From sequence record MN850579.1: a stretch of DNA of 64,000 nucleotides. One strand, 5' to 3'. The stretch is from Escherichia phage mogra. A model generated the notes under the pieces. That model was not told the origin of the DNA. It searched no databases and worked only from the letters and a program-made list of their open reading frames with translations. The translations under genes and the position numbers were made by a program. Every line of letters starts with the position of its first letter. Position 1 is the first letter of the stretch. This document shows, one piece after another, positions 1 to 64,000 of the stretch.

Positions 1-1
1 A

Positions 2-232
2 GCTTGTTATGTTACATTAAATCGTGTCAATAATGTTATTTCTAAGATTGGGACTGTAACGCCAAAAGATTTTGGCAAAGTGATGGGATTGACTGTTCAA
101 GATATTCTGGAAGAAACTTCTCGTGAAGGTATTGTATTAACATCATCTGATAATCCGAATCTTGTTAAGAAAGAATTAGTCCGAATGGTGCAAGATGTTC
201 TGCGTCCTGCATGGATTGAATTAGTATCATAA
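2..232 (+). CDS. rnlB: 3' end of an RNA ligase 2 (RnlB)-like gene; 5' part outside window
   Basis: Open frame from window edge to TAA at 230-232 (...KELVRMVQDVLRPAWIELVS*); convergent with gene 24 as in T4 gene order; assignment from memory. Confidence 0.45.
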   Translation, partial: ACYVTLNRVNNVISKIGTVTPKDFGKVMGLTVQDILEETSREGIVLTSSDNPNLVKKELVRMVQDVLRPAWIELVS

Positions 233-266
233 CAAAAAAAAAGGGACCTTACGGTCCCTTTTTTTT
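233..266. terminator. Bidirectional rho-independent terminator between convergent rnlB-like gene and gene 24
   Basis: A9 run, GGGACC-TTAC-GGTCCC hairpin, T8 run; works on both strands. Confidence 0.8.
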
Positions 267-268
267 GT

Positions 269-1552
269 TTATTCATCTATAATAATTTTAGGCAATTTAA
301 CACCGAGTAAAACAGACAAGTCTGAACGTCCTGCCATTTTATCCATGTCCCCGCCATCAATTACTCTCGCTTCTTTTTCATCTTTTGCTACTGTATAAGG
401 ATTTGCTGATAAAGCATATCTAACCAATAAACCTATAGACGGTTGTAAGCTTTCCGGATCAACTACAACTTTAAATGCACCGACATGTTCCGGGTCGTCT
501 AAATCCATTCCTTCAGTGTATGGAGCATAAAAGATGGACCCTACAATCTCTTTTTCGCCGATATTTTCTACAACACCCACAATAACATAATCTAACGGAC
601 TGTTGGTATCGCAGTAAAGAGGTAATCCATTTGCCAAGAATCCATAAGCATTTTGTGAAAGGTACTTATCATCTTCCGGCTTATGTTTTAACCAACCCGA
701 AGCAGCAAGAATAGCAGCCGCACGAGCTGAAGCTACGCAAAACGTTGCAGTATAAGTTGACTCTTTTTGAATGTGTGATACCATTTCACACACCATTCGA
801 TATAACGAACGACCTGCTTCCGGAGCAGACGCATAACTCAAGTCAATAAATCCGGTGTCAGTAATTCCAGTAACTTTATAACGTTTCGATACGGTAATTA
901 AAGACTGAAGAATATCTTTATTAATTTCATCAGCCATTTCAGTAGCAAGCAAATCTTCTAAGAAGTTAGGGGCATCAAATCCATTCGCTTCCAAATCTTG
1001 CGCTAATTCAACCGTGAGGCCGGTTTTAAGTTTACGAGATTTGACTGAAGTTTGCCATTTATTAATCTGGAATCTTGCATCAGAAATTTCGCTACCAGAG
1101 CTTTCAAATTTGCTTGTTACCGCTGCATCTGAAAATAACCGTACCTTTAAATGAACGACCGCAATCTGAAGAGCTAATTCTAGATCACTTTCCTGAATAT
1201 CTGCAAACGGTGTATCTTCTAACACTTTATAGACTATATTATTATATTTGAAAAAATCACCTTTATTTAGTGTGGCTTTTGATTCTTCTGTGAGCTCGGT
1301 AATTTTTTCTCGGTCTACATATCCAGCTTCACCTGCATAAGTAGCACCAGTTTTAAATGTTAATTCGTTGTCTGGGTTAAGATATTTAATACCATAAAAA
1401 GCAGCAACAGGTTGATTAGTTCTTTGTGTTGCCACAATGTCAGAATATATTAATTTAGTCGTAGCGCGAGTCAAAGCAACGAGATTTGGGCGACCGATTG
1501 AGTTGCTAGTAGACGTTGTAGATTCACGCAATAATTTTTGGATTTTACTCAT
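269..1552 (-). CDS. 24: gp24 head vertex protein
   Basis: 427 aa ORF; sequence near-identical to T4 gp24 as remembered (MSKIQKLLRESTT...KLPKIIIDE). Confidence 0.95.
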   Translation of the reverse strand: MSKIQKLLRESTTSTSNSIGRPNLVALTRATTKLIYSDIVATQRTNQPVAAFYGIKYLNPDNELTFKTGATYAGEAGYVDREKITELTEESKATLNKGDFFKYNNIVYKVLEDTPFADIQESDLELALQIAVVHLKVRLFSDAAVTSKFESSGSEISDARFQINKWQTSVKSRKLKTGLTVELAQDLEANGFDAPNFLEDLLATEMADEINKDILQSLITVSKRYKVTGITDTGFIDLSYASAPEAGRSLYRMVCEMVSHIQKESTYTATFCVASARAAAILAASGWLKHKPEDDKYLSQNAYGFLANGLPLYCDTNSPLDYVIVGVVENIGEKEIVGSIFYAPYTEGMDLDDPEHVGAFKVVVDPESLQPSIGLLVRYALSANPYTVAKDEKEARVIDGGDMDKMAGRSDLSVLLGVKLPKIIIDE

Positions 1553-1578
1553 TGCATTTTTCCTTATGTGATATAGAT

Positions 1579-1586
1579 TATTTATA
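1579..1586 (-). promoter_or_regulatory. T4-type late promoter (TATAAATA) for gene 24
   Basis: TATAAATA on minus strand about 27 nt upstream of gene 24 ATG. Confidence 0.7.
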
Positions 1587-1592
1587 AAGATT

Positions 1593-1652
1593 GTTTACAA
1601 CGTATTTGGTATGTGATACTATAGACTTATCAACTACAGAGGAGTAAACAAA
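1593..1652 (+). promoter_or_regulatory. Early sigma70-type promoter cassette (PeSL-like) inside the 23/24 intergenic region
   Basis: GTTTAC -35, about 17-bp spacer, TGnTACTAT -10, GAGGAG SD; 1613-1658 identical to 38451-38496. Confidence 0.6.
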
Positions 1653-1769
1653 ATGACTAAAGCACGTTTCTTACGAGATACTTTAAAAGTTCTGGAAGCT
1701 GAAGCAGTTAAGTTAGTAGAAAATATGGTGCAAAAGTTAATGGTAATGCCTTCAACAAAGTATGGATGA
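1653..1769 (+). CDS. Small hypothetical protein (38 aa) driven by the early promoter cassette
   Basis: ATG 9 nt after GAGGAG SD; MTKARFLRDTLKVLEAEAVKLVENMVQKLMVMPSTKYG; below ORF-track size cutoff. Confidence 0.4.
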   Translation: MTKARFLRDTLKVLEAEAVKLVENMVQKLMVMPSTKYG

Positions 1770-1921
1770 AAGTTGATTCTGAAGCTCGAGCTAAAGGTTA
1801 TTGGGCCACTGATAAACTTGCATCATTCAAAAACAAAGACGGTTCTCCGGCATATGTCCAAGAAGGTATGCCTAATTGGCAAAATATTTTGAAAACTTAC
1901 ATCGAAATTGCACAGAAATAA
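1766..1921 (+). CDS. Small hypothetical protein (51 aa), ATGA-overlapped with the preceding small ORF
   Basis: ATG overlaps upstream TGA (ATGA coupling); MKVDSEARAKGYWATDKLASFKNKDGSPAYVQEGMPNWQNILKTYIEIAQK. Confidence 0.35.
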   Translation: MKVDSEARAKGYWATDKLASFKNKDGSPAYVQEGMPNWQNILKTYIEIAQK

Positions 1922-1949
1922 AACCAAAAATGGGAGACCGAAGTCTCCC
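1922..1949 (-). terminator. Rho-independent terminator downstream of gene 23
   Basis: Minus strand: GGGAGAC-TTCG-GTCTCCC hairpin followed by T-run, right after gp23 stop. Confidence 0.75.
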
Positions 1950-1973
1950 AAAATAAGATTTAATCAATTAAGA

Positions 1974-3542
1974 TTAGATGCCTTTTACATATACACGGCG
2001 GAAGTAAGCGTTCTTACCAAGGCTGTTCAGGATAGACGGCATACCGGACTGGATGCGAGCACCTGGAGCCTGCAGGGAACTTTCAGCAAACGGGTTAACA
2101 CCGATACCGTAACGAGTTTTAAAGCCCATTACCGGCTGGAAGTTCTTAGGATCGGAACCACGCAGTGGGGTAAGTGCAACGTAAGGAGCATAGTAAATAC
2201 CTGCATCCATTTCGTTAGCGCCTTTGTAACCAACGGTGAAGTAATCCTGTTTAGCATACTGGTCGATGTATACGCGGTATTTACCACCAAGTACACCGGC
2301 AAATACAGACTTAGTAGTGTCGGTATTAAAACCGGAAGCCAGACCCTGTGCAGCGTAAGAAATACCAGTATCAACTGAAGCCAGTACGTTAACTACGTTA
2401 CGGGAAGCGATAATGAAGTTACCTTCACCACGACCGGTTTGACGAGCAATTTCAACTGCTTCTTTATCAATCTGGAACAACAGAGATTTAAAGCTTTCAC
2501 CGGCCCAACGAGCACCACGGATATCAATCGGGTCCTGGAAGTCAAATACACCAGCTTTAGAACCTGGAGTCAGGGTCATACCAGATTTACCAACCTGTGC
2601 TGAGTAGTTAATCCAATCAACAACTTCACGGTTGATTTCTAGCATAATTTCTGTAGCCAGAATACCGCTCAGTTCAGCATCAGCATCCATACCGTGTACT
2701 GCACGGAGGTCTTGTGCTAATTCGATAGAGTAAGCAGCTTTCAGCTGGCGAGATTTAGCTTCGATAACTTGTTTATCGATACGGAAGCCCATTTCATTCC
2801 ATGGGTTATCGGTAGAACCGTTGAAACCTTCCTGAAGTTCAGCGATAGAAGTAGCCATACCTTCAGCGATTTCTACCAGTGCACCAGCTTCCATTTGTTT
2901 CTTAACTTCTGCATCTAATTTAGCTGCATCAGTTGCACCAGAATCAAGTGTTACGACAGCAGAAGCTTGCAGATATACAGTACCAGTTTCTTGGAAGAAG
3001 TGAGTATAGATATCACCTACAACAGTAGTAGTGTCAGCAGCCAGAGCTGGGAATTTCTTAGCAGCACCCTGACCAGAGAACATCGCGTCTGGGGCATACA
3101 TCGGATGGAAAGCTTCTTTAGCGCCAGCAGCGATAGGGTCTTTACCATATACTGCACGGAGAGCAAATACCTGGCCGGTCGGGCTGTTCATAGGCTGAAC
3201 ACCACAAATATCAAAAGCGATCAGATTAGGAATAGCACGACGAACCATACCCATAACTGCCGGCCCAATTTGGGTTACTGCACCAGAGGTTTGACCTGCT
3301 GCGATGTTCTGAGCATTATAACCATGGTCACCACCAATTTCAGCTTCGGTCAAGAAAGAACCAAATGCCTGAGCGATTTTCTCGTCTTTATATTCAGGGG
3401 ATACTTCGAAATCTTTTTCCTGGTTTTCGAAGATTTTAGCGATAATAGCCTGCTTGCTATTAGCGATTTCCGGCAGGCCTTCACCTTCCAGCAGTTCTTT
3501 CCATTTGTCTACGAGCTGAGCTTTAGTTTTGATAGTAGTCAT
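1974..3542 (-). CDS. 23: gp23 major capsid protein
   Basis: 522 aa; near-identical to T4 gp23 (MTTIKTKAQLVDKWKELLEGEGLPEIANSKQ...RRVYVKGI). Confidence 0.98.
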   Translation of the reverse strand: MTTIKTKAQLVDKWKELLEGEGLPEIANSKQAIIAKIFENQEKDFEVSPEYKDEKIAQAFGSFLTEAEIGGDHGYNAQNIAAGQTSGAVTQIGPAVMGMVRRAIPNLIAFDICGVQPMNSPTGQVFALRAVYGKDPIAAGAKEAFHPMYAPDAMFSGQGAAKKFPALAADTTTVVGDIYTHFFQETGTVYLQASAVVTLDSGATDAAKLDAEVKKQMEAGALVEIAEGMATSIAELQEGFNGSTDNPWNEMGFRIDKQVIEAKSRQLKAAYSIELAQDLRAVHGMDADAELSGILATEIMLEINREVVDWINYSAQVGKSGMTLTPGSKAGVFDFQDPIDIRGARWAGESFKSLLFQIDKEAVEIARQTGRGEGNFIIASRNVVNVLASVDTGISYAAQGLASGFNTDTTKSVFAGVLGGKYRVYIDQYAKQDYFTVGYKGANEMDAGIYYAPYVALTPLRGSDPKNFQPVMGFKTRYGIGVNPFAESSLQAPGARIQSGMPSILNSLGKNAYFRRVYVKGI

Positions 3543-3559
3543 TTGTGTTAACCTTTAAA

Positions 3560-4372
3560 TTAGAAACGAGATGCGACTTTCGCATATAAACTTACATTAG
3601 AATTCTGTTCTACCTGAGTTGTGGTAGTGTCAACTGCTTCGGCAACAAAATTAAGACCGGCAGCGTCATTGTCAACTGTATTTATACTTTCGGTAATAGC
3701 GGCTTCTTCTTTAGTAGAACCTTTAACCATTTCTACAATAGCAGTTAACTTAGTACCAAATGCGTCAGAATAATCCATACCTTCAACCAGGCCAATAACT
3801 TTTTCTTTCTGAGATTCAGTCAGGTCTTTTACGCTTTCATTAATAGCGGTTTCACGCTGAACGTAATTGATATATGCATCACGTTTGGTAACTTCTTCGA
3901 ACAAACGAGCGGTTTCTTCTTTATGTTCGGCCAGCTCTTCTTCCATTTCTGCTACAACATCTACAGATTCTTCTGGAACAACAACGTTATGTTCAACAAA
4001 CAGTTCTTTCAGACCACCAAGCATGGATTCGAACAAATCAGCTTTAATGCCTTTATCAACTGCGATTTGGTTTTCTGCGAGCCATTCTTTTGCAAGATGG
4101 TCTAGGAATTTAGAAGCTTGTTCAGCCAATTTTTTATCAGCTTTCTCTTCAGCATCTTCTTTAGCCTTTTCAACTTCTTCTTCGGCTTTTTCGGCGATAG
4201 CTTTGATATGAGATTCAGCTAGTTTGACTGCTTCCTGCTTAACGGTGGCTTCGAATACAGTGCTGAAATTAGCTTTAACGTCCGGAGACAGTTCTACTGA
4301 TTCGAAAACACTATTAAGAGCAACTGAAGTCTCGATATTCTGAGCTTCTTTCAAAAGTTGTTCTTTGATCAT
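3560..4372 (-). CDS. 22: gp22 prohead core scaffold protein
   Basis: 270 aa acidic coiled-coil ORF in T4 position upstream of gene 23. Confidence 0.9.
   Translation of the reverse strand: MIKEQLLKEAQNIETSVALNSVFESVELSPDVKANFSTVFEATVKQEAVKLAESHIKAIAEKAEEEVEKAKEDAEEKADKKLAEQASKFLDHLAKEWLAENQIAVDKGIKADLFESMLGGLKELFVEHNVVVPEESVDVVAEMEEELAEHKEETARLFEEVTKRDAYINYVQRETAINESVKDLTESQKEKVIGLVEGMDYSDAFGTKLTAIVEMVKGSTKEEAAITESINTVDNDAAGLNFVAEAVDTTTTQVEQNSNVSLYAKVASRF
3679..3686 (-). promoter_or_regulatory. Late promoter-like TATAAATA inside 3' end of gene 22 (candidate P23)
   Basis: Exact TATAAATA on minus strand 137 nt upstream of gene 23 ATG. Confidence 0.4.
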
Positions 4373-4402
4373 TTTAGTGTCCTGTGGTTTAGATTACATT
4401 AT

Positions 4403-4410
4403 TATTTATA
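4403..4410 (-). promoter_or_regulatory. Late promoter (TATAAATA) for gene 22
   Basis: TATAAATA on minus strand about 31 nt upstream of gene 22 ATG, overlapping gene 21 stop. Confidence 0.65.
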
Positions 4411-5047
4411 ATGCTTTTAAGCTCTCTGCGAGAGCTTTAAATGCTTCATCAGCACTGTTTTTGGTGATTTCCACCGAATTTTCTGATTCTGATATTTGTT
4501 TAGGAGTAACCCAAGCATCTGGAGCAGAAGGTCCCCATACGGCATCTACGCCGACGGTTAATTTAAATCCTTCGTTCACGATACGGTACCCTTTATTGGT
4601 GTCGGTTAAAGAACCAAGACCACGAGAGGAAACACCTGGAATCCAACCAGCTCGTATATTAGCAGCTAATTTATCACCGGGACCATGGTCGCCTTCAATA
4701 ATTCTAGCACGTCCATATACATCGTTTCCTTTCCACCACATATCTTCAATAATGATAGCGGCTTGCATAGGGTCAACATTTGCGCGAGGTGGATGGTTTA
4801 ATTCTCCAAGGGCTTGTTTGGTTGCGACTTGTTCTTTAATATAGTCACTTACTGCTTTTTCCAAAACGCGTTTAGGATATAAACGTTTATTTCGGTTAAC
4901 AACCTCTGCCTGAAGAAAAATACCTTCTATATAAAGCCCTGGTTTTAAGCCAGAATCTTTTCCATCATGAGATTCCAACATTGGAACGCCATCAATAATC
5001 TCACCGGGTTGACCCCAAGTTTCAATAAGTAACTCGGGTTTATTCAT
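4406..5047 (-). CDS. 21: gp21 prohead protease
   Basis: 213 aa; matches T4 gp21 ([31 protein letters not shown]...). Confidence 0.93.
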   Translation of the reverse strand: MNKPELLIETWGQPGEIIDGVPMLESHDGKDSGLKPGLYIEGIFLQAEVVNRNKRLYPKRVLEKAVSDYIKEQVATKQALGELNHPPRANVDPMQAAIIIEDMWWKGNDVYGRARIIEGDHGPGDKLAANIRAGWIPGVSSRGLGSLTDTNKGYRIVNEGFKLTVGVDAVWGPSAPDAWVTPKQISESENSVEITKNSADEAFKALAESLKAL

Positions 5048-5472
5048 TAGCTTAATCCTAATGCTTTACGACGTTTAAGAGCTTTTTTACGCTTACGTAA
5101 GCCTTTAACTTGGCCTGAAGGGTTAGCTTTTTTAGCTTTAACGACCTTACGAGCGATTTGTCTACGTTTTGCTTTAGAAAGACCAGTGGTTTGGAACGCG
5201 TTACGTTCACGAGTTTTACGGTCTTTAGTGCGGGTGACTTCACCGCGAGAAGAAACATGTTTAACGATAAACTCATTTAACTGTTCTTCATTAATAATGG
5301 AAGCCATTGCAACAGCTAAATCCGTTTCAGTTTCAAGCATGTTCTCGATAATAGTATTTATATCGTCAATATCGAGAGCAGAAGACAATGCATCGATTCG
5401 GCCCTGTGCTTCAGGAATAAGTGCTTCGACATTTTCGAGTACCAATTCATAAGATTCAGGGATAAGATACAT
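5047..5472 (-). CDS. 68: gp68 prohead core protein
   Basis: 141 aa, basic C-terminus, between gene 67 and gene 21 as in T4. Confidence 0.85.
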
Positions 5473-5708
5473 TATTCATCGTCCTCATCATCTTCGTCTT
5501 CGTCGTCATCGCCTTCATCAGCGTCGTCTTCCGAAGCTTTAGCTTTCTTTTCTTCTTCAGGTTCTTCGCCTTCAATCAAAAATTGAGAAGCGATTTCTGC
5601 TTTGCGTGCTTCAATCAAACGAACCGTTTTTTCTGCCATTGCACTTTCAAAAAACTTTCGAGTAGCAACGAGGTCGTTTGATTTAATAGCTTGAATTAAA
5701 TCGTCCAT
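5472..5708 (-). CDS. 67: gp67 prohead core protein
   Basis: 78 aa with poly-acidic C-terminus ([11 protein letters not shown]), T4 position. Confidence 0.85.
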
Positions 5709-7279
5709 TAAAAATCCTCTTGTTCTTGGTCGGGGTCTTGGAAACGAGCCTCTTTCGACTCTTCTTCAATTTGCTTAGCCTCTTGTTCAATTTCCTCATC
5801 AGACATCTGAAGAATATCTTTCATAGCTGTTCTGTGAGAAATATATTTACCAATAAATGGTTCGGCCATCTGAAGCATATTAATGCGACGCTCCAGAATC
5901 TCAGCATCCTTTAATTCCGAGAAATAACTATCCCGATGAAATTTTATCTTAATATTATTTATTTCATCATTCCACTCATCTTCTGTAATAATTCCTTTAA
6001 GAATTAAATTAGTTTTAAGCGGGTCTAGGAATATCTCTTCAAATTTATGTTGCAGCTCACGAATAAATTTACCAAATGACAATTCATCTCGTGTAATAGA
6101 AGTACCAGCATCAAACTGTATACCACCTTGGTCACTTGGAATACGGGTAATAGGAATACGTAAAGCCATATAAAGCGCATTACGGAACCAACGTACATCT
6201 TCCATATTTCCGGTATTATCTGCACCTGGTAATGTGTCAACTTCTGTTACTGCTTTACCATCACGTCGTTGTAACCAATAATCTTCGGTCATCGACATAA
6301 TATGCTGTTGGTTTTTAATCTTGCCTGTAGTAGCATCATATGCAATACGGTTTTTCATCGTATTCATAACATGTTGCATATGTTCTGCTGCTTTTCTTGA
6401 AGGCATATTACCTGTATCAACGTACCATACACGACGATCGGGAGCACGAGTAATACGATAAATTACGACGGCATCTTCAAGAAGTTTTAATTGGTTCGCT
6501 GGCTTAATAGCCCGATGCAAATAACCGATGATATTTTTACCACAACAATCAACTAAACCAGAATGGGCGTAAACAATCGCGGCTTTAGGGATTTTTATTT
6601 TTGTGCCCGCTTCATATATGCGACCATCACAAGCATAAGATTCGTGTGATGTGTCATAAATGAAATATTCTTTATAACCCTTGACTATTTTAACACCGGC
6701 TTCAGTGGTTGTAATAACTTCACGGACATATTGAACTTGACGTGGGTCTAAACGACGAAGCTCTTTAATACCTTCTTTAGGGCGTTTAGGGTCAATAATT
6801 TTATGGAAGAAAATTCGAGAATCTACATACCAACGCCTAAAATGGTCTGAACCTTTACGTTGGAAAGATAAATGATTTAACACTTCGTTAAATTCATCCA
6901 ACATCATTGATTTGATATTTGGACTAAATTTTGTGTTGTCTAAATTTATAGAAACGACTTCTGTATCATCTTCATACACGATAGCATCGGAAACTATTTC
7001 AGAGACTGCATTATCCACTTCATAGTTCGTCATCAAATTTCGATACGTATCGATTAATTCACGGGTTGATTTGAGCCCTGGTTCTTGACTACCGAACATT
7101 CTCTGAAACATAGCATTATATGTTTGCTGTGCTTCATTTTCAGATACTTCGTATTCTTTAGCGCCGTCATCTAATTTTGGTGCGGTGATAGATTCTAAAT
7201 TTTCTTTTTCTTGGTCTTTGTAATCACGTTCGTCCATTTTTGCCCATGGAGCAAACAAACTTAAGATATTAAATTTCAT
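5708..7279 (-). CDS. 20: gp20 portal vertex protein
   Basis: 523 aa; T4 gp20-like sequence and position. Confidence 0.95.
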
Positions 7280-7307
7280 TGTATTCTCCGAATGGGAATT
7301 ATAGTTA

Positions 7308-7315
7308 TATTTATA
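7308..7315 (-). promoter_or_regulatory. Late promoter (TATAAATA) for gene 20
   Basis: TATAAATA on minus strand 29 nt upstream of gene 20 ATG. Confidence 0.65.
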
Positions 7316-7363
7316 TGGACTTCTCCGTCATCACGGGAAGCTGGGGATTTCTCCCCAACCAGA

Positions 7364-7855
7364 TTATTCCCACCAATCAAGAGCAAGAGTTACTTCGAAC
7401 GTTTCAATCTCGTTATTCGAATCCCAATCAAGAGATACTTCACCAACGTTAGTAGGCCACAAGCCGACAATTTCAACTTCTTTAGTGACCGTTTTAGCAT
7501 CACGAGCAAATTGACGAACGATAGCAGACTTTTTATATTCAGCAGGTTTACCACCGGTAATTTCATTACCTTGTCCTGCTGCAATACCTTGCCAATCAAC
7601 AAATTTCTGACGAATGCTATGAGCATCATCGTTCATTACTGTAATAGTCCAATCATCGAATGTACGATCACCGGCCACGTTAATTTTACGGTTCATATAA
7701 GAAACAGGAACCTTTTCAACAATCGCAGCAGGAAGAGCCGTAGCACGACACTGGAAGCTAAAGTTTTGCCCAAGATAAGAGATTTCTACTTCGAACAGGT
7801 TAGGGCGAGCGAAATCACCTGATTCGAAGGCACGAGTTACGTCATCTACAAACAT
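7364..7855 (-). CDS. 19: gp19 tail tube protein
   Basis: 163 aa, same length as T4 gp19; T4 position. Confidence 0.95.
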   Translation of the reverse strand: MFVDDVTRAFESGDFARPNLFEVEISYLGQNFSFQCRATALPAAIVEKVPVSYMNRKINVAGDRTFDDWTITVMNDDAHSIRQKFVDWQGIAAGQGNEITGGKPAEYKKSAIVRQFARDAKTVTKEVEIVGLWPTNVGEVSLDWDSNNEIETFEVTLALDWWE

Positions 7856-7927
7856 ATTAGCCTCTGTAGTAATATGGGCTTAGGATTAACCTGATGCCCA
7901 TAGAATTAATTTTTAAACGATATAGTA

Positions 7928-7935
7928 TATTTATA
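7928..7935 (-). promoter_or_regulatory. Late promoter (TATAAATA) for gene 19
   Basis: TATAAATA on minus strand in 18/19 intergenic region, flanked by ATGGGC/GCCCAT hairpins. Confidence 0.6.
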
Positions 7936-7967
7936 TGGGCCACCGAAATAGCCCATCAGGCGTCTTA

Positions 7968-9950
7968 TTAACCACCTACAGCACCAATCAGTTCGTCGAA
8001 ATCGGCACCAGTTGCTGTTGCTACAAAGTTCAACGTAATATAATTTATCGAGCGGGCAGGTTGTAAGTAGAAAGTAGCTACAAATTCATTACGGTCGATA
8101 ACTGCCGGGGTGTTATTGGTAGTATCACAAACAACTTTAAAGTTATATACACCACCGAGAGCTTTAATACCCTGTAGATATTGAGAAGTCTCTGTACGGA
8201 AAGAAGAACGGGTAAATGCGTTGTTCAATTCAAACAGGCGATATTTAGATGCTGAACCAATATTCGTTTTAACCATATTGAACAAACGACGAACGTTAAT
8301 ACGGTCAAATGGCGAAGGAACAGAAGTGGCAGTTTTATCACCGTACAGAACATACCCATCACCACCGGTACCAGTAACAGGGTTAATAGCTTCCTGGTAC
8401 AAACGATCACGCTGCGCTTGGCGAGTTTCAATTGCAAGCTTAATAACGTTAAGAATTTGTCCACGGTTATAACCGGCAGGAGACATCCAAGGCTGAGAAA
8501 TATTGTCTGTGCGAGCACAAAGACCAGCAATATCAGCAGCTAATGGAACCCAACGATTCACATCATTATATTTGTCATATTGATATTTATAGTTACCGTC
8601 AATAGCAGCATAAGTAGAACTTACATTAAAGTTATTATCGGTGTAAGTTCCTGACGCAGTACGCCAATCAACCAGATTATCAACTGCACGATTAACAGGA
8701 ATACCGACTATAGTTGCACGTGGCGGTGAGCAAAGAACCAAGCAATCTTGGCGAGAATCACCAATTGCTACAACATGTTTCTGAACTGTAGAAGCAACTT
8801 CTAAAGATTCACCTGCACAAGAACCGGCAATAAACAACTGCGCATTAACAGATTCGCGGTCAGCAAACAAATCCCAAGCTTCCATTAAATCACCAGCGTC
8901 AACGGTTTCATTAGATGATAAGCCGCCGCCCAGTTTGATTACGCCAGAGAAACCTTTTGGCCAACCTTGTGCAGTAGCGAAAATATAATTGCTTGCGCCT
9001 TTAGCAAAGAAATCATCAATAAAGATATTACTACCATAAATATCGCGTTCACCACGTTTAGTAGAAAGAACCACACTCTGGACTACAGCATCGTTACGAC
9101 GAACGATAATTGCATATTGGTCATCAGTTTGTGGGCCATACCCAAAGATTGCTTTAGCAGTAGATGCACGAGTACCACCATCAGGATAAATTTTTAACTG
9201 GGCTGAAGCACCTTTGTCATAGTCTGCTTTAGATACGATTTCAATTTCGAGCTGGTCGCCAAGTTCACCAGGATAAAGAGCAACTACGCCTGGGACACCA
9301 TATTTTTTAATAGATTCTTGGAAAGTTAGAGAAGTAATAGCTTCTTCGGAAGTTTCAACTTCAGTTAACAGAATACCCGAATCGGTTACGATAGAACCAA
9401 TTGTAATAACGCCAGAGAGACCAGAAGAAGAACTGGCAACTTCGGCGGTCCAGTTAGAACCCAATGCCGGATATTCATTAATTTCTTTTGCACGAGCAAT
9501 AATTTTACCGGTTGGGATATAAATGTTAAGAATTTTACCATCGACATCAACTGAAGTGACATAACCATCTGCTTCAACAGTTTCGGTCAAATACTTAACG
9601 ATAATTTTATCACCAACTGCATAGTTACTACCAGCAGCAGAGATTGTGAATTCAATATTGCCTGCTACAGGAGATGAGTTCTTAGCAGTATCACGATCAA
9701 CTGCGCGTACAACACGAAGGTCATTACCATATTGAAGGAAGTTCATAGCAGACATGAAATAATCTGCTGTATCCGTATTAGGAGTACCAAACATATCAAC
9801 TAATGCAACTTCATCAGTGATTTGTTTAATCTGGAATGCAGGTCCCCATTGGAATTTTCCAGCCAGGGCAGCAGTACCAGTGGAGTTATTAACTACAGTA
9901 CTCTGTACGGTAGTTTCTTTGAGCTCAACGCCCGGAGAGAGAAGTGCCAT
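7968..9950 (-). CDS. 18: gp18 tail sheath protein
   Basis: 660 aa; T4 gp18-like sequence and position. Confidence 0.96.
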   Translation of the reverse strand: MALLSPGVELKETTVQSTVVNNSTGTAALAGKFQWGPAFQIKQITDEVALVDMFGTPNTDTADYFMSAMNFLQYGNDLRVVRAVDRDTAKNSSPVAGNIEFTISAAGSNYAVGDKIIVKYLTETVEADGYVTSVDVDGKILNIYIPTGKIIARAKEINEYPALGSNWTAEVASSSSGLSGVITIGSIVTDSGILLTEVETSEEAITSLTFQESIKKYGVPGVVALYPGELGDQLEIEIVSKADYDKGASAQLKIYPDGGTRASTAKAIFGYGPQTDDQYAIIVRRNDAVVQSVVLSTKRGERDIYGSNIFIDDFFAKGASNYIFATAQGWPKGFSGVIKLGGGLSSNETVDAGDLMEAWDLFADRESVNAQLFIAGSCAGESLEVASTVQKHVVAIGDSRQDCLVLCSPPRATIVGIPVNRAVDNLVDWRTASGTYTDNNFNVSSTYAAIDGNYKYQYDKYNDVNRWVPLAADIAGLCARTDNISQPWMSPAGYNRGQILNVIKLAIETRQAQRDRLYQEAINPVTGTGGDGYVLYGDKTATSVPSPFDRINVRRLFNMVKTNIGSASKYRLFELNNAFTRSSFRTETSQYLQGIKALGGVYNFKVVCDTTNNTPAVIDRNEFVATFYLQPARSINYITLNFVATATGADFDELIGAVGG

Positions 9951-9977
9951 TTTAATTCCTCTTAATTTGCTTTATTT

Positions 9978-12303
<2,326 letters not shown>

Positions 12304-13125
12304 TTATTGTTTTCTAGGACCAGGAGGGGTTGGTGGAGTCGGGATTGGAATATCATGAGTATAAGTTTGTTCAACTTCACCATTCCAATCTTGTGCTTCA
12401 ACGTCTCTCGGTTTAATTTCTGTATCAACTGATTCAAAAACACTGGCGGCTGTTTGAAGGTCTCGTTCATTAGCATGAAAATCAAGATAAGTCGTTTTAA
12501 TAAGGCCTTCAGCTGCGCCTACCGGAGGATACATCCATCCATTTACTTCAAATGTTAATGACCACTCTAAACGTCGACGGGATAAATTATCACCGTCTAT
12601 TTGTTCATCCATTGCTGCTGCCATCCATACGACTTTAATATCCCTTTCAAATGGAATATCCTGCCCATATTGCTCAATCATAGTCGTATTAAAATGCGGC
12701 TGAAAATATGGAATAATTTGCTCAACGATTTGGAACATATCATCTTCATAACGAGTAAAGATGCTCAGTTCAAAAATCATTTTAATTGGTGATGGGTTGT
12801 ATTGGTCTACAATATCCTTAGTCGATTTACTCAAAAGAGAGTTATTCAATATATTCGTTTTAAACGTCGGGTTATAAACGAAATCTACCATTTGGAGATT
12901 TATACGTGGTAGAATAGTTTCGACTTTAGCCACATCTTCTTGTGAGTTTATAGAGGTCCATTTATTAAGTTTCATCATAAAGTGCTCTTTAGATGCATAC
13001 GTAATAGGAACTCTAATTAATTTATTGCCTGTAGACAATTGACGGTTAACTTGGATATTTGAAAACAAATCGCCCATCATTGTGATATATCGCCTGAACG
13101 ACGAGTTGTAAAAATAGCCAAACAT
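12304..13125 (-). CDS. 15: gp15 tail sheath stabiliser / tail terminator
   Basis: About 273 aa; MFGYFYNSSFRRY... matches T4 gp15 N-terminus; second Met chosen as start. Confidence 0.9.
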   Translation of the reverse strand: MFGYFYNSSFRRYITMMGDLFSNIQVNRQLSTGNKLIRVPITYASKEHFMMKLNKWTSINSQEDVAKVETILPRINLQMVDFVYNPTFKTNILNNSLLSKSTKDIVDQYNPSPIKMIFELSIFTRYEDDMFQIVEQIIPYFQPHFNTTMIEQYGQDIPFERDIKVVWMAAAMDEQIDGDNLSRRRLEWSLTFEVNGWMYPPVGAAEGLIKTTYLDFHANERDLQTAASVFESVDTEIKPRDVEAQDWNGEVEQTYTHDIPIPTPPTPPGPRKQ

Positions 13126-13177
13126 CATTTCTCCTAACCGGCCTTTCGACCGGTGTTTGCTTTATCTTATCTATTTA

Positions 13178-13942
13178 TTAATTCATAAACCCGTCGTCAA
13201 ACGGTGAATTTTGTCTACCACGGTTGTTAACTACTACATATGGTTCAACGTATTCACTTGCCTCTGAATTGATTTGCTCAACTTCAGAATATTCATCGAT
13301 ATTAATGTCATGGATACCGTCAAGATTTCTAACAGGGTTAAGTTCCAAGTCACTAAATTCAGGTATATTGATACCTTCATTTTTCTGAAGCACCGGATTG
13401 ATTTCTTCGCCAGAGTAAATAAACTTGCCTGCAGTAATTTTACGAATCGCATTTTTACCTACTTGATAGAATGGGTCATATGGTTCAACCCAGTTAATCT
13501 CAAACAAACTGTTGTCCATTGGGAAGTATATTAAATCACCTTCCTTGGGCTCCTGATTGTTGACCTGGTGTTTGAAAAGACCCGGGTTAATAGATAATGT
13601 AACTTCGTCTTGAACTTGCATTCCGAAGTTGCTGAAGAACGATTTCGCTCCTTCATAACCTTCAAAAGAGTTCAGATATGCAGCAAATTTCCATGCTTTA
13701 GTAAATTTATTTTTAAGGTCCTCGCCAAAGATAAGGTCCACGGCAACATATTCACGTGGAACATAAAAACATTCAATACCGCGCATTTGTATGCTTTCTG
13801 CTACTAACACATCAGCTAGGGTTTGACTATTTTCGTATTTGTTGAAGTTCACGTATTTGTTTAAAATCTCGGTTTCATTAGTTTTAGAATAGCCTTCTCG
13901 GTTTTCTAACTTTGCAAATAAATTTGAATTATACGTCGACAT
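13178..13942 (-). CDS. 14: gp14 neck protein
   Basis: 254 aa in T4 gene 14 position. Confidence 0.88.
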
Positions 13943-14564
13943 AATTCCATCCTGCCCATTTAGGTTTGTTGTTTTTGCATCGGCCTATAACCGCGCTTGA
14001 TGTGATATTAAATTCTTCACCACATTCTTTGCAGGTGTTAAATATTTTACCATTTACACTAACTTTTCGAGCTGCTGGATTTTTTGAACCAGAAAAATCA
14101 GGATGTCTATGTTTGAAATCTTTCCACATTCTTGCTGTAGATTCTTTACGTTTTCTTAACCCTTCTTCAGTCCATTTTCTTGATTTTGCGGCGTCAGACA
14201 TTTTCTTTTTAGATTGGACTGAACGTTTTTGTCCTATAGATGGATTATCTTCTGGGTTAATATACGACCTTCCGCCTGCACCACCTTTAACAAGATTTGC
14301 GCAATTTTCTAAAATGGATAATTCATCTACCAGTAACTCTTCAGCTTCATCCATTAGAGCTTTAGATTCAAATGGCTTAGACCATATAATTTCTTTTATA
14401 CAAGATGGACCGTATTTTCTTTTGGCCCTTCGTATAAAGGTACCAGACCCAGTATAAGGGTCTTTTGAAGGGTCTTCGTAAACTGATTTGTGTTTACCAC
14501 CATAAATCTTTATACCGGTGGATGTTTCAAATGTTGTAATATACAATCTGTAGTATGTTGCCAT
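13929..14564 (-). CDS. GIY-YIG (Seg-like) homing endonuclease inserted between genes 13 and 14
   Basis: 211 aa; N-terminal [24 protein letters not shown] resembles Seg GIY-YIG motif, basic linker, C-terminal Cys-rich CKECG...GRCKNN; T4 has no gene here. Confidence 0.6.
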
Positions 14565-14565
14565 A

Positions 14566-15492
14566 TTAACCTACCAAAATACCTGCAGGAGGGTCTAGTA
14601 AATATAACTCTTCTCGTAAAGCTTCTTTCTCTAAACGAGCTTCTTCAATTAATCGAACACCATCAACAGTGACGCCACCGGGTAACATCATACCTTGATG
14701 TTTAGCAAGAATTTGTCCATTAAGCTCTTTAGCTAATGCAGTTGCATAATCTTTAACCCAGCGGTTGTTATATGCGCCTTGTTTAGTTGCAGGATCTTCA
14801 CCAACTCGTCGTCCGACCAAATTATGGTCTGGATTATCATAACGTTCAGAAATAGACCATGAATCACGAGGACCGACCTGACCGTACCCTACTGTATTTC
14901 CTACCATCTTATGGGTCTCGATATAAGAGCGAACATACGATTCAACGATAATGACATCTTTCTGTCTAAAGTTACCCATTACTTTTAATTGCTCGTTTGC
15001 AGAATTAAACCAAAAATCCGGAATAGGAGCAATCATATCTTGAAGCATACCCATATAAGATACTAATTGAGAATAATACCCGAGGTCAGCGCCAAAAGCG
15101 TTCGGACCGTAGAATTTACCACAATTACTACCCATACCACCTGAAACACCTGCCATTCCTAAAAGGAAATCAGTGAACCATGGATAAGTTGCATTACCAT
15201 CCATTGAAGTAATAGAGCCAACATTTGTTCTTATAATTCTTGTTACAGCAAATACGTTAGAACCACGCATATCAAATACGCCGTGACGATATTTTTCTTC
15301 GTCATCAACAAAAAATACATGGAAACCTTTATTCAACCCGTCAAAATGGTAATCGCCATAAAGTTCTAACGCTCGTGAAATACAATCATAAATTTGGTCC
15401 GTAGTTAATTCAACATTTACAATAGGAGCGCCTAAACGACGTAATATTACGTCCTTTAATTCTTTAGGGTTTTGTGCATTATAACCTGACAT
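14566..15492 (-). CDS. 13: gp13 neck protein
   Basis: 308 aa in T4 gene 13 position. Confidence 0.9.
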
Positions 15493-15503
15493 ATAAATCC
15501 TTT

Positions 15504-15519
15504 AGGGCCCGAAGGCCCT
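15504..15519 (-). other. Stable hairpin between wac and gene 13 (no T-run on coding strand)
   Basis: AGGGCC-CGAA-GGCCCT GC-rich hairpin; T-run only on plus strand. Confidence 0.4.
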
Positions 15520-15524
15520 TTTCA

Positions 15525-16973
15525 TTAAGCTGTAGGAAGTTCAACCCATGCACCATCTTTGCGAACATAGAATTTACCGTCTGAAGGAGCATCTTCAATA
15601 TATCCAGCGTCCTTAAGAGTTTGGATTTCGGCTTCTGCAGCGGCCAAATCAGTTTCAAGAGTAGCAATTCTAGAAGTTAAACTATTAATTGTCGTATCAT
15701 GACTTTTAACTGTAGGCAATATACCGCGTTCTTCAACAGTCGAACCATTTGGGTTGGTGCCATTTATAAGAGTATTTAATGTGTTTACAGAACCCTTAAT
15801 TCCTGTGGAATTAGTCCCAACATCGGTTTGAATGTTCTGAATGTCATTACTCAGCCCACCGATAGTTCCTTCGAGCTCTCGAGTACGATAAAGCAAAGAG
15901 CCGTCTGGTTCCGGTTTCCCACCTGAAGCGTCAACACCAACTACGTTATTTAACCATGACACATTAAAACGCAATCCTGACGAAGAATCAGAGCCGACAA
16001 CAGTGTTCAATGCTCCGATAGCATCAGTATTGAGTTTAATACGTCCTTGGATTGTAGTAGGCAAATCATCAGCGCCAATGGCAGTTTCTACTGTAGTCAA
16101 ACGAGGTTTAATACCACCGGATTGATTGAGCTCAAGATTAATGTCGTTTATTGCTGAACTATTCGCATTAGTTGTAGTAATAATAGAAGTCGTATTAGGA
16201 TACCCAATAGACTGTTTAATGCCATCCAAGTCAGCATTTTGACGCGACAAAGTTAAATCAATACTGGAAAGACGACTAAACACTGGAGTAGTGAAAGAAG
16301 TACGAGGCCCCATTTCTTCGCGCAAGTGTTCGACTTCAATAGTTAAAGAGCCGACGTCAGAATCAGCAAATTTAGTTTCTAAATCAGTTAATCGAACACC
16401 ATGGTCAACAATTACGGAGCTATTAGTCATAATACGGCGTTTCATACCAGTGCTATCATTTCCTGGAGTAGGAACCCCATTAATATCTTGGCCAGTATAT
16501 TGTCCTAATTCGTTTTTAATCCAAAGCAGGTCGTTACGAACCGTTCTATAAACTGAATCTGTTTCCTGATTATAAACACCAATATCATCAGTATTCGCAT
16601 CAATATGTTCATTCAAATCATTCAATTCACTAGCATGGGTTTGAACTGTGACTTTAATGACATCGATATCTTGGGTGTTCTGGCCTATCTGTGCAAGAGC
16701 ATCAACATCACCAGAAACATCTAAAATACCTTGAATAACTTTGATATCTTCATTGGCTGTATTCAAAGAAGATGCTATAGTTTTAATATTAACATCTAAC
16801 GCTTCTACGTTACGTTGAACTTCAACAATAGGACGGTTCATTACACCTTCAGAACCGTATTTTGTGTCAGCACCTGTTATTTCTTCATCGTTTTTAATCC
16901 ATTCAATACGACTCTGACCCGCGTCTGGCGGGCCGTCAACATATGGTAAATCTACCAGAGTTATATCAGCCAT
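15525..16973 (-). CDS. wac: Fibritin (whisker antigen control)
   Basis: 482 aa; N-terminus and C-terminal foldon GYIEDAPSDGKFYVRKDGAWVEL match T4 fibritin. Confidence 0.95.
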   Translation of the reverse strand: MADITLVDLPYVDGPPDAGQSRIEWIKNDEEITGADTKYGSEGVMNRPIVEVQRNVEALDVNIKTIASSLNTANEDIKVIQGILDVSGDVDALAQIGQNTQDIDVIKVTVQTHASELNDLNEHIDANTDDIGVYNQETDSVYRTVRNDLLWIKNELGQYTGQDINGVPTPGNDSTGMKRRIMTNSSVIVDHGVRLTDLETKFADSDVGSLTIEVEHLREEMGPRTSFTTPVFSRLSSIDLTLSRQNADLDGIKQSIGYPNTTSIITTTNANSSAINDINLELNQSGGIKPRLTTVETAIGADDLPTTIQGRIKLNTDAIGALNTVVGSDSSSGLRFNVSWLNNVVGVDASGGKPEPDGSLLYRTRELEGTIGGLSNDIQNIQTDVGTNSTGIKGSVNTLNTLINGTNPNGSTVEERGILPTVKSHDTTINSLTSRIATLETDLAAAEAEIQTLKDAGYIEDAPSDGKFYVRKDGAWVELPTA

Positions 16974-18556
16974 TATTTTACCTTAATGATATAGTTTAAA
17001 GAAATGTTCCACGGACGTGTTTCATTTCCAATTAATTCAGGACGATTTAATGTATATTTGGAATTTCGTTGTGATGCCGGGTCAATTTCATATCCGTCAT
17101 TGGTGAAGTATGAACGGTTATCCCAGTCAAGTCCTTTACGTGTACCAACAAAATTTGATCTACGGGTATTACCGAATGCTCCAGAATCATCATGCTCACC
17201 AAATCCGCCAGCGTGTTTATGATAAGACATCTGTTGTTTTTGCACTTCACCGACATATCCACCAGTACAACCTACACCTAATCTAGGCTTACCAAACTGG
17301 TCATTACCATTAACATTTGGATTTGTTAAGTGAGAGCCACGACCTGAGCCACGAACAAATAATCCACGCATATCAGGCAAGCCCGGGTTAGAAGAACTAC
17401 CGCCATATCGTGTCCCAATTCTGGAAGCATATACCGGACATTCTGAAGCAGAAACGGTCCCACCATGACAGAAGCGCCAATCAGAACTCGGTAAACTATC
17501 TGCAGCCCACATTGTAATAGCGCCAACTGGAAGAATTCGGTCTAATTCGTTTTGAGTCACAATACGATTGCCTTGAATATAACCACCAGTCATATTGACA
17601 TTACCAGTTATATTAGCACCACCAGAACCAACCGTCAACGTATTATTAATGCGAAGCGTGCCATTAATAGTTTGGCCGCCTCGTTGGTGGATAACATCAG
17701 CATTCCAAGCAAGGGCAGAAGAACCATCACCGCCTGATTGGCTACCCACTTGTGTAGTTAAACGAACAACTCCACGTAAAGAAGTTGTAGCACCACGTCC
17801 GTTTAATGTTGCGCCGGTCACTACAACTGAAGAGTTGTTACTATTTACTTCAGTCTGTGTCCCTAGTTTAACGACACCTTTATTACTTTCTGATGCTACT
17901 GAATTCATAAAGGTATAAGGTGAAATTGCATAGCCTTCACGCAGGGTGCCTTGTTGTGCTTGAGCAACTGTAGCCAAACGAACAACACCGGTAATAGATT
18001 CGGTGGCGTCACTATTATTTGGAGCAATTTGTGAAATAAGTTTAATTGCTAATTGTTGTGTTTTTAACGGGGTCATTGCCGTTGTATCATCAGAACCAGC
18101 TAATGCCGCAGCAGAAGTTGAAATTTTAATTACACCATTTGTTGCTTCTGTTGACACTTTTGTCTGAAATACATTGTCTATTTTTTGATTCAATTTAAGC
18201 GGAGTAATTGATGCATCGTCAATAGTTCCTGTTACTGCTTCATCTTCAGTAGCATAACGAGTTAAGCCATATTGAGTTTCGGTCGCATTAGGATATTGTA
18301 GACGAGCATTCAGTGATGCCGGAGTAACAGCTTTACTATTATCTAATCCATCAATAACTTCTTGTGGAGTAGCTATTTGAATAATTCCTGGTGTAGTAGT
18401 TGTCGCTTCCGGTACACCATTAACACCTGAAGGAGAAATAGCAGCTAATGCGGCTTGGACATTAGTGACTGTATCTGGAAAATTCGACCCCGTAGGGTCG
18501 AATTCAACGTAAATGGATTCGTTTGAAACGTGTTGGTATGTATTGTTATTACTCAT
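16973..18556 (-). CDS. 12: gp12 short tail fibre
   Basis: 527 aa, same length as T4 gp12; T4 position. Confidence 0.95.
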
Positions 18557-19212
18557 GAGGCTCTCACAAAGTGGTAGAAAACGGTAGGAGTATCATGGTT
18601 ATCAAGAGTAACCGTTTGGGCACCCAATAAATTCCATGTTCCGTATCCGGATTTTGCTTCAGACAAAATTTCTTGCGAAATTGTTACACCAAACGAAGCA
18701 TATGTTGGCAACACATGACGTTGGTTATCTAAATATGTCACCTGAAGTTTATTACCTTCAGACGGATGGTCTTTATAAGAAGAAATAGCGATTTGATTAG
18801 CAATGGCTTCTTGTAAAGCTATACGAACTTGTGCCGTTAATTCGTTATCAGTCATACCGATTGTTGCTTTAACAGCAAGTCCAAATACATTAATAACGAC
18901 CGGCGTTCCAGGGGCCAAAGTATCGTCGAGAACATCACCAGAAAAAGTCCAATAATCAACTTGTGCTGTACCTTCAGGCGATATGCCTGAAGTGTTTGTG
19001 ACAACAGTACCAATATCGGCTCGTGCCATATTATGGACATCATTTATTGCAGATTCTACGTTAGCGTCATAAAAACCGCGAGCTAACTGAGAAATAGTCA
19101 CGGAACCTACAGCTTGGTTGTTTAAAACATCAATTTGATCTGGATTTTTTCTGTAATTCAAAAAATCAGCATGACGGGAAATAACTCCCGCCTTTGTATT
19201 AAGTACAGTCAT
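18553..19212 (-). CDS. 11: gp11 baseplate wedge / short-fibre attachment protein
   Basis: About 219 aa from internal Met (MTVLNTKAG...); ORF-track start 19230 would overlap gene 10. Confidence 0.85.
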
Positions 19213-21017
19213 TATGCAATCCTTACCCAACGGTATACAGTTATAGATGGCTGAATATTAGTTATAGAACGCGCTGGAACATGAGATCCGTTAGTCTTTG
19301 CATGGTCTTCACGATATTTAGTGTAAATAGGACCTTCTTCATCCGGGTCATATTGGCAACCGCCTATAATTACTGTACCATTATCATCAGAAATAAGAAC
19401 CTTTTCATCGGTTTGTGTAGCCGGTAAATCAGCATTTTCTAATGTGACGGTTGTTACACCAACAGTACCACCTGCGGTATGAGTAGGGTTACCATTGACG
19501 TCAAGGTCATTATTATTTAATGCAAAATTAGGATCCGACGCGTCGTCATTCCAACCTGCTAATACTTTGCCTTGTCCCCAAATTTTCCACGAACCAAAAC
19601 CTAAATAAGTGGCCGGATTATTAGGGTTAACCGCATTTTCGTAAATAGTCCCGACAGGATAAATTGTATCAAATATTGCTGAGATAGTCGAGAATTCACG
19701 TTCATACTTAGGAACAGGTTCTACATTAGGCCATCCAATTTTATCGAAATCGGTTAATGCAACGTCACCAGTAATTTCAATGTTAGACCCTTGAGAAACA
19801 TATTTCTCATCAGCGACATCAAGGATTTCTTCCATTTCAAGAAGAGTTCCTAAATCGTTATTAAACCATGTGATGGTAATAATGTCTTGGTCTTCAAATT
19901 GGCGGTCAAACAGAATTGCGCTAGGGATATTATCAGTATATTCAATCGCATAATCTGTATACGATTGAGTCCATGTCCCACCGAGATTAGCGCATGACTC
20001 TTCAGAATCAGCATCCACACCTTCACAACGGAAAATAGGAGTTCCAACAGTACCAGCTAATTCTTGGAGAATACCATTGAAGCGAACTTCTAATGAATTC
20101 GGGTTAGGTGGTTCTGTAGGATTAATACCAAATGCTGTAAATGGAATAGACCTGAATGTACTCAAATCAGTAACGTAAATACTTCCATCAATAGACTTTT
20201 TAGCAGTTAATTTACTATCTAAAATGCGAACTTGGCGACGAGTATATGAACTACGCCACTGAGAAACACCGTCTAGGAATGTCTCAATTTGTACAGTGTC
20301 CCCAACATTACATGGTTGGCGTAATCTAATATTAAATCCATCAAGTGCAACCAGTTCACCAGGATTAGCGCCTGGAGAACCAAAATCACTATTATCACTG
20401 AATACATCACCATAATACAATTCGTTGCCACGATGTTTTACGCGAATGTTGTTAACGTTATAAGAGGTCCCGTTAAAAACATCCATGAAATCGGTCTGAC
20501 CTTGGGTTTCAACCAGATATTCTCTACGAGCAACATTACTAATGTCAGAGCTAACTATTTTATCAATTTGTTTGTTCTTGATGTATTCCCAACGTCCAGG
20601 AGCACAATAAACTAATTCTAAATCAGAGAACTGAACGTTAATTTCTACCGGAGATGAAGAACCTTTAATCGTATCTCCGTTTGCCGGAATTAAAGTAACA
20701 GGGTTAATGTTCCAAGTTGCAAATACGTCACGAGCACGAATAACTTTATTATAGTCTGCAATTGTCCCTTTAGGAAGATTTACCGAAACTCGCCCAGAAG
20801 TAGTATTAATTGCATAAGATTTACCCCAAGCAGCCTTAAGATTAAGACCATCAGCCGCATCATAAGTCTTCCATGCGCCAGCGGCATAAGGAACTTCACC
20901 ATCACCTAATTCATAATAGATTTCGTCAAAGTTCTCATTTATCTTTTCACCACCTCGACGAAGGTAATCGCCTTGTCCGTCATCAACGACGTTACCAATT
21001 TTAATATTTTGTTTCAT
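19212..21017 (-). CDS. 10: gp10 baseplate wedge protein
   Basis: 601 aa; T4 gp10 size and position. Confidence 0.93.
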
Positions 21018-21889
21018 TATTGAGCGACCCCAATTTTCTGAGTTGAGATAATTTTAACTGCCGAACGTAATCCAATAATATCGGATGTAATCGTCATAGT
21101 AGCAAAGTTGTTAATAATACTAAAGCTAATATTAGCAATCTCGTCGGTTTCATCTACATTACCAACTCGCATTACTGCAAATTCGGTAGAAAGAACTTCT
21201 GAGTTAATTGTATCTATTAGAATATTTATTTCGCATGTTTTTATTTTTCTACCGTCGGCGGATTGACATGTAACAAGCAATTTAGCCATGTTATAATCTG
21301 TGCGATAAAACAGAGGAATAGAAACTGTGTTTCCTGTAAGACTCCAAGTCCCATCAACAGGAGATTCTTTCTGCCCAAACATGCTATCAGTAGAATAATT
21401 CCATACTGAAGTTGGCCCATTAAGTTCAACACAACGAAGAACAACATGGGTATAAGGGGTGGAAATAACAAGATTATTAAGAACACCTTTAATCGAACCA
21501 TCGGTTACTTGGATACTTAAAGGATTGTTAACAGAAATAGACCCATTAGAGTTTATGAATTCTACAGAGTCACCTAATTCAGGACGGTCAATAATAACAA
21601 TCACACCGCCATCAGAAGCATCAATATCATGCATGGTGCCTGGTTTAATAGGAGTTTGATAATCGGCCGCCTTTCCTTTTTGATAATAACCTGTGGCATG
21701 AATAGTTTGACCTGTAGGTCCGGTTCCATCTGCTACAGCCATTTTACGTTGATCGCCAAATGCATTGTAAATAGCGTTGATATCGTCATTTATTTTATTA
21801 CCACCGTCGAATAAGATATCACCTGTTGAGGCATTACCAATTTCGCCGGTATCGATTAATTGTTTAGGAGTTTGCTTAAAAAATGCCAT
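21017..21889 (-). CDS. 9: gp9 baseplate wedge / long-fibre socket
   Basis: 290 aa; T4 gp9 size and position. Confidence 0.92.
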   Translation of the reverse strand: MAFFKQTPKQLIDTGEIGNASTGDILFDGGNKINDDINAIYNAFGDQRKMAVADGTGPTGQTIHATGYYQKGKAADYQTPIKPGTMHDIDASDGGVIVIIDRPELGDSVEFINSNGSISVNNPLSIQVTDGSIKGVLNNLVISTPYTHVVLRCVELNGPTSVWNYSTDSMFGQKESPVDGTWSLTGNTVSIPLFYRTDYNMAKLLVTCQSADGRKIKTCEINILIDTINSEVLSTEFAVMRVGNVDETDEIANISFSIINNFATMTITSDIIGLRSAVKIISTQKIGVAQ

Positions 21890-21922
21890 AATTCTGCCTT
21901 TTGTTGTCCGATATTATATTCT

Positions 21923-21930
21923 ATTTATAG
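21923..21930 (-). promoter_or_regulatory. Late promoter (TATAAATA) for gene 9
   Basis: TATAAATA on minus strand 34 nt upstream of gene 9 ATG. Confidence 0.6.
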
Positions 21931-21932
21931 AT

Positions 21933-21958
21933 ACAAAAATGGGAGCCCGAAGGCTCCC
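21933..21958 (-). terminator. Rho-independent terminator after gene 8
   Basis: Minus strand GGGAGCC-TTCG-GGCTCCC hairpin then ATTTTTGT. Confidence 0.75.
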
Positions 21959-21961
21959 TAA

Positions 21962-22966
21962 TTAAAACATAAACAAAATGTTAATTTCTTCTGTTTGGTC
22001 CATTGCCATAATAACAGGTGGTCGGTTTTCCATATAAATCATTTCACCGGAATGACGTTGCAGGTCTCTAGGGTCGTAATAATCCTTTTCTGCTTTAACA
22101 TTAGGGTCATTTGGATTTTTCTTAGCTTCTAACGGGTTTGCGATAATTGATATCTGTCTAAAACCCTTGTTACCAGGCAAAGCTGCCTCAGGGAAATAAA
22201 CAGAATCAAAATATGCTTTAAACCGCATCGTATTAGCTTTAACACGGTAAATCAAACCGTAGTCATCTTGTTGCCAAGTTAAGTTATTTTCATATCCCCA
22301 ACGGGTGGGGTCTTCTTTAATTTCTTCCGGCCATGGAACTACAAGATATTCGTTAGTGCAACGGTTAATTGACACATCGGCAGGAATCTCATAAAGGTAT
22401 TCCCAAATATATCCATCACCGGTTTCGATAACCCCATTAGCATCGCCCCTGCCTTCAGGAGGAGACATAGAACGAACAGACGGGGTCCATTTACCACCTA
22501 ATTTAAGACATTCATCTTTATTATCTAAAGATTCTATTGAACAGAGCCCTACGTCAGGGACATCTAAACAACGGTAAATTAACCAACCAGCTCCAACTTC
22601 TGTCGCGTTGTACGGAGCAGTATTACATGCGACTATATCGTTAATTCTAAACGTGTAAGGGTCTGGATATCGCACATCTCCCCAATCACGTCTAGGAATA
22701 ACAGAATCTAACATTGAAGGTAAAACTTTAACGGTACCCATCATATGGGTCCACATATCAGTAACACCAAGAACAGAATCTGTAGGATAAGGTGGGGCGA
22801 AGCCCACCTCATTTTCATTTGACGCCCAAGGCTCTGAACGTCCAAACGTAATATAAATGGAGTTCTTATCATCTCCATCCCCAACTGAATTATAAAAATT
22901 CAGCATTTTCTCTGTTCTAAATTTTGATGTAACTATTGCACGATAGATAACACTTGAATCATTCAT
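21962..22966 (-). CDS. 8: gp8 baseplate wedge protein
   Basis: 334 aa, same length as T4 gp8. Confidence 0.93.
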   Translation of the reverse strand: MNDSSVIYRAIVTSKFRTEKMLNFYNSVGDGDDKNSIYITFGRSEPWASNENEVGFAPPYPTDSVLGVTDMWTHMMGTVKVLPSMLDSVIPRRDWGDVRYPDPYTFRINDIVACNTAPYNATEVGAGWLIYRCLDVPDVGLCSIESLDNKDECLKLGGKWTPSVRSMSPPEGRGDANGVIETGDGYIWEYLYEIPADVSINRCTNEYLVVPWPEEIKEDPTRWGYENNLTWQQDDYGLIYRVKANTMRFKAYFDSVYFPEAALPGNKGFRQISIIANPLEAKKNPNDPNVKAEKDYYDPRDLQRHSGEMIYMENRPPVIMAMDQTEEINILFMF

Positions 22967-25900
22967 CTAATTTAACCTGTGGTGGATTCACGGGGTCTCT
23001 TGGATTTCCTACATTATCGATTAACCGTTGTTCAACCAAATCTCTAAATCTAGAGAATGTTGTTCCGGACGCATCAAATAATGGGCTCATCAGTTTACGT
23101 CGTTCCGATGGAAGTTGACCTTGAAATATGGAGTTATTGTTTTCAGCGTTATAATCTTCAGGCAATGGATAATCTTGACCAGCCATAGGGCCTATTTCAT
23201 ATATCGCTTTACCTGTAATAGGGTCAAACTCAACATTTCCTTGTGGGTCTAATTTAGCCACTCGGTCTGCATATTTAGTCGGTAATCCAGAATCCCACTT
23301 ATAGTTTTTGTATTTATTAATAATGGTTTCAACATGTTTAAGTGTTAATCCGGTGTTAATAAACATTGTGAGAAGGGTAATTGCGATAAATCCAAATCCA
23401 ACCGGATGAACAAAACGTAATACGTCTGATTTCCAACGAGATGATGGAAGTTTAGATTTAATCTTCATTACGTAGTATGCTCTACCACGATTTATGTAAT
23501 CGATGTTGTTCTGAGAAAGCTCTTTACCTTTAATACCACGAACAATTTCACCTTCAAAACCAGGGAGTCTTTCAGCTTTAACTTCCTGTCCTTGGATTAA
23601 ACGACCTAAGAGGTTGTGAATTGTTACAGTCCATTGTAATTTACCTTTAGAGTAACTTCTCTCGATATACGTCACATTACAACGTCCTGTCGCGGTGTAT
23701 ATGGTTTGTCCGACCAAATCTTCTGTCAACGAATCAGATTCAATGATGATATCATATTCGGTCCCGGAACTAGATTCAATTTCAATTTCAACATCTTCGT
23801 TATAAAGCACTTTAAACAAGAATTTATATGACGCTTCGGTTCCTTTAGTTGAATAGAAGTCATAACTTCTTGATTCAAAGAAACGAGACACTAAATCGCG
23901 TTTTTCGGCGTTTAAGTAAATGTTTCGTTTATAAATCTCAGACCATAAATATTCCCACGCATGTTCTTCTCGCGGATATTGATTTTTAATAAGATTTAAA
24001 AGGTTGTTATAATGAGTCCCATAACCGTCAGAAAGATACTGAATATAAGCCTCGCAGAATGCTTCGAAGTTTGTATTATCTAAAAGATAAGACTCCGGCA
24101 TCATTGTAGTGAGCAATGGTCGTAAATCTGGGTCTGCAATACCGTTCTCTTCTACAGGAGTCCATGTGGTATCTTTTTCTTGGTTTTGTAACGATGCTGT
24201 TAAGAATATATTAGTAGGCTTCCAAATTATAGAAACATTATCTCTAACACGATAACTAAAATCATAATAAGAAATAATCTCACCTGATGATTTATAGAAA
24301 ATCATGCCGGATGCATATTTTTTAAATCCGGTGAAATCTACGTTAGGCATCACTATTGTACAGTCACCGTCCTTCCAATATTCATGAACTTCACGGTCTG
24401 AAGAACTAAGTGGATGATTCTCAATAACCTTAGTGTAAAGTAAATCAGAATAAATTACAACAGCCTTGTCTGAGTTATTAATCCAACATCGAGTACCGGA
24501 CTTTCTAGAATAACTAAAGAATGGCTCAGCATAGTATTCCATCGGTTGAGGAGTGAACGATTCCCATTGAGAGTCTTCAGTTGAAATAAATGCCATCATA
24601 TGATAATGTTTATCAGCCAACCATTCGCGAGGATACTCATATTTAACAGCACCGATTAAACCGTACTTGATTTGTGTTTTTGGGTCATCAACAATATCCG
24701 ATTCTAGAAATTTAAAATTACTAGATGAAATAGATAACTCAACACCATCAGTAGACATACTGGTGTACCCAGGTTCAATACGACGGCGTTCTTCTTCAGT
24801 ATTACCAAACACACGTTTAAATGTGCCAGCATCATGGTCTAGAACGTAAACGCCCTTATCAGCAGAATCAACAATAGGAGTGGTCCTCGGGTCGTCATTA
24901 AGATTAACAACTTCGCCGATAATCAGTGCAAATATTTTACCGCCAACAGAATCCATTTTATAGCAAACTGCCTTAGGGTTACCTGTGATGTTAAATGTTT
25001 CTTGTTCAAACAAACGTTCGGAATATGTCGGAGATAACGGGTCTGAATCAATAGGGGCATTACTAGTTTTAATAAAACGAACTTTATCTCGAGCAGCAAC
25101 GTATACATAATCGTCGTTGCAAACGATAGCTTCTGCAATACGTGATACGTTAGCAGGTAATGATGCGTAGTTACCAAATATTTCTACATCAAATCCTAAA
25201 TTTAACTGGTCACCAATTTTAGCAAATGTTATATCTTGAGAACTAAATCTCACATCATCAGCAGACCAACGAACGTCAGTTGATTTACGGCCGTAAAATA
25301 ATTTATCATACCCAAGAACATACGTGGTATAACCTGTCTGGTAATACACTGTTCTTGATACAGGGTACCCTACACGGTCATTAAACAATTTAACCGATTT
25401 CCAGGTTTGTCCCTTATCATTAGAGACTTTAACCACAGGCTGATATCGTTCAAACAAATAAAGAATTCCTTCGGATTCCATCAAATAAACACGGTTTATA
25501 TCATGACACACCTGTTGAATCGAACCTTGAATTTCATGATACTCATTTTCGCCAATAATGAAATTTTTAATAGATGAAATATCCGCATAAGCAGGGCTAA
25601 ATTGGAACGATTCATTCATTAGAGCTGCCATTATAGTGTCGTTATTAAAATCGACATAAGACATGTTGTTATTTGTAAATTTTTCTCTAATAAAAGTGTT
25701 AGCCAATTGCATTTCAATCATATGTTGAAATGTATACGCGTTAGTCTGAAATGATTCAAATATTTCGGTATATACCCAATCAGATCTCTCGAAGCCTTCG
25801 GCGGCAGTTGATACACGAATAATATAAGAAGTTAATGGGTCTAAGCTACTTTCGAACCAGCTGCTATTAGGAGTATATCCTAAATTTATCCATCTGTAGC

Positions 25901-26057
25901 TGGCAGGGGGAATTATTTCCCCGTCTGCCGTTTTAGTCTCAGCGATTTCTACGAAATAGTAGAAATTAGCACCAACGTCATCCCAGCGTATTTGAACTTG
26001 GTTAGCGGACAACTTGGATATTCTGAGACTTGTGACTGCTGGCGCTTTTACTGTCAT
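22959..26057 (-). CDS. 7: gp7 baseplate wedge protein
   Basis: 1032 aa, same length as T4 gp7. Confidence 0.95.
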   Translation of the reverse strand: MTVKAPAVTSLRISKLSANQVQIRWDDVGANFYYFVEIAETKTADGEIIPPASYRWINLGYTPNSSWFESSLDPLTSYIIRVSTAAEGFERSDWVYTEIFESFQTNAYTFQHMIEMQLANTFIREKFTNNNMSYVDFNNDTIMAALMNESFQFSPAYADISSIKNFIIGENEYHEIQGSIQQVCHDINRVYLMESEGILYLFERYQPVVKVSNDKGQTWKSVKLFNDRVGYPVSRTVYYQTGYTTYVLGYDKLFYGRKSTDVRWSADDVRFSSQDITFAKIGDQLNLGFDVEIFGNYASLPANVSRIAEAIVCNDDYVYVAARDKVRFIKTSNAPIDSDPLSPTYSERLFEQETFNITGNPKAVCYKMDSVGGKIFALIIGEVVNLNDDPRTTPIVDSADKGVYVLDHDAGTFKRVFGNTEEERRRIEPGYTSMSTDGVELSISSSNFKFLESDIVDDPKTQIKYGLIGAVKYEYPREWLADKHYHMMAFISTEDSQWESFTPQPMEYYAEPFFSYSRKSGTRCWINNSDKAVVIYSDLLYTKVIENHPLSSSDREVHEYWKDGDCTIVMPNVDFTGFKKYASGMIFYKSSGEIISYYDFSYRVRDNVSIIWKPTNIFLTASLQNQEKDTTWTPVEENGIADPDLRPLLTTMMPESYLLDNTNFEAFCEAYIQYLSDGYGTHYNNLLNLIKNQYPREEHAWEYLWSEIYKRNIYLNAEKRDLVSRFFESRSYDFYSTKGTEASYKFLFKVLYNEDVEIEIESSSGTEYDIIIESDSLTEDLVGQTIYTATGRCNVTYIERSYSKGKLQWTVTIHNLLGRLIQGQEVKAERLPGFEGEIVRGIKGKELSQNNIDYINRGRAYYVMKIKSKLPSSRWKSDVLRFVHPVGFGFIAITLLTMFINTGLTLKHVETIINKYKNYKWDSGLPTKYADRVAKLDPQGNVEFDPITGKAIYEIGPMAGQDYPLPEDYNAENNNSIFQGQLPSERRKLMSPLFDASGTTFSRFRDLVEQRLIDNVGNPRDPVNPPQVKLDE

Positions 26058-28027
26058 TGTGAAATAGGCTCCAAATCTATAGTTAAGTACTGAGGACGTA
26101 AGTCATTTTCGAATACGATTAAAGAACCATCCTTTGTAAAAATAATATCATCTGCAGGGTCGGAATAAAGTTCAATTGTTTGAACTTCAAAACGGTCTGA
26201 AGTGAGGTCAATTTTAGCAATGTTCCAATAAATCGAATCGGCAGGATAATTCACTTCACCAATTGAATAGTATTTGTTTCGTCCGTCAGTAACAGTAAGT
26301 TTATTAAAATCATTACCTGTATAAGGTTGTATATTTTCGTTTTCAACAACATCACCGTCCGCAAATGGACCAATAATAACTTGACCTATGCCACGGTCAT
26401 TACGGTCAGAAGATACTATGCGAACACCATATTTAATAGTTTCGTTTGCATTTTCTGGATTAGGTCTGTGCGAATCAAACGAGAATATATTAGATTCCAT
26501 CGATCTATCTTTAATCTGATTATTGTATTTAATACCGGCCTCAGGCGTTTTATAGAAGTTTTGTACTTCGCGAACCATTTGAATAGTAGCTGAAGAACCA
26601 ATAATAGAAATATCTGCATCATCGACATAAGTTAGCATTTTAGATTTTGCAAACGATGAGTTAAAAATTTCTACATCTTCAATATAATATCGGTCAATTT
26701 TATTAATAATTTGCCCTTCAAGATATTGCTCTGATTCTTGAAGTTTATTCAACGCGTATGTAACTTTGATATTCATTTTGATAAACAAATAATCAGGCGA
26801 AATAACAACAGGTGTAATAGTCCCTAAGTTATAATCATTCAAATAGTTTTTGATATCATCACGTTGGACAGAAGTCAAATACAATCCAGATTTAGGCTTA
26901 GCAGCAATATATGCGTACCCTGGTTTAGATGAATCTGTGAATGTTTGAACCGCCTGAATAATAGAACCAAACCGCTCAGAAACGAATGTGTCATAGTCGG
27001 AAGCGGTTACACAACGTTGTTGAGTTTCGCGTTTAATTGTGCCTAATTCGCGGATACGTTCAATATCTTCAGGGTCACCACCGCCGTCGGCCCCAACAAA
27101 GTCTGGGTTATTGCTAGGGTTCTCATTAATATCTATTACCGTGATATTAGCTAATGTATCAGCATAAGAAAATCCTACAGCACCGTTAGCATCTGCGCCA
27201 TTAGTAGAAATATACTCAATTACGATTTTAGAACCCTGAACAGGTTTAAGGCCACCAATATAGTTAGATGTTAACGCACCTTCTGACGTGTTAATAGAGA
27301 TTTCGCCTTCACCAAAATAAAATTCGGTGTTCCCATCAACTGTTTCACGCATATAATAGATTGTTGACGTAGAACCAGCGTGAACCATCGACTTACGAGT
27401 CCAGTTAATCCATTCTGCTCCGTCAACATACAACTTAACCAAATTACGGTCAATATTCTTATCACGAATAATGATAGGTTTTAATCTATCAAATGTTAAT
27501 TCAGTGCGAACAATACGTCCTTGAGCTAATCGAAGACGTGGAAAATATTGGTTATTTTTGTCTTTAACTACAATGACATCTTCAGTAGAAACAAAGTTAT
27601 ACGGGTTAACAGAAGTATCTTTAGCGTATGCTAAGAAACGAGTGCCACGTGGAATGGTGATATAGTTTCTATTTAATGCATCCGTACATGTGAGCATAAT
27701 TTCTGTTTGTGCTGCTGATTTAGATGAAGGCAGATATCCGTTATCTTGAGCCGCTTGTACAACAGAACTACGCAAGTTTGCAGTACGCATAAAACTTTCA
27801 TATACTGCACTATTACTGAACTGTTGGATGTAAAGAGTGTTATATGCTAAAAGGTCACACAATACGTTTAAGCGTGAACCTTCAAAATCATAATCAAGAA
27901 ATTCATTCTGCCCATTGAGCCATTCAATAATGTTCTGTTTGATTTCGGCAAATGTGCCCCCGATAAAAATCTCGGGAATAGCATTCGCTGTTCGGGTTAA
28001 TTGATAATTTACAGGAGTGTTTGCCAT
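26054..28027 (-). CDS. 6: gp6 baseplate wedge protein
   Basis: Start set at internal Met (MANTPVNYQLTRTANAIPEIF...), matching T4 gp6 N-terminus; about 657 aa. Confidence 0.93.
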   Translation of the reverse strand: MANTPVNYQLTRTANAIPEIFIGGTFAEIKQNIIEWLNGQNEFLDYDFEGSRLNVLCDLLAYNTLYIQQFSNSAVYESFMRTANLRSSVVQAAQDNGYLPSSKSAAQTEIMLTCTDALNRNYITIPRGTRFLAYAKDTSVNPYNFVSTEDVIVVKDKNNQYFPRLRLAQGRIVRTELTFDRLKPIIIRDKNIDRNLVKLYVDGAEWINWTRKSMVHAGSTSTIYYMRETVDGNTEFYFGEGEISINTSEGALTSNYIGGLKPVQGSKIVIEYISTNGADANGAVGFSYADTLANITVIDINENPSNNPDFVGADGGGDPEDIERIRELGTIKRETQQRCVTASDYDTFVSERFGSIIQAVQTFTDSSKPGYAYIAAKPKSGLYLTSVQRDDIKNYLNDYNLGTITPVVISPDYLFIKMNIKVTYALNKLQESEQYLEGQIINKIDRYYIEDVEIFNSSFAKSKMLTYVDDADISIIGSSATIQMVREVQNFYKTPEAGIKYNNQIKDRSMESNIFSFDSHRPNPENANETIKYGVRIVSSDRNDRGIGQVIIGPFADGDVVENENIQPYTGNDFNKLTVTDGRNKYYSIGEVNYPADSIYWNIAKIDLTSDRFEVQTIELYSDPADDIIFTKDGSLIVFENDLRPQYLTIDLEPISQ

Positions 28028-28035
28028 TTTAATTC

Positions 28036-28329
28036 CTATTTTATAAAGACTTTTGACGAGGCCTGAGAAACAGTATCCCCGCATGAAATTGGGTCAGCCA
28101 TTTGAACGGCCTTTTTACCGGTGACGTATACTTTAGATGTACGAGGTTCAGTAACACCTCCATGAGTCTCGTATGGTTTTTTAATTTCTGTATGAGGTGT
28201 TATTTGGTCTCCTGCCACAAGAACAGGAATACCGCCGGTGAACACTTTAGATTGGGAAGCATTTATTACAGTAGGAGGCCATGCTTCATGGCCTGTTGTA
28301 ACGCACTTGTCGTAACTTAAGCCAGACAT
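28036..28329 (-). CDS. 5.4: gp5.4 PAAR-like spike tip protein
   Basis: 97 aa from internal Met (MSGLSYDKC...), matching T4 gp5.4 length; between 5.1 and 6. Confidence 0.8.
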
Positions 28330-28331
28330 TT

Positions 28332-28847
28332 TCACGGCCTCACATAAACATAGTTTCGTAATTGTTGAGCCCATTTGCTCCAATTTCCTACTATAGTTTT
28401 TGTATAAACCTTAGTAAGAGTTTTTTGTACTGGAGCCGGTGGAGGTTCTGTACCAGAGTCACTTCTAGAACCGCCTGATGAACTTTCTTCTTGGTAGTTA
28501 TAAATCATTTCAACCGTATAACTAAACACTTTACGAAGATTCTGAGGAGCTCTCCACAAATATAACTGTGTGGATTCATCTTTTGGTAAATCATCCCATG
28601 AAGATGCGGTTTCAAAATCATCATTTAATCGGTATTTCAATGCGTCCGAAGAAAAGCTAAACACACTTTCATATGTTCCATATAAACGATTACCATCTAC
28701 CGTAATGCCTTGTGTCGGTTCATAATCTGTTATATTTATTGACACTAAAGTTTCGGTTGTTTCTAACTGTGGAGTAAAAAGGACGTCAATAGACGCCCCT
28801 TCCATGTCTTCTCCTAAGTCGGTATTTAAAGGAAGTATTTGTGCCAT
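28332..28847 (-). CDS. 5.1: gp5.1-like protein
   Basis: 171 aa ORF immediately downstream of gene 5. Confidence 0.6.
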
Positions 28848-28850
28848 ATA

Positions 28851-30584
28851 TTACCCAATATCAATACGAGATCCGTCAACAGTGTATTGTCCTGAAGCTA
28901 CTGAGCTCATTGTAGACATTGTTTCTGCCCAATCCCCGGCAACAGTCATGTCAACATTACCATTAACAGTCCATTTAACGTTTCCGTTGACGGTGTAATC
29001 ATGATTCCCTTCGACCTGAGTTTTAGCATCACCTTTAACAAGAATATCTGCATTTCCGTCAACAACTATTTTGATATTACCCTTAACGTAAAGAGTTCCA
29101 TCGCCTTCAACAGTTTTAGCTTGGTTACCACGAATAAAGATTGTGTCATTGCCGTCTATTTGATGGAGGCGGTCTGCCATGTTATAATATATTTCATTAG
29201 CACCAACGTTAACAAGCTTATCGCCAGAAATCAAGAAGTTCCCATCACCATTAGTGATGTCAAAAAGGTCTTCTACAGTTTTACGAGTACGACGCCCAGA
29301 CGGAGAAACTTCCTCATATGACCCTGTTGGATGAACTAAGCGATAACGTTCATTACCTGGAGTATCGTCAAATTCTTGGATATGACCACTTTCTGTTTCC
29401 ATAGCATGAACATATGGGTACTCACCACGATAACTTGATTCCGGTTCTTTAAAAAGGATGCGTGAATCTAATGGAACAGGAGGACCAGCCGGGTCTTCTG
29501 AATCGGTATTTCTAGTAACTAAATCGGCACCAACTCCTGGTGAAGGCGGTGTTTTAACAGGAACACCGTATGATTCCATGTTACCAGTTAAAATAATTGT
29601 TGTTACACGTGAAGCGCGTCCTTTAGTCTGTTGGAACCATAATGAATCGCGCCCAGATTTGTATGCAGTTTTCCAATCGCCTTCGGCCATTGCTTTAAGC
29701 ATAGTATTGAATTTTGCTACACCACCAACGCCCATTTGGAAGCACATGTTTTCTAATGCCATTTGGCGAGATCTGTTCATTTTAGCATAAACAGGACCTA
29801 CTTTAGAATTAGAACGAATGTCTTTCTGCATCTTAGCAAGGTCCTTCTCAAATAACGCTGTTGCTTCTTCTAATGTAATAGTTCCGGGATTTCCTGTTAC
29901 TTCACGCCCTACTTGATCAGATAACAATTTATTAATTCGAGACATATCTCGGGTCTTTTCCATTACGATAAGGTGTCCAATACCTACTGTAGGATACCCG
30001 AGATGGTCCCAATACACTTTATCACGAAGACCTTCGTCACGACGTAACATTTCTGTTATTGTAAAATTAGGGTCATCATCTTCTGGAATATTTGCTAAAT
30101 CTGTATCGTCTGGGTTTATACCATAATCCAAGTTGTTATCTTGAATTACGTTAGAGTTCGAATAATAACCAGCTTCACCACCTTGGTTTAATACGTTCGT
30201 ATCATTACCTAAACGTCGCGGATACTGGCCTGTCGGGTCTGAAAAACCTTCAAGTCTATTAGGCTTTTCACGTACAATTCCGCCATATGTACCAAGTACA
30301 ATTCCGTTTGTTTTCCATTTGTCTAAGAAATGACCATATACTCGAGTTCCTTCAACAGGACCTGTAACAGAACCACCAATACCTGACATTGATGCAGACG
30401 TAATAGGTTGAATAACAGTCATCCATGGAAGTTTTTCTGTAGGAATACCCTGCACATCGCCTTGTACTCTCTGTGCGGGATGAAGCCCAACTACTCGCAC
30501 TCGAACTCGCCCTTGTTTTAATGGGTCCATTCTGTCCTCGACAACACCCACGAACCAATTAAGGCTACTGCTAATCATTTCCAT
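28851..30584 (-). CDS. 5: gp5 baseplate hub / tail lysozyme
   Basis: 577 aa; central T4-lysozyme-like domain and C-terminal beta-helix repeats (VKGNIKIVVDGNADILVKGDAKTQVEGN...). Confidence 0.95.
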   Translation of the reverse strand: MEMISSSLNWFVGVVEDRMDPLKQGRVRVRVVGLHPAQRVQGDVQGIPTEKLPWMTVIQPITSASMSGIGGSVTGPVEGTRVYGHFLDKWKTNGIVLGTYGGIVREKPNRLEGFSDPTGQYPRRLGNDTNVLNQGGEAGYYSNSNVIQDNNLDYGINPDDTDLANIPEDDDPNFTITEMLRRDEGLRDKVYWDHLGYPTVGIGHLIVMEKTRDMSRINKLLSDQVGREVTGNPGTITLEEATALFEKDLAKMQKDIRSNSKVGPVYAKMNRSRQMALENMCFQMGVGGVAKFNTMLKAMAEGDWKTAYKSGRDSLWFQQTKGRASRVTTIILTGNMESYGVPVKTPPSPGVGADLVTRNTDSEDPAGPPVPLDSRILFKEPESSYRGEYPYVHAMETESGHIQEFDDTPGNERYRLVHPTGSYEEVSPSGRRTRKTVEDLFDITNGDGNFLISGDKLVNVGANEIYYNMADRLHQIDGNDTIFIRGNQAKTVEGDGTLYVKGNIKIVVDGNADILVKGDAKTQVEGNHDYTVNGNVKWTVNGNVDMTVAGDWAETMSTMSSVASGQYTVDGSRIDIG

Positions 30585-31159
30585 TATGCAATCTCCATCT
30601 CACGAATCAAATCAGTAATAAACGAGTTTATATCTTCTTTTGCAACAATTTTTATTTTACGAAGTTTTTCATTATCTAATACTGCCGCTTCATAAGTATC
30701 TACTGCAGCTAAAGGTCCTTTATATTGCGGATACTTACGAGCTTCATCACCTTTATCATACCAAACTAAAGGCTCGTCTGGATATGAAACTAAATTGTAA
30801 AATTTCTCACGGTTCTCATTAATATGGTAAAGAATTTGGTCTCCACCAGCATTAGCATATTTCTGAATAGAAGCTTGATACGCTGCTTCCTGAGATGTAA
30901 TCCAACCATAATACGGGTCGTAGTTATCGTTGCACATCAAAAGAACCCAGTATAATTGCGGGTTGCCATAAATGATATTCGCTAGTTCTTCAGGACGTGG
31001 AGAGCCTTTAATATAATAAGAACGTAATCTATAATTGGCAGCAACACGCTTAAAGTACTCTTTATAGTTACGAAATATATCTGTCATAGGAATAGTAGGT
31101 GCGTTCTTATTAACTGTTTTAGCACTATATCCTATCGGGTCGAAGAATGTAAATAACAA
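30584..31159 (-). CDS. 53: gp53 baseplate wedge protein
   Basis: 191 aa in T4 gene 53 position upstream of gene 5. Confidence 0.88.
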   Translation of the reverse strand: MLFTFFDPIGYSAKTVNKNAPTIPMTDIFRNYKEYFKRVAANYRLRSYYIKGSPRPEELANIIYGNPQLYWVLLMCNDNYDPYYGWITSQEAAYQASIQKYANAGGDQILYHINENREKFYNLVSYPDEPLVWYDKGDEARKYPQYKGPLAAVDTYEAAVLDNEKLRKIKIVAKEDINSFITDLIREMEIA

Positions 31160-31186
31160 GATAGTCTCCTTCCAATATGAAATTGG

Positions 31187-31194
31187 TATAAATA
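31187..31194 (+). promoter_or_regulatory. Late promoter (TATAAATA) for gene 4
   Basis: Plus-strand TATAAATA 27 nt upstream of gene 4 ATG. Confidence 0.6.
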
Positions 31195-31201
31195 ATAATA
31201 C

Positions 31202-31209
31202 TATTTATA
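31202..31209 (-). promoter_or_regulatory. Late promoter (TATAAATA) for gene 53 operon
   Basis: Minus-strand TATAAATA 43 nt upstream of gene 53 ATG; divergent from gene 4 promoter. Confidence 0.55.
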
Positions 31210-31220
31210 AGGAGGACAAC

Positions 31221-31670
31221 ATGGCCTACTCTGGTAAATGGGTCCCAAAAAATTTAAAAAAATACCGTGGAGACCATACCAAAATAACGTATCGTTCAAA
31301 CTGGGAAAAATTCTTTTTCGAATGGTTGGATAAAAATCCAGAAATTATTGCATGGGGTAGTGAAACAGCAGTAATTCCATATTTTTGTAATGCTGAAGGT
31401 AAGAAACGTCGATACTATATGGACATATGGATGAAAGATGCATCAGGTCAAGAGTTCTTTGTAGAAATAAAACCAAAGAAAGAAACTCAGCCACCTATTA
31501 AACCGGTGAATCTTACAACTGCGGCTAAGAAACGTTATATGAATGAAATCTACACGTGGTCTGTGAACTGTGACAAATGGAAAGCTGCCTCAGCTGTTGC
31601 TGAAAAGAGAAATATAAAATTTCGAGTTCTAACCGAAGATGGTCTTAGAAAACTCGGATACAAGGGGTAA
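31221..31670 (+). CDS. 4: gp4 head completion protein
   Basis: 149 aa; T4 position adjacent to gene 53; strong SD TAAGGAGG. Confidence 0.88.
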
Positions 31671-31672
31671 TT

Positions 31673-32494
31673 ATGAGCATATTCCAAATTATATCTGAAG
31701 GCGTACAAGCCCCTAAGATTGCTCAGTCTATGAATGAAAGAAAATGGATTGAGATAGGATTAGAATACAAGAAAGCTAAAGAGAAAGGAATCACTGCAAA
31801 AGCATTTGCAGAATCAAAAGGAATAAAATACTCGTCGTTTACATCTGCAATGTCTAGATATGCATCATCTATTAAGACTGCACAGAAAATTGAAACGCTT
31901 GAATCTAAACCTAAAAATAAACTCAATAAGCAAGAACGTCAACTTCTGATGATAAACTCGTTTCGCAGTTCAATACGAGAAAAGATTAGAAATGAAGGCG
32001 CAGCAGTAAACAACAAATCATCTAAGTGGTTTGTTGAAACAATTAAGAAAAGTGTAAAAGGTCATAAAGTAGTCAAGCCTACACCAGGCAAAATTTATAC
32101 TTACGTGTATGATGCTAAACATAAAGATACTCTACCGTATTGGGACAGATATCCTTTGATTATTTATTTAGGATTAGGTAAACATAATTTGATGTATGGG
32201 TTAAACTTGCACTACATCCCACCTAAAGCACGACAACAGTTTCTTGAAGAATTGCTGAAGCAATATGCTAGCACAACTACTATTACTAATAACACAAAGT
32301 TGAAGATAGACTGGAGCAAGGTGAAAGGATTTCAAGGTGCTGACAAAATGATTAAAGCATACCTGCCAGGCCACATTAGAGGAACAATAACAGAAATAGC
32401 TCCTAAAGACTGGGCTAACATAATCATGTTACCTACTCAGCAGTTTATGTCAAAAGGAAAACGTTTCTCTGCGAATACTGTTTGGAAATCTTAA
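31673..32494 (+). CDS. 2: gp2 DNA end protector protein
   Basis: 273 aa in T4 gene 2 position. Confidence 0.88.
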
Positions 32495-32588
32495 TTCTAT
32501 TCTCTTCCGTTCTTCTGTTGAACCAGATTAATGGAAGAGACCTAAAACCATTATACTGCATTTTTATTAAAGCGTTTTTGAGGTGCTT

Positions 32589-33173
32589 ATGACTCGTCCA
32601 ACGAGACAGATTTTTAACCAAACAAATATAACAAACTTTGTTGTGGATATCCCAGATAGTACACGAACTTCAGGTTTTGTGCTCAATGCCCAAACGGCTC
32701 CATTGCCAGGTGTGAGAATTCCTGTTGTTGAAACTGTGACAGGCACGATGGGGTTAGGACGTGCAATGCGTGCAGGCACCACATTTGAATACGACCCTTT
32801 TGTTGTACGATTTATAGTTGATGAAGACATGACGTCCTGGATGAACATGTATAAATGGATGCTCAGCACTAATAACTATATAACCGGACATAATACGGCA
32901 CACTCCGATGGTCCTGAGTTTGTTACTTTGCACATTTTAAACAACAATAAGACTGAAGTAGTTTTGACGGCGAATTTCTATAAACCATGGATTTCCGATC
33001 TGAGCGAAATTGAATTTAGTTACACTGAAGATTCTGACCCTGCCGTTACGTGCGTAGCAACTATTCACTACGCGTATATGACGATAGAAAAAGACGGCGA
33101 AGTCATTGTATCTCAACAACCACGTCAGGCGGCCGAATCTAAATCCATTTCTAGACACCCTTCCTTGCGTTAA
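32589..33173 (+). CDS. 3: gp3 tail completion / tail tube terminator
   Basis: ATG after GAGGTG SD (ORF-track start is an upstream GTG); T4 gene 3 position. Confidence 0.85.
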   Translation: MTRPTRQIFNQTNITNFVVDIPDSTRTSGFVLNAQTAPLPGVRIPVVETVTGTMGLGRAMRAGTTFEYDPFVVRFIVDEDMTSWMNMYKWMLSTNNYITGHNTAHSDGPEFVTLHILNNNKTEVVLTANFYKPWISDLSEIEFSYTEDSDPAVTCVATIHYAYMTIEKDGEVIVSQQPRQAAESKSISRHPSLR

Positions 33174-33226
33174 TCGCTTCTAGCTCCGTATGTTATAATC
33201 ACTCATAAATTATATGAGGAAAACCT

Positions 33227-33961
33227 ATGGAGCTAATCTTTTTAAGTGGCATCAAACGTAGTGGTAAAGACACTACTGCTGATTATATCAATTCAAACTT
33301 TAAATCCGTAAAATACCAATTAGCATATCCAATTAAAGACGCTCTAGCAATAGCCTGGGGACGTAGGCATGCTGAAGATCCTGATGTATTCACTGAGTTG
33401 AAATACGAATACTTTGAAGGCATTGGATACGACCGTGAAACACCATTAAATCTCAATAAGTTGGATGTTATTGAATTATTGGAAGAAGCGCTAATTTATT
33501 TGCAAAGCAAATATTTACCAATTAATAATGTTAAAGTATTATCATCGTTAGAAGGTGGATATTCGTATCTAGATATTAAACCATATGAAGCCATGCGTGA
33601 AGCTATAAATAATATCAACGACACATGGTCAATCCGCCGTCTTATGCAAGCCCTCGGTACGGATGTTGTCGTTAATTTATTTGACCGTATGTATTGGGTT
33701 AAGCTTTTTGCATTAAACTATATGGATTATATTGGAAGTGATTTCGATTACTATGTCGTAACCGATACACGTCAAGTCCATGAAATGGAAACCGCTAGAG
33801 CGATGGGTGCTACAGTTATTCATGTGGTTCGCTCTGGTACGGAATCCACCGATAAACATATTACAGAAGCTGGGTTGCCTATTGAAGAAGGCGATTTAGT
33901 TATTACAAACGACGGCTCTTTAGAAGAGCTTTATTCTAAAATTGAAACAATCTTAAGGTAA
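33227..33961 (+). CDS. 1: gp1 dNMP kinase
   Basis: 244 aa; P-loop SGIKRSGKDTTAD matches T4 gp1. Confidence 0.93.
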   Translation: MELIFLSGIKRSGKDTTADYINSNFKSVKYQLAYPIKDALAIAWGRRHAEDPDVFTELKYEYFEGIGYDRETPLNLNKLDVIELLEEALIYLQSKYLPINNVKVLSSLEGGYSYLDIKPYEAMREAINNINDTWSIRRLMQALGTDVVVNLFDRMYWVKLFALNYMDYIGSDFDYYVVTDTRQVHEMETARAMGATVIHVVRSGTESTDKHITEAGLPIEEGDLVITNDGSLEELYSKIETILR

Positions 33962-33965
33962 TAAA

Positions 33966-34651
<686 letters not shown>

Positions 34652-34664
34652 TTTTCACAAAACA

Positions 34665-34730
34665 GTTTACATAAGGATGTTGGTGTGATACTATCATCCT
34701 ATCAAATCACAAACCAAACGGAAAAAACAA
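34665..34730 (+). promoter_or_regulatory. Early promoter cassette (PeSL-like)
   Basis: GTTTAC -35, 17-bp spacer, GATACTAT -10 between GGATG/CATCC arms. Confidence 0.65.
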
Positions 34731-35042
34731 ATGAAAACTTATCAAGAGTTTATCGCTGAAGCTACTAAAGCCGATAAAAATTTTATTATTAACACCACCG
34801 GTCCGTTAGATGATGAATACGCTAATGCTATTATTAAGTCAATTTCTAATCAAGGCGTTGAAGTAACAAATTTCGAATATAAGAAAAATGATACTTATAT
34901 GATAATTAGTATCAAAAAAGGTTCAAAAGCCAAAATTAAATCTGCGTTTGGTGTTATGCGAGTTGACCAAATCGATAACCACGATTTTTCACAAACAGGG
35001 GTCAAACGCCAAAATACCATTTCTTCTAAAGGCATAAAATAA
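34731..35042 (+). CDS. ipI: Internal protein (IPI-like) with capsid-targeting sequence
   Basis: N-terminus MKTYQEFIAEA is the T4 capsid-targeting sequence with gp21 L/I-x-E site; next to 57B as in T4. Confidence 0.75.
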   Translation: MKTYQEFIAEATKADKNFIINTTGPLDDEYANAIIKSISNQGVEVTNFEYKKNDTYMIISIKKGSKAKIKSAFGVMRVDQIDNHDFSQTGVKRQNTISSKGIK

Positions 35043-35103
35043 TTTACAACAAGATAGGACTATGTTATAGTAGTCCTATCAAAACAACCAAACGGAACCT
35101 AAA
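35043..35103 (+). promoter_or_regulatory. Early promoter cassette (PeSL)
   Basis: TTTACA -35, 17-bp spacer, TGT-TATAGT -10 in loop of TAGGACTA/TAGTCCTA 8-bp hairpin. Confidence 0.7.
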
Positions 35104-35367
35104 ATGAAAACTTTCAACGAATTCATCTCAGAATCATCTGGTGTGAAAATTAACAAAGCGGTCAATCAGGTTATTGCTGATATTCTTAATTTGTATAACA
35201 TTGACTTAACTCCGCATATCACGCTTGGTAACAAACGAAACTTTTTCATATTTGACACATCTGAACTTGATGAAAATCGGTTCAATAACATTCAACGTTT
35301 TGCGAATGATAAAGGTCTTCGACACGAGCCTGGTGGCTATAAAAAATACGCAATATATTTGAAATAA
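35104..35367 (+). CDS. Capsid-targeted small protein (CTS-bearing), function unknown
   Basis: N-terminus MKTFNEFISES resembles CTS with I-x-E site. Confidence 0.65.
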   Translation: MKTFNEFISESSGVKINKAVNQVIADILNLYNIDLTPHITLGNKRNFFIFDTSELDENRFNNIQRFANDKGLRHEPGGYKKYAIYLK

Positions 35368-35370
35368 AGG

Positions 35371-35437
35371 TATACAAGCCTATAGGGATATGTTATAGTA
35401 GTCCTATCAAAACAAAATGAGTAAATGGAGAAATAAA
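35371..35437 (+). promoter_or_regulatory. Early promoter cassette (degenerate PeSL)
   Basis: TATACA -35-like, 17-bp spacer, TATAGT -10, conserved leader AAAATGAGTAAATGGAGAAATAAAATG. Confidence 0.5.
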
Positions 35438-35623
35438 ATGAAACGCGCTGAACTGATTCGTAATGTTGCTGTAGTAATTGCTTCAATGGCTTTTAGTTTT
35501 TCGATGTTTGTAGGATTCATTTGTGGACTACTGACAACAACAGAAAATTCTATCTCATTGGTAGTAGCATTTCTAATCGGCTTAATCGCTATCGTTATGG
35601 ATAAAATTGCAAAAGGTGAGTAA
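35438..35623 (+). CDS. Small membrane protein (two predicted TM helices)
   Basis: Second ATG chosen (GGAG SD 10 nt upstream); hydrophobic stretches. Confidence 0.6.
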   Translation: MKRAELIRNVAVVIASMAFSFSMFVGFICGLLTTTENSISLVVAFLIGLIAIVMDKIAKGE

Positions 35624-35624
35624 A

Positions 35625-35987
35625 ATGAAATATCATGTATATGCTGATTTTGAAGCAAATCCTTCTAAAGACCCTGATTGTCGTTTGATACGCAGACCAT
35701 TTGATTCAGCAGCCCAAGCATGGGCTTGGATTAAAACTTGTACTCCTTCTTACACTTTCTTTGAAGTGGTAGATGATAACGGTGTTCTGCATCCAGAACC
35801 TACAGAAACTATTAATTTCCTTCTGTTTGCTGGTTATGACTGTTATCCTCTTGGTGGTATTGACGACCTTGTTGCTATAGGAAAAACTGTTGAAGCTCTT
35901 CGCGAAATTTATAAAAACGCGGAAGAAAATTTTGACTGGTATCATATCGTTGATGCTCATACCTTTGAAATGGTGGAACATTCATGA
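35625..35987 (+). CDS. Hypothetical protein
   Basis: ATG after GGTGAG SD; 120 aa ORF. Confidence 0.6.
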   Translation: MKYHVYADFEANPSKDPDCRLIRRPFDSAAQAWAWIKTCTPSYTFFEVVDDNGVLHPEPTETINFLLFAGYDCYPLGGIDDLVAIGKTVEALREIYKNAEENFDWYHIVDAHTFEMVEHS

Positions 35988-36274
35988 TTCTTTATGCTAA
36001 AGTATCGTCCATTGAGAACGGATATGAAAGCGACCAACGAGCAGCTAAAGCGTTAGTTGATGACTATGGTATTCTGACTATCTTTGAGGTTGAAAAGGTT
36101 TATATCGACCGTTCATCTTCACAAGTTAAATTACTCTGTGAAGACGTTAAATTTAACACAGTTAACTTTGATTTCTTTATTGAAACAGAAAAAGGCCCTC
36201 TTGAATATGATATTTTCAAGAACCCTTTGAAATTACGTTGCATTGAATATAACTACATTAATATGGTACGGTAA
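35984..36274 (+). CDS. Hypothetical protein
   Basis: 96 aa ORF, ATGA overlap with upstream gene. Confidence 0.6.
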   Translation: MILYAKVSSIENGYESDQRAAKALVDDYGILTIFEVEKVYIDRSSSQVKLLCEDVKFNTVNFDFFIETEKGPLEYDIFKNPLKLRCIEYNYINMVR

Positions 36275-36370
36275 AACGTAATTTGCTTTAAGAATTATGT
36301 GTTATTATTAATCTACCCTCTATTACCAAAGGTGCTCCCTCAAGTGCCTTTCATAATAGAAAGTTATTTA

Positions 36371-36445
36371 GGCCCTGTAGCTCAATGGGAGAGCTGTCAG
36401 CTCATAACTGATAGGTAGCTGGATCGAAACCAGCCAGGGCCACCA
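36371..36445 (+). tRNA. tRNA with CAU anticodon (Ile2 with lysidine, or Met)
   Basis: Hand-folded cloverleaf: acceptor GGCCCTG/CAGGGCC, D arm GCTC-AATGGGA-GAGC, anticodon loop CTCATAA, T arm GCTGG/CCAGC, encoded CCA. Confidence 0.8.
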
Positions 36446-36545
36446 ATTCGCGGTGAGTACGCTCTTAGGTAGGTAAGTTGTTCGAATAAGGGTTAAAAGT
36501 AGAACCTACAAACGAGTAACCCTGAAACACCCAAAGCCGCATCAT

Positions 36546-36622
<77 letters not shown>

Positions 36623-36640
36623 ACTTCAAGTGAGGAAAAT

Positions 36641-36985
36641 ATGAAAGGCAATATTTATTTGGTAGTTCATGATTTAACGTTTTATTTTAACGAACAGGAT
36701 ACAGTTATTTCCGACCGGTTGATTAATTCGTTATATCAACACGCTGATTACGTTTATTTTAAAAATGAATTAGGACATTGGAAGTTTCTTAAAAACCGTT
36801 CCGGGTTAACTAGTTTTGAATACTTTGACCGTAAAGACCTTTTAAACGAAATTCCATTACAACATCGGTTCCAGAAACGCGAATCACTATACTATTGTCG
36901 CCATATACCAAATGCTGAATGTGTTTATGAAGCGATTAATCTATGGCGTCGACGTCGAGAGCAAATTGATGATATGCCAAAATAA
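36641..36985 (+). CDS. Hypothetical protein
   Basis: ATG after GAGGAAAA SD just 3' of tRNA-Arg; ORF-track start 36593 would overlap the tRNA. Confidence 0.6.
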   Translation: MKGNIYLVVHDLTFYFNEQDTVISDRLINSLYQHADYVYFKNELGHWKFLKNRSGLTSFEYFDRKDLLNEIPLQHRFQKRESLYYCRHIPNAECVYEAINLWRRRREQIDDMPK

Positions 36986-36989
36986 GAAG

Positions 36990-37260
36990 CCGGGTCGCTA
37001 CCGGCAAGTCGTCGGACTGATGTTCCCTGAGTAAGGACTGGTCTTAATAAATCTTTATGTTTTGTTAATATCCCCTTACATCACAGCAGAAACGGCGCAC
37101 CGAATTATCGATTCGAGGAAATATCTTTGCCGTAAGCCGAGTAGCGTTTTTGACGGAACGTTCGGATATGGTCGAGATATGGCCTTTTAAAAATATTGAG
37201 TAGCGTCAACTACTTAATAACCGGGTTCGAGTCCCGGCGTTTCGTACAAACACTTGCCTT
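36990..37260 (+). ncRNA. Candidate structured small stable RNA(s) downstream of the tRNAs
   Basis: About 300 nt with no ORF, several hairpins (GCCGG-TCGCTA-CCGGC; T-arm-like CCGGGTTCGAGTCCCGG), ending in a terminator; T4 has stable RNAs C/D next to its tRNAs. Confidence 0.35.
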
Positions 37261-37267
37261 AGCAGGT

Positions 37268-37297
37268 GGAACCCCGACAAGGTTGGGGCTTTTTTTG
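37268..37297 (+). terminator. Rho-independent terminator
   Basis: AACCCC...GGTTGGGGC hairpin followed by T7. Confidence 0.75.
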
Positions 37298-37340
37298 CAT
37301 AATAATAAATAGATAAGTTAATTAACTTAGGAAAAGCAAC

Positions 37341-37805
37341 ATGAAATCATACGCTGAATTTTTGACTGAACAATCTAGTTCAGATGTAAAAGCCGCTGCG
37401 ATTGCAGCAATTCAAGCAGGTAAATATTCTTACAAAGACGCCTCTGATGAAGAACGTTTCCGTTTTATTAGAGATTTTAAAGCCGAAGGTTTTACTAATG
37501 CTAATACTGTTAGCCGAGTTTTTAAAAGCCTAGCTGCATCAGGTGAATTGTTCCAGAAAGCTACAGGTAAAGCACCTGCACCAAAAGCGGACCCTAAAGC
37601 CGCTCAAGAAAAAAATATCGCCAAAGGAATTATTTCTAAGTATGAAGCAATTCTTAAAGAGCTTTTAGTAATCAAAACAGAAGGCCAGAAACTGGCACGA
37701 GCACATAGCTTCAAAGATAATCCTCACGCTCATAGCCTTGAGTATGTTGAAGATATCCAAAAACTTATTAAAGACCGTATCTGGTCTGCTAAACAAATTA
37801 AATAA
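37341..37805 (+). CDS. Capsid-targeted protein (CTS-bearing), function unknown
   Basis: 154 aa; N-terminus MKSYAEFLTEQ resembles CTS with L-x-E site. Confidence 0.65.
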   Translation: MKSYAEFLTEQSSSDVKAAAIAAIQAGKYSYKDASDEERFRFIRDFKAEGFTNANTVSRVFKSLAASGELFQKATGKAPAPKADPKAAQEKNIAKGIISKYEAILKELLVIKTEGQKLARAHSFKDNPHAHSLEYVEDIQKLIKDRIWSAKQIK

Positions 37806-37811
37806 TAGAAT

Positions 37812-37838
37812 GCCCCTTCCTTACGGTTGGGGCTTTTT
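37812..37838 (+). terminator. Rho-independent terminator
   Basis: GCCCC...GGGGC hairpin + T5. Confidence 0.7.
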
Positions 37839-37871
37839 GGTATCTAGGGCATAAAAATATTTCATAAAGAT

Positions 37872-37928
37872 GTTTACTTCTTCCCTAGATGTGTTACTAT
37901 AGACCTATCAAAACATGGGGAGAATATT
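37872..37928 (+). promoter_or_regulatory. Early promoter cassette (PeSL-like)
   Basis: GTTTAC -35, GTTACTATAG -10 region, SD GGGGAG. Confidence 0.65.
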
Positions 37929-38432
37929 ATGAGTCTTTACACTGAACTGAATAAAAAATCTGAAGAATCTGCTGAAACTATTTTTAAAAACGTGCAAAAG
38001 CGTATTTTAGAAAAGATGTATAACGCTGCAGCTAAAGGTGAAAAATCTTGCCGGTTTCCGATTAGGTGTTCTTCAGATTTATGCGCAAATACTATTGAAT
38101 GGCTGGAAAGTGAAGGTCTTACGGTAGAGAAAAACCCGGCGACTTCTATTGATAGCGAATCATATATTAGTATTTCTTGGGATAAATCAAGGGTAGAAGA
38201 GAAAGATGGTGATTGGGTTGTAGATGTTAAAACTTCTGATGGTGGACGTTCTGTTGAAGTTTCAGCTGTAGTTAAAGGTACCCACGAACAAAGGACTTGG
38301 GGTTGGGGTGGTGAAGAAAAAGAAATTGTTCTTAGTGTGATTGCCAGGTCAACTAGTAATAAAATTGCACAAAGCATCATTGACGCTGCAATTGCTGAAG
38401 CAGAAAAAATTTGCAAAATTAAAAATAAATGA
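37929..38432 (+). CDS. Hypothetical protein
   Basis: 167 aa ORF after promoter cassette. Confidence 0.65.
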   Translation: MSLYTELNKKSEESAETIFKNVQKRILEKMYNAAAKGEKSCRFPIRCSSDLCANTIEWLESEGLTVEKNPATSIDSESYISISWDKSRVEEKDGDWVVDVKTSDGGRSVEVSAVVKGTHEQRTWGWGGEEKEIVLSVIARSTSNKIAQSIIDAAIAEAEKICKIKNK

Positions 38433-38491
38433 TGTACAAGCACCAAGGATGGTGATACTATAGACTTATCAACTACAGAGGAGTAAACAAA
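38433..38491 (+). promoter_or_regulatory. Early promoter cassette; 46-nt identical to copy at 1613-1658
   Basis: TGTACA -35-like, CACCAAGGATGGTG palindrome, GATACTATAG -10, GAGGAG SD. Confidence 0.65.
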
Positions 38492-38656
38492 ATGACTACT
38501 TTAATTATTTGGTTCGATGAAAATGAAGAAACATACTGTGTGAATATTGGTGAAAGTCCAATGCCTGAATTTGAATCCTCAGATAAAAACTCTGTTGTAT
38601 CTTGGGCTGAAGGTTATAAAGCAGCTAAAGGTGACGTTGAAATAATTTACATCTAA
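38492..38656 (+). CDS. Small hypothetical protein (54 aa)
   Basis: ATG 9 nt after GAGGAG; MTTLIIWFDENEETYCVNIGESP... Confidence 0.5.
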   Translation: MTTLIIWFDENEETYCVNIGESPMPEFESSDKNSVVSWAEGYKAAKGDVEIIYI

Positions 38657-38702
38657 GTAAGTTTATGTTATAGTAGTCCTATCAAATCAAGAGGAAAACA
38701 AA
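38646..38702 (+). promoter_or_regulatory. Early promoter cassette (PeSL)
   Basis: TTTACA -35 inside end of preceding ORF, 17-bp spacer, TATAGT -10, TAGTCCTATCAAA box. Confidence 0.55.
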
Positions 38703-38930
38703 ATGGCTAAAGTTAGTATTGATGTCGTTGATTATGAATACACTGAAGAAGTTATTCGCAACCGTCACCCTGAAGTTCGTATCGATTCAGTCCAAGATTC
38801 CAAGTTCTGGACAACTGAGCTTAATCTGAGTGGTCCTTATGAAGCCGTTAAGAAGTTCATGGTTGAAGAATACTGTGAAGGCATGCACCCGGAAGACGCC
38901 AAGTTTTATGTCAATTTGATTAAAAAATAA
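38703..38930 (+). CDS. Hypothetical protein
   Basis: 75 aa ORF, SD AGAGGAAAA. Confidence 0.6.
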   Translation: MAKVSIDVVDYEYTEEVIRNRHPEVRIDSVQDSKFWTTELNLSGPYEAVKKFMVEEYCEGMHPEDAKFYVNLIKK

Positions 38931-39000
38931 TTTACAAACTCTTGAGAGCAGAGTATAATGCTCTCATTGGATAATAAACCACCAATTGAAAGGTAATAAT
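38931..39000 (+). promoter_or_regulatory. Early promoter in stem-loop
   Basis: TTTACA -35, 17-bp spacer, TATAAT -10 in loop of TGAGAGC/GCTCTCA hairpin. Confidence 0.7.
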
Positions 39001-39594
39001 ATGAACACACTGAAGAAACTTGTTGAATTCATCCGCACTAAACTGGGTACTGCTATGGCTAAAAATCTGACTGTCGAAGAACAGTATAACGCAGCTGCAG
39101 ATAAGTTGATTACCCAAATCAAAGAACTAAAAACGGCTTCTGTTAAATCTATTAATGAAGAAAAACGTATTCGCGAACTTGTTAATGAAAAGAACAAGCA
39201 AGCCGCTTCTAAGGAACTTGAAATTCGTAAGCTCCTGGCTGAAGGACAAGATGTTACTATGCATGCTAAGCTTGGTCTTCTGTATCGTCGAACTGCCGAA
39301 CAACTTAATACAAAAGCTGACGGGTATGCCGCTATGCGAATTGAAATTGCTCGTAAGGTGGTTGAACTTGACGATGCTCGTCAGAACCTGGCAATCAAAC
39401 TCGAATACATTCGTGAAACTCGAGCAGCCAATGCCCTTGGTATCTCTACGGCCGATGATGTAATTGAAATCGCTGCACTGACTAAGGTTGATATCGAAGA
39501 CACTCTGACTCGTGTTGAAACGTTCAATGGCACTCCAGCCGGCGTCGAAACCACTTCTGCTGATGTACAAGAATATATTAACTCTTTGAAATAA
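39001..39594 (+). CDS. Coiled-coil protein with PspA/IM30-like character
   Basis: 197 aa, heptad-rich; loose resemblance to PspA family by eye. Confidence 0.5.
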
Positions 39595-39602
39595 AATAAT
39601 AC

Positions 39603-39624
39603 GGAGGACTCCGGTCCTCCTTTT
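39603..39624 (+). terminator. Rho-independent terminator
   Basis: GGAGGAC-TCCG-GTCCTCC + TTTT. Confidence 0.8.
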
Positions 39625-39643
39625 GGATAATAAAGGAGTTAAC

Positions 39644-40246
39644 ATGCGAAACCAAAATAATGATATTGACTCAATGTTCGAAGAGTTCCGAGATAAGGTA
39701 AATCCACCTACGTCTTTAGTTGATTCATTACGATATGTTGCAACTGGACGTAAATGGTACTGGTCGTCTTCTTATGAGACCACCGAGAAAACGGCTAGCC
39801 ATAGCAGAAAATCTTTATTAGCCCCAGGTATTATGATTCATGATATCGGAGCTATTGCTAAACTAGTTGCAGACCATGATATTAGATTCACTGATTTCGT
39901 TGCTCCTACGTGGTCTGTTTGTTGTTTAAACACTGAATGGGAATATATCAGCGAACGCTCTGAAGATTATTATGGCTTTAGAGATAAGCTTCTGAGGTCT
40001 AATATGTTTTATATCGATACAGAAGTTCTAGTCGATAATAAAAAATATTACTTTACGTTAATCATCGATTCTGAAACTATGTATGAAGGCAAGCCTTTGC
40101 TTAAGAGAGTTGATGCTTTAAGTGCTATTGATGCGCTTTATGAAACTATGGTTGTTAGTCCTAATTTCACTAATAATTTAATCCTTGAGCAATTTATTAT
40201 GGAATGTAGAGAATATGTCAAAGCCAACCCTATACATGCCAAGTAA
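39644..40246 (+). CDS. Hypothetical protein
   Basis: ATG after AAGGAG SD; about 200 aa; C-terminal ...QFIMECREYV. Confidence 0.65.
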   Translation: MRNQNNDIDSMFEEFRDKVNPPTSLVDSLRYVATGRKWYWSSSYETTEKTASHSRKSLLAPGIMIHDIGAIAKLVADHDIRFTDFVAPTWSVCCLNTEWEYISERSEDYYGFRDKLLRSNMFYIDTEVLVDNKKYYFTLIIDSETMYEGKPLLKRVDALSAIDALYETMVVSPNFTNNLILEQFIMECREYVKANPIHAK

Positions 40247-40610
40247 GCCCTGGGCGTATGAATACAAGCGTAAATTAATCCCAAATGAAGTATTATTTGG
40301 CCCTATTTTAGCTTTAGCATTTTTAATCTTTATGATTATAGGAGCTGTTTTAGATTCTAGTGAAGTTATATCGTCTGATGCAGCATTTTCATTAATGTTC
40401 GTCGCACCACTTATTGTACCGTTTTTATTAATGCCTATTAATTGGGTAGGATATTGGCACCAAGGCCGTCATCACAGAGCCCGATTAAGAGAATGGAAAG
40501 TTCAGTGCGCAAAAGCCCAAGCTCAGTATGATGAAGCTGTTAAAAAGTATGAATATGAAGAAGCTATGGAATTCGTTAAGGAAATAAGATGCAAAAGCCT
40601 CAACTCTTAA
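40215..40610 (+). CDS. Small membrane protein
   Basis: About 131 aa; two hydrophobic helices; start overlaps upstream gene. Confidence 0.55.
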   Translation: MSKPTLYMPSKPWAYEYKRKLIPNEVLFGPILALAFLIFMIIGAVLDSSEVISSDAAFSLMFVAPLIVPFLLMPINWVGYWHQGRHHRARLREWKVQCAKAQAQYDEAVKKYEYEEAMEFVKEIRCKSLNS

Positions 40611-40948
40611 CCGTATGGCCTTCTCTTGGTGAGAACATTCTAATTTTTATTATGAGTATTGGCATGGGATTTGCCTTTGGATTAGTTGGATTTCTTATTG
40701 ACGGCGTTGTGTTAGGATTTATAGGGAACACTGGTGGATTCACAGACCAATGGCAGGACTTACGGTATACCCAAGCCTTTGCATCCATCGCATCATTTTG
40801 TACTGTAGTCTATTTTTACTACGATTTTATAAACCATAACAAGAAAAATAAAAAGATTTACGCTTCTCAAATGATTAGTTATAATGAACTTCTAGCTAAA
40901 CGTGAAAATGAAACAATCGAAAACTTTATTAAGGAATGTAGAAAATGA
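40589..40948 (+). CDS. Small membrane protein, C-terminal NFIKECRK
   Basis: 119 aa; TM helices; C-terminal FIKECR motif shared with 43098 and 44091 genes. Confidence 0.65.
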   Translation: MQKPQLLTVWPSLGENILIFIMSIGMGFAFGLVGFLIDGVVLGFIGNTGGFTDQWQDLRYTQAFASIASFCTVVYFYYDFINHNKKNKKIYASQMISYNELLAKRENETIENFIKECRK

Positions 40949-41250
40949 GTAAGATTATTGAAATTAAAGTACCAGAGTTTAATGATGCCAAATCCGCTTC
41001 AGATGCAATTTATAAACTTCTGAATCAAGCTGAACGTATCGAAGAAGAAGCAACAAAGATCGCAGACCAATATGCCGTGTCATTTTCTGTAGGTGATTAT
41101 GGTAGCGGTCGTACTTATTATCCTAAGGGTGAAATCGTATCCCAGTGGATGAAAGATGAAATTGAAAATAATGGTGGCGATGTTAAGCGTGAAGGTAATG
41201 GTTACGTTATTACTGAAGGTGCTTGGGTTTCGTCTTCTGCGTTGTGCTAA
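40945..41250 (+). CDS. Small protein, paralog family member 1 (C-terminal GAWVSSSALC)
   Basis: 101 aa; ATGA overlap with upstream gene. Confidence 0.65.
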   Translation: MSKIIEIKVPEFNDAKSASDAIYKLLNQAERIEEEATKIADQYAVSFSVGDYGSGRTYYPKGEIVSQWMKDEIENNGGDVKREGNGYVITEGAWVSSSALC

Positions 41251-41259
41251 GGAATCATT

Positions 41260-41532
41260 ATGTCTAAAGAACAAACCGAACTGGCTGAAGCTGTAGCAAA
41301 AATCTATGCAGCTATTGAGGCTGCCAAAGAAATTGCTGATAAACAAAACACAACATTCAACTTGTACCCAGCTTATGGTATGGGTGGAACCTATCATTCA
41401 CCCAGACATCTTAAAGCCGATCTTGAACGTTGTACAAAAAACGGCTATGCTGAATGGGCTGACGTTTACCAATACGACTACAACCTGAGCCTCGAAACCG
41501 GTGGTTGGGTTGCATCTTCTCACACTTGCTAA
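41260..41532 (+). CDS. Small protein, paralog family member 2 (C-terminal GGWVASSHTC)
   Basis: 90 aa; SD TAAGGAA. Confidence 0.65.
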   Translation: MSKEQTELAEAVAKIYAAIEAAKEIADKQNTTFNLYPAYGMGGTYHSPRHLKADLERCTKNGYAEWADVYQYDYNLSLETGGWVASSHTC

Positions 41533-41541
41533 GGAAACAAT

Positions 41542-41739
41542 ATGTCTCGTGAATTAGATTGTGCTGTACGTACGGCAGTAGCTGCTCTGGAAAACCTGTT
41601 CCAAATTGCAACAGAAGAACGCGAAGAAGTTACATTATGGATTGAAGATAACGCAGGTCTGAATCTCCAGGACGCGATCTCATTATCCCACAATAGTATC
41701 ACTGTTCAAGGCTGGGTATCATCTAGTTATTCTTGCTAA
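41542..41739 (+). CDS. Small protein, paralog family member 3 (C-terminal QGWVSSSYSC)
   Basis: 65 aa; SD TAAGGAAA. Confidence 0.6.
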   Translation: MSRELDCAVRTAVAALENLFQIATEEREEVTLWIEDNAGLNLQDAISLSHNSITVQGWVSSSYSC

Positions 41740-41744
41740 AACAG

Positions 41745-41802
41745 TTTACAACAAGATAGGGCTATGTTATAGTAGTCCTATCAAAAACAAATGGAGTCCA
41801 CA
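41745..41802 (+). promoter_or_regulatory. Early promoter cassette (PeSL)
   Basis: TTTACA -35, TATAGT -10 in TAGGGCTA/TAGTCCTA hairpin, leader AAATGGAG. Confidence 0.7.
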
Positions 41803-42042
41803 ATGATTTATTACGAAAGTATCGGAACCAAAGTGGTTGGTAAAACCATTACTCGTGAAAAGTTTGCAAAGATATTCGATATGCGTTATAAAAAATCTGA
41901 ACACAAAGGCATCCGATTCGAAGATGCGCACTGTACAATTTGCCCTTATAATGAAGACATAAACGGTACAATCGTTCCATTGGTAGAGGCTTCACACGAT
42001 GACCTCTGGGACGAATATAATATCGCATGTCGTGAAATTTAA
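41803..42042 (+). CDS. Hypothetical protein
   Basis: 79 aa from second ATG (GGAG SD). Confidence 0.55.
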   Translation: MIYYESIGTKVVGKTITREKFAKIFDMRYKKSEHKGIRFEDAHCTICPYNEDINGTIVPLVEASHDDLWDEYNIACREI

Positions 42043-42070
42043 GTTAATGAATTAATCCGAGGAAAATATT

Positions 42071-43027
42071 ATGATGTTAGTTATTGGTTCTCGTGCACTT
42101 CACTATCACGGTCTTATTGATTCTAGCGCTATCAAAAATAGCGATTGGGACTTTATTGCGGACCAAGGTTCTTGGAATGCATTCAAAAATCAAATGATGG
42201 GTGTATATGTTCACCAAGATAACCCTGATGTCCAAGTTTTCAAATGCTTCCATAATGGACGCGAAACTCATTTTGAAGCATATATTGTTCCGGCAATCAC
42301 TAATGTCCGTGAATTAGTCGGTGAACTCACTCCTGAAGATTTCACGTCTTCTTATGACCTTTTAAAATACGCCAAGAAAAATTTGACTAAAGACCGTTTG
42401 AACGGGTTTTACTGGGCAACTCCTGAGATATGTCTTGCAATTAAGATGTCTCATCGTTTCAAGAAAAATAATCCATTCTTTTTAAAGACTATGAACCATA
42501 TTCAGTATCTTCGTGGTAAAGGTGTTACACTGAACGATGAACTTACTGAAATTATGCTGAAACGCCAGAAAGAAACCTTGAACTATGCTCACCCGGTTCT
42601 TGACACTTCTAAAAGTGCGTTCTTTAAAGATGACATCTATACATATGACCATGATACTATTCATGAAGCCATTGCACTAACAGACCGTCCGGCTTATACA
42701 TTTTATATGAAAGACGGTTCTGAAGTCATGACCTCACGCGAGAAGTTCGAATCGTTACCAGAAATGGTCAAATTGGCCGGTGTATATGAAGAATCATGTG
42801 TACTAGCATTAGAACGTTCTCAGATTCCTAATGACTTTAAAATTAACCCTGAAGCCAGTTTCATGATGGCATTAGAAAAAGTCTGCACAAGCATCACCTC
42901 CGGTTGGTTCCGTGAATACGCCTGGGAAAACTACAGCAAAGTAGTAAGTATGTACCAAAGCTTAGGACATAACGATTACGTCAAACGTTTCAAACAAAAT
43001 TTCCATATGGTAAAACCTTTCAAATAA
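42071..43027 (+). CDS. Nucleotidyltransferase-fold protein (pol-beta superfamily, AbiEii/DUF1814-like motif)
   Basis: 318 aa; N-terminal VIGSRALHYHGL...SDWDF fits hG[GS]...[DE]h[DE] NTase motif. Confidence 0.5.
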   Translation: MMLVIGSRALHYHGLIDSSAIKNSDWDFIADQGSWNAFKNQMMGVYVHQDNPDVQVFKCFHNGRETHFEAYIVPAITNVRELVGELTPEDFTSSYDLLKYAKKNLTKDRLNGFYWATPEICLAIKMSHRFKKNNPFFLKTMNHIQYLRGKGVTLNDELTEIMLKRQKETLNYAHPVLDTSKSAFFKDDIYTYDHDTIHEAIALTDRPAYTFYMKDGSEVMTSREKFESLPEMVKLAGVYEESCVLALERSQIPNDFKINPEASFMMALEKVCTSITSGWFREYAWENYSKVVSMYQSLGHNDYVKRFKQNFHMVKPFK

Positions 43028-43040
43028 TTTCGCAAAACTG

Positions 43041-43097
43041 TTTACACAATTATAGGACTATGTTATAGTAGTCCTACCAAAACATGAGGAGAATATT
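43041..43097 (+). promoter_or_regulatory. Early promoter cassette (PeSL)
   Basis: TTTACA -35, TATAGT -10 in TAGGACTA/TAGTCCTA hairpin. Confidence 0.7.
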
Positions 43098-43403
43098 ATG
43101 AAATTAGGCGAAACCAACCGAATTGGTCTTTTAACAATATTTGCATCACTTTTTTACGCAACTCTTTCTGTTGCAGTATTACAAAAGGCTTACAGTATGG
43201 ATGGTGTGCCTGGTTGTATATTCTTATCACCGTTTTTATTATTCGTCGGAGCTTTGTTATTATATGCCACGACTAGTTTCGACCATAATGTCTGGGTCAA
43301 TTATAAACGTAAATTGACCGAAGAAGAACACGCAGAAGCTCGTAAAAAAGCTATTGAATCTACCAATCTAGAAAATTTCATTAAAGAATGTCGAGGAAAA
43401 TAA
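43098..43403 (+). CDS. Small membrane protein, C-terminal NFIKECRGK
   Basis: 101 aa; two TM helices; FIKECR C-terminal motif. Confidence 0.65.
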   Translation: MKLGETNRIGLLTIFASLFYATLSVAVLQKAYSMDGVPGCIFLSPFLLFVGALLLYATTSFDHNVWVNYKRKLTEEEHAEARKKAIESTNLENFIKECRGK

Positions 43404-43404
43404 T

Positions 43405-44091
43405 ATGAATAGTTCTAAAGTGTTTAATAGTCAAGCTCGTGCAATAGGTGGTTTTGCTCATGCGATTAAAAACGACCAGATTAAAAACGAGCCTATGTTC
43501 TTTAACTGCGATTTGAATTTTGCTTTTGATAATGGCGGCCCAATTACTCGTAGCTTTATCCAAAATCTCCCTGACGATTGGAAAGACTCGGATGTAGTAT
43601 TTGATTCACGAGTCCACATGCTGATGCCTGGTTGGTACCCTGCTATTCCTGGATATCACCATGACGATGTTCCACGCCCTGATATTCCAGTTGGTCAACA
43701 TTTTATTACTGCAGGACAACCTGATTATGACAATCCTCGCTATTTGTCTGAACATATTCTTGGTCTTGTTAACGCTGATGTGTGTCCTACTCATTTTGCA
43801 ACAGGAACTGCAGAGTTCAGTCAGATTCCTGATGGCGAACTTATCTATCGCCAGTGGCACAAAGAAGTCCTCGAAAAAATCGAAAAAGGCGAACTAGAGA
43901 AATGGGAAGCTCCAGACCGTACTCTTCTTCAGTTTGATTGGCAAACATGGCACACTGGTTCTCGTGCAATTAGTAATGGATGGCGTTGGTTCGGACGTGT
44001 ATCTCGTAATACAGACCGAGTTAAAAAGATTACCAATGAAATTCGTGTCAATGCCCAAGTTTATCTGGAATTCCCTATGGAAGGTTGGTAA
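43405..44091 (+). CDS. Hypothetical protein (contains PGYHHDD motif)
   Basis: 228 aa ORF, translationally coupled. Confidence 0.65.
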   Translation: MNSSKVFNSQARAIGGFAHAIKNDQIKNEPMFFNCDLNFAFDNGGPITRSFIQNLPDDWKDSDVVFDSRVHMLMPGWYPAIPGYHHDDVPRPDIPVGQHFITAGQPDYDNPRYLSEHILGLVNADVCPTHFATGTAEFSQIPDGELIYRQWHKEVLEKIEKGELEKWEAPDRTLLQFDWQTWHTGSRAISNGWRWFGRVSRNTDRVKKITNEIRVNAQVYLEFPMEGW

Positions 44092-44582
44092 TGATTAACA
44101 AAACATATTGGTCTAATATAGACGATGGCAACGAAGGTATTTCGTATTATTCGGTAGATTGGACAGGATGTCCATCCTACTTAGTGAAACATATTTGCCA
44201 AGAATTTAAAATCTACCAGCCAGCAGGTATTATTGTGAACAGATACATTAATGGATATCAACCTATCGATGAAGTAATACGAACAACTCAAGCTGAGCTT
44301 GAAAAGTTTTTCAATAAGTGCCAATGGATAACAGGATGGATTATATTTGTACCGTCTATATGGTTTTTTAGTACTAAAGTAAGTGCCTTTGCTGTACTAG
44401 ATATTATCGCTATCTTATTAGCATCTACTATCGTAAGTATTATTGGTGGTATTATTGGTGGAGGTATTGTAGGCATCATTATTAATCTTATTAAAAGTAG
44501 TTTACAAGAACATAAAGACAAGATAAAAGCCAAGAATAATGAAGTTGAACGTTTTATTACCGAATGCAGGAATTTGAGATGA
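44091..44582 (+). CDS. Membrane protein with Gly-rich TM segment, C-terminal RFITECRNLR
   Basis: 163 aa; TAATG overlap with upstream stop; IIGGIIGGGIVGIII hydrophobic segment. Confidence 0.65.
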   Translation: MINKTYWSNIDDGNEGISYYSVDWTGCPSYLVKHICQEFKIYQPAGIIVNRYINGYQPIDEVIRTTQAELEKFFNKCQWITGWIIFVPSIWFFSTKVSAFAVLDIIAILLASTIVSIIGGIIGGGIVGIIINLIKSSLQEHKDKIKAKNNEVERFITECRNLR

Positions 44583-44815
44583 GTATAGCAATTTACATTA
44601 AATCAGAATCATGTGATAGTTATCTGTACACATACGATAAAGATGTGTCAGAAGAAAAAATCAAAGACGATCTTAATATGGACCTTGATATGTTCTGTCC
44701 TATTGCAGATTACAAACTTGCGGTCTCTAATAGTGAAAGTCCATCTAAAGAAACGCGCATCGAAGAATTTATGTCCGAATTAATGGCCAAATCATGGGAC
44801 CGAGATGATGAGTAA
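44579..44815 (+). CDS. Hypothetical acidic protein
   Basis: 78 aa; ATGA overlap with upstream gene. Confidence 0.55.
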   Translation: MSIAIYIKSESCDSYLYTYDKDVSEEKIKDDLNMDLDMFCPIADYKLAVSNSESPSKETRIEEFMSELMAKSWDRDDE

Positions 44816-45263
44816 GAAAAATAAAGTGAAAGAACTATCAGCCGGTATTATTTTCCTTACCGAAGATAAAGAATTATTCATGGGGCGTGTAACTGGTTCT
44901 TGTCCTAAAGGTTCTTTAGCTCATAGGTGGGATATTCCTAAAGGCCGTGTCGAACCTGGCGAATCTTCTATTGAAGCCGCTATTCGTGAATGCGAAGAAG
45001 AAACTGGGTTTACACAATATGACCCTGCCTTCCTGAAAGACCTAGGTGAACATCGTTACTCAGACAATAAGAATATTCATCTGTTCCTATATGCCATCCC
45101 TGTAGAGCACGAGCAATTCAGAAACAGTGTTTGTAATTCCTATCATACATTCCCAGACGGACGACAGATTCCTGAATTTGATGCATTCGCTTTAATTAAA
45201 CCTTCTCAATGGGAATATGTGATGGGCAAATCATTATATAAGGTGCTCACTACCCTCCTATAA
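44805..45263 (+). CDS. nudE: Nudix hydrolase (NudE / e.1-like)
   Basis: 152 aa; Nudix box GRVEPGESSIEAAIRECEEETG; immediately upstream of endolysin as in T4. Confidence 0.88.
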   Translation: MMSKKNKVKELSAGIIFLTEDKELFMGRVTGSCPKGSLAHRWDIPKGRVEPGESSIEAAIRECEEETGFTQYDPAFLKDLGEHRYSDNKNIHLFLYAIPVEHEQFRNSVCNSYHTFPDGRQIPEFDAFALIKPSQWEYVMGKSLYKVLTTLL

Positions 45264-45297
45264 GTAATAAATACCTCCTATAAACGTGGGAGGTATT
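45251..45297 (+). promoter_or_regulatory. Endolysin leader: RBS-sequestering hairpin with late-promoter-like loop
   Basis: ATACCTCC-TATAAACGTG-GGAGGTAT hairpin containing the SD; TATAAACG and upstream TATAAGTA resemble TATAAATA. Confidence 0.5.
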
Positions 45298-45786
45298 ATG
45301 AATATATTTGAAATGCTTCGTAATGACGAAGGTCTTAGACTGACTTTATACAAAGACACTGAAGGCTTTTGGACGATTGGCATAGGCCATTTAGTAACAA
45401 AGAACCCGTCTTTAGCCGTAGCTAAAGCTGAACTTGACAGAATGATCGGTCGTAAATGCAACGGTACAATTACCCTTGATGAGGCTGAAAAGCTATTTAA
45501 TGAAGACGTTGATAAAGCCGTTCGCGGAATCTTGGGTAATGCTAAACTTAAACCGGTGTATGATTCTTTAGACGCGGTTCGTCGATGTGCATTGGTCAAT
45601 ATGGTCTTCCAAATGGGTGTAGCAGGCGTCGCTGGTTTTACTAATTCTCTTCGTATGCTTCAACAGAAACGTTGGGACGAAGCGGCAGTAAATCTAGCCC
45701 AATCTAAATGGTATCGTCAGACACCTAATCGCGCGAAACGCGTAATCTCAACATTTAAAACAGGAACTTGGAAAGCGTATATATGA
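45298..45786 (+). CDS. e: Endolysin (T4 lysozyme)
   Basis: 162 aa; [32 protein letters not shown]... near-identical to T4 lysozyme. Confidence 0.97.
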
Positions 45787-46064
45787 AAACATACAATGAA
45801 TTTTTATCAGAATCTATTCTTAACGAAGCTACTGACACATTTGCAACTAAGCTAGGTGCAGCTTTGGTTGAAGCCGAAAGTCTATTAGCACGTATTTCTG
45901 AACTTGCTAGTAAGATAGATACTCGCAAATTTGAACGTACCAGCGATATCGTTAAGCTCGAAGCCTTGTTGCGTATGTGCGATAAACCGGAAGAAATCGC
46001 TAAGAACGGCTCGCTGATGAAACAACGTCTTGAAAAATATATTTCAGGCGCTTCAGAAAAATAG
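45783..46064 (+). CDS. Capsid-targeted protein (CTS-bearing), function unknown
   Basis: 93 aa; N-terminus [11 protein letters not shown]; ATGA overlap with e stop. Confidence 0.6.
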
Positions 46065-46065
46065 T

Positions 46066-46122
46066 GTTTACTTCCTCCAAGGACTTTGATACTATACATC
46101 TATCAACTACTTGGAGGAAATT
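46066..46122 (+). promoter_or_regulatory. Early promoter cassette (PeSL-like)
   Basis: GTTTAC -35, GATACTATAC -10 between TTCCTCCAAG/CTTGGAGGAA arms. Confidence 0.65.
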
Positions 46123-46536
46123 ATGACTCGTATCAATTTGACACTTGTTTCTGAACTGACCGACCAACATCTTATGGCTGAGTATCGTGAATTACCACGC
46201 GTATTTGGTGCAGTCCGTAAACATGTTCAAAACGGTAAACGTGTAAAGGATTTTAAAATCTCTCCAACATTTATCTTAGGCACAGGTCACGTAACATTCT
46301 TTTACGACAAACTCGAATTTTTACGTTTACGACAAATCGAGCTAATCGCTGAATGCTTGAAACGTGGTTTCAAAATCAAGGACACGACAGTCCAGGATAT
46401 TTCCGACATCCCTGCCGAATTTCGTAATAATTATGTCCCGTCTGAAGCGTCCATTGCGATAAGTCAAGCACGCTTAGATGAAAAAATTGCTCAACGTCCG
46501 ACTTGGTACAAATACTATGGTAAATCAATTTACTAA
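46123..46536 (+). CDS. denV: Endonuclease V (pyrimidine dimer DNA glycosylase)
   Basis: 137 aa; [34 protein letters not shown]... near-identical to T4 DenV. Confidence 0.96.
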
Positions 46537-46542
46537 GGAAAA

Positions 46543-46803
46543 ATGAAAATGTATCAAGAATTTATCGCTGAAGCAGATGCCAAAGGTCCTAAATTTAAAG
46601 TTAAAGCTTTCATTGGTGATGCCGAAGACTTTGGCTCATTAAAACGTAATGGGTATTCTTTCTTAGGTGGCGATGGTAAAGAAATCAACACCTATGCAAA
46701 ACGTAGTGAAATTGCTTATGTTGTAGCAAGTCCTAAAGTAGATGTTGACGATATTGGATACGATTTTAACAACTTCGGAATTATTTCTGGCGGTAAAGCT
46801 TAA
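46543..46803 (+). CDS. Capsid-targeted protein (CTS-bearing), function unknown
   Basis: 86 aa; N-terminus MKMYQEFIAEA. Confidence 0.65.
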   Translation: MKMYQEFIAEADAKGPKFKVKAFIGDAEDFGSLKRNGYSFLGGDGKEINTYAKRSEIAYVVASPKVDVDDIGYDFNNFGIISGGKA

Positions 46804-46805
46804 AC

Positions 46806-46866
46806 GGTTTACGCTTAAGTATTAATATGGTATAATTACTCTATCAAAACAAACAAGGAAACAAAA
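46806..46866 (+). promoter_or_regulatory. Early promoter
   Basis: GTTTAC -35, TGGTATAAT extended -10, CTATCAAAAC box. Confidence 0.65.
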
Positions 46867-47445
46867 ATGAAAACGTATAAAGAATTTATCGCCGAGGCCT
46901 TTGCAGGAAAAGCTCAAGGCATTAATAAGGACGAGTGGAATTATCGTGGCGGAAACGGCTTTGACCCTAAAACTGCTCCACTTGAACGATATCTGGCCAC
47001 AAAAGCTTCTGATTTTAAAGCCTTCGCTTGGGAAGGACTACGCTGGCGTAACGATCTAAATATTGAAGTTGACGGACTTAAATTTGCTCATATTGAAGAT
47101 GTTGTTGCTAGTAACTTAGACGCAGCTTTTGTTAAAGCCGACAGTGACCTTCGTCGCTGGAATTTAAAACTGTTCTCTAAACAAAAAGGCCCGAAGTTTG
47201 TGCCTAAAGCAGGTAAATGGGTCATTGATAATAAATTAGCTAAAGCTGTCAACTACGCCGGTCTTGAATTTGCCAAGCATAAATCATCATGGAAAGGTCT
47301 TGATGCAATGGCTTTCCGTAAAGAATTTGCCGATGTTATGGCTAAAGGCGGCTTTAAGGCAGAAATAGATACAACTAAGGGCACGTTTAAAGACGCTAAT
47401 GTTCAGTACGCTTACGCCGTTGCTAATGCAGCCCGTAATTCCTAA
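46867..47445 (+). CDS. Internal protein (IPIII-like size) with capsid-targeting sequence
   Basis: 192 aa; N-terminus MKTYKEFIAEA; size close to T4 IPIII. Confidence 0.7.
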   Translation: MKTYKEFIAEAFAGKAQGINKDEWNYRGGNGFDPKTAPLERYLATKASDFKAFAWEGLRWRNDLNIEVDGLKFAHIEDVVASNLDAAFVKADSDLRRWNLKLFSKQKGPKFVPKAGKWVIDNKLAKAVNYAGLEFAKHKSSWKGLDAMAFRKEFADVMAKGGFKAEIDTTKGTFKDANVQYAYAVANAARNS

Positions 47446-47486
47446 TAAAGCTAATACTCAGACCTATTTACATTTAAAGGAAACAT

Positions 47487-47789
47487 ATGAAAACATATCA
47501 AGAATTTATTACTGAAGCGCGAGTGAGTGCAGGTAAATTAGAAGCCGCTATAAATAAAAAGGCCCATTCATTTCATGATTTGTCCGATAAAGACCGTAAG
47601 AAACTTGTAAGCCTTTATATTGACAAAGAGCGTATTCTCGCTCTTCCTGGCGCTAATGAAGGTAAACAGGCCAAGCCTTTGAATGCTGTCGAAAAGAAAA
47701 TTGATAACTTTGCTTCTAAATTCGGTATGTCTATGGATGACCTTCAGCAAGCGGCTATCGAAGCAGCTAAAGTAATTAAAGGTAAATAA
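47487..47789 (+). CDS. Internal protein (IPII-like size) with capsid-targeting sequence
   Basis: 100 aa; N-terminus MKTYQEFITEA. Confidence 0.7.
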   Translation: MKTYQEFITEARVSAGKLEAAINKKAHSFHDLSDKDRKKLVSLYIDKERILALPGANEGKQAKPLNAVEKKIDNFASKFGMSMDDLQQAAIEAAKVIKGK

Positions 47790-47791
47790 CA

Positions 47792-47853
47792 GTTTACTTT
47801 CTCCTAGAATTGTGATAGTATATTCATAATTACTTGGAGGGGTAAATACAGAA
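47792..47853 (+). promoter_or_regulatory. Early promoter cassette (PeSL-like)
   Basis: GTTTAC -35, GATAGTAT -10 region, TCTCC/GGAGG arms. Confidence 0.55.
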
Positions 47854-47902
47854 ATGGACAATTCATGCGCCACGGAATGGCCCAACCTAAAAGAGAAACT
47901 AA

Positions 47903-48442
47903 ATGAGAACATTTTTAACTGGTCCTTATCTATCCCTGATGAATGCTTTTACACACCATTCTGATGCTAGAGTAGAAGAAATTTGTAAGAATGGTTATGT
48001 CCCACCATTTGAAGACGTACTCAAGCAGTACTGTACACTTCGTTTAGACGGTGGCAGACAATCAGGTAAATCGTCCGCAGTAACTAATTTTGCTGTTAAT
48101 TGGCTATACGATGGTGGAACAGTTATTGTTCTTTCTAATACTTCAGCTTATGCTAAAATTTCTGCTGGCAACATTAAAAAAGAATTTTCTCGTTATTCTA
48201 GCGATGATATTCGATTCCGTTTATTTACTGATTCTGTTCGTAGTTTTATTGGCAATGAAGGTTCTAAATTCCGTGGATTAACGCTTTCTCGTATTCTGTA
48301 TATAATTGACGAGCCTATTAAAGCTCCTGATATGGATAAGATTTACAATGTCCACATTAAAACAGTACAGCACTGCTGCAAAAGCAAATATTGCATCGGC
48401 GGTAATGCTCGTCCTCAATTTTTTGTGATTGGAATGCAATGA
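47903..48442 (+). CDS. P-loop NTPase-like hypothetical protein
   Basis: 179 aa; Walker A-like GGRQSGKS and Walker B-like LYIIDEP; weak SD. Confidence 0.55.
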   Translation: MRTFLTGPYLSLMNAFTHHSDARVEEICKNGYVPPFEDVLKQYCTLRLDGGRQSGKSSAVTNFAVNWLYDGGTVIVLSNTSAYAKISAGNIKKEFSRYSSDDIRFRLFTDSVRSFIGNEGSKFRGLTLSRILYIIDEPIKAPDMDKIYNVHIKTVQHCCKSKYCIGGNARPQFFVIGMQ

Positions 48443-48747
48443 TGACCACTATTGAAGTTTTTGAGTATTGTTATAACAGCCCAGTATGCAATAAAAGGGC
48501 TCTTGTAGAAAATTACGAGATTTACCATTTTAAACCTAAACGATATCGTTTGACTAAAGGTCCGTTCGCAGGGCAGCAGGTTCTTTGTACTGCTCCTAAT
48601 GCACGGTTGATGACTAGTATTCCACATTTCAAAATGGAATTTATTGATGGGCCATTTAAGGGATTAATCACTCAAAGTTTAATGGCGTTTAATTCCGACC
48701 CATTTTTGATTAAAGAAAAATCTTGGATAAATTTATTTTCTAATTGA
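48439..48747 (+). CDS. Hypothetical protein
   Basis: 102 aa; ATGA overlap. Confidence 0.6.
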   Translation: MMTTIEVFEYCYNSPVCNKRALVENYEIYHFKPKRYRLTKGPFAGQQVLCTAPNARLMTSIPHFKMEFIDGPFKGLITQSLMAFNSDPFLIKEKSWINLFSN

Positions 48748-48753
48748 GGTTAT

Positions 48754-49116
48754 ATGAAAGCATATCAAATTCTTGAAGGTACACATAAAGGCACTATTTA
48801 TTTTGAAGACGGTACTCAAGCCCGGATTATCGTCTCTAAGACTTTTAAAGAAGACTCTATTGTAGACCCGGAAATTTTCTACGGTTTGCATGCCCGTGAA
48901 ATTGAAATTGAACATCAACCTAAAGTTAAAATTGAAGGTGGTCAACATCTGAACGTTAACGTTCTGCGTCGTGAAACTCTGGAAGATGCAGTTAAGCATC
49001 CGGAAAAATATCCGCAGCTGACCATCCGTGTATCCGGTTATGCAGTTCGCTTTAACTCTCTGACTCCGGAACAGCAGCGCGACGTTATCGCTCGTACCTT
49101 TACTGAGAGTCTATAA
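48754..49116 (+). CDS. Autonomous glycyl-radical cofactor (GrcA/YfiD-like; T4 Y06I-type)
   Basis: 120 aa; glycyl radical motif RVSGYAVRF; C-terminal half appears near-identical to E. coli GrcA from memory. Confidence 0.88.
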
Positions 49117-49340
49117 TGGCTAAATTGATTATAGAAGGGTCTGAAGATGTTTTAAAATGTTTTGCCGCCTGGTTTAGTTGCTCAGGCGAGCAATCATTCA
49201 TTGAAGCATTTAGAACGGGTGATATTACTGGAAACTATCCGACAACTGATATCACTGTACGTGGATATGGTATTAATGAGCCTATCCAATTGGTCGAATA
49301 TGACCTTGCCACCGATGAGGAAATTCCTTATGTCGATTGA
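49116..49340 (+). CDS. Hypothetical protein
   Basis: 74 aa, ATGA overlap with upstream gene. Confidence 0.55.
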   Translation: MAKLIIEGSEDVLKCFAAWFSCSGEQSFIEAFRTGDITGNYPTTDITVRGYGINEPIQLVEYDLATDEEIPYVD

Positions 49341-49596
49341 AGACATCAAAGGCTACAAGCCACATACCGACGATAAAATCAGTAAAGTGAACGCTATTAA
49401 AGATGCAGAAGTCCGTCTTGGATTGATGTTTGATGCTCTGATTGAAGAAGCATATATCTTTAAAGAAAATGAAACAGAGCAACAAACCAAAGAAGATATG
49501 GATGCAGTGCAGGCTCTTAAGTATGCTAAGCAACATCTAAAAGAAGCCAGCATGTGGGCATGTCGTGCAGTATTTCGACCTGAGGAAAAATACTAA
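49330..49596 (+). CDS. Hypothetical protein
   Basis: 88 aa from internal Met of ORF-track 49162 ORF. Confidence 0.55.
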
Positions 49597-49895
49597 TGGC
49601 TCAAATCCTATCAGGCTTTGGAACTCATTATGAAGCATCTAGACGCATAACTGAAAGCAATCCTTTTGGCCTTGTTCCGAAGCACAAGAAAATTCAAAGC
49701 CTTGATGACTTTGAGAACCGCCTATGGGCCCTCTTTAATGAGTACAAGGCATATCTGAAAGAAGACGCTGACTATTGTCTTGAAGAAGATGAGATTGCGT
49801 ATTACGAACAACGCCTTGAACAGCTCAAGAACTTCCGTCAGGTTCGTGACGAAGTATCTAAAGCAGTTAAAAAGTTAATTCCTTTCAAAGAGTAG
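49596..49895 (+). CDS. Hypothetical protein
   Basis: 99 aa; ATGG overlap. Confidence 0.6.
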
Positions 49896-49951
49896 TTTAC
49901 TTCTCCTCTAGTTGTGTTACTATAGACTTGTCAACTAGAGGAGAAATCAAA
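49895..49951 (+). promoter_or_regulatory. Early promoter cassette (PeSL-like) for regB
   Basis: GTTTAC -35, GTTACTATAG -10 in loop of TTCTCCTCTAGTTG/CAACTAGAGGAGAA hairpin that also contains the SD. Confidence 0.7.
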
Positions 49952-50410
49952 ATGACTATCAATTCGGAAGTTTTTATCCGCCGTAATAAACTCCGTCGAA
50001 TCTTTGAAACGGAGTTCCGCAAAATAAATGCCGGTATAAAAGATGCTGCAAAGTCTCTTGGACTACCAGGCTTTCATATCAAGTATTCTCAACATCTCTT
50101 AGATCGTGCCATCCAGAGAGAAATAGATGAGAATTACGTTTTTGAATTATTTCATAAAGTAAAAAATCATGTTAAAGAAGTTGCAGAATTTTTATCAATG
50201 CCGGCACGTCCGGATGTTGATGAAGATTTTGTCGAAGGTGTCGAATATCGCCCAGGCCGTTTAGAAATAACTGATGGAAATCTTTGGTTAGGACTTACAG
50301 TTTGTCGCGAAAATCCAGCATTCAAAATGAAGACTCTTCAATGCAGAATGGCTATTATTAACAGTAAACGACTACCAGGAAAAGCTTCTAAAGCAGTGAT
50401 TAAAATCTAG
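49952..50410 (+). CDS. regB: RegB endoribonuclease
   Basis: 152 aa; MTINSEVFIRRNKLRR...LQCRMAIINSKRLPGKASKAVIK close to T4 RegB. Confidence 0.93.
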   Translation: MTINSEVFIRRNKLRRIFETEFRKINAGIKDAAKSLGLPGFHIKYSQHLLDRAIQREIDENYVFELFHKVKNHVKEVAEFLSMPARPDVDEDFVEGVEYRPGRLEITDGNLWLGLTVCRENPAFKMKTLQCRMAIINSKRLPGKASKAVIKI

Positions 50411-50418
50411 AGGTAAAC

Positions 50419-50961
50419 ATGAGAAAAGCACTACTCGCTGGTCTATTTGCTCTTTCGTTATCAGCACATAGCTCCGAGCATACTTTTAGTAATGTCCAAC
50501 TCGATAACTTGAATTATGCTTATCAGTTTGGGGAACAGTTTTCTAAGGATGGAAAATTTAAAACGCATGAAAATATGCATAAGAAAGGACTTGGATACAT
50601 AATGGCCGCAATACTATGGCAAGAATCATCTGCCGGTATTAATCTTAAAGATAAGAAAGGTCACCATGCGTATGGAATGTTCCAAAACTATCTACCAACA
50701 ATGAGGGCAAGAATTAACCAGCTTGGGTATAATATGACTGATGCCCAAATTAAGAAAATGCTATCTAAGCGGTCTAATTCAACCAGATGGGCTTATATCG
50801 AATTTTCTTATTGGTTAAATATACATAACGGGGATATAAGAAAAGCTATATCCTCATATAATGCTGGATGGAAGACAAGTGCTGGAAGTAAATATGCTTC
50901 TGAAGTCCTAGAAAAGGCTAATTACCTTAAATCAAATAAACTACTGGAAATAAAAGAATGA
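50419..50961 (+). CDS. Secreted soluble lytic transglycosylase (SLT domain)
   Basis: 180 aa; signal peptide MRKALLAGLFALSLSAHS; SLT motifs E-S (WQESSAG), GMFQ, SYNAG. Confidence 0.7.
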   Translation: MRKALLAGLFALSLSAHSSEHTFSNVQLDNLNYAYQFGEQFSKDGKFKTHENMHKKGLGYIMAAILWQESSAGINLKDKKGHHAYGMFQNYLPTMRARINQLGYNMTDAQIKKMLSKRSNSTRWAYIEFSYWLNIHNGDIRKAISSYNAGWKTSAGSKYASEVLEKANYLKSNKLLEIKE

Positions 50962-51305
50962 CCAAAATGTTGGCTTTAATAGTTGGCTTGGTTTCATTTA
51001 ACGCTCTTGCTAATACTACATATACTGATGTAACGGAGTATACAAACAGAACGGCGTCTGATTATTGTGGTAAAAGTCAAGAGTGTAAAGTAGATTTTTC
51101 ACAAAAATTGTTATACGCTTATAAAGACGGAGAAAAAGATGGGGCGTCTAGTAGGTTCAAGGCGTCTACCTTAATTAAAAGATACTATAAAAAATGGCAA
51201 ATATTAGAATGCTCGGTGGCGGAACCTAAAGATAAGGCAGCATGCAATTCTATGGTGGACCGTCTAGTTGACTCTTATAATAGAGGACTTGCAGCAAGTG
51301 ATTAA
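50958..51305 (+). CDS. Secreted hypothetical protein
   Basis: 115 aa; signal peptide MTKMLALIVGLVSFNALA; four Cys. Confidence 0.6.
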   Translation: MTKMLALIVGLVSFNALANTTYTDVTEYTNRTASDYCGKSQECKVDFSQKLLYAYKDGEKDGASSRFKASTLIKRYYKKWQILECSVAEPKDKAACNSMVDRLVDSYNRGLAASD

Positions 51306-51765
51306 AAACTATATCAAGGGCGATATTGTCGCCCTGTTTTCTAAAGGTAATAATATTGCTCATGGGTGTAATTGTTTTCATACAATGGGCGCTGGTGTGG
51401 CAGGGCAATTAGCAAAGGCTTATCCAAAAATTCTGGAAGCCGATAAACTTCAAACCGAATTCGGAGACAAGTCTAAACTCGGGACTTATTCGGTTTATGA
51501 AAAATATTTTAAGACCCATAAAGCTTATTGCTTTAATCTTTATACACAGTTTGAGCCGGGACCTAATTTTGAGTACTCTGCTTTAATGAATTGTATAATA
51601 GAATTAAATAAATTCGGAAAGAATAAGATAACAAAGCCTGTAATTTATATGCCAAGAATTGGTGCAGGTATTGGTGGTGGAAACTGGGATGTCATCGAAG
51701 AGATTTTAGATACGTATTCCACTAAACTAGAAATTGTGATTGTTGATTGGGAACCGTTATTATGA
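51298..51765 (+). CDS. Macro-domain protein (ADP-ribose binding / hydrolase fold)
   Basis: GTG start overlapping upstream stop (no in-frame ATG); GDIVALFSKGNNIAHGCNCFHTMGAGVAGQ and IGAGIGGGNWDVI resemble macro glycine loops. Confidence 0.55.
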   Translation: MIKNYIKGDIVALFSKGNNIAHGCNCFHTMGAGVAGQLAKAYPKILEADKLQTEFGDKSKLGTYSVYEKYFKTHKAYCFNLYTQFEPGPNFEYSALMNCIIELNKFGKNKITKPVIYMPRIGAGIGGGNWDVIEEILDTYSTKLEIVIVDWEPLL

Positions 51766-51974
51766 ATATACATTATCCACATCCATATGATCCAAAGAAT
51801 AAGGCAGTAATTATTCGTCAATGGGAACGCATTTGTCGTACCAAATGTCCAATTAATAGTCCACATGATGTAGATAAAGACTACATCGGAACATTCGTTG
51901 AATATACCTTTATTGATAAGAAAGGCCGTAAACAACATGTAGAAGAATATTGCTTAAAGGTGACATGGCTATGA
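51762..51974 (+). CDS. Hypothetical protein
   Basis: 70 aa; ATGA overlap. Confidence 0.5.
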   Translation: MNIHYPHPYDPKNKAVIIRQWERICRTKCPINSPHDVDKDYIGTFVEYTFIDKKGRKQHVEEYCLKVTWL

Positions 51975-52177
51975 GTCAAACAAAAATTCTTACAGGTGCT
52001 AAATGCGAAAAATGCGAATGGCCTGTAGTTTTTGCTTTATGCAATGACGAAATGGCTTGTGATTTTGATTATTGGTGTTACTGTTCGAACAAAGGTTGTA
52101 GCAATCATAAAGGTGAAGGGTTTTACTCAGGATTTTACCCTTACCCAGATTTCGTTAAAGAAGGTGAACCTAAATGA
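51965..52177 (+). CDS. Cys-rich small protein
   Basis: 70 aa; CEKCEW...CNDEMACDFDYWCYCSNKGC, eight Cys. Confidence 0.5.
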   Translation: MAMSQTKILTGAKCEKCEWPVVFALCNDEMACDFDYWCYCSNKGCSNHKGEGFYSGFYPYPDFVKEGEPK

Positions 52178-52356
52178 AATTAACTAAAGAAGAGAAAGCT
52201 AAACTGTTCGAACTTATCCATGACCTATTGGATGAGCAAGCAGCCACCAATGCGTATGATGAATATGCTCCTTTGACGGACGAAGAATATCAAGCATTGT
52301 TGGAATCATTTGACAGGAAAGAACAAGAACTCATTGACTACGTGAATTCACTATAA
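52174..52356 (+). CDS. Hypothetical small acidic protein
   Basis: 60 aa, ATGA overlap. Confidence 0.5.
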   Translation: MKLTKEEKAKLFELIHDLLDEQAATNAYDEYAPLTDEEYQALLESFDRKEQELIDYVNSL

Positions 52357-52365
52357 GGGACTCTT

Positions 52366-52947
52366 ATGGCTAGTTTAATTTTTACCTATGCCGCTATGAA
52401 CGCTGGTAAGTCTGCTTCATTACTTACTGCCGCACATAACTATAAAGAACGTGGCATGGGTGTATTAGTTCTTAAACCGGCTATTGATACTCGCGATTCA
52501 AAAGGTGAAATAGTCTCTCGTATTGGTATTCGTCAGGACGCCAATATAATTACAAAAGACATGGATATCTTTGAATTCTATAAATGGGCTGCAGCACAAA
52601 AGGATATTCACTGCGTATTTGTTGACGAAGCTCAGTTCTTAACTACTGAAAAGGTGTATCAACTTAGTCGTATTGTTGACGTATACAATGTGCCGGTAAT
52701 GGCATATGGACTACGAACAGATTTTAAAGGTAATCTATTTGAAGGTTCTCAAGCATTAATGGCTATTGCCGATAAGCTTGTTGAACTTAAAGGGGTCTGT
52801 CATTGCGGTAAAAAGGCCACAATGGTAGCTAGAGTCACGGAAGACGGACTTCCAATTACAGATGGCAGTCAAATTGAAATTGGTGATACTGATAGATATG
52901 TGTCATTATGCCGGAAGCATTGGAACGATTTGACAGGGTTGTTATAA
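52366..52947 (+). CDS. tk: Thymidine kinase
   Basis: 193 aa; P-loop MNAGKSASL, C-terminal Zn ribbon CHCGKKA...LCRKHW; T4 Tk-like. Confidence 0.93.
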   Translation: MASLIFTYAAMNAGKSASLLTAAHNYKERGMGVLVLKPAIDTRDSKGEIVSRIGIRQDANIITKDMDIFEFYKWAAAQKDIHCVFVDEAQFLTTEKVYQLSRIVDVYNVPVMAYGLRTDFKGNLFEGSQALMAIADKLVELKGVCHCGKKATMVARVTEDGLPITDGSQIEIGDTDRYVSLCRKHWNDLTGLL

Positions 52948-52974
52948 ATACTAATATCTAACCAAGAGGTATAT

Positions 52975-53187
52975 ATGCAGCAATTAAACGAAAGACAACT
53001 TCGTAATCTTACTGTAACCCAATTGGATGAAATCCGAAGAGAATTAGGACATTCTATTTCTCATTTAAACGAGGATATCCGTCAAACTGGTTCTAAAGCT
53101 GATTATACACGCAAGCGCAAGCTGGAAAAATACCTCGCAGATGTTAAGGCCGTCCAAAGGCGAAAAATAAATACTGGCCAAAATTAA
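52975..53187 (+). CDS. Hypothetical protein (rI.1 position)
   Basis: 70 aa between tk and rI. Confidence 0.6.
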
Positions 53188-53199
53188 CAGGAGGCCTAT

Positions 53200-53502
53200 A
53201 TGGCCTTAAGAGCGATAGCTGTCATGGCGATGCTGGGGTTTTTTGCAGCAACAACTCCTATCGTTGGTACTGCATATATCGACCCATATTTTGATAACTT
53301 TATGGAATCAGGGATTAAAAACGTATATACTTTGTTTGAAATTCAAAATGTCGAGAATTCTGAAAAATTCTATAAGTATATGGCAAAGCATTACAAAAAT
53401 AGTCCCTGTGATGATGCATTTGAATGTCATGAACAAGGCATAAAAACTGCCAGACAATTTGCCGAGTTCATGAAAATAAAATTAGAGCCTACATCTATCT
53501 AA
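53200..53502 (+). CDS. rI: rI lysis-inhibition regulator (antiholin)
   Basis: 100 aa; signal anchor plus DPYFDNFMESGIKNVYTLFE...SPCDDAFEC matches T4 RI. Confidence 0.88.
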   Translation: MALRAIAVMAMLGFFAATTPIVGTAYIDPYFDNFMESGIKNVYTLFEIQNVENSEKFYKYMAKHYKNSPCDDAFECHEQGIKTARQFAEFMKIKLEPTSI

Positions 53503-53508
53503 TTTACT

Positions 53509-53536
53509 AGCCCCTTCCGAAAGGTCGGGGCTTTTT
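53509..53536 (+). terminator. Rho-independent terminator after rI
   Basis: AGCCCC...GGGGCT hairpin + T5. Confidence 0.7.
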
Positions 53537-53547
53537 GGCATCTATCA

Positions 53548-53603
53548 GTTTACTTCTCCTCAGGTTGTGTTATAGTAAACCTTACTTACTAGAGGAGAAC
53601 GTT
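53548..53603 (+). promoter_or_regulatory. Early promoter cassette (PeSL-like)
   Basis: GTTTAC -35, TATAGT -10, TTCTCCTC/GAGGAGAA arms. Confidence 0.65.
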
Positions 53604-53783
53604 ATGTCACGTAAAGAAAAAATTTCTAAGTTAATGTTTTTGATTGAAGAGTACGCTAATGCGGTATCTGATTGGGAAAATGCTCATGGTTGCGAAGATG
53701 GAGACATCGACATTAACAGAGCTATGAAAAAGATGGCCGACGCCCACACCGAATTGCAAATGTATGTTAACGAGATTATGTGA
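53604..53783 (+). CDS. Hypothetical protein
   Basis: 59 aa; ATG after GAGGAGAA SD. Confidence 0.5.
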   Translation: MSRKEKISKLMFLIEEYANAVSDWENAHGCEDGDIDINRAMKKMADAHTELQMYVNEIM

Positions 53784-53790
53784 GGATATT

Positions 53791-54000
53791 ATGCTTTACG
53801 ATTATACTGGAAAATCTGAAGACGGTGTACTTGAACTTTTACCTGAAAGCGCTGAAGATGACGATATGGCGACGGTGATGTTTTGTAAAAATGGTCCCGG
53901 GGATAAGGGATGGATTTATCTTCGCCAAGAAAATGACCTAATTGTTTTAGACCCTAAACAAGTTGAAGAACTTTATCAACATTTAAAACACAATCGGTAG
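53791..54000 (+). CDS. Hypothetical protein
   Basis: 69 aa; GAGGA SD. Confidence 0.5.
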   Translation: MLYDYTGKSEDGVLELLPESAEDDDMATVMFCKNGPGDKGWIYLRQENDLIVLDPKQVEELYQHLKHNR

Positions 54001-54057
54001 TTTACATCTTGGTAGGACTATGTTATAGTAGTCCTATCAAAACGAACGGAGAACAAA
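54001..54057 (+). promoter_or_regulatory. Early promoter cassette (PeSL)
   Basis: TTTACA -35, 17-bp spacer, TATAGT -10 in TAGGACTA/TAGTCCTA hairpin. Confidence 0.7.
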
Positions 54058-54168
54058 ATGAAACTTTTGCTTATCGCTTATGTTGTAGTACAATACAATT
54101 ATCCGATGTTTACTTATAACATGGTAAACGGCATAGTGAATCTTATTGAAACGAGTATGGTAAAATGA
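54058..54168 (+). CDS. Small hydrophobic peptide (36 aa)
   Basis: MKLLLIAYVVVQYNYPMF...; below ORF-track cutoff. Confidence 0.4.
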   Translation: MKLLLIAYVVVQYNYPMFTYNMVNGIVNLIETSMVK

Positions 54169-54344
54169 CCCGTGAACAAGCTAATAAATTGATGGACCTT
54201 ATCCGTGACCTACGTGAAGCCGATTCAGATTTGAATGATGTAGCTTATCATGCGGTAAATGATAACGGAGACTTTTATGAAAATCAGGTTGACGCTTGTC
54301 AGAAGGCTTTGGTGAATTTTGTTGAAACTTTAATTGGTGAATAA
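54165..54344 (+). CDS. Small hypothetical protein (59 aa)
   Basis: ATGA-coupled; MTREQANKLMDLIRDLREADSDLND... Confidence 0.45.
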   Translation: MTREQANKLMDLIRDLREADSDLNDVAYHAVNDNGDFYENQVDACQKALVNFVETLIGE

Positions 54345-54345
54345 T

Positions 54346-54876
54346 ATGAAAACTGTAATTGAAACAACCGAGTTGTTTGGCGATTTATGTATCGAAAAAC
54401 GTGGTTATGCTTACGTTCTGACACAAGAAGATGATGCTGTTACTATTCTTCCTATGGAACTGGACAAGATTTTGAAACTCAATCCGCCCGGCCATGCATC
54501 TGTAATTAACATTGATGAAGACCTTCAAGTTCGTTTTTATCACGGTCTTTATAGTGGGGTTAATATCGAAACAGAAGATGAATGCCTTTCTATCAATAAT
54601 TGGAAAACATTCGTCTCTAAGGTGAAAGAATTCATAGAATCTGAAACTGCCAAAAAGGCCAAACTTCAATGGGCTAAATGCCGTAATGCTTTTATTACAA
54701 ATCAGGACCGCCCTGACTATACAACAGTCCTAGGCGTTAATCCTTCTTATGAAGACGGTGATGTCGTAGTTATTCGCCAAACTGATGACCTTCGTCAACA
54801 TATCATTACATTAGACAAAGATGAAGCAGTTGCTCTTAAAGCTTATCTCGATTCTATTATCCCAACTTTGAAATAA
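54346..54876 (+). CDS. Hypothetical protein
   Basis: 176 aa from ATG 54346 (ORF-track start 54334 is upstream alt start). Confidence 0.65.
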   Translation: MKTVIETTELFGDLCIEKRGYAYVLTQEDDAVTILPMELDKILKLNPPGHASVINIDEDLQVRFYHGLYSGVNIETEDECLSINNWKTFVSKVKEFIESETAKKAKLQWAKCRNAFITNQDRPDYTTVLGVNPSYEDGDVVVIRQTDDLRQHIITLDKDEAVALKAYLDSIIPTLK

Positions 54877-54885
54877 GGAATTATT

Positions 54886-55359
54886 ATGATTATCAATGAA
54901 AACTCTTGGCACTTTAAAATTTATGCCGCGTTCAATAGTACATGGAATCGCCCGAAAACGTTGTGTGCTTATTTTTGGAAAACGTTAATCCCGGTATTGG
55001 CTGTTTCAATTATTGGATTTGCGATTTTAGCAGCAGTCACAATCATTGGCCAGGAAATTTTAACTAAATTCTTTGTTTTTAGCAGTCTATGGACATTAGT
55101 TCCGGCCTCAATTGGTGTAGGCATTTTAATTGTAGCAGTCATGGCTTTTATTGCTACAGGGTTAGTAATTGGTCCGTCTTGGCTGTTAGACAAATATAAC
55201 GACAGAAAATATTATAAAGAAATTGAGCTCATTGCGCAAAACCAAGAACGAATTAAAAATGGACTTGAGCCTATTGAACGTAAGAAATCATTAATAGGCG
55301 AATACCTTAAAGCTCGTAAAGAAAAAGTCTGTCCTACTCTTGAATATAAGGCTAAATGA
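54886..55359 (+). CDS. Membrane protein (multi-TM)
   Basis: 157 aa; three hydrophobic helices; basic C-terminal tail. Confidence 0.65.
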   Translation: MIINENSWHFKIYAAFNSTWNRPKTLCAYFWKTLIPVLAVSIIGFAILAAVTIIGQEILTKFFVFSSLWTLVPASIGVGILIVAVMAFIATGLVIGPSWLLDKYNDRKYYKEIELIAQNQERIKNGLEPIERKKSLIGEYLKARKEKVCPTLEYKAK

Positions 55360-56345
55360 TGAAAACAATTATGAAAGGCTACTTTGGTAGCCACCTTTAT
55401 GGAACGTCTACTCCTGAATCTGACGTCGATTTTAAAGAAATTTATGTCCCTCATGCTCGTGATATCTTGACCGGTAACGTTAAAGAACACATGAGCAAGA
55501 ACACGAATAACACATCTTCTAAGAACACAAAAGACGACGTGGACCATGAGTTGTATAGTCTCAAATATTTCTTTAAACTAGCTGCGGATGGTGAAACTGT
55601 CGCATTAGATATGCTTCACACTCCACAAAGTCTAGTAGTTAAATCTGATTTGCCTGATGTATGGAAGTATATTCAAGATAACAGGTCTCGTTTCTATACC
55701 ACTAACATGAAATCTTATTTAGGGTATGTCCGTAAGCAAGCTTCTAAATACGGTGTCAAGGGTTCTCGACTGGCTGTTCTTCGTCAAGCCCTTAAACGTT
55801 CTAATGAATGGGGACAATACTTTGATAATGGCGCAGTAATTCGTTTATCACATATGAAGAATGTTCTGCCTGTAGGTGAATTTGCTTCGTGGGTTGAAAC
55901 TGAAAACGAGAAAACAGGTAAGCAAACATTCTATAATCTGTTGGACCGTAAATTCCAAGACACATTAACCAATAAAGAGTTCAATGCCATCCTGGTTAAA
56001 CTAGAAGAGAACTATGGCGAACGTGCTCGTAAGGCAGAAGCTAACGAAGGTATTGACTGGAAAGCATTGAGTCATGCATGTCGTGGTGGACTTCAATTAT
56101 TGGAAATTTACAAAACCGGCGACCTGGTTTACCCACTTCAGGATGCTCCATTTATTCTCGATGTTAAGCTTGGTAAACATACGTTTAAAACTGTACAAGA
56201 ATTCCTAGAAGATATTGTTGACCAAGTTGAACAAGCATCAGAAAAAGCCGCTAAGAACGGTATGCAACAAAAAGTAGATATGAGTTTCTGGGACGACTTC
56301 CTTGAACAAGTCTATCTCGAAAATCATAATTCTTACTATAAATAA
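55356..56345 (+). CDS. Nucleotidyltransferase-fold protein (pol-beta superfamily)
   Basis: 329 aa; N-terminal GYFGSHLYGTSTPESDVDFKEIYV fits GS...DxD NTase motif. Confidence 0.55.
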   Translation: MMKTIMKGYFGSHLYGTSTPESDVDFKEIYVPHARDILTGNVKEHMSKNTNNTSSKNTKDDVDHELYSLKYFFKLAADGETVALDMLHTPQSLVVKSDLPDVWKYIQDNRSRFYTTNMKSYLGYVRKQASKYGVKGSRLAVLRQALKRSNEWGQYFDNGAVIRLSHMKNVLPVGEFASWVETENEKTGKQTFYNLLDRKFQDTLTNKEFNAILVKLEENYGERARKAEANEGIDWKALSHACRGGLQLLEIYKTGDLVYPLQDAPFILDVKLGKHTFKTVQEFLEDIVDQVEQASEKAAKNGMQQKVDMSFWDDFLEQVYLENHNSYYK

Positions 56346-56376
56346 ATAGATAAATAACCATTAACTTGAGGTAAAT

Positions 56377-56658
56377 ATGAAAAAATTAGTAATTGGTTTA
56401 TTCGCAGTAATGATGGCATTCTCTGTTGGTGCTACCACAGGTGCAACCGGCGGTAGTGCAGGAGCTGGTGGTAACCAGTCTTCTGGGCCTTCCAATGGTT
56501 CGGTAAATGCATCACATTCTCAGGGTATTGAGAATATCAGATCAAGCTATATTAATAGCACGGCCGGACAAGCAACTGAAGCATGGTCAAAGGGCCGAGT
56601 AGTTACTCGCTCCGTATTCTGTGATATGCCTAATTATGTTGCTAAGTGCGATAAGTAA
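56377..56658 (+). CDS. Secreted Gly/Ser-rich small protein
   Basis: 93 aa; signal peptide MKKLVIGLFAVMMAFSVGA; two C-terminal Cys. Confidence 0.6.
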   Translation: MKKLVIGLFAVMMAFSVGATTGATGGSAGAGGNQSSGPSNGSVNASHSQGIENIRSSYINSTAGQATEAWSKGRVVTRSVFCDMPNYVAKCDK

Positions 56659-56663
56659 ATGTG

Positions 56664-56683
56664 GGGACCTTCGGGTCCCTTTA
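56664..56683 (+). terminator. Terminator-like hairpin
   Basis: GGGACC-TTCG-GGTCCC followed by TTTAGGG (weak T-run). Confidence 0.5.
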
Positions 56684-56710
56684 GGGGGTTAAAATATTTT
56701 TAAAAAGTAG

Positions 56711-56776
56711 TGTACATGCTTTTAGGATATGTTATTATAGACCTATCGAAACGAAATGAGTAAATTGGAGAATAAA
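56711..56776 (+). promoter_or_regulatory. Early promoter cassette (PeSL-like)
   Basis: TGTACA -35-like, 17-bp spacer, TATTAT -10, leader AAATGAGTAAATTGGAGAATAAAATG. Confidence 0.6.
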
Positions 56777-57757
56777 ATGTTCAACGTTCAAATCAAAAAA
56801 GGTATCTATCGTAATAACGAAATCTCTGGTTCTTATGTTGCCACAAAGACCTGGTTCCCGGCAAAGCTTAATCCTGAATGTTCCCACTTAGGTGATGGTA
56901 AAATTTTCGTTATGATTGATGGTTCTGAACGTGGAGTATGGGTCTTCAAATCAGACATCGTAATGGAAGGAGTTGAGACGTCACCAGTTGCAGTTATTGA
57001 AAGCACTGAAGATATGAAAACTCGTATCAACAAACGCTTTAAAGTAATGAACATGATGACGAATGGCATTATCGATGGCAAAATTCGTTCACTCATTATT
57101 TCAGGTGCAGCTGGTATTGGTAAGACGTATTCTCTGGATAAAGCACTTAATAATGCTAATGATAACGGTTTCATCAAATACAAAAGCATTAATGGTAAAA
57201 TCTCCGGTATTGGCCTTTACGAACAACTTTGGCTCAACCGTGATGCAGACAGCGTTCTCTTAATCGACGACGTTGACGTATTCTCAGATATGGACATCTT
57301 GAACCTTCTTAAAGCAGCATTAGATACCGGCGATAAACGCAAAGTTTGTTGGAGCACTGCGTCATCTTATCTCGAGGATAAGGGTATTGATAAAGAATTT
57401 GAGTTTGAAGGTACTATCGTTTTCATTACAAACGTTGATATCGATAAAGAGTTAGAACGGGGTTCGAAACTTGCTCCACACCTTCAAGCTTTAGTATCTC
57501 GTTCAGTGTATCTCGACCTTGGAGTACACTCTAATGAAGAGATTATGGTTCGAGTTGAAGATGTAATATTATCTACTGACATGATGCAGAAACGTGGCCT
57601 GACGGATGCAGAAACGTACAAAGCATTGTCCTGGATGAAGGCTAATGTATCTCGTCTTCGCAATGTATCATTACGTACCGCTCTTTATGTAGCAGATTTT
57701 ATTTCAACTGATAAAGATGGTTGGGAGGAAATCTCTGAAGTAACTTTACTGAAATAA
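56777..57757 (+). CDS. AAA+ family ATPase
   Basis: About 326 aa from second ATG; Walker A ISGAAGIGKT, Walker B VLLIDDVD, sensor-1-like IVFITN. Confidence 0.7.
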   Translation: MFNVQIKKGIYRNNEISGSYVATKTWFPAKLNPECSHLGDGKIFVMIDGSERGVWVFKSDIVMEGVETSPVAVIESTEDMKTRINKRFKVMNMMTNGIIDGKIRSLIISGAAGIGKTYSLDKALNNANDNGFIKYKSINGKISGIGLYEQLWLNRDADSVLLIDDVDVFSDMDILNLLKAALDTGDKRKVCWSTASSYLEDKGIDKEFEFEGTIVFITNVDIDKELERGSKLAPHLQALVSRSVYLDLGVHSNEEIMVRVEDVILSTDMMQKRGLTDAETYKALSWMKANVSRLRNVSLRTALYVADFISTDKDGWEEISEVTLLK

Positions 57758-57773
57758 GCTTATAGGAAGTTCT

Positions 57774-57823
57774 GAGGTAACAAAAGCCATAAAGATGAAT
57801 AATCATATGGCTTACCTCAAAGA
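57774..57823 (+). other. Bipartite stem-loop downstream of the ATPase gene
   Basis: GAGGTAA...GCCAT / ATGGC-TTACCTC nested inverted repeat, no T-run. Confidence 0.4.
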
Positions 57824-57894
57824 AGGACACCAGGAACCTACTGAGGGCATAGAAATATTTAAAATAATGATGTACAAATCAAAGAGGATATGTT

Positions 57895-58182
57895 ATGGAT
57901 TTTATGCAAAAAATTAAAGCCGCAGTCGAACTGTATGCTCATCGTATGGTTAGTTCTACGATGCAATATAGCGAGGAGGTTCGCCAGGACTCTTCCTTGA
58001 AAGGAAAAACTAAAGCCTTAATTACCTTAGATCGTTTGCAAAAGAATGCCATAGAGATGCTCCAGTACGACAAGGGTGTATATAAGAAAGAACAGGAAGA
58101 GAAACTTAAATCTGAAAAATTACAAAAAATCCCGAAGTCTGTTTGGTTCAGTGGAAAAAATACCGAAAAAAGTTTCTTTTAG
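57895..58182 (+). CDS. Hypothetical protein
   Basis: 95 aa. Confidence 0.55.
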   Translation: MDFMQKIKAAVELYAHRMVSSTMQYSEEVRQDSSLKGKTKALITLDRLQKNAIEMLQYDKGVYKKEQEEKLKSEKLQKIPKSVWFSGKNTEKSFF

Positions 58183-58184
58183 TT

Positions 58185-58240
58185 GTTTACAAGGTCTATG
58201 GTTATGTTATTATAGACCTATCAACTACTGGAGGTAAAAC
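58185..58240 (+). promoter_or_regulatory. Early promoter cassette (PeSL-like)
   Basis: GTTTAC -35, 17-bp spacer, TATTAT -10 in loop of AGGTCTAT/ATAGACCT hairpin. Confidence 0.7.
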
Positions 58241-58768
58241 ATGAACGCTAAAGATATTTTCAACCTGGTAAATTATAACGACGGTAAATTTAAATCTGAA
58301 GCACAAAGTAAGTTCTTTAATGACATTGCTTATGGTAACGAGATTACCGTGGACGGAGGTCAGATTTTCAAATCTCGCTGGAATTGGATTGTTATCATCG
58401 ATTCAGTTGGAATTGTGGAAGTCTACAAAAACACTAACAAAAAACGTACATTATTCTGGTCTCGTGAAACTAACGAGAAGTACAAAAAGGATAAAGCATC
58501 TCGTTTATCCAAAGTAACCCAGGAAGATATCGAGTTTATCAAGAAAGATATCGAGATGTACGAAAATTTAATCGCTGAAGACCAGGCAGTACTCGATAAG
58601 TTTGATGAAATTAAAGCTTCTCTTGAAATCCCTGACTTCATGAAAGAAACAGTAAACGAACGATACGCTCTCACTTCAGAACGTATTGCAAACTATACAA
58701 AACAGAAAGCAGAACGTATTAGTACTCTTCGGAAATTTGAAGAACGTTTAAAGACGGTTCACGCATAA
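58241..58768 (+). CDS. Hypothetical protein
   Basis: 175 aa; SD TGGAGGT. Confidence 0.65.
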   Translation: MNAKDIFNLVNYNDGKFKSEAQSKFFNDIAYGNEITVDGGQIFKSRWNWIVIIDSVGIVEVYKNTNKKRTLFWSRETNEKYKKDKASRLSKVTQEDIEFIKKDIEMYENLIAEDQAVLDKFDEIKASLEIPDFMKETVNERYALTSERIANYTKQKAERISTLRKFEERLKTVHA

Positions 58769-58830
58769 ACGCTTTACCCAAGGACGGGTTATAATGGTTT
58801 TGAGTTCCAATTCAATCTGAGGAAATAGTT

Positions 58831-59826
58831 ATGAGCATTACATCTGATGCGGTAAAACATGAAATTAATGGTTTATGTGCTTCACAGATTAAAGTGTGGT
58901 TTAAAGACCATAACGATCGCAGAGCACTTAATTATGAGCAAATTGCTATCCAAGTTCATCAATTACTGGTTAGTAAATTTGATTTTCATATGCCGTCTGA
59001 AATCTATACTAATCTGCCGCGAGCACTTATTAAAGCGTGTAAAGGTTATGGAAAATCAATGGCTGATGGAATCTTCAGCGCGCTGAATAAACTTAACGTT
59101 CTGTCGATGATTAACTCTAACAACATCCTGAGTAATCTAGGACGTACTGATTTGTTCGGACGTGAACAGTGTAAAATGCCTTTGAAATGGATTGTTGCTC
59201 ATCTTAACGAGAACCAAACACGTTTTATGGCCGTAACAGCACGTTTACAAATGGGCCTAGATCGTCAGATGAACTTTAAAACTCATCCACGTTATTCAGG
59301 TTCAACTGACTTTTATAAATGTGAGCTTCAAAAGGTTGGTGGCAAAACTGTCTTAGTAGTTCGTGTAACGTTTGAAGGACGTCGTCAAGGATATTTTGAC
59401 ATAATCGGCTCTGGACTTAAACATTGTGGATTTATCGACGAAGTTGATATCAAGCGAGACGGCATTGGATACCGTATTGGGTATGTTTGTACTCTTAAAG
59501 AAGAGATTTCAGGACCAGCTCCAGGACTAAAAGACGTTAGATATAAAGACGAGCTCGTTGAAGAAATAAAAGAAGTTGAATATGATATCAACCAAGAAGA
59601 TGCTCTTAAAGACCTTATTGATGAACTGAACCAAGACGTTATTCCGGTTCAGAAATTTGAATCAAAACATGCTGAGCAAATCAAATACTTTGAAGCTTTG
59701 ATTAACGAACTTAATGTAACTATTCAACAGACTGACGATGAAATCTCACGATTAGCAGGCTTAAACGGTAAAAATAAAACAGAACGAGCTAATCTTATTC
59801 AAGTAGTAAAACTTCTTAAGGAATGA
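58831..59826 (+). CDS. Hypothetical protein with C-terminal coiled coil
   Basis: 331 aa. Confidence 0.65.
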   Translation: MSITSDAVKHEINGLCASQIKVWFKDHNDRRALNYEQIAIQVHQLLVSKFDFHMPSEIYTNLPRALIKACKGYGKSMADGIFSALNKLNVLSMINSNNILSNLGRTDLFGREQCKMPLKWIVAHLNENQTRFMAVTARLQMGLDRQMNFKTHPRYSGSTDFYKCELQKVGGKTVLVVRVTFEGRRQGYFDIIGSGLKHCGFIDEVDIKRDGIGYRIGYVCTLKEEISGPAPGLKDVRYKDELVEEIKEVEYDINQEDALKDLIDELNQDVIPVQKFESKHAEQIKYFEALINELNVTIQQTDDEISRLAGLNGKNKTERANLIQVVKLLKE

Positions 59827-59881
59827 TGTACAACCAAGGATGGTTGGAGTATAATAAATTTTTCAACATGAGGAATATAAA
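59827..59881 (+). promoter_or_regulatory. Early promoter cassette (CAACCAAGGATGGTTGG type)
   Basis: TGTACA -35-like, 17-bp spacer, TATAAT -10; upstream core shared with 60822 copy. Confidence 0.65.
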
Positions 59882-60817
59882 ATGGCTTTTATTACACGTA
59901 GAGAACTTATCAAAGAATTTACCTCGAACGCATATACTCCAGGACCTAATCCTATCCGTATGCCTGTAAAGACTCCTGAAGAGATTGAGGAAGTCTGTTC
60001 ATATTATGGGATTACTTCTCGTAAGTTTACTCAATTTGAATGCGTTACTAACACACCCGTTAAAGAGTTCATTAAAAATGGTGAGTTCAGCCGTTTATTA
60101 GCCAAACAGAAACTTCGTAATTTTTGTATTGGTGGTGAAGGACAATATTTCGCTAAGCAGTTCCGGAATAACCTTAACAATCTGATGGCCATTGCTTCTC
60201 GTATTCGTCCTCAAGCAATTAACATGAAACATTTGAAATATACTTACGATAAGTTAGAAATCATGGTTATCAGTGAGAATGAGTTCACTCTTACGTATAA
60301 ACCTAAGAATGATAACGTTGCTCGTGTATTCCACCAAGCGTTGGAAGTTTTAGGTGATAATATCCACCAGATTAAAGCAATTTATTCTCGTGAGCTTAAT
60401 ATTATCGACCCTATCAAGAATAAGGGCCATATCGCTATCCAGGCTCGTGTATCTATTGGTAAAAAGGTTCCTGCGCCATGGTGGCACAAAGACTCTGAAT
60501 ACTATCAAAATCTTAAAAAGGAAAATGCAACGTTCGAAGCGTCAATTACTGCAACCCCAATTGGCCATGCTGAAGTTCTAGGTGCATATTCTACTGCTCC
60601 ATCTATACACATTTCACCGTCGACTAAACTGGAAATCTCTAACGGTCTTCTTCCTGCCGAAGATTACCATTATAATCAAATCAAGGCCACTGTAGACCAA
60701 CTATCCGTTGAACTTGACAAAGCACAAGCTAAGCTTCGTGATGCTCAACAAGTAGTTACCAAGCTCCAGTTGCAGTACTCTAAACTTTTTAACGCAATGA
60801 ATGCATTAAAATCATAA
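59882..60817 (+). CDS. Hypothetical protein with C-terminal coiled coil
   Basis: 311 aa. Confidence 0.65.
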   Translation: MAFITRRELIKEFTSNAYTPGPNPIRMPVKTPEEIEEVCSYYGITSRKFTQFECVTNTPVKEFIKNGEFSRLLAKQKLRNFCIGGEGQYFAKQFRNNLNNLMAIASRIRPQAINMKHLKYTYDKLEIMVISENEFTLTYKPKNDNVARVFHQALEVLGDNIHQIKAIYSRELNIIDPIKNKGHIAIQARVSIGKKVPAPWWHKDSEYYQNLKKENATFEASITATPIGHAEVLGAYSTAPSIHISPSTKLEISNGLLPAEDYHYNQIKATVDQLSVELDKAQAKLRDAQQVVTKLQLQYSKLFNAMNALKS

Positions 60818-60821
60818 ATCA

Positions 60822-60881
60822 GTTTACAACCAAGGATGGTTGGAGTATAATGAGAACCTATCTTAACGAGAGGAAAATATT
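60822..60881 (+). promoter_or_regulatory. Early promoter cassette (CAACCAAGGATGGTTGG type)
   Basis: GTTTAC -35, TATAAT -10; promoter core duplicated from 59827 copy. Confidence 0.7.
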
Positions 60882-61832
60882 ATGACACGTTCACATTACA
60901 TTGAATACTTTGCCGGTCTTATCGCTAACGTTCATGCCCAACGTGCTTCTGGTTCATTAGGATTTGATGTTCCACACCGAGATGTAGTAAGTGGTATTCT
61001 TCGCGATTTTGGTACATACACAGGCCAAGAAAATCATATCTGTAAAGATACTCAAAATGCATATTCTCATTCACTAGGGACGCTGCTTCAATGGTTCAAA
61101 CGTTCTCGTTTATTATCTTCTACTGTAGCTCGCGATAACATTAAAAACTTTATGAAACCGAGCTTTATTAAATCTGTGACATCTAAAACCGATTTGGTTG
61201 AATTCACTATTGTTAATGATGTTAAAAAGACTCATTTGGCTGATTGGTTATCTACCATTCCTGAAACTAAATTTGCTGATAAATTTGCTTGTGAATTCAA
61301 TAAACAAGTGAATATGCTTTTTAAACATTCTCGTAAATTATTCACTGGCGGTGATGGCCGTACAAATAAAGTTCATGTTAAAGATTGGGTTACTGCAGTA
61401 TTCAAACCAACTGGTAATGGTAACGCATCATTATCAATTGATATCCAGGTTCCTTATTACTACTCACGTAATCTCGGCACCATGAAAGCCGAAGAAATTA
61501 ATAAGCACAACAAAACTATTCGTTCGTTGTCTTATAAACTTATTACATTGTTAGAGACTATGGATGTTGTTGAAACGTTCGACGAATCCGAAGATAACGG
61601 TTCAATGTTATATAGTTCTCGTACCCGAATTAAGTTGAAGAACCCTAACGAGTATAAACTTAAGACTATTAAAGAACCTAAAGTAGAAAAAGTTGACAAC
61701 TTGAGCGAAGAACGTGAGTACCTCAAATCTCGTCTGAAAGAAGTCGAAGCCCAGATTGCAGAACAAACTAAATCGTTAAAAGCTCTGAATGCGAAAGCGG
61801 ATGGTTTACGAAATGCCATTGAGGTGTTATAA
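60882..61832 (+). CDS. Hypothetical protein with C-terminal coiled coil
   Basis: 316 aa. Confidence 0.65.
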   Translation: MTRSHYIEYFAGLIANVHAQRASGSLGFDVPHRDVVSGILRDFGTYTGQENHICKDTQNAYSHSLGTLLQWFKRSRLLSSTVARDNIKNFMKPSFIKSVTSKTDLVEFTIVNDVKKTHLADWLSTIPETKFADKFACEFNKQVNMLFKHSRKLFTGGDGRTNKVHVKDWVTAVFKPTGNGNASLSIDIQVPYYYSRNLGTMKAEEINKHNKTIRSLSYKLITLLETMDVVETFDESEDNGSMLYSSRTRIKLKNPNEYKLKTIKEPKVEKVDNLSEEREYLKSRLKEVEAQIAEQTKSLKALNAKADGLRNAIEVL

Positions 61833-62137
61833 TGAAACTACGTCTTTTAGAGGATATTGATATGAGCACTAATCATGGCTTGGTTAAGTTTATTGATGAT
61901 AGTTCAAAGATTGAATTTGTTCAGCGAGATAAAATCCACGGTGAAGAAAAGTTCGTTCCTCCGGCATGGAACGAAATAATGAAAATGGTTGAACGACGTG
62001 AAAATGCTGCCAAATCGGCAGCAAAACATCCATGTCCGGAATGTGGAACTATCCAAGTCCAACTGGTTAACTGGGCCAGTGATAACTTGAAATTGAAATG
62101 CCGTAAATGCTTCCACAAATTTGAGAGAACATTATAA
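61832..62137 (+). CDS. Zinc-ribbon small protein
   Basis: 101 aa; CPECG...CRKC. Confidence 0.6.
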   Translation: MKLRLLEDIDMSTNHGLVKFIDDSSKIEFVQRDKIHGEEKFVPPAWNEIMKMVERRENAAKSAAKHPCPECGTIQVQLVNWASDNLKLKCRKCFHKFERTL

Positions 62138-62544
62138 TGAGATATAGCCTTCGTTGTTTTATCGCAGCTTTAGTTTTTGCTATTATTCCATTCATTTGGA
62201 ACAGCCAGAATACTTACATGGAAACTAAAGTAATTCCTGTGGAGGTAGTGGAATTAATCTCAGGCCAATCTACAGGAAAATATTCTAAATTAGAATTTAT
62301 TGCAGTCTATAAAGATGAGCAAGGACGAGTTTTTGACAGGCGTGTATCACCTTCGTTTTATACGCTTCTGAATAAAGGTGATACGATAGCTATAGAAATT
62401 CGTGAGATGGATATCAAACAAACTACTAAAGATAACTTGATTTGGTTCTTTGGTACAGTGTTGTTGGTTTCTATCTGTATCACAGGTTTTATTACATGTA
62501 TTGTATTTGGCATTGCATATTTAATCGATGAAAGGAAAAAATAA
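62137..62544 (+). CDS. Membrane protein
   Basis: 135 aa; N- and C-terminal TM helices. Confidence 0.6.
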   Translation: MRYSLRCFIAALVFAIIPFIWNSQNTYMETKVIPVEVVELISGQSTGKYSKLEFIAVYKDEQGRVFDRRVSPSFYTLLNKGDTIAIEIREMDIKQTTKDNLIWFFGTVLLVSICITGFITCIVFGIAYLIDERKK

Positions 62545-62807
62545 TGTTTAAAGTGTACGGGTATGACTCTACTATTCATAAATGCATTTATTGTGATAAT
62601 GCGAAACGATTGCTGACTGTTAAGAAACAGCCGTTCGAATTCATTAATGTTATGCCAGAAAAAGGTGTATTCGATGAAGAAAAAATTGCTGAGCTTCTGG
62701 CTAAGCTTGGACGTGAAACACATGTTGGATTGACGATGCCTCAGGTGTTTGCTCCTGATGGAACTTCGATCGGTGGCTTTGATCAACTGCGAGAATATTT
62801 TAAATGA
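62544..62807 (+). CDS. nrdC: Thioredoxin/glutaredoxin NrdC
   Basis: 87 aa; MFKVYGYDSTIHKCIYCDNAKRLL...GGFDQLREYFK near-identical to T4 NrdC; CxxC present. Confidence 0.95.
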   Translation: MFKVYGYDSTIHKCIYCDNAKRLLTVKKQPFEFINVMPEKGVFDEEKIAELLAKLGRETHVGLTMPQVFAPDGTSIGGFDQLREYFK

Positions 62808-63160
62808 CATATTCATTAAATCTTAAAGATTTCCAAGATGTATACGAAGTTTGTGCCAATGAACTTGGTCCTGATGCTCCAACTATTATTGAAGTTTTAA
62901 ATGTGCTCCCTTCATCATTAGCTTACGAAGCCAAATCATGGGGTTGGAACGACACTGTCGTTCGTGATGACCTTTACGTCCTGATGAACGATATGATGGT
63001 TAAAAAGGCAGAACCGGTTGCACCAATGGTTACCATTACCGTTGAAGAATATAATCGCCTGCAAGCCATTGAAGAGCTTCTGTGGAACATTGAATGTGAC
63101 CTGCCGTCAGGGCTAGAATCCTGGATTGATTATGAAGAGCTCAATAAACTCCGGGGTTAA
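62804..63160 (+). CDS. Hypothetical protein
   Basis: 118 aa, ATGA overlap with nrdC. Confidence 0.6.
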   Translation: MTYSLNLKDFQDVYEVCANELGPDAPTIIEVLNVLPSSLAYEAKSWGWNDTVVRDDLYVLMNDMMVKKAEPVAPMVTITVEEYNRLQAIEELLWNIECDLPSGLESWIDYEELNKLRG

Positions 63161-63299
63161 GCCATGGTATTCGGCTCGATGGGAAACTGTCGAGCCAGAC
63201 GTCGAAACAGTTTACAACGACGAAGAAACGTGTTATGATGAACCTACAGTAAACGATATGATTGATTTGGAAATGGGAAGAGATTATTATGCAAGTTAA
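63132..63299 (+). CDS. Small acidic hypothetical protein (55 aa), overlapping
   Basis: +1-frame ATG inside end of upstream gene; below ORF-track cutoff. Confidence 0.3.
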   Translation: MKSSINSGVKPWYSARWETVEPDVETVYNDEETCYDEPTVNDMIDLEMGRDYYAS

Positions 63300-63459
63300 A
63301 TTATTGTACCGTTTATTAAAAAATGGCAAGCATGATTGGTATTTGCTTATTAAAACCGATCCGAATTTTTTCTCCGGACGACCATTTACGGTTCGACCAA
63401 CTAAACGTCAGCTTCGCAAAGCGAAACGCACGCATCGCAACTTTTATAGAGGATATTGA
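63289..63459 (+). CDS. Small highly basic protein (56 aa)
   Basis: MQVKLLYRLLKNGKHDWYLL...RQLRKAKRTHRNFYRGY. Confidence 0.45.
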   Translation: MQVKLLYRLLKNGKHDWYLLIKTDPNFFSGRPFTVRPTKRQLRKAKRTHRNFYRGY

Positions 63460-63460
63460 T

Positions 63461-63886
63461 ATGAATATTTCTGACACACATGGTAAATGGTTCAAGATTG
63501 TTAAAGAAGATGAAGAACTACAAGTCAAGTTTCCTGAATTAAAGAAAGATACAATCATCAAGGTAATTGGTACTACGACCGAAGATGGTTATGGCGACCA
63601 TGGCATTATTGAAGTGATGTTGAACACTGGTGAGAAACTTTGCATCTATGACCGTGATACTTCTCTTTGGTGCTTCTGGGAATCACATTCAATAGATGAA
63701 CTCGAAGAAATTGATTCGGCTGATATTGCGGGTGTGCTAGGTAGTAAACTTGGCGAATTCGAAGGTGAACGAATTTCTTATGCATTAGCTAAATTAGCCG
63801 GACAAGAAAATAACGACGGCTATGAAGGTAACCTGATGCAAGCAGCCGCAGAATACATTGAATATTTAGAAAGACGTTTAAGTTAA
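63461..63886 (+). CDS. Hypothetical protein
   Basis: 141 aa from ATG 63461 (ORF-track 63323 start rejected). Confidence 0.6.
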   Translation: MNISDTHGKWFKIVKEDEELQVKFPELKKDTIIKVIGTTTEDGYGDHGIIEVMLNTGEKLCIYDRDTSLWCFWESHSIDELEEIDSADIAGVLGSKLGEFEGERISYALAKLAGQENNDGYEGNLMQAAAEYIEYLERRLS

Positions 63887-63891
63887 TAAAT

Positions 63892-63916
63892 ACCCTTATC
63901 TATTTAAGGTAAGGGT
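63892..63916 (+). terminator. Terminator-like hairpin
   Basis: ACCCTTA...TAAGGGT 7-bp stem then TTTAT. Confidence 0.4.
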
Positions 63917-63921
63917 TTATC

Positions 63922-64000
63922 ATGTTATTATCAGGCGCAAAATATAAAGAAGAAAAACAAAAATTTTATGATGCACAGAACGGTAAGTGTCCTATTTGCC
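63922..64000 (+). CDS. 49: Endonuclease VII (gene 49) N-terminus; continues beyond window
   Basis: MLLSGAKYKEEKQKFYDAQNGKCPIC matches the T4 endo VII N-terminus including the first Zn-binding Cys pair. Confidence 0.85.
   Translation, partial: MLLSGAKYKEEKQKFYDAQNGKCPIC

Follow-up and report, generated by a model that had tools for sequence, protein, structure and literature searches.

The window, that is the whole stretch of 64,000 nucleotides of Escherichia phage mogra that was analysed (MN850579.1), comes from an RB69-like (Mosigvirus) T4-type coliphage and is at least 99% identical to phages of the Mosigvirus genus. Late genes occupy approximately its first 33 kb, and early-type promoters on the + strand are found across 34.6–63 kb. 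The late genes include those for the capsid vertex and the major capsid protein, genes 24 and 23, which are separated by a gap of 421 nt (Table 1). A small gene pointing against the two head genes is the only gene in this gap, in which no GIY-YIG endonuclease ORF of the segD type is present. The elements named in a preliminary description of the locus (-10, SD, ATG, late promoter, terminator and ATGA-coupled 38-aa and 51-aa ORFs) were all found in the sequence.

Table 1. Features of the gene 23/24 junction and of the second early cassette in the window.
Feature	Position	Strand	Remarks
Gene 24 (capsid vertex)	269–1552	-	
Gene 24 late promoter TATAAATA	1586–1579	-	From sequence; RB69 equivalent predicted
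T4-type early (sigma-70) promoter	1593–1622	+	Predicted by a consensus scan and a second scan
Early -35 GTTTACA	1593–1599	+	
47-nt patch	1613–1659	+	Extended -10, leader, SD, ATG, codon 2 ACT and one further base
Extended -10 TGn	1614–1616	+	
-10 TACTAT	1617–1622	+	
SD AGAGGAG	1638–1644	+	
Start ATG of junction gene	1653	+	
Junction gene	1653–1921	+	RB69 ORF188c/189c family (phrog_6003), frame split
38-aa ORF	1653–1769	+	
51-aa ORF	1766–1921	+	Overlaps 38-aa ORF in ATGA
Gene 23 intrinsic terminator hairpin	1931–1950	-	8-bp GC-rich stem, UUCG loop, then U run
Gene 23 (major capsid)	1974–3542	-	
Second cassette (copy A)	38432–38498	+	RB69 equivalent predicted
Copy A -35 ATGTAC	38432–38437	+	Weaker -35; 18-nt spacer follows
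Copy A -10 TACTAT	38456–38461	+	Same leader and SD follow
Copy A start ATG	38492	+	
54-aa early ORF	38492–38656	+	RB69 ORF145c, phrog_5461 (PHROG E = 1e-35); hyperplastic e.8-frd.3 region

The putative early promoter at the junction fits the T4 early consensus (UP-like A/T stretch, GTTTAC, TGn, TAnnnT), and we infer that transcription starts near 1629. The late promoter of gene 24 lies 6 nt from the divergent early -35 element, inside the A/T-rich upstream region of the early promoter. The equivalent features have been predicted in RB69 by Nolan et al. (2006, PMC1524935 supplement), who list an early promoter Pe:109605 (29.9 bits), a late promoter Pl:109573 and a terminator '23-><-RB69ORF188c'; the equivalent of the second cassette, Pe:72567, is given 33 bits, and neighbouring RB69 promoters were listed at 10.8–34.6 bits in that published HMM search. 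The locus is orthologous to the RB69 ORF188c/ORF189c locus (PMC1524935, additional files 3, 5 and 6), with the same promoter (3 substitutions), terminator and gene.

The two ORFs had been proposed as genes for micro-proteins; they are instead the halves of one 89-aa gene. The same DNA forms a single annotated 270-nt ORF of 89 aa in PhAPEC2 and FP43, and alignment shows that the window lacks one A, with A4 at 1720–1723 in place of the A5 of relatives. In the shifted frame the first stop codon is a TGA which shares bases with Met39 of the intact frame, hence the ATGA overlap. When the frame is repaired, the 89-aa protein matches phrog_6003 over profile positions 1–90 of 90 (E = 2e-45); the uninterrupted frame of about 88–93 codons that is typical of this family is split in the window by the A4 run. 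Full-length tblastn matches with at least 95% identity are present in about 118 records, and the A-run deletion occurs in none of 116 matching phage genome records. The same A4 run, together with the same 38-aa and 51-aa gene calls, is present in an independent ENA metagenome contig (L015) that is two SNPs away, and sequencing error as the sole cause of the frameshift was rejected on this basis. The 51-aa product is identical to 'mogra_95' on the record for Escherichia phage mogra. Programmed frameshifting or transcriptional slippage is unlikely at an A run that is only four long.

The RB69 copy of the gene (L009, 45292–45532) has been damaged separately. It carries multiple lesions (a substitution cluster, a 1-nt insertion and a 1-nt deletion), which led to its annotation as ORF189c (29 aa) and ORF188c (41 aa), whereas a single 1-nt deletion produces the 38-aa and 51-aa ORFs of the window. 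The gene is thus real, but it has been lost on more than one occasion, having been broken independently in RB69 and in the mogra lineage. Most relatives carry a conserved, intact ORF. In annotation, the two small ORFs seen here would be better recorded as one frameshifted gene.

Searches did not point to a function for the product. No Pfam family matches the 89-aa protein above threshold, the sub-threshold match being to DUF4859 (E = 0.003). An AlphaFold model of the protein (pLDDT 76.8) contains three helices and a beta hairpin; a fold search of the PDB with this model matched nothing (best E = 0.34), and in BFVD the sole match is a member of the protein's own family. At the RNA level, Rfam has nothing in 1593–1921 and no match across 1–5000 that reaches its family gathering score; the sub-threshold matches in 1–5000 include the two terminator hairpins.

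The preliminary description had proposed that related phages be checked for anything at this junction. The gene, the abutment of the early -35 element on the late promoter, and the hairpin are found in Mosigvirus, Dhakavirus and Gaprivervirus. Gaprivervirus VR20 and the Dhakavirus phages WG01 and VR5 have homologs of the junction gene (30–38% protein identity, tblastn) at this position and in this orientation, and two metagenomic relatives (70% and 61% protein identity) likewise carry the gene between genes 23 and 24. The common layout consists of the start of gene 24, TATAAATA on the opposite strand, a few bases, G(T/G)TTAC, a -10 element, a leader with GGAG and an ATG. In VR20, WG01, VR5 and the metagenomic relatives it continues with an ORF of 88–93 codons, and a GC-rich hairpin precedes the end of gene 23. 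The arrangement TATTTATAAA(A)G..GTTTAC is present in PhAPEC2, RB69, VR20, WG01, VR5, JK45, L021, L023 and T4. Because the locus is conserved in this way, and because its promoter was already predicted in RB69 in 2006, this promoter is not a recent copy into an empty late spacer.

In T4 the slot holds segD, a free-standing gene for a GIY-YIG homing endonuclease (PMC2988022), which shares with the junction gene its orientation against the head genes and a convergent terminator arrangement. According to a review by Edgell et al. (2010, PMC2988022), a promoter specific to segD could not be found in T4. In the alignment, however, the corresponding position carries an early-type motif, ATTTAC-N18-TATTAT, which is as far from the ATG as the Mosigvirus early promoter is, and which is a candidate early promoter of T4 segD. 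In the T4 segment NC_000866 104000–107600 (L012) this motif abuts the late promoter of gene 24, on the - strand at about 3290–3225.

The window differs from T4 in having no endonuclease gene in this slot, and JK45 and LF82-9 carry a small ORF and a segD-like gene in one unit. These two phages are Mosigvirus-like elsewhere; at the junction their small gene is a Dhakavirus-type allele (about 31% protein identity), and behind it lies a GIY-YIG homing endonuclease gene resembling segD (LF82-9, L024, 1225–2270; JK45, L010, 39890–40925). This arrangement suggests that allele replacement may be linked to the endonuclease in LF82-9/JK45-like genomes.

Morons are self-contained units of promoter, gene and terminator in phage genomes. 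Like a moron, the junction unit is autonomous, having a promoter of its own and ending in a terminator hairpin, and it lies between two essential structural genes. It differs from morons in its flanks, where conserved regulatory sequence can serve as recombination homology, and in its position, which is conserved across genera.

The hairpin downstream of the junction gene (1931–1950) scores in a terminator scan on the - strand only, that is on the strand of gene 23. It folds at -17.4 kcal/mol on the - strand and at -13.7 kcal/mol on the + strand, where it is followed by AAAAUAAG with no U run and does not qualify as an intrinsic terminator of the + strand transcript. Since the terminator scores on the - strand only, read-through of an early transcript into the 3' end of gene 23 would be possible. 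It could be supposed that the unit is kept for this reason, with the read-through transcript acting in cis as an antisense RNA on the 3' end of gene 23 or on its terminator, and the ORF being secondary. The promoter and its orientation are conserved despite different cargo (the small ORF, the small ORF with a segD-like gene, or segD alone), and the promoter has been kept where the ORF was broken independently, exactly here and with 3 changes in the 47-mer of RB69. The hairpin of the WG01 type also scores as a terminator on the - strand only. However, the terminator in VR20 is two-way, as a T run is present on the + strand, no Rfam family was matched, and the ORF is maintained in most relatives. 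T4 early transcription declines from approximately 3 min after infection, and antisense RNA that is not translated is normally subject to termination by Rho (PMC2988021). By analogy, early transcription at the junction would fade before late genes such as gene 23 are expressed. We consider a cis-antisense effect on gene 23 unlikely, and equally unlikely that such an effect is what maintains the unit. A broader proposal, to which we likewise attach a low probability, is that an early promoter directed against the head genes is kept in at least four genera, whatever its cargo, for regulation of genes 23 and 24 through read-through RNA or through its overlap with the divergent late promoter. If this were true, an interchangeable leader would allow cargo to be swapped without disturbing the regulatory role for genes 23 and 24.

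The leader of the junction gene is shared with another early gene of the window, ORF145c, which has a present/absent pattern among close relatives. The preliminary description had reported an identity of 46 nt including the -10, SD, ATG and second codon. This was confirmed, and the exact repeat extends to 47 nt, with 1613–1659 identical to 38452–38498 and both copies on the + strand; the second coordinate had been off by one. The copies diverge abruptly, the -35 element and spacer being different upstream and the coding sequence being different from the eighth coding base onwards. In dinucleotide-preserving shuffles (n = 100) no match was found at three or fewer mismatches. The pair was also compared within a set of 22 early-promoter cassettes of the window, each taken as 47 nt from 4 nt before the -10 element. 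Among the resulting 231 pairs the median identity is 61% and the 95th percentile 76%, and the best pair after this one (100%) reaches 85%. The longest exact string in common is 47 nt for this pair and 26 nt for the next.

An assembly artefact, which had been put forward as a possible source of the identity, was rejected since the 47-mer is found in 141 phage records at 225 places. At the junction it is also present in PhAPEC2 and ZQ3, and with 3 changes in RB69 (read directly), and exact or near-exact copies at either of the two loci are found in 128 records across the phage collection. An exchange of this patch would be common to the genus or have spread within it, as its presence in three other Mosigviruses and these 128 records shows, and so the event cannot be called recent, as had been suggested.

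The identity could also have arisen with no exchange at all, if selection for maximal early transcription and translation had driven both leaders to one optimum. A strong consensus is indeed common to all the early cassettes, three of which start with ATGACTA. Against this, no other cassette pair exceeds 85% identity, the longest other exact string falls well short of 47 nt, and the orthologs of the junction gene at 61–70% protein identity have clearly different leaders. We therefore regard convergence by selection as very unlikely, and an exchange of the patch accounts for the identity better than does chance or selection.

The 47-nt patch belongs to D3, one of the dispersed repeat families D1–D3, D5 and D6, each of which has 4–8 copies on the + strand at 34.6–63 kb. 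The copy at 1593 is the exception in its family, being inside the head-gene block, and is the only early-type cassette within the late block of the window. The consensus of the early cassettes is TGnTAyTATAG(A/T)(C/T)CTATCAA..GGAG..AAAATG.

These cassettes are similar to PeSLs (promoter-early stem-loop elements). A PeSL combines an A/T-rich stretch and a sigma-70-like promoter, whose boxes are about 17 nt apart, with a stem-loop, an SD and a start codon; the stem-loop may lie upstream of the promoter boxes, between or over them, or ahead of the SD, and degraded 'half' forms also occur (Comeau et al. 2014, PMC4122927). PeSLs have been described in the pairs RB49/phi1, T4/PST and KVP40/nt-1 (PMC2839356, PMC4122927); we found no published description of them in RB69-like phages, in a search that was not aimed at them. 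Their crossovers have been mapped between the -10 element and the ATG, and a further feature is the excision of mini-circles during infection, seen by inverse PCR on infected cells (Arbiol 2010, PMC2839356). Like PeSLs, the cassettes of the window are dispersed combinations of A/T-rich sequence, sigma-70-like promoter, SD and start codon beside small accessory ORFs, most copies lie in hyperplastic early regions, and they can provide homology for the insertion, deletion and replacement of gene modules. The junction promoter has the elements of a PeSL promoter (GTTTACA, a spacer of 17–18 nt, TGnTACTAT, and ttatttataaagatt upstream), and both copies of the 47-mer have the SD and start codon at the 3' end of the cassette.

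Unlike PeSLs, both copies of the 47-mer are without a stem-loop, one copy lies within the conserved head-gene block, and the two show identity over a short internal patch, not the gain or loss of an ORF. The only inverted repeat in 1530–1670 is the 6-nt palindrome CTATAG, and 38370–38510 contains nothing relevant. A structured leader was rejected, as its fold is no better than that of shuffled sequence (z = +0.57). Stem-loops are present in other cassettes of the window, with 10 bp around the -10 element at 35053/35071 and arms of 19 nt at 49896/49932. Of the stem in the cassette at 49895, to which the 47-mer is 84% identical, the two copies have only the counterpart of the 3' arm. The 47-mer may therefore work like a PeSL, and by membership it would be at best a half PeSL.

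ORF indels and crossovers inside the cassette, in the zone from the -10 element to the ATG, are a further likeness to PeSLs and are found in ZQ3, PhAPEC2 and LF82-9. In ZQ3 and PhAPEC2, which lack ORF145c, AAACAAAATG contains the point at which copy A joins the next gene. At the junction, LF82-9 is chimeric within the SD; its left flank is of Mosigvirus type, as are the 32 nt with which the 47-mer begins and which end in GAGGAG. Beyond this point the end of the leader, the ORF and the segD-like gene are of Dhakavirus type. Judged from these junction sequences, the leader is a demonstrable site of recombination in relatives at both loci.

The direction of the transfer was considered from the second codon, which is ACT in ORF145c and in its ortholog in Tequatrovirus RB14; all other homologs of the junction gene have AAT, AAA or AAC. 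The RB14 ortholog has the same -35 element, spacer and coding start as ORF145c, and TATAGACTTATCAA is also common to the two. These data weakly favour the ORF145c cassette as the donor and the 23/24 junction as the recipient. No more than one or two nucleotides decide the direction: ACT differs from AAT by a single change, and ATGACTA is also the start in the cassette at 49895. The 47-mer is 76% identical to the RB14 ORF145c leader, 72% to the L023 junction leader and 76% to the WG01 junction leader, but these gapped identities of 72–76% are approximately at the 95th percentile of the background within the window (76%) and do not discriminate between the loci.

We therefore hypothesised that 1593–1950 is an old, self-contained early transcription unit, long resident between genes 23 and 24 and pointing against them, whose gene is broken and whose leader patch has been exchanged by recombination between dispersed cassettes. 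We hold this to be the probable explanation with considerable confidence. The unit would comprise an early promoter back to back with the late promoter of gene 24, a short unstructured leader with a strong SD, one accessory gene of 89 aa, and the convergent hairpin that would terminate gene 23; a 1-nt deletion in the A5 run has left the 38-aa and 51-aa ORFs in the mogra lineage. The 47-nt identity would be the product of ectopic homologous recombination or gene conversion between two dispersed early promoter-leader cassettes, in which only the patch from the -10 element to codon 2, and not the whole promoter, was exchanged. In T4-type recombination short homology is enough for this, and such cassettes act as linkers when gene modules are swapped.

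Exchange of a patch retains one part of the preliminary description, in which a whole cassette was proposed to have transposed recently into the late spacer, giving a new antisense transcript, two coupled micro-proteins and modulation of gene 23: a short patch of -10, leader, SD, ATG and codon 2 is indeed common to another early gene. The sharp borders of the exact identity, the position of the cassette as the sole one of early type in the late block and the lack of a + strand terminator before gene 23 all agree with transposition, but we consider it highly improbable, as the promoter was not newly copied (the -35 element, gene and hairpin stand at the junction in three genera and two metagenomic relatives), the -35 element and spacer differ between the copies so that the whole promoter did not move, and the ORFs are halves of an 89-aa gene that is full-length in about 118 records, the deletion being found in 0 of 116.

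The locus, promoter and terminator were already predicted in RB69, and the exchange of early cassettes is a described route of genome shuffling in T4-type phages. The junction indicates that cassette exchange may reach even a cassette inside the conserved head-gene block, and in natural variants of Mosigvirus the crossover zones are directly visible.

Further repeats were found among the cassettes and terminators of the window. At 49896–49950, 46063–46128 and 53554–53599 the -35/spacer region is complementary to the SD region, and the 19-nt arms at 49896/49932 are 89% complementary. Only RNA reading through from upstream would hold both arms and could hide the SD, as a transcript started at the promoter of the cassette itself would not include the two. 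Around the -10 element at 35053–35080 there is a 10-bp inverted repeat, GATAGGACTA / TAGTCCTATC, which by its predicted pairing is the stem-loop class of PeSL-like cassette, a class that is absent from both copies of the 47-mer. The TAGTCCTATC arm recurs in the D1/D2 copies at 35386, 38661, 41760, 43056 and 54016, as TAGTCCTACC at 43056. An exact 27-nt repeat, TACAACCAAGGATGGTTGGAGTATAAT, is present at 59829–59855 and 60825–60851, and comprises the spacer and -10 element of two early-type promoters 996 nt apart. Terminators are also repeated: the hairpins at 37812–37846 and 53510–53544 are near-copies (GCCCCTTCC..GGGGCTTTTTGG, 86% identity), and the type of the gene 23 terminator, GGGAG.CCGAAG.CTCCC, found at 1918–1967, recurs at 21927–21976 with 78% identity. 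Small early ORFs with similar 5' ends, AAATGAAAAC.TATCAAGA.TTTATCGC.GAAGC, are found at 34729, 46541, 46865 and 47485, and also at 35102 and 45781, suggesting a family of tandem or dispersed paralogs within the hyperplastic region.

Follow-up and report, generated by a model that had tools for sequence, protein, structure and literature searches.

Several endonucleases of phage T4 provide a framework for the gene considered here, a 211-aa open reading frame (ORF) between neck genes 13 and 14 of Escherichia phage mogra (MN850579.1). The activity of SegC is proven, whereas the 211-aa enzyme is known here from its sequence. T4 SegD has been reported to exclude co-infecting relatives without driving its own transfer. 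Intronless homing with marker exclusion and co-conversion has been experimentally demonstrated for T4 SegF and SegG (cited in PMC2993671 and PMC2988022), and T4 segC, segF, and segG have been described as promoter-less cassettes (PMC2988022).

SegC and the 211-aa enzyme have a common three-part layout (198 versus 211 aa; 33% identity over aa 4 to 197), with a GSG..AIKKYG signature, a NUMOD3 linker, and an I-TevI-type helix-turn-helix (HTH) in both proteins and the Arg27 helix in neither. Both genes are promoter-less cassettes that overlap a neighboring gene within an existing transcription unit (PMC2988022). They differ in their sites (5.1/5.3 for T4 SegC versus 13/14 for the 211-aa enzyme) and in the position of the first tyrosine, which is found 13 residues before the YIG tyrosine in the 211-aa enzyme and 11 residues before it in SegC. 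The possibility that the gene is an orthologue of T4 segC was rejected on the basis of the 33% identity and the different locus.

The footprint expected from the SegF/SegG mechanism, which consists of presence/absence among close relatives and linked substitutions in the adjacent essential gene, was seen at 13/14. The targets of SegF and SegG are genes 56 and 32, whereas at 13/14 we infer the mechanism from comparative data only. I-TevI, the td intron endonuclease (PDB 1LN0/1MK0 and 1I3J), is intron encoded and has a linker zinc finger and an Arg27 helix, whereas the 211-aa enzyme is free-standing and has neither feature (identity, ~20 to 25%). No report of cleavage or homing for the 13/14 endonuclease family was found in the searchable literature.

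The same junction is occupied in Phi1 (Krischvirus) by a gene annotated in 2007 as 'SegC', which also overlaps the gene 14 start and encodes a similar tail (..STAEKWKEFYYV). This gene has been described as a phi1-specific homing endonuclease gene that is absent from RB49 (PMC2839356). The Phi1 protein is 29% identical to the protein in the window (the window being the whole 64,000-nucleotide stretch of mogra DNA that was analyzed) over all three segments, and it thus represents a different Seg lineage. Unlike that of the window protein, its first motif is canonical, and the insertion of its gene follows the intergenic spacer instead of coinciding with the gene 14 ATG. Upstream of Phi1 segC (L016:1134-1199) there is a promoter-like TTGACT-N17-TATGAT that overlaps an inverted repeat (GTTCTCGT...ACGAGAAC); this arrangement resembles the phi1 and RB49 cassettes (PMC2839356), whereas the window endonuclease has nothing comparable. 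Domain shuffling with Phi1 SegC, in which the two enzymes would have the DNA-binding domain in common but exchanged nuclease domains, was also considered and rejected, as the identities of the C-domain (26 to 35%) and the N-domain (27 to 30%) showed no contrast.

Gene organization and expression at the 13/14 junction

The initial annotation had placed a 211-aa ORF between genes 13 and 14, and its coordinates were exact; the ORF is on the minus strand (Table 1). The ORF is free-standing between genes, abutting gp13 and gp14 and lying outside any intron. It had been said to overlap both neighbors. The overlap with the gene 14 start was confirmed (14 nt), but that with the gene 13 stop was not, as the coding strand at this boundary reads TAA, T, ATG, which leaves a 1-nt spacer. 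T4 has no gene between 13 and 14, as previously stated, only a 1-nt gap, and the published T4 endonuclease table contains no entry at the 13/14 site (PMC2988022). The product of the downstream gene matched the Pfam T4_neck-protein model at 2e-127.

TABLE 1 Features of the endonuclease insertion and its flanks in the mogra window
Feature	Position	Strand	Evidence
Gene 13 (neck protein, head-tail adaptor), 308 aa, upstream flank	14566..15492	minus	T4 gp13 identity 85%; PHROG 211 4.2e-43
Former gene 14 start (GGTAGGTTAAT + ATGGCAACATAC = MATY), left insert edge, now the endonuclease's	14553..14580	minus	Empty-site comparison
Seg-like homing endonuclease ORF, 211 aa, ATG start	13929..14564	minus	ORF call
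Predicted N-terminal GIY-YIG catalytic domain (aa 1-100)	14265..14564	minus	Y8 + Y21 in hairpin, GSG...RA..KYG Seg signature, E75, N90
Linker with NUMOD3-like motif (aa 105-123), no zinc finger	14196..14252	minus	PF07460 E 0.0026, under cut-off
Predicted C-terminal I-TevI-type helix-turn-helix DNA-binding domain (aa 157-208)	13941..14096	minus	PF20987, PDB 1i3j
Replacement gene 14 start in the endonuclease's last codons: AGGA, 7 nt, ATG	13940..13953	minus	Direct sequence reading
Diverged 5' gene 14 tract (nt 4-48), linked to the endonuclease: putative co-converted and/or cleavage-immune allele	13895..13939	minus	Fixed differences
Gene 14 (neck protein, head closure), 254 aa, downstream flank	13178..13942	minus	T4 gp14 identity 87.5%

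The ORF is not a chance frame, because it is present at 99 to 100% protein identity in 12 phage records and has homologues at 55 to 64%. Its product matched PHROG 314, 'homing endonuclease', at 5.5e-37, and the only PADLOC models that it matched were those for homing endonucleases (HEase). The gene is an ordinary Seg-like homing endonuclease gene, of the selfish kind typical of T-even phages, and is already annotated as such in GenBank. An antisense ORF of 163 aa (13966-14457, plus strand) was considered spurious because it was unconserved in homologous loci.

The base composition of the endonuclease gene gave no signal of foreign origin (GC content, 36.2% compared to 38.1% for the window). 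There was no second copy or paralogue in the 64-kb window, within which tblastn with T4 SegC matched only the 13/14 endonuclease, and no Seg-like gene was found at 26054-30584, the region of the gp5-gp6 homologues that corresponds to the T4 segC position, 5.1/5.3. Rfam searches of region 12500-16500 yielded neither a group I intron nor any other RNA family at an E value of ≤1.

On the coding strand, the region from 9985 to 21922 did not contain the late-promoter consensus TATAAATA, and sigma-70-like sites were not above chance. [quoted passage not shown] The endonuclease gene is a promoter-less cassette located in the late block formed by wac, 13, and 14. A GC-rich palindrome, AGGGCCCGAAGGCCCT (15504-15519), is present in the short stretch that separates wac (fibritin) from gene 13; it was flagged in the terminator scan on the non-coding strand only.

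Domain organization and predicted catalytic residues

The 211-aa protein has the modular I-TevI/Seg layout, consisting of a predicted GIY-YIG nuclease domain at the N terminus, a NUMOD3 linker, and a predicted HTH DNA-binding domain at the C terminus. In direct profile scans, only the back half of the protein was recognized by Pfam. The I-TevI_DNA-bd model (PF20987) matched aa 159-204 with an E value of 9.9e-5 and a score of 22.6 bits, under the cut-off of 27, and it matched 13 of 14 homologues, with a best E value of 1.6e-10. The family profile matched the structure of the I-TevI DNA-binding domain (1i3j) with an E value of 2.3e-5, and structural matches in the fold comparison supported the C-terminal HTH domain. 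The initial annotation had described this part of the protein as a Cys-rich element (CKECG...GRCKNN). That description was not sustained: the stretch aligns with the HTH subdomain of the I-TevI DNA-binding domain (PF20987), and a zinc-finger reading was rejected because only C181 is conserved among C178, C181, and C196 and four ligands are never present. The NUMOD3 model (PF07460) was matched by 13 of 14 family members, and the linker region had low pLDDT in the structure model.

Direct scans with Pfam and NCBIfam yielded no match to the catalytic domain, and the GIY-YIG model PF01541 had no match at an E value of ≤10 in the window protein or in 13 homologues. The initial annotation had named such an absence as grounds for refuting its proposal, but it is too weak to refute a GIY-YIG assignment, because the experimentally proven T4 SegC also scores under the cut-off of this model (18.8 bits compared to 22.6). 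The family profile search retrieved distant relatives with PF01541 that aligned over 90% of the query. When the N-terminal 104 residues were compared by hhalign with T4 SegC and five PF01541-positive proteins, the probability was 99.2% (E value, 8e-20), and it was 98.7% when I-TevI was included. The structure model, which was built from 12 sequences and is of moderate quality (pLDDT, 76.8; pTM, 0.42), predicts a catalytic domain with a three-stranded sheet and helices, and its fold matches that of the I-TevI catalytic domain. The proposed Seg-like GIY-YIG N terminus is therefore upheld by profile-profile homology and by the fold match, although the GIY-YIG model itself failed on all 14 proteins.

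Residues E75 and N90 of the window protein align with E75 (the metal-binding Glu) and N90 (a structural Asn) of I-TevI and are invariant in 14 sequences. Y21 aligns with I-TevI Y17; it is the YIG tyrosine, is found in I-Y-G-G, and is invariant in the family. The GIY tyrosine would be expected 11 residues before Y21, but this position is occupied by T10 (Thr, Ser, Val, or Ile in the family), and an invariant tyrosine, Y8, is located 13 residues before Y21. This spacing reflects either a hairpin with 2 additional residues or an altered GIY motif. In an exhaustive search, a YR(T/L)Y motif at -13 or further was common to 22 of 143 cluster representatives, with variable hairpin lengths and varied C termini. 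This distribution favors a longer hairpin, with Y8 as the putative catalytic tyrosine, over a dead enzyme. The Arg27 helix of I-TevI aligns to a gap in the window protein, as it does in active T4 SegC. Residues K24, R25, and H26, which follow the YIG motif and vary little or not at all, are candidates for the conserved Arg role.

The same unusual N-terminal motif (YRTY..YAGKR) was found with a different C terminus in the 269-aa protein P0018 (L020:4001-4810), whose gene is located on another T4-like contig between nrdD/nrdG-like and gp47/gp46-like genes. The association of this motif with another C terminus indicates that the nuclease module has been combined with other DNA-binding tails at other sites, and the different locus of P0018 suggests that the module is mobile.

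Takeover of the gene 14 start

The insert is 622 bp long and is located directly after codon 4 of gene 14. When the window was compared with the empty gp13-stop/gp14-start regions of F27, FP43, BEU50, and mar007P3, the sequences were identical through ATGGCAAC, and the corresponding region of T4 was near-identical to the window at the left insert edge. In the comparison with the empty site of F27, identity extends over the gp13 stop, the spacer, and ATGGCAAC, with divergence after codon 4. Thus, codons 1 to 4 of the endonuclease (MATY) are the original codons 1 to 4 of gene 14, and the endonuclease takes the old ribosome-binding site and ATG of gene 14. The ATG at which gene 14 restarts lies within the C-terminal codons of the endonuclease (..GGCAGGATGGAATTATGTCGACGTATAA; protein, ..GWNYVDV-stop). 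Because the endonuclease sits on the gene 14 ribosome-binding site and ATG and encodes the replacement Shine-Dalgarno (SD) sequence and ATG, only exact excision would be expected to restore the essential neck gene.

Related endonucleases in other genera are arranged in a similar manner. The codons for the KW.xW.Y tail carry the gene 14 SD sequence and ATG in MX01, SP18, RZ, G5211, phT4A, and KpF2. In Slopekvirus, the ATG of the endonuclease likewise stands in for that of gene 14 and is preceded by the same GGAGGAAAA. An intergenic hairpin is interrupted by the insert in Krischvirus. The 36-nt spacer that separates genes 13 and 14 of RB49 (L018:1134-1169) contains a perfect hairpin, GGGGGAGTATTCCCCC, and in G5211 (L005:1769-1785) the endonuclease ATG comes after GGGGGAGTATT, so that the insertion took out the second arm of the hairpin.

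Distribution among close relatives and a co-conversion-like tract

Comparison of the 13/14 junction in relatives, as had been recommended, revealed the gene in 12 of ~153 records at ≥90% DNA identity (~8% of Mosigvirus-level relatives). The carriers were F2, 308Ecol101PP, NicPhage, JM10, moskry, S143_2, JQD51, VIPECOMC06, RPN187, phiEC1, SQ17, and the RefSeq copy of F2. Their gp13-ORF-gp14 segments were 98 to 99% identical to the window, and their authors had annotated the product as a putative, homing, GIY-YIG, or intron-associated endonuclease. In the ~140 further records, mostly Mosigvirus, the neck genes matched at 95 to 98% in two pieces, and the junction was cleanly uninterrupted (gp13 stop, 1 nt, gp14 ATG), with no insert. 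The carriers are a minority among genomes that are otherwise 95 to 99% identical. The nearest homologue outside Mosigvirus was only ~64% identical, which places the donor of the cassette outside current sampling. The record closest to the window, F2 (L002, MN864145.1), is assigned to Tequatrovirus in the GenBank taxonomy; its neck region is 95 to 99% identical to Mosigvirus records and only ~85% identical (protein) to T4.

Over the 1693 nt of genes 13 plus 14, comparison of four carriers with four non-carriers gave 14 fixed differences, every one of them in gene 14 nt 4 to 48, directly downstream of the insert, with none elsewhere. Ten were silent, and four resulted in amino acid changes (A2S, D5N, K6S, and G16E). 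When the first 90 nt of gene 14 were used as the query, only the 12 carriers were ≥95% identical, and the remainder were ≤82% identical. In the flanks, the similarity between carriers was no greater than that between carriers and non-carriers. Among carriers, there were 1 to 3 differences in the 684 nt of the cassette, compared to 13 to 31 in 928 nt of gene 13 and 8 to 15 in 705 nt of the remainder of gene 14. The diversity of the cassette was thus 5- to 10-fold below that of its flanks, whose diversity among carriers equaled that across the whole genus.

A similar pattern was apparent in two other genera. The Slopekvirus phages KpF2 and KP27 had only 3 differences in 927 nt of gene 13, and in gene 14 the count was 22 for nt 1 to 60, 8 for nt 61 to 120, and ~1 per 60 nt thereafter. 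In Krischvirus, ~49 differences separated G5211 from RB49 over the initial ~150 nt of gene 14. A linked tract together with a low-diversity cassette is the signature of homing with co-conversion, and that signature recurs in Slopekvirus and Krischvirus. Such a footprint would be expected if repair of a double-strand break copies the gene together with a short stretch of flanking DNA. Among Mosigviruses that do not have the endonuclease, 31 polymorphic sites were present in the 120 nt at 13792-13911 (gene 14 nt 32 to 151), closely downstream of the insertion point, compared to ~2 per 60 nt elsewhere. This polymorphism hotspot may be what remains of earlier break-induced exchanges.

The same junction in other genera

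The initial annotation considered the insertion to be specific to this lineage. That view did not hold, as the same endonuclease family was found at 13/14 in five genera: in addition to Mosigvirus, these were Dhakavirus (MX01), Gaprivervirus (SP18 and RZ), Krischvirus (G5211), and Slopekvirus (phT4A and KpF2). The gene was present in 16 of ~112 Slopekvirus records and 3 of ~58 Krischvirus records. The SP18 homologue is named 'segC' in GenBank, a name that reflects best-hit naming only. The codons for LFA(K/R/Q)LE were the only stretch common to the empty junctions of all genera.

The Krischvirus junction differs by isolate, with a G5211 type (L005:1768-2430), a Phi1 'segC' type (L016:1134-1784; 194 aa), and a MIZ5 type (L017:1134-2002), whose 271-aa endonuclease has several NUMOD3 repeats; in RB49 and most other Krischvirus isolates, the junction is empty. 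Counting the family described here, the Phi1 type, and the MIZ5 type, the 13/14 junction has been colonized independently by at least three Seg lineages. The homologue in the Krischvirus phage Brandy (L021:1051-1694) has a 1-nt deletion in an A-run, with a frameshift at about codon 18, and the record annotates a 141-aa remnant. This frameshift represents either gene decay or a homopolymer sequencing error.

Probable homing at the 13/14 junction and alternative explanations

The most probable explanation, to which we assign a probability of roughly 80%, is that the gene encodes a free-standing Seg (GIY-YIG) homing endonuclease, of a family specialized for the 13/14 junction, in Mosigvirus (RB69-like T-even phage). 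A free-standing homing endonuclease that probably targets the uninterrupted junction was proposed at the outset, and the presence/absence polymorphism and the tight co-conversion-like tract support that proposal. The enzyme probably targets the conserved beginning of gene 14, within its first ~50 nt. Late in a mixed infection, the enzyme would bind the conserved gene 14 start (codons for ..NLFAKLEN..) of a genome that does not have the gene and would cut near this start. The carrier genome would then serve as the template for recombinational repair, by which both the endonuclease gene and the neighboring tract would be copied (intronless homing with co-conversion). Protection of the carrier allele would come from the insert, which divides the site, and from the 14 mostly synonymous substitutions, which change it.

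It is also conceivable, although unlikely, that the gene is an inactive relic, a former homing endonuclease that is kept because it provides the only ribosome-binding site and start codon of gene 14, so that imprecise deletion would be lethal. The start-codon takeover, with the gene 14 start embedded in the endonuclease, fits this explanation, as do the non-canonical first motif, the missing Arg27 helix, and the lack of a PF01541 match, and the 1-nt deletion in Brandy, with its frameshift after codon 18, shows that decay occurs unless it is a homopolymer sequencing error. However, the ORF is intact in 12 of 12 Mosigvirus copies, and E75, N90, Y8, Y21, and ~55 other positions are invariant across homologues that are only 53 to 64% identical. 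The odd first motif is common to a populous subclade with many C termini (the 22 of 143 representatives noted above), and a low-diversity cassette on varied backgrounds points to recent spread rather than passive retention.

A second alternative is that the gene is an ancient vertical resident, present at the junction in the common ancestor of the genera, and that the empty sites are precise secondary losses. Long residence is compatible with the similar identities between genera of the endonuclease (49 to 62%) and gp13/gp14 (50 to 69%), and the position and overlap architecture are alike in all five genera. Yet the empty sites are seamless, in agreement with one another and with T4, and each loss would have needed to bring back the original 5' allele of gene 14 at 14 positions. 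In addition, the endonucleases of MX01 and SP18 are 58% identical compared to 88% for gp13, and those of phT4A and KpF2 are 74% identical compared to 99% for the flanks; these mismatches, in which the endonucleases are far more diverged than their surroundings, argue against simple vertical descent. The low diversity of the Mosigvirus cassette relative to its flanks also counts against vertical residence, which we consider very improbable.

There is just as little reason to favor a competition or exclusion nuclease that cuts co-infecting relatives without homing, or a regulatory DNA-binding role like I-TevI autorepression, given that the PADLOC matches were confined to homing-endonuclease models and that the tract transferred along with the gene and the low diversity of a cassette found on varied backgrounds show that the gene itself has moved, with the qualification that exclusion and homing can coexist and are not mutually exclusive.

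Implications

T4 has neither the homing endonuclease family described here nor an endonuclease at this insertion site, and both are missing from the reviewed list of T4 endonucleases. The Pfam GIY-YIG model misses the whole subclade, and automated surveys will therefore undercount such endonucleases. From the comparative data, the first ~50 nt of gene 14 emerge as a likely target, along with a putative resistant allele, and the locus offers a clean natural example of a co-conversion tract that is replicated in three genera. More tentatively, the start-codon takeover might be a conserved retention device in five genera and the 13/14 boundary a recurrent hotspot of endonuclease-driven recombination, a proposal that we regard as possible rather than probable. 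If it is true, the 13/14 boundary would shape neck-gene mosaicism across Straboviridae.

Follow-up and report, generated by a model that had tools for sequence, protein, structure and literature searches.

What is the short unit that recurs through the accessory region of Escherichia phage mogra (sequence record MN850579.1), and what do the inverted repeats in some of its copies do? The stretch analysed here (the window, 64,000 nucleotides) belongs to an RB69-like Mosigvirus. The initial annotation labelled the units promoter-early stem-loops (PeSLs). The repeated unit is an ordinary early promoter cassette of T4-like phages and is already known. Our best explanation, to which as a whole we give a probability of about 0.7, combines a T4-type sigma-70 early promoter followed by a Shine-Dalgarno sequence (SD) and ATG, an optional helix that would form only in read-through RNA, and a patch for cassette exchange.

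The repeated unit and its census

A two-block position matrix finds 24 units of at least 14 bits on the + strand of the window and none on the - strand, where 0.3 matches are expected from Markov shuffles; 20 of these 24 matches were used to build the matrix, and support independent of that set comes from the matches at 36281, 38432, 44591, 59826 and 63210, from the strand asymmetry and from a reduced matrix in which the arms are left out. All 24 matches are co-oriented with the early genes. The same asymmetry is seen in 41 related loci, with 333 matches on the + strand and 7 on the - strand. Twenty-two units lie inside 34665-60881, in line with the twenty or so first counted there, and others lie outside at 1593, 61804 and, weakly, 63210.

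Each unit begins with an A/T-rich upstream tract, followed by a -35 (GTTTAC or ATTTAC), a spacer of 17 or 18 nt, TGn and a -10 (TAnnnT). A start box, CCTATCAA, also written CCTATCAA(A/C), comes next, and SD and ATG stand 26 to 38 nt downstream of the -10 (exceptions: 44591 and 63210). The promoter elements first described, with the CCTATCAA-type box included, are present. The consensus is the published early consensus of T4 and RB69, including C at -3 to -1 (PMC1524935, PMC2988021), and the putative start site (+1 = A, within the CCTATCAA box) is positioned by consensus. In RB69, 57 early promoters have been predicted (Nolan et al. 2006, PMC1524935). The T4 and RB69 promoters (Hinton 2010, PMC2988021; PMC1524935) share with the units the GTTTAC -35, TGn, the -10, the A/T tracts and the C-rich -3 to -1, as well as their orientation and location before early genes, novel ORFs and tRNA genes. 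They are described as a linear consensus, however, unlike the helix-bearing units here; 'hairpin', 'stem-loop' and 'inverted repeat' do not occur in PMC1524935.

A number of units, all on the + strand, lack the stems described below. Those without a hairpin include 38645..38705 (44.5 bits, z +0.51), which heads a frd.3-like ORF; 40856..40947 (17.1 bits, z -0.09), within the 3' end of the upstream ORF; 46807..46869 (31.3 bits, z -0.06), which heads an ipIII-like gene with the leader MKTYKEFIAEA; and 61804..61864 (22.6 bits), which lies beyond 34665-60881 and overlaps the end of the upstream gene. No significant hairpin is present in 56710..56779 (40.3 bits, z +0.51), the unit of nrdC.10; a terminator-like hairpin lies upstream of it at 56674-56690. 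Small spacer-internal repeats occur in 38432..38494 (CACCA/TGGTG; 30.1 bits, weak -35 ATGTAC) and in 59826..59884 (AACCA/TGGTT; 20.7 bits, z -0.59), which heads nrdC.5 and has the same spacer, AACCAAGGATGGTTGGAG, as 60822..60884 before nrdC.3.

The outlying unit 1593..1655 (+ strand, 40.0 bits, no hairpin) sits between late genes 24 and 23 and heads a small + strand ORF; in relatives the context is capsid vertex protein, hypothetical protein, major capsid protein. A 47-nt identity between 1613-1659 and 38452-38498 links it to unit 38432 and covers the -10 to codon 3 only. The weak unit 36281..36330 (+ strand, 17.2 bits) is about 60 nt upstream of tRNA-Met and tRNA-Arg (at 36371 and 36546) and is likely their promoter; early promoters 5' of tRNA genes have been reported in these phages (PMC1524935). 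Two intragenic + strand matches are doubtful. For 44591..44640 (14.2 bits, -10 GATAGT), which is coding, no SD or ATG was found downstream; for 63210..63260 (27.5 bits) the nearest plausible start is 49 nt past the -10 and the upstream tract is not A/T-rich.

Two classes of inverted repeat

Roughly half of the copies contain an inverted repeat, and the repeats are of two kinds. In class I (7-8 units) spacer and discriminator form the two arms, with the -10 between them. In class II (5 units) the spacer carries an anti-SD that pairs with the SD of the following gene. The initial annotation had described a perfect 7 to 14 bp repeat, with the -10 in its loop or 3' arm, in most copies, and had missed both the division into two kinds and the pairing of the wide repeats with the SD. 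Perfect Watson-Crick repeats of at least 7 bp tightly around the -10 are, however, found in only 5 of 25 units (chance 3-5%), and stable hairpins (RNA energy at or below -11 kcal/mol) in 7 of 25. Five further units have wide 7-14 bp repeats that place the -10 in a loop of 17-31 nt and have the SD as their 3' arm. The remaining half or so, when folded, do no better than shuffles (z -0.8 to +0.7), so any structural role must be optional.

The motif TAGGACTA-N8-TAGTCCTA is exact at 35055, 43053 and 54013, as first noted, with near copies at 35383 and 41757; these five matches with up to 2 mismatches compare with 0.02 expected. The class I units, all on the + strand, include members of this group. 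Unit 35042..35106 has arms GATAGGACTA (35053-35062) and TAGTCCTATC (35071-35080) around an 8-nt loop containing TGTTATAG and heads a second internal-protein-like gene (-16.6 kcal/mol, z -6.21). Related arms are found in 41744..41793 (GATAGGGCTA, 41755-41764, and TAGTCCTATC, 41773-41782; one G.U; -16.0 kcal/mol, z -6.24), in 43040..43100 (TAGGACTA, 43053-43060, and TAGTCCTA, 43069-43076; -11.7 kcal/mol, z -2.72) and in 54000..54060 (TTGGTAGGACTA, 54009-54020, and TAGTCCTATCAA, 54029-54040; one G.U; -18.0 kcal/mol, z -5.02). In 35370..35440, which has a -35 GTATAC and heads a tRNA.4-like ORF, the stem is decayed (TAGGGATA/TAGTCCTA, one G.U and one mismatch; -5.6 kcal/mol, z -0.43).

The other class I units have different arms, making four unrelated stems in the window. 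Unit 34665..34733 (AGGATG, 34674-34679, and CATCCT, 34695-34700; -11.1 kcal/mol, z -2.07) heads an internal-protein-like gene with the leader MKTYQEFIAEA, and its stem is longer in the RB69 ortholog. Unit 38930..39003, before an e.6-like gene, pairs TGAGAGCA (38943-38950) with TGCTCTCA (38959-38966; -13.8 kcal/mol, z -4.00), and its orthologs have the arms TGGGACCA/TGGTCCCA and CGAGAGA/TCTCTCG, which are compensatory changes. The nrdC.8 promoter, 58185..58243, pairs AGGTCTAT (58192-58199) with ATAGACCT (58212-58219; -13.4 kcal/mol, z -2.45); in T4 the same promoter is class II instead (GTTCCTCTG/CGGAGGAAC).

The class II units are likewise on the + strand. In 37872..37931 the spacer sequence TTCTTCCC (37878-37885) pairs with the SD GGGGAGAA (37917-37924), and in the denV promoter, 46066..46125, TTCCTCCAAG (46072-46081) pairs with CTTGGAGGAA (46110-46119), which is the SD. 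The orthologs of denV use other arms, so that SD occlusion is reached via three different pairings. Unit 47792..47856 pairs TTTCTCC (47798-47804) with GGAGGGG (47836-47842) around a nested inner stem (-12.9 kcal/mol, z -3.05). The regB unit, 49895..49954, pairs TTCTCCTCTAGTTG (49901-49914) with the SD-containing CAACTAGAGGAGAA (49932-49945; -15.3 kcal/mol, z -2.79); RNAalifold recovers this helix from 10 orthologs, and both sides have changed, with compensation, in 6 of 10 pairs. In 53548..53606 TTCTCCTC (53554-53561) pairs with GAGGAGAA (53592-53599). Just ahead of this last unit, at 53515-53530, stands an independent GC hairpin with a T-run.

Conservation of the helices and competing readings

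Of 250 distinct units in the 41 related loci, 86 have a class I stem, compared with 7% of chimeras with swapped arms. Grouped by sequence, 37 of the 107 families have one, and the stems keep a single geometry although many of their sequences are unrelated. Compensatory double changes occur inside ortholog families, and the modal stem of 107 unselected representatives exceeds all of 500 shuffles and every slid control. Class II helices (at least 8 contiguous pairs including the SD) are found in 46 of 277 units, against 3.4% of chimeras. The classes are almost mutually exclusive (both in 3 of 288 units). Internal mismatches are G.T in 16 cases and A.C in 4 when counted per family (27 and 4 raw), an excess partly expected from arm composition (66 and 24 in the chimeras). 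The sense strand is the more stable in 31 of 37 class I families, a gap that could come in part from nearest-neighbour asymmetry. Both classes are far commoner than in the controls with swapped arms, and both show covariation and a preference for the sense strand; the comparison speaks for structures that RNA adopts in read-through transcripts only.

These data bear on the competing explanations. That the repeats have no function, being chance palindromes in promoters rich in A/T that the duplication of a single cassette has spread, has been largely refuted and is scarcely credible: half of the units are repeat-less and five window copies share the clearly related TAGGACTA/TAGTCCTA arms, but the four unrelated stems of the window, the 37 families, the low chimera frequencies and the compensatory changes would then have no reason. 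Equally hard to credit is an operator role, in which a dimeric phage protein would bind the palindromic repeat around the -10 and shut early promoters off after 2-3 minutes. The shut-off is described as incompletely understood (PMC3014915) and the repeat does overlap the -10. The arms, however, vary freely (TAGGACTA, AGGATG, TGAGAGCA, AGGTCTAT and dozens more in relatives), so that only complementarity is conserved between units, which argues for structure rather than sequence recognition; G.T pairs are tolerated, and two thirds of the promoters lack the repeat.

An action as DNA, in which a cruciform or single-strand hairpin draws a nuclease or recombinase such as endonuclease VII and creates recombination hot spots, is improbable. 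It would suit the enrichment of breakpoints at units, the one RB49 mini-circle crossover mapped inside a loop (PMC2839356) and the DNA-binding protein on which the PeSL authors speculated. A cruciform, however, needs pairing in both strands, and most mismatches on the sense strand are G.T, which would be A.C on the opposite one; the sense-strand stability also speaks against it, and class II arms 17-31 nt apart are poor for extrusion. Units listed as repeat-less (46807, 49895, 56710) are breakpoints too, so plain homology suffices.

The PeSL authors' own view is that the stem-loops are terminators or attenuators that stop upstream polymerase and isolate the cassettes transcriptionally. The stems directly follow the stop codon of the upstream gene, the sense-strand bias is consistent with an RNA role, and an RB49 PeSL stem-loop before lacZ cut expression and read-through about as much as rrnB T1 (PMC2839356), so class I may act by attenuation. 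The stem tested there was of the GGGG...CCCC type, however, unlike those of the window. Downstream of the class I stems the sequence is A-rich, 0-3 of the next 8 nt are T and there is no U-tract, so these stems are not canonical terminators; a terminator scan of the + strand picked up none of them. Separate GC hairpins of the canonical kind, with T-runs, stand beside some units (53515-53530, 56674-56690, 37272-37288), and class II is sensible only given read-through RNA. The terminator reading, also proposed in the initial annotation, is weak, and we regard it as rather unlikely.

Known cassettes, exchange and a proposed mechanism

PeSLs have been described in RB49 and phi1 (Arbiol et al. 2010, PMC2839356) and in T4/PST and KVP40/nt-1 (Comeau et al. 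2014, PMC4122927). The label given to the window's units was right, since a subset of them shows each defining feature of PeSLs at sequence level: the A/T tract, the sigma-70-type early promoter, a stem-loop between or overlapping its boxes, SD and ATG, clustering in hyperplastic regions ahead of small ORFs, and association with indels and replacements among close relatives. The copies in the window fit the consensus published for T4/PST, which is TTTACW-N17-TAYWAT with AGNA-loop-TCNT stems. The two papers do not cover RB69-like Mosigvirus, however, and the compact stem is found in only about a third of the units here and is A/T-richer than the RB49 type. Neither paper mentions spacer-SD helices or a translational role; the word 'translation' does not occur in PMC2839356.

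Exchange at the units is supported in part. Against close relatives, 17 of 42 breakpoints (BLAST alignment ends, as opposed to mapped crossovers) fall in units, which make up 8.1% of the sequence, and a breakpoint is near 11 of 19 gene starts with a unit and 12 of 48 without. Units had been said to bound nearly every accessory gene, but 48 of 67 gene starts have none and 25 of the 42 breakpoints fall outside units. Duplicated units border two indels seen in relatives: KAW3E185 has an extra 263-bp cassette at unit 43040 with one unit on each side, and RB69 an extra 255-bp cassette at unit 56710, with the unit duplicated. Unit 46807 is the left edge of a segment replaced relative to RB69 and KAW3E185.

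The closest parallel to class II is found at T4 e, soc, 49 and I-TevI, where occlusion of the ribosome-binding site is specific to read-through RNA (Uzan and Miller 2010, PMC3014915). There, too, a helix covers the SD and its 5' arm lies upstream of the start site of an internal promoter, so that long transcripts are silent and those from the internal promoter translatable. In T4 the internal promoter is late (TATAAATA) and the purpose is temporal delay, whereas the putative class II promoters are early sigma-70 ones with the 5' arm in the -35/-10 spacer, and their genes include regB and denV. No description of this logic at early promoters was found in the accessible literature.

By homology with mapped T4 promoters, the host's sigma-70 RNA polymerase would fire the units immediately after infection and produce leaders of 20-30 nt carrying SD and ATG. 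About half of the copies would encode, in the one stretch before the start site that is free, the 5' arm of a helix. An arm so placed is not transcribed from its own promoter, so only RNA that starts at a promoter further upstream and continues through the unit could fold into the helix; such read-through is assumed in the model from the tandem arrangement. Class I would be a compact 8-13 bp hairpin ending at about +1 to +5 with TGnTATA in its loop, and most likely acts on the upstream message as an intercistronic decay barrier, as a 3' protector or as an attenuator. In class II the spacer anti-SD would cover the downstream SD in read-through RNA, following the logic of T4 e, soc, 49 and I-TevI with an early promoter instead, and the gene would be translated, and exposed to RegB, only from transcripts of its own promoter. 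The common stretch of about 50 bp would double as a homology patch for the exchange of cassettes.

Early promoter units and their genomic setting

The 10 kb around the units share 95-98% identity with the RB69-like coliphages pEB20, AV118, Shf125875 and phiE142, which belong to the genus Mosigvirus, and merely 66-94% with T4 itself. The window is oriented in reverse to the T4 reference. The minus strand carries late genes (gene 5 and beyond) up to approximately 31 kb. The plus strand carries the early genes, which extend from gene 4/2/3/1/57 across the blocks of internal-protein, tRNA, e, denV, regB, tk and nrdC genes. Rfam contains no curated RNA family for the units, and two tRNAs were its sole matches. 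The T4 RefSeq record holds no promoter features, which precluded direct comparison with annotated T4 promoters.

The motif TAGGACTA-N8-TAGTCCTA, reported in the initial annotation at 35055, 43053 and 54013, was confirmed at these positions. With the near copies at 35383 and 41757 there are five matches, against 0.02 expected. A repeat finder recovered several overlapping families of 4-8 copies each, spanning the -35, the -10, the start box and the Shine-Dalgarno sequence (SD). A two-block position matrix with a threshold of at least 14 bits gave 24 matches on the plus strand, none on the minus strand and 0.3 in Markov shuffles. The estimate of about twenty copies in 34665-60881 agrees with the 22 matches found there; those outside this interval are at 61804, 63210 (doubtful) and 1593 (unexpected). 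A generic sigma-70 scan found no surplus of promoter-like sites (75 versus 63; 53 versus 53), so the signal is specific to the T4-type consensus.

Good copies have GTTTAC or ATTTAC, a spacer of 17 or 18 nt, usually TGn, then TAnnnT and a CCTATCAA(A/C) box. The spacer is measured from the -35 GTTTAC(A/T) to the -10 TAnnnT and corresponds to 16-17 nt in TTTACA numbering. Of 25 units, 20 have an extended -10 (TGn). A+T content over the 24 nt 5' of the -35 is 46-88%, reaching at least 70% in 18 of the 25. An SD and ATG follow 26-38 nt past the -10 in 19 units, and homology with T4 and RB69 places denV, regB, nrdC.x and internal-protein genes among those 3' of the units. Unit 36281 lies approximately 60 nt 5' of tRNA-Met. 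The -35/-10 spacing, the TGn with its A/T tract and the co-orientation with early genes are all those of T4-type early promoters.

In RB69, early promoters were predicted in 2006 at 57 sites, some of them 5' of novel ORFs and tRNA genes, with C at -3 to -1 (PMC1524935). The start box (A/C)(G/C)(A/T)CCTATCAA(A/C)(A/T)AC extends from -6 to +10 in all units and is conserved between the RB69-like phages and T4. Following the T4/RB69 consensus, transcription is predicted to start at the A of CCTATC, 7 nt past the -10. Given the conservation of the box, early mRNAs would begin with AUCAAAAC or AUCAACUAC. The literature searched contained no map of transcription starts across the T4 or RB69 genome, and no such map of 3' ends for T4.

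Two further candidates were left out of the count. At 57869 (ATGTAC...TATGGA) a usable -10 is missing, and the copy merges with the ATG of nrdC.9. This decayed half-unit (57864-57897) keeps the -35 ATGTAC and spacer, coincides with a breakpoint relative to RB69, and is of the kind described by Comeau 2014 (PMC4122927). The repeat-family member at 52936 is not an early unit. It carries the late-promoter consensus TATAAATA (52936-52960) 5' of a 70-aa ORF at 52975, in a family otherwise made of early units.

Promoter-early stem-loops (PeSLs) were first defined in RB49 and phi1, with stems between or overlapping the promoter boxes (PMC2839356). They were later extended to T4 and PST as TTTACW-N17-TAYWAT with AGNA-loop-TCNT stems (PMC4122927). 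The PeSL label first given to the units is thus correct, and the phenomenon was already published. The element is of a known kind, and the genus is new for it. Taken as T4-type early promoters that fit the published PeSL concept in one more genus, they matter little.

Probable cassette exchange at the units

When 33-64 kb was compared with twelve related loci by megablast, 42 distinct alignment ends resulted, which were treated as breakpoints. Unit spans make up 8.1% of the sequence and contain 17 of the 42. Gene starts served as a stricter null: a breakpoint lies near 11 of 19 gene starts with a unit and near 12 of 48 without (odds ratio 4.1, p 0.02). The enrichment of breakpoints at units is real. 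The proposal that units bound nearly every accessory gene goes too far, however, as most gene starts are unit-free and most breakpoints lie elsewhere.

As described for PeSLs, the units are associated with the insertions, deletions and replacements that distinguish close relatives. An additional cassette of 255 bp is present in RB69 at unit 56710, and one of 263 bp in phage KAW3E185 at unit 43040; each has duplicated units on its two flanks. The internal-protein genes at 34731, 35104 and 46867-47789 are swapped among relatives, with replacement boundaries in the unit or approximately 22 nt into the conserved MKTYQEFIAEA leader. Six genes have this type of capsid-targeting leader (34731, 35104, 45783, 46543, 46867 and 47487). 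The leader DNA forms a repeat family of its own and is a second patch of homology at replacement boundaries. The ipIII/ipII-like pair (46855-47822) is 89-94% identical to T4 and its flanking genes 70-80%, which suggests that the pair was recently acquired from a T4-like lineage, with units 46807 and 47792 as the limits of the transferred segment.

Units 1593 and 38432 share 47 nt of exact identity (1613-1659 and 38452-38498), from the -10 to the third codon, and both flanks are unrelated. The identity joins two otherwise unrelated cassettes 37 kb apart and is likely a footprint of gene conversion or recombination inside the unit. It matches the crossover zone in RB49 mini-circles and is indirect evidence for exchange within units. 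The cassette at 1593-1960 is of the early type, has a small plus-strand ORF and lies between the late capsid genes 24 and 23. Its reading frame appears broken after approximately 38 codons (stop at 1768) and may be split or frameshifted. A bidirectional-looking terminator is found at 1930-1952.

Stem-loops across the -10 element

Inverted repeats were scored over 36 nt with the -10 at the centre. In 5 of 25 units there are perfect repeats of at least 7 bp, against a chance level of 3-5%. Strong hairpins are found in seven units (34665, 35042, 38930, 41744, 43040, 54000 and 58185), and unit 35370 has a decayed copy. Relative to dinucleotide shuffles, z is -2.1 to -6.2 for hairpin units and -0.8 to +0.7 for plain units. 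The seven hairpins, here called class I, have four unrelated stem sequences and a single geometry. The 5' arm is in the spacer, the loop contains TGnTATA, and the 3' arm extends from the end of the -10 to approximately +1 to +5.

A stem-loop in the PeSL position is thus found in 7-8 of the 25 units, weakly in three more, and approximately 10 are plain promoters that lack it. The three weak cases (38438-38453, 59832-59849 and 60828-60845) have a common spacer that contains a short internal repeat (CACCAAGGATGGTG, AACCAAGGATGGTTGG). Folding alone does not make this repeat significant, but RB69 and one further locus have it too, and it may represent a third, spacer-internal class of stem similar to the most frequent RB49 type. 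The perfect 7-14 bp repeats of the initial annotation do exist, but not in most copies; class I together with class II, in which the spacer pairs with the SD of the next gene, accounts for about half. The 7-14 bp range evidently lumped the two classes.

For comparison we used T4, RB69, KAW3E185 and 38 viral contigs, the last with two conserved genes as anchors, and scanned all of them with a reduced matrix blind to the arm positions. It gave 333 plus-strand and 7 minus-strand matches. Of 250 distinct units, 86 have class I, compared with 7% of chimeras, the arm-swapped controls that join a spacer half and a downstream half from different units. Counted by family, class I is found in 37 of 107 and class II in 14 of 107; just 3 of 288 units have both. 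The stems are highly diverse (GGGACTA/TAGTCCC, GTAGGAG/CTCCTAC, GCAGATGTGT/ACACATCTGC, GACAAGATTA/TAATCTTGTC and others). Compensatory double changes are seen within ortholog families, as in TGAGAGCA/TGCTCTCA versus TGGGACCA/TGGTCCCA and in TTGTGCAG/CTGCACAA versus TTGCGCAG/CTGCGCAA. In the modal 10-pair stem of 107 unselected representatives, 51.1% of cells are paired, compared with 47.4% in shuffled and 34-41% in slid controls, and none of 500 shuffles reached the observed pairing. Its covariation score is 0.224 (0.186 shuffled, 0.10-0.13 slid). This modest effect reflects a stem that only a third of the units carry and whose axis is not always the same. Support for the stem-loop now comes from covariation across more than 100 promoter families, beyond inspection.

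Chance or duplication as the sole source of the repeats was rejected on the chimera controls and compensatory changes. A palindromic operator was rejected on arm sequences that vary freely. A transition within a perfect stem gives G.T and A.C mismatches at equal frequency. On the plus strand the internal mismatches of class I are G.T in 27 cases and A.C in 4 (16 and 4 when each family and position is counted once). Because transitions give both equally, the excess suggests that the pairing acts on the sense strand only, as RNA or single-stranded DNA, and not as a cruciform. This evidence is moderate, since chimeras show a G.T:A.C bias of 66:24 from composition alone. The sense fold is more stable than the antisense fold in 31 of 37 families.

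The hairpin had also been proposed to act as a terminator. Support for this is weak: downstream of class I stems the sequence is A-rich, with 0-3 T in 8 nt and no U-tract, and a terminator scan called no class I stem on the plus strand. These features make a classical intrinsic terminator unlikely. Separate GC hairpins with T-runs are found at 37272, 39603, 53515 and 56674, and two of these adjoin units on the upstream side. The hairpin at 35053-35080 was called terminator-like on the minus strand, where the complement of the -35/UP region provides a T-rich tail. An antisense terminator was rejected, as units 54000 and 58185 lack a T tail and both the mismatch spectrum and the energies favour the sense strand. 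The sense-strand bias and the absent U-tract favour a function in RNA that is not classical termination, possibly attenuation or a barrier to exonucleases. The sole experimental stem-loop test in the literature concerned an RB49 stem of a different, G/C-rich type (PMC2839356).

Predicted occlusion of the Shine-Dalgarno sequence by the spacer

Longer folds exposed class II in units 37872, 46066, 47792, 49895 and 53548. A pyrimidine run directly after GTTTAC (TTCTCCTC and similar) pairs with the SD of the downstream gene. In the five window units (spans 37878-37924, 46072-46119, 47798-47842, 49901-49945 and 53554-53599) the helices have 7-14 contiguous pairs covering GGAG/GAGG, with arms 17-31 nt apart. 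Class II also occurs in T4 and many other loci. With at least 8 contiguous pairs including the SD, it is found in 46 of 277 units across the phages and in 3.4% of chimeras.

RNAalifold on ten orthologs of the regB promoter finds the spacer-SD helix, with both sides changed in 6 of 10 pairs. MAFFT misaligned the SD region of this set, so the regB pair counts are conservative. The denV promoters are predicted to occlude the SD in three ways, through spacer-SD pairing with differing arms and, in other phages, through the discriminator. There the discriminator pairs with the SD and AUG over 8-12 bp (for example ATGATGTCTTCC/GGAGGACATCAT), at 14986 in L007, 14345 in L012, 12552 in L014, 13896 in L017 and 14188 in L021 (related phage loci). 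Such pairing is a putative third route to read-through-specific occlusion. It is rare (8 of 282 units), and none was found in the window. The nrdC.8 promoter has class I in the window and class II in T4.

Similar helices are known at genes with late promoters. In the 2010 review, SD-occluding helices are confined to e, soc, 49, I-TevI and a few homing endonucleases, each of which has a late promoter (PMC3014915). Class II resembles e, soc, 49 and I-TevI in having the SD in the 3' arm of a stable helix and a predicted transcription start between the arms. In contrast to these, the internal promoter is a sigma-70 early promoter and not a late one (TATAAATA). Class II therefore works like the SD-occlusion family without being a strict member. 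The PeSL papers do not mention translation, and in the literature covered, which included them and the 2010 review, the class II logic at early promoters was not found.

The start of transcription is placed between the arms by geometry, since the 5' arm is in the -35/-10 spacer and any start past the -10 excludes it. With the start site predicted from the consensus, the 5' arms of both classes would lie upstream of the unit's own transcript. The geometry would then confine the helices to RNA read through from an upstream promoter. In T4-like phages the early promoter spacer may act as a sensor of transcript origin. Approximately half of the families would encode an arm present only in read-through RNA, class II would hide the SD, and cassettes would be translated and exposed to RegB only from their own promoter. 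We assign this reading a probability of about 0.4. Read-through-specific occlusion of the SD is a by-product of the analysis and a candidate worth testing.

If the sensor reading is true, the SD of the next gene is hidden in read-through RNA at regB, denV, nrdC.8 and others. The cassettes would be autonomous in translation as well as transcription, which would help explain their free shuffling. According to the 2010 review, regB has a typical early promoter, RegB cleaves its own GGAG, and GGAG can be protected from RegB by structure (PMC3014915). Occlusion in read-through RNA would help explain the RegB resistance of many GGAG sites in longer transcripts. With class II, the trick known from the late genes e, soc, 49 and I-TevI would also apply to early genes, regB and denV among them. 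Were this confirmed, it would be relevant to inserting or moving genes in T4-like therapeutic phages, and would link promoter architecture, RegB sensitivity, early-protein shut-off and cassette portability.

Follow-up and report, generated by a model that had tools for sequence, protein, structure and literature searches.

Phages of several kinds disarm restriction before their DNA is cut, with a protein that is delivered or made very early: P1 DarA and DarB are packaged and injected anti-restriction proteins, and T7 Ocr is the product of an early anti-restriction gene. The T4 system follows the same logic and differs in its means, as the delivery tag, the capsid-targeting sequence (CTS), and the protease system that goes with it are T4-specific. 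Three internal proteins of T4, Ip1, Ip2 and Ip3 (IPI, IPII and IPIII), inhibit GmrSD type IV restriction enzymes, each a different one, with Ip2 acting on GmrSD/BrxU of ECOR21 and Ip3 on GmrSD of ECOR17 (PMC12373910). Their genes lie in the neighbourhoods 57B-ipI-trna.4 and e-ipIII-ipII-denV. The CTS determinants were mapped by experiment, residues 4 and 7 to targeting and residues 8 and 10 to processing (as quoted in PMC9026906). Other T-even phages carry the polymorphic Ip4-Ip12, among them RB15 Ip7 and Ip9 (Repoila et al. 1994), and RB69 has the "internal head proteins" ORF125c, ORF127c and ORF156c. That variable CTS proteins could be injected anti-defence proteins was proposed by Repoila 1994 (as cited) and is also found in Rao & Black 2010 and Silas 2025, so the idea is not new.

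The phage investigated here is a Mosigvirus, i.e., an RB69-like T-even phage. T4 DNA contains glucosyl-hmC, whereas the modification in Mosigvirus is 5-arabinosyl-hydroxy-dC; BrxU, an enzyme of the GmrSD family, cuts Mosigvirus DNA (PMC13390438).

A shared N-terminal tag in seven ORFs

The motif MK(T/S/M)(Y/F)xEF(I/L)xE opens exactly seven plus-strand ORFs (Table 1), the same seven that the sequence-only reading had listed. One strict and three relaxed patterns, applied in six frames to the entire window (the whole 64 kb stretch of DNA analysed), recovered these ORFs only, and the strict motif had no match in 100 shuffles of the window. In all seven the tag begins at the first ATG, 2–16 codons after the preceding stop and with a GGAA/AGGA-type ribosome-binding site 6–10 nt 5′ of the start; the stop of the last ORF closes the region at position 47789.

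Table 1 Features of the CTS genes and of the associated head genes in the window
Feature	Position	Strand	Evidence or sequence
gp22 scaffolding core protein	3560..4372	-	Pfam T4_CASP E=1.5e-89
gp21 prohead protease	4406..5047	-	Pfam Peptidase_S77 E=3e-107; PDB 5JBL (T4 gp21) E=3e-125
Sigma-70-like (T4 early-type) promoter 5′ of 34731	34666..34694	+	TTTACA-17-TACTAT
CTS protein 1, 103 aa, Ip7-family internal protein, RB69 gp156 orthologue	34731..35042	+	phrog_2667 "internal head protein" E=2e-38
Sigma-70-like promoter 5′ of 35104	35043..35071	+	TTTACA-17-TATAGT, extended -10 element
CTS protein 2, 87 aa, Ip9-family internal protein	35104..35367	+	phrog_7673 "internal head protein" E=4e-48
Terminator hairpin, then AATAAATA, 30 nt 5′ of 37341	37272..37311	+	one mismatch from T4 late promoter TATAAATA
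CTS protein 3, 154 aa, phrog_2280 member	37341..37805	+	phrog_2280 E=1e-53
CTS protein 4, 93 aa, RB69 ORF127c orthologue	45783..46064	+	phrog_3499 "internal head protein" E=1e-46
CTS protein 5, 86 aa, RB69 ORF125c orthologue, distant Ip7-family paralogue	46543..46803	+	phrog_2667 E=7e-21; phrog_35655
Sigma-70-like promoter 5′ of ip3 (46867)	46808..46836	+	TTTACG-17-TATAAT with TG
CTS protein 6, 192 aa, Ip3 (IPIII) orthologue	46867..47445	+	phrog_5341 E=6e-117
CTS protein 7, 100 aa, Ip2 (IPII) orthologue	47487..47789	+	phrog_7857 E=5e-55

M1, K2, E6, F7 and E10 are invariant across the seven tags. Codons for E6, F7 and E10, and also for Y4, I8 and T3, vary synonymously, and the 30-nt tags share 19–27 of 30 positions in pairwise comparison; hence it is the peptide that is conserved, rather than a recent DNA copy, and the synonymous variation indicates purifying selection at the peptide level. 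All seven ORFs have Y/F4, F7, I/L8 and E10; position 11 is Q or a small residue. This agreement with the experimentally mapped positions, together with cognate gp21 and gp22 genes in the window, supports the earlier assignment of the motif as the T4 CTS; T4 has the same 10-residue tag and encodes the same protease and scaffold. At two positions, A in 5JBL corresponds to H and S in the gp21 of the window; in our reading these are the catalytic residues, replaced by mutation in that structure. Genes for gp67, gp68, gp23, gp24 and gp20 adjoin gp22, and gp23 has kept its L-T-E/A maturation site. Gp21 is thus expected to cleave the CTS from the seven proteins, and the gp22 core would be the structure into which the CTS targets its cargo. 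A literature search on virion mass spectrometry of Mosigvirus or RB69 gave nothing usable.

Behind the tag the proteins diverge. The mature parts are without significant similarity to each other, except for a weak match between 34731 and 35104 (E=0.004), and with lengths of 86–192 aa the seven indeed differ in size and sequence, as had been claimed. Six of the mature parts, all but that of 37341, match families that already carry the name internal head or virion protein, and the same six ORFs lie in the hypervariable Ip loci (57B-trna.4 and e-denV-vs.8). The predicted mature forms are small (8.1–20.3 kDa), as expected for exit through portal and tail, and five have a pI of 9.3–9.7, basic like the T4 IPs; that of 45783 and 46543 is about 6.3.

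We consider it unlikely that some of the CTS proteins act mainly inside the virion, in scaffold-core assembly, in condensing DNA or in neutralising charge. In favour of such a role, head assembly in T4 IPIII mutants runs at about half the usual speed, with a burst of about 40%, and T4 IPs purify together with gp22 (PMC9026906); some 1000 basic IP molecules lie among the packaged DNA, the majority of the mature forms here are basic as well, and phrog_2280, the family of 37341, is comparatively conserved. However, T4 can do without its IPs on laboratory hosts (PMC9026906), two of the seven proteins are neutral or acidic, and the presence or absence of CTS genes is polymorphic between near-identical phages, a pattern not expected of an essential structural component. 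The head-assembly defect of IPIII mutants nevertheless leaves room for Ips that are more than anti-defence proteins.

The two classical Ip loci

ORF 34731 is the first gene of the locus between 57B and trna.4. It has 97% amino acid identity to RB69 p156, which is named "internal head protein" in RefSeq, and 66% to Ip7 of Shf125875; its mature form would have 10.3 kDa and a pI of 9.5. The second gene of this locus, 35104, has about 70% identity to RB15 Ip9 (Q38376) and VR25 ip9. It gave the one high-confidence AF2 model, in which a disordered CTS precedes a compact mature domain of alpha-beta-beta-alpha-beta-beta topology (pLDDT about 90).

In the locus e-denV-vs.8, the start of 45783 overlaps the stop of the lysozyme gene e (ATGA; the e ORF ends at 45786). 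Its product has 92% amino acid identity to RB69 p127 and contains L/I-x-E sites ending at residues 10, 15, 30 and 40, the second L-x-E being that at residue 15. ORF 46543 starts 7 nt past denV and has 95% amino acid identity to RB69 p125 (RefSeq "internal head protein"). RB69 carries these two orthologues and that of 34731 at the same hypervariable sites, which also harbour the Ip7 and Ip9 genes of T-even phages. The remaining two genes are direct orthologues of T4 genes: 46867 has 90% amino acid and 90% nucleotide identity to ipIII, and 47487 has 93% and 96%, respectively, to ipII. Nucleotide identity to T4 is 89–96% within this ip3-ip2 block vs 75–80% in the flanking e, denV, nudE and 57B genes. 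The pair is located on the vs.8 side of denV in the window, whereas it lies between e and denV in T4. No homologue of IPI (Ip1) was found in the 64 kb window, and the cargo domains of the other five proteins have no relatives among those of T4.

A third CTS locus

With tRNA genes on one side and the e.x genes on the other, ORF 37341 falls outside both Ip loci of the literature, at a site that also houses CTS genes in RB69, Bas46, AR1 and fHe-Yen9-01. A tblastn search matched 511 phage records, in a wider distribution than that of the classical Ips; the gene was "hypothetical" in all matches listed, and the protein database sources likewise give that name only, with no annotation as an internal protein among them. 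ORF 37341 is a full-length member of phrog_2280, to which RB69 ORF149c also belongs. CTS-bearing homologues in this PHROG include AR1_137 (MKSYAQFLNE), Bas46_0240/0241 and fHe-Yen9-01 gp153 and gp154 (MLEYSEFLKE and MLQYNEFLKE), and all members examined open with the CTS or the variant ML(E/Q)Y(S/N)EFLKE and are located between the tRNA cluster and e.8/e.6. By these sequence comparisons phrog_2280 constitutes a conserved third CTS locus; the unannotated family is a new point, if a modest addition. The AF2 model of 37341 is all-helical with two lobes (pLDDT 76), and a fold search with it gave no match.

For an arms-race gene, phrog_2280 is unusually conserved across genera.

Comparison with other Mosigvirus genomes

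The sequence-only reading had regarded the seven genes as an expanded set. As a peculiarity of this phage this was not borne out, since RB69, Bas46 and PTE-Eco05 have seven CTS genes each and Shf125875 has six, in different combinations. Seven CTS genes are therefore, judging from these genomes, a normal Mosigvirus complement. Altogether, the five genomes contain 6–7 CTS genes each, from at least 11 families and at the same three sites; the combination in the window equals that of PTE-Eco05 and differs from those of RB69, Bas46 and Shf125875, and CTS cassettes come and go even between near-identical phages.

RB69 also shows decay of the tag: ORF127c starts MKTYMNFYQNLSLNE, E10 is replaced by A in ORF123c, and a frameshift splits ORF149c/148c. 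Some tags might accordingly be relics of duplication or recombination that have lost their packaging function. We find this highly improbable for the window, where none of the seven tags has lost a functionally mapped residue and their codons vary synonymously, and where the orthologues in PTE-Eco05, Shf125875 and Bas46 have kept their tags, too.

Promoters and leaders

Downstream of the sigma-70-like promoters of 34731, 35104 and ip3 (Table 1), a 5′ leader is conserved, CTATCAAA.CAA.C.AA.GGAA. A canonical late promoter TATAAATA was not found directly 5′ of any of the seven CTS genes in the window; near-matches (AATAAATA) precede only 37341 and the e-45783 pair. In phage AR1, the homologous site combines the same hairpin with a perfect TATAAATA behind it. 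One-mismatch matches to TATAAATA are not enriched over chance, which makes the AATAAATA 5′ of 37341 weak evidence.

Proposed role in the infected host

We read the seven ORFs as the Ip set of a Mosigvirus, probably CTS-packaged, gp21-cut and ejected anti-defence proteins, and put the probability of this reading at about 0.8. Points against it are the lack of a canonical late promoter directly 5′ of the seven genes, the pI of about 6.3 of two products and the conservation of phrog_2280, unusual for an arms-race gene. We infer packaging, cleavage, injection and targets as follows. Each protein would be made with a 10-residue N-terminal CTS that docks it onto the gp22 scaffolding core during prohead assembly. 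Gp21 would then cut after L/I-x-E at residue 10, and possibly at residue 15 too in 45783. The mature proteins of 8–20 kDa would remain in the head and leave with the DNA and, being ejected with it, could neutralise first-response host defences ahead of any phage gene expression. The genes lie at three recombination-prone hotspots (57B/trna.4, tRNA/e.x and e/denV/vs.8), where the combinations vary among relatives.

The additional proteins had been proposed as candidate anti-defence effectors of unknown specificity. Anti-defence activity has direct precedent because T4 Ip1, Ip2 and Ip3 inhibit distinct GmrSD enzymes; the specificity of 46867 and 47487 is probably not unknown, since these are Ip3 (90%) and Ip2 (93%), the only two of the seven with orthology to proteins of known GmrSD target. 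By analogy with T4, both are most likely inhibitors of type IV restriction enzymes of the GmrSD family; for the other five, the most likely targets are further variants of modification-dependent nucleases, directed at the arabinosylated cytosine DNA of this genus. The mature domains of these five have no similarity to Ip1, Ip2 or Ip3. Structure prediction, suggested earlier as a check, yielded the compact 35104 domain, and fold searches gave no informative match, so targets for the five are a matter of pure analogy. Sequence searches found no solved structure or complex of Ip2, Ip3 or 37341, and no sequence or fold relation of the seven proteins to other anti-restriction proteins was found.

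Homologues of the 35104 cargo domain without a CTS occur in Guernseyvirinae, Seuratvirus and Kuttervirus phages: as a small early-region gene in one Guernseyvirinae phage and one Seuratvirus, while in Kuttervirus the domain forms the C-terminal end of a 755-aa protein. These tag-less relatives in unrelated phages are, as far as sequence homology goes, a second new point and again a modest addition. These phages are not known to share T-even DNA chemistry, which argues that the Ip9-type domain has a target with no special tie to glycosylated cytosine DNA. The five uncharacterised proteins, all of them or some, may be injected effectors against targets other than GmrSD, possibly other defence systems or host takeover (compare the packaged ADP-ribosyltransferase Alt). 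Their mature domains show no relationship to Ip1-3 or to one another, and phrog_2280 is kept across Tequatrovirus, Mosigvirus and Tegunavirus. On the other hand, for each of the three T4 Ips whose target is known, that target is a GmrSD enzyme, the authors of the GmrSD study propose the same for whole Ip loci, and no fold or family match points to another activity. We therefore treat non-GmrSD targets as a minority prospect, if a serious one, and prefer GmrSD-type targets for the Ip set.

More tentatively, the CTS might be a portable delivery tag that T-even phages joined repeatedly to generic small counter-defence domains, with phrog_2280 as an unrecognised internal family, widespread in Tevenvirinae, at the third hotspot, maybe with a non-GmrSD target, and with the CTS-less Ip9-domain genes of Guernseyvirinae and Seuratvirus and the C-terminal domain of the Kuttervirus protein hitting the same host target unpackaged; we lean against this wider picture, though not strongly. 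If true, lists of CTS-tagged ORFs would be a discovery source of anti-defence domains usable across unrelated phages. In an IMG/VR sample, such ORFs formed at least about 70 sequence clusters.

Seven ORFs begin with an intact capsid-targeting sequence

A strict search for the T4 capsid-targeting sequence (CTS, a 10-residue N-terminal tag) in all six frames of the window, together with an ORF listing of 33.5-49 kb, gave exactly seven ORFs, all on the + strand and identical to those named in the sequence-only reading. Three looser patterns, the loosest of which asked only for MK.[YFW].[EDQN][FYL] at the ORF start, added no further ORFs in the window, and the strict motif had 0 occurrences in 100 shuffles. 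M1, K2, E6, F7 and E10 are invariant across the seven, with Y or F at position 4, I or L at position 8 and A, S or Q at position 11. Several of the conserved positions differ by synonymous codons, the 30-nt tags share only 19-27 of 30 nt in pairwise comparison, and the mature parts are mutually unrelated, with a weak match between 34731 and 35104 as the sole exception; taken together, this argues for selection on the CTS peptide itself. Pfam searches with the seven proteins returned sub-threshold noise only.

The - strand of the window encodes gp24, gp23, the scaffolding core protein gp22 (T4_CASP), the prohead protease gp21 (Peptidase_S77, E=3e-107), gp68, gp67 and gp20. Its gp21 aligns to T4 gp21 (PDB 5JBL, E=3e-125) and, at two Ala positions of 5JBL, carries His and Ser, which we take to be the catalytic residues mutated in that structure. 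As the gp23 maturation site FLTE/AEIGGD is retained as well, the machinery for reading and removing the CTS is present in the window.

Features in the window and in related phages (proteins of the window are named by start coordinate)
Feature	Position	Strand	Length	Assignment
34731	34731	+	103 aa	RB69 gp156 orthologue (97% aa), Ip7 family (66% aa)
35104	35104	+	87 aa	Ip9 family (~70% to RB15 Ip9 and VR25 ip9)
37341	37341	+	154 aa	phrog_2280, a family without assigned function
45783	45783	+	93 aa	RB69 ORF127c orthologue (92% aa); RefSeq 'internal head protein'
46543	46543	+	86 aa	RB69 ORF125c orthologue (95% aa); PHROG shared with Ip7
46867	46867	+	192 aa	Ip3 (90% aa to T4 IPIII); phrog_5341
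47487	47487	+	100 aa	Ip2 (93% aa to T4 IPII); phrog_7857
Inverted repeat before 35104	35053-35080		10-bp arms	GATAGGACTA...TAGTCCTATC
e/45783 overlap	45783-45786			ATGA
Exact late promoter motif in ip2	47549-47556	+		TATAAATA
e.4, e.3, RB69 ORF133c-like, e.2	40215-40610, 40589-40948, 43098-43403, 44091-44582	+		predicted membrane proteins
RB69 ORF139c/137c/136c-like	40945-41250, 41260-41532, 41542-41739	+		three tandem small paralogues
OLB35 'ip7 protein'	MH992122.1 75912-76199			Ip7-type and Ip9-type halves
pertopsoe_86 (Kuttervirus pertopsoe)	467-2734	+	755 aa	phrog_3867, function unassigned
Three apparently degraded CTS genes, RB69	6923-7204, 5450-5779, 15429-15991	-

Two of the seven, Ip2 and Ip3, are already explained. 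Both Ip7-like proteins, the Ip9-like protein and the ORF127c orthologue belong to named but uncharacterised families, and no Ip1 homologue was found in the window. PDB sequence searches with 37341, Ip3 and Ip2 gave no matches.

Seven is the genus norm, and the cassettes are probably exchanged

The sequence-only reading had regarded the seven as an expanded set, which does not hold within the genus. Pattern scans of the syntenic regions of five Mosigvirus genomes and T4 counted seven CTS ORFs in the window, in PTE-Eco05 (the identical set), in Bas46 and in RB69 (including two with a degenerate tag and one frameshifted), and six in Shf125875, which rules out that seven is unusual. T4 has Ip1, Ip2 and Ip3; the scan caught ipII and ipIII and missed ipI owing to its diverged leader. 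A tag scan of IMG/VR yielded at least 120 stretches with at least 159 distinct CTS ORFs in at least ~70 cargo sequence clusters, with cluster mates for all seven window proteins; per T4-like genome, the number of CTS ORFs ranged from at least 1 to at least 6.

Three CTS genes look degraded in RB69: the start of ORF127c, MKTYMNFYQNLSLNE, is suggestive of a local double frameshift, A replaces E10 of the tag in ORF123c, and phrog_2280 is represented by two fragments, ORF149c and ORF148c, where Bas46 has a single uninterrupted ORF of 187 aa. Either genuine decay or errors in the sequence could account for all three. Decayed tags of this kind would fit the idea that the tags are relics, an unlikely explanation here since all seven tags are intact in the window.

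With 95-97% identity, the 14.5-kb region matches RB69-like phages of the genus Mosigvirus, among them PTE-Eco05, AV118, phiE142 and Shf125875. Its gene order runs from gp1, 57A and 57B through two CTS genes, trna.4-.2 and two tRNAs to one CTS gene, the e.x genes, nudE and e, followed by a CTS gene, denV, three CTS genes and vs.8, i.e., the T4 order ipI ... e-ipIII-ipII-denV plus extra cassettes. The three sites are cassette hotspots, at which the five Mosigvirus genomes together place 11 or more cargo families. At the nucleotide level, ip3-ip2 shares 89-96% identity with T4, against only 75-80% for its neighbours e, denV, nudE and 57B, and in contrast to T4 the block lies on the opposite side of denV; both observations fit lateral cassette exchange. 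The OLB35 protein, with an Ip7-type N-terminal and an Ip9-type C-terminal half, looks like an in-frame recombinant of the two adjacent cassettes, in agreement with the weak similarity between 34731 and 35104.

Promoters and expression signals

Three genes, 34731, 35104 and 46867, have sigma-70-like promoters and the same conserved leader (CTATCAAA.CAA.C.AA.GGAA); such conserved flanks, plus the tag itself, could plausibly promote cassette swapping. The perfect inverted repeat before 35104 spans the -10 element of its sigma-70-like promoter, with a shorter GGATG/CATCC repeat at the matching place upstream of 34731, and may serve as an operator or form a hairpin at the RNA 5' end.

Scanning the window, we found no exact late promoter TATAAATA directly upstream of any CTS ORF; exact sites on the - strand mark structural genes. 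Sites with one mismatch were not enriched (164 found vs 169 expected from shuffles), so late transcription is claimed only as far as the overlap of 45783 with the lysozyme gene e and the 37341 homologue of phage AR1 allow. The overlap of the 45783 start codon with the e stop codon suggests translational coupling to this late lysis gene. The T4 omics paper does not mention the ip genes. On the + strand of the region there is just one exact late promoter motif, and it falls within ip2, 60 nt past the start of the coding sequence.

A third locus encodes phrog_2280

Flanked by the tRNA genes on one side and the e.x genes on the other, 37341 falls outside both of 'the two Ip loci' of the literature (PMC12373910). 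It matched 511 phage records in tblastn, mostly Tequatrovirus at ~74% identity, and its homologues are 'hypothetical protein' throughout among the matches listed, as in a large protein collection. CTS genes occupy this locus also in RB69 (ORF149c/148c, frameshifted), Bas46 (0241 and 0240), Tequatrovirus AR1 (AR1_137, starting MKSYAQFLNEAVLNE) and Tegunavirus fHe-Yen9-01 (gp153, MLEYSEFLKE; gp154, MLQYNEFLKE), all encoding full-length phrog_2280 members. Upstream of AR1_137, a terminator hairpin is followed by a perfect late promoter TATAAATA; the window has the same hairpin before 37341, followed by AATAAATA. The AF2 model of 37341 is all-helical (pLDDT 76), with a Pro/Ala/Lys-rich linker between its N-terminal bundle and its C-terminal helical hairpin; a structural match search with it gave none. 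Of the components, phrog_2280 alone has gone unrecognised as a CTS protein in public annotation.

The Ip9 cargo domain outside T4-like phages

Tag-less homologues of the mature Ip9-type domain were found by tblastn, by the PHROG profile and by a full HMMER scan of 1.8 billion representatives; a word-indexed protein search missed them. They include a 72-aa ORF in Guernseyvirinae phage M01, a 74-aa ORF within runs of small accessory genes in Seuratvirus KS_A3 and further proteins of 67-77 aa, and an Ip9-like domain forms the C-terminal 75 residues of pertopsoe_86. Their occurrence elsewhere points to the Ip9 cargo domain as a mobile unit that T-even phages fitted with a CTS, and hints at a function for one or more cargo domains independent of T4 packaging. 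AF2 models 35104 as a disordered tag followed by a confident alpha-beta-beta-alpha-beta-beta domain, for which fold searches gave generic matches only. The gene of pertopsoe_86 adjoins structural genes, and the protein begins with MAIPSFLNFLEE, loosely CTS-like (F-x-x-F-L-x-E); this large protein may be packaged in Ackermannviridae.

The phages with CTS-less homologues differ from T-even phages in DNA chemistry. Together with the breadth of phrog_2280, this favours the possibility that some CTS proteins may have targets outside type IV restriction.

Proposed function of the tagged proteins

In T4, the first 10 residues of IPIII are enough to bring foreign proteins into the head, and gp21 removes these residues (PMC9026906); ~1000 IP molecules are packaged and injected (PMC9026906; Rao & Black 2010). 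Each of Ip1, Ip2 and Ip3 inhibits one GmrSD type IV restriction enzyme, without cross-protection (PMC12373910). IPIII without its CTS is still functional when expressed in the host. Mosigvirus DNA contains mono- and di-arabinosylated 5-hydroxycytosine and is still cleaved by BrxU, a GmrSD-family enzyme (PMC13390438). On the basis of these facts, the best-supported reading, in which we infer packaging, cleavage, injection and every target, is that all seven proteins would be targeted to the scaffold via the CTS, trimmed by gp21 and injected together with the DNA; Ip2 and Ip3 would then act on GmrSD variants and the other five most probably on further modification-dependent nucleases.

This reading is weakened by the absence of a canonical late promoter adjoining the genes and by two of the seven mature proteins being non-basic. 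Structure prediction, proposed earlier as a check, gave the confident domain of 35104 and no functional signal from the folds, which weakens it further. Judging from the T4 IPIII phenotype (PMC9026906), some CTS proteins may function in assembling the head or condensing DNA. A literature search for virion proteomics of RB69-like phages found nothing usable.

Relation to earlier work

Internal proteins act ahead of any phage gene expression and so help to set the range of wild strains open to a therapeutic T-even phage. As Ip1, Ip2 and Ip3 are each tied to a specific GmrSD variant, uncharacterised CTS proteins are the obvious next candidates; the window holds five, in a genus whose DNA carries arabinosyl-hydroxycytosine, not glucosyl-hmC. 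T-even phages carry Ip genes with a CTS in varying sets, as Repoila et al. reportedly described in 1994. That Ip loci code for inhibitors of differing GmrSD variants was explicitly predicted in 2025 (PMC12373910). The finding is hence correct but essentially known and leaves the accepted picture unchanged. New are the unannotated third locus with phrog_2280, the Ip9 homologues that lack a tag and the evidence that ip3-ip2 was transferred as a cassette, and the practical value lies in a curated list that sorts the seven into explained, named but uncharacterised, and unannotated.

Small gene families between the loci

The predicted membrane proteins e.4, e.3, ORF133c-like and e.2 are very divergent except at their C termini, where a Lys/Glu-rich helix leads into a common tail, E-x-F-(I/V)-(K/T)-E-(C/I)-R; they look like paralogues in which a cytoplasmic tail has been conserved. 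The three tandem paralogues have an N-terminal MS(K/R) and an identical-type C terminus, G-W-V-(S/A)-S-S-x-x-C, in common.
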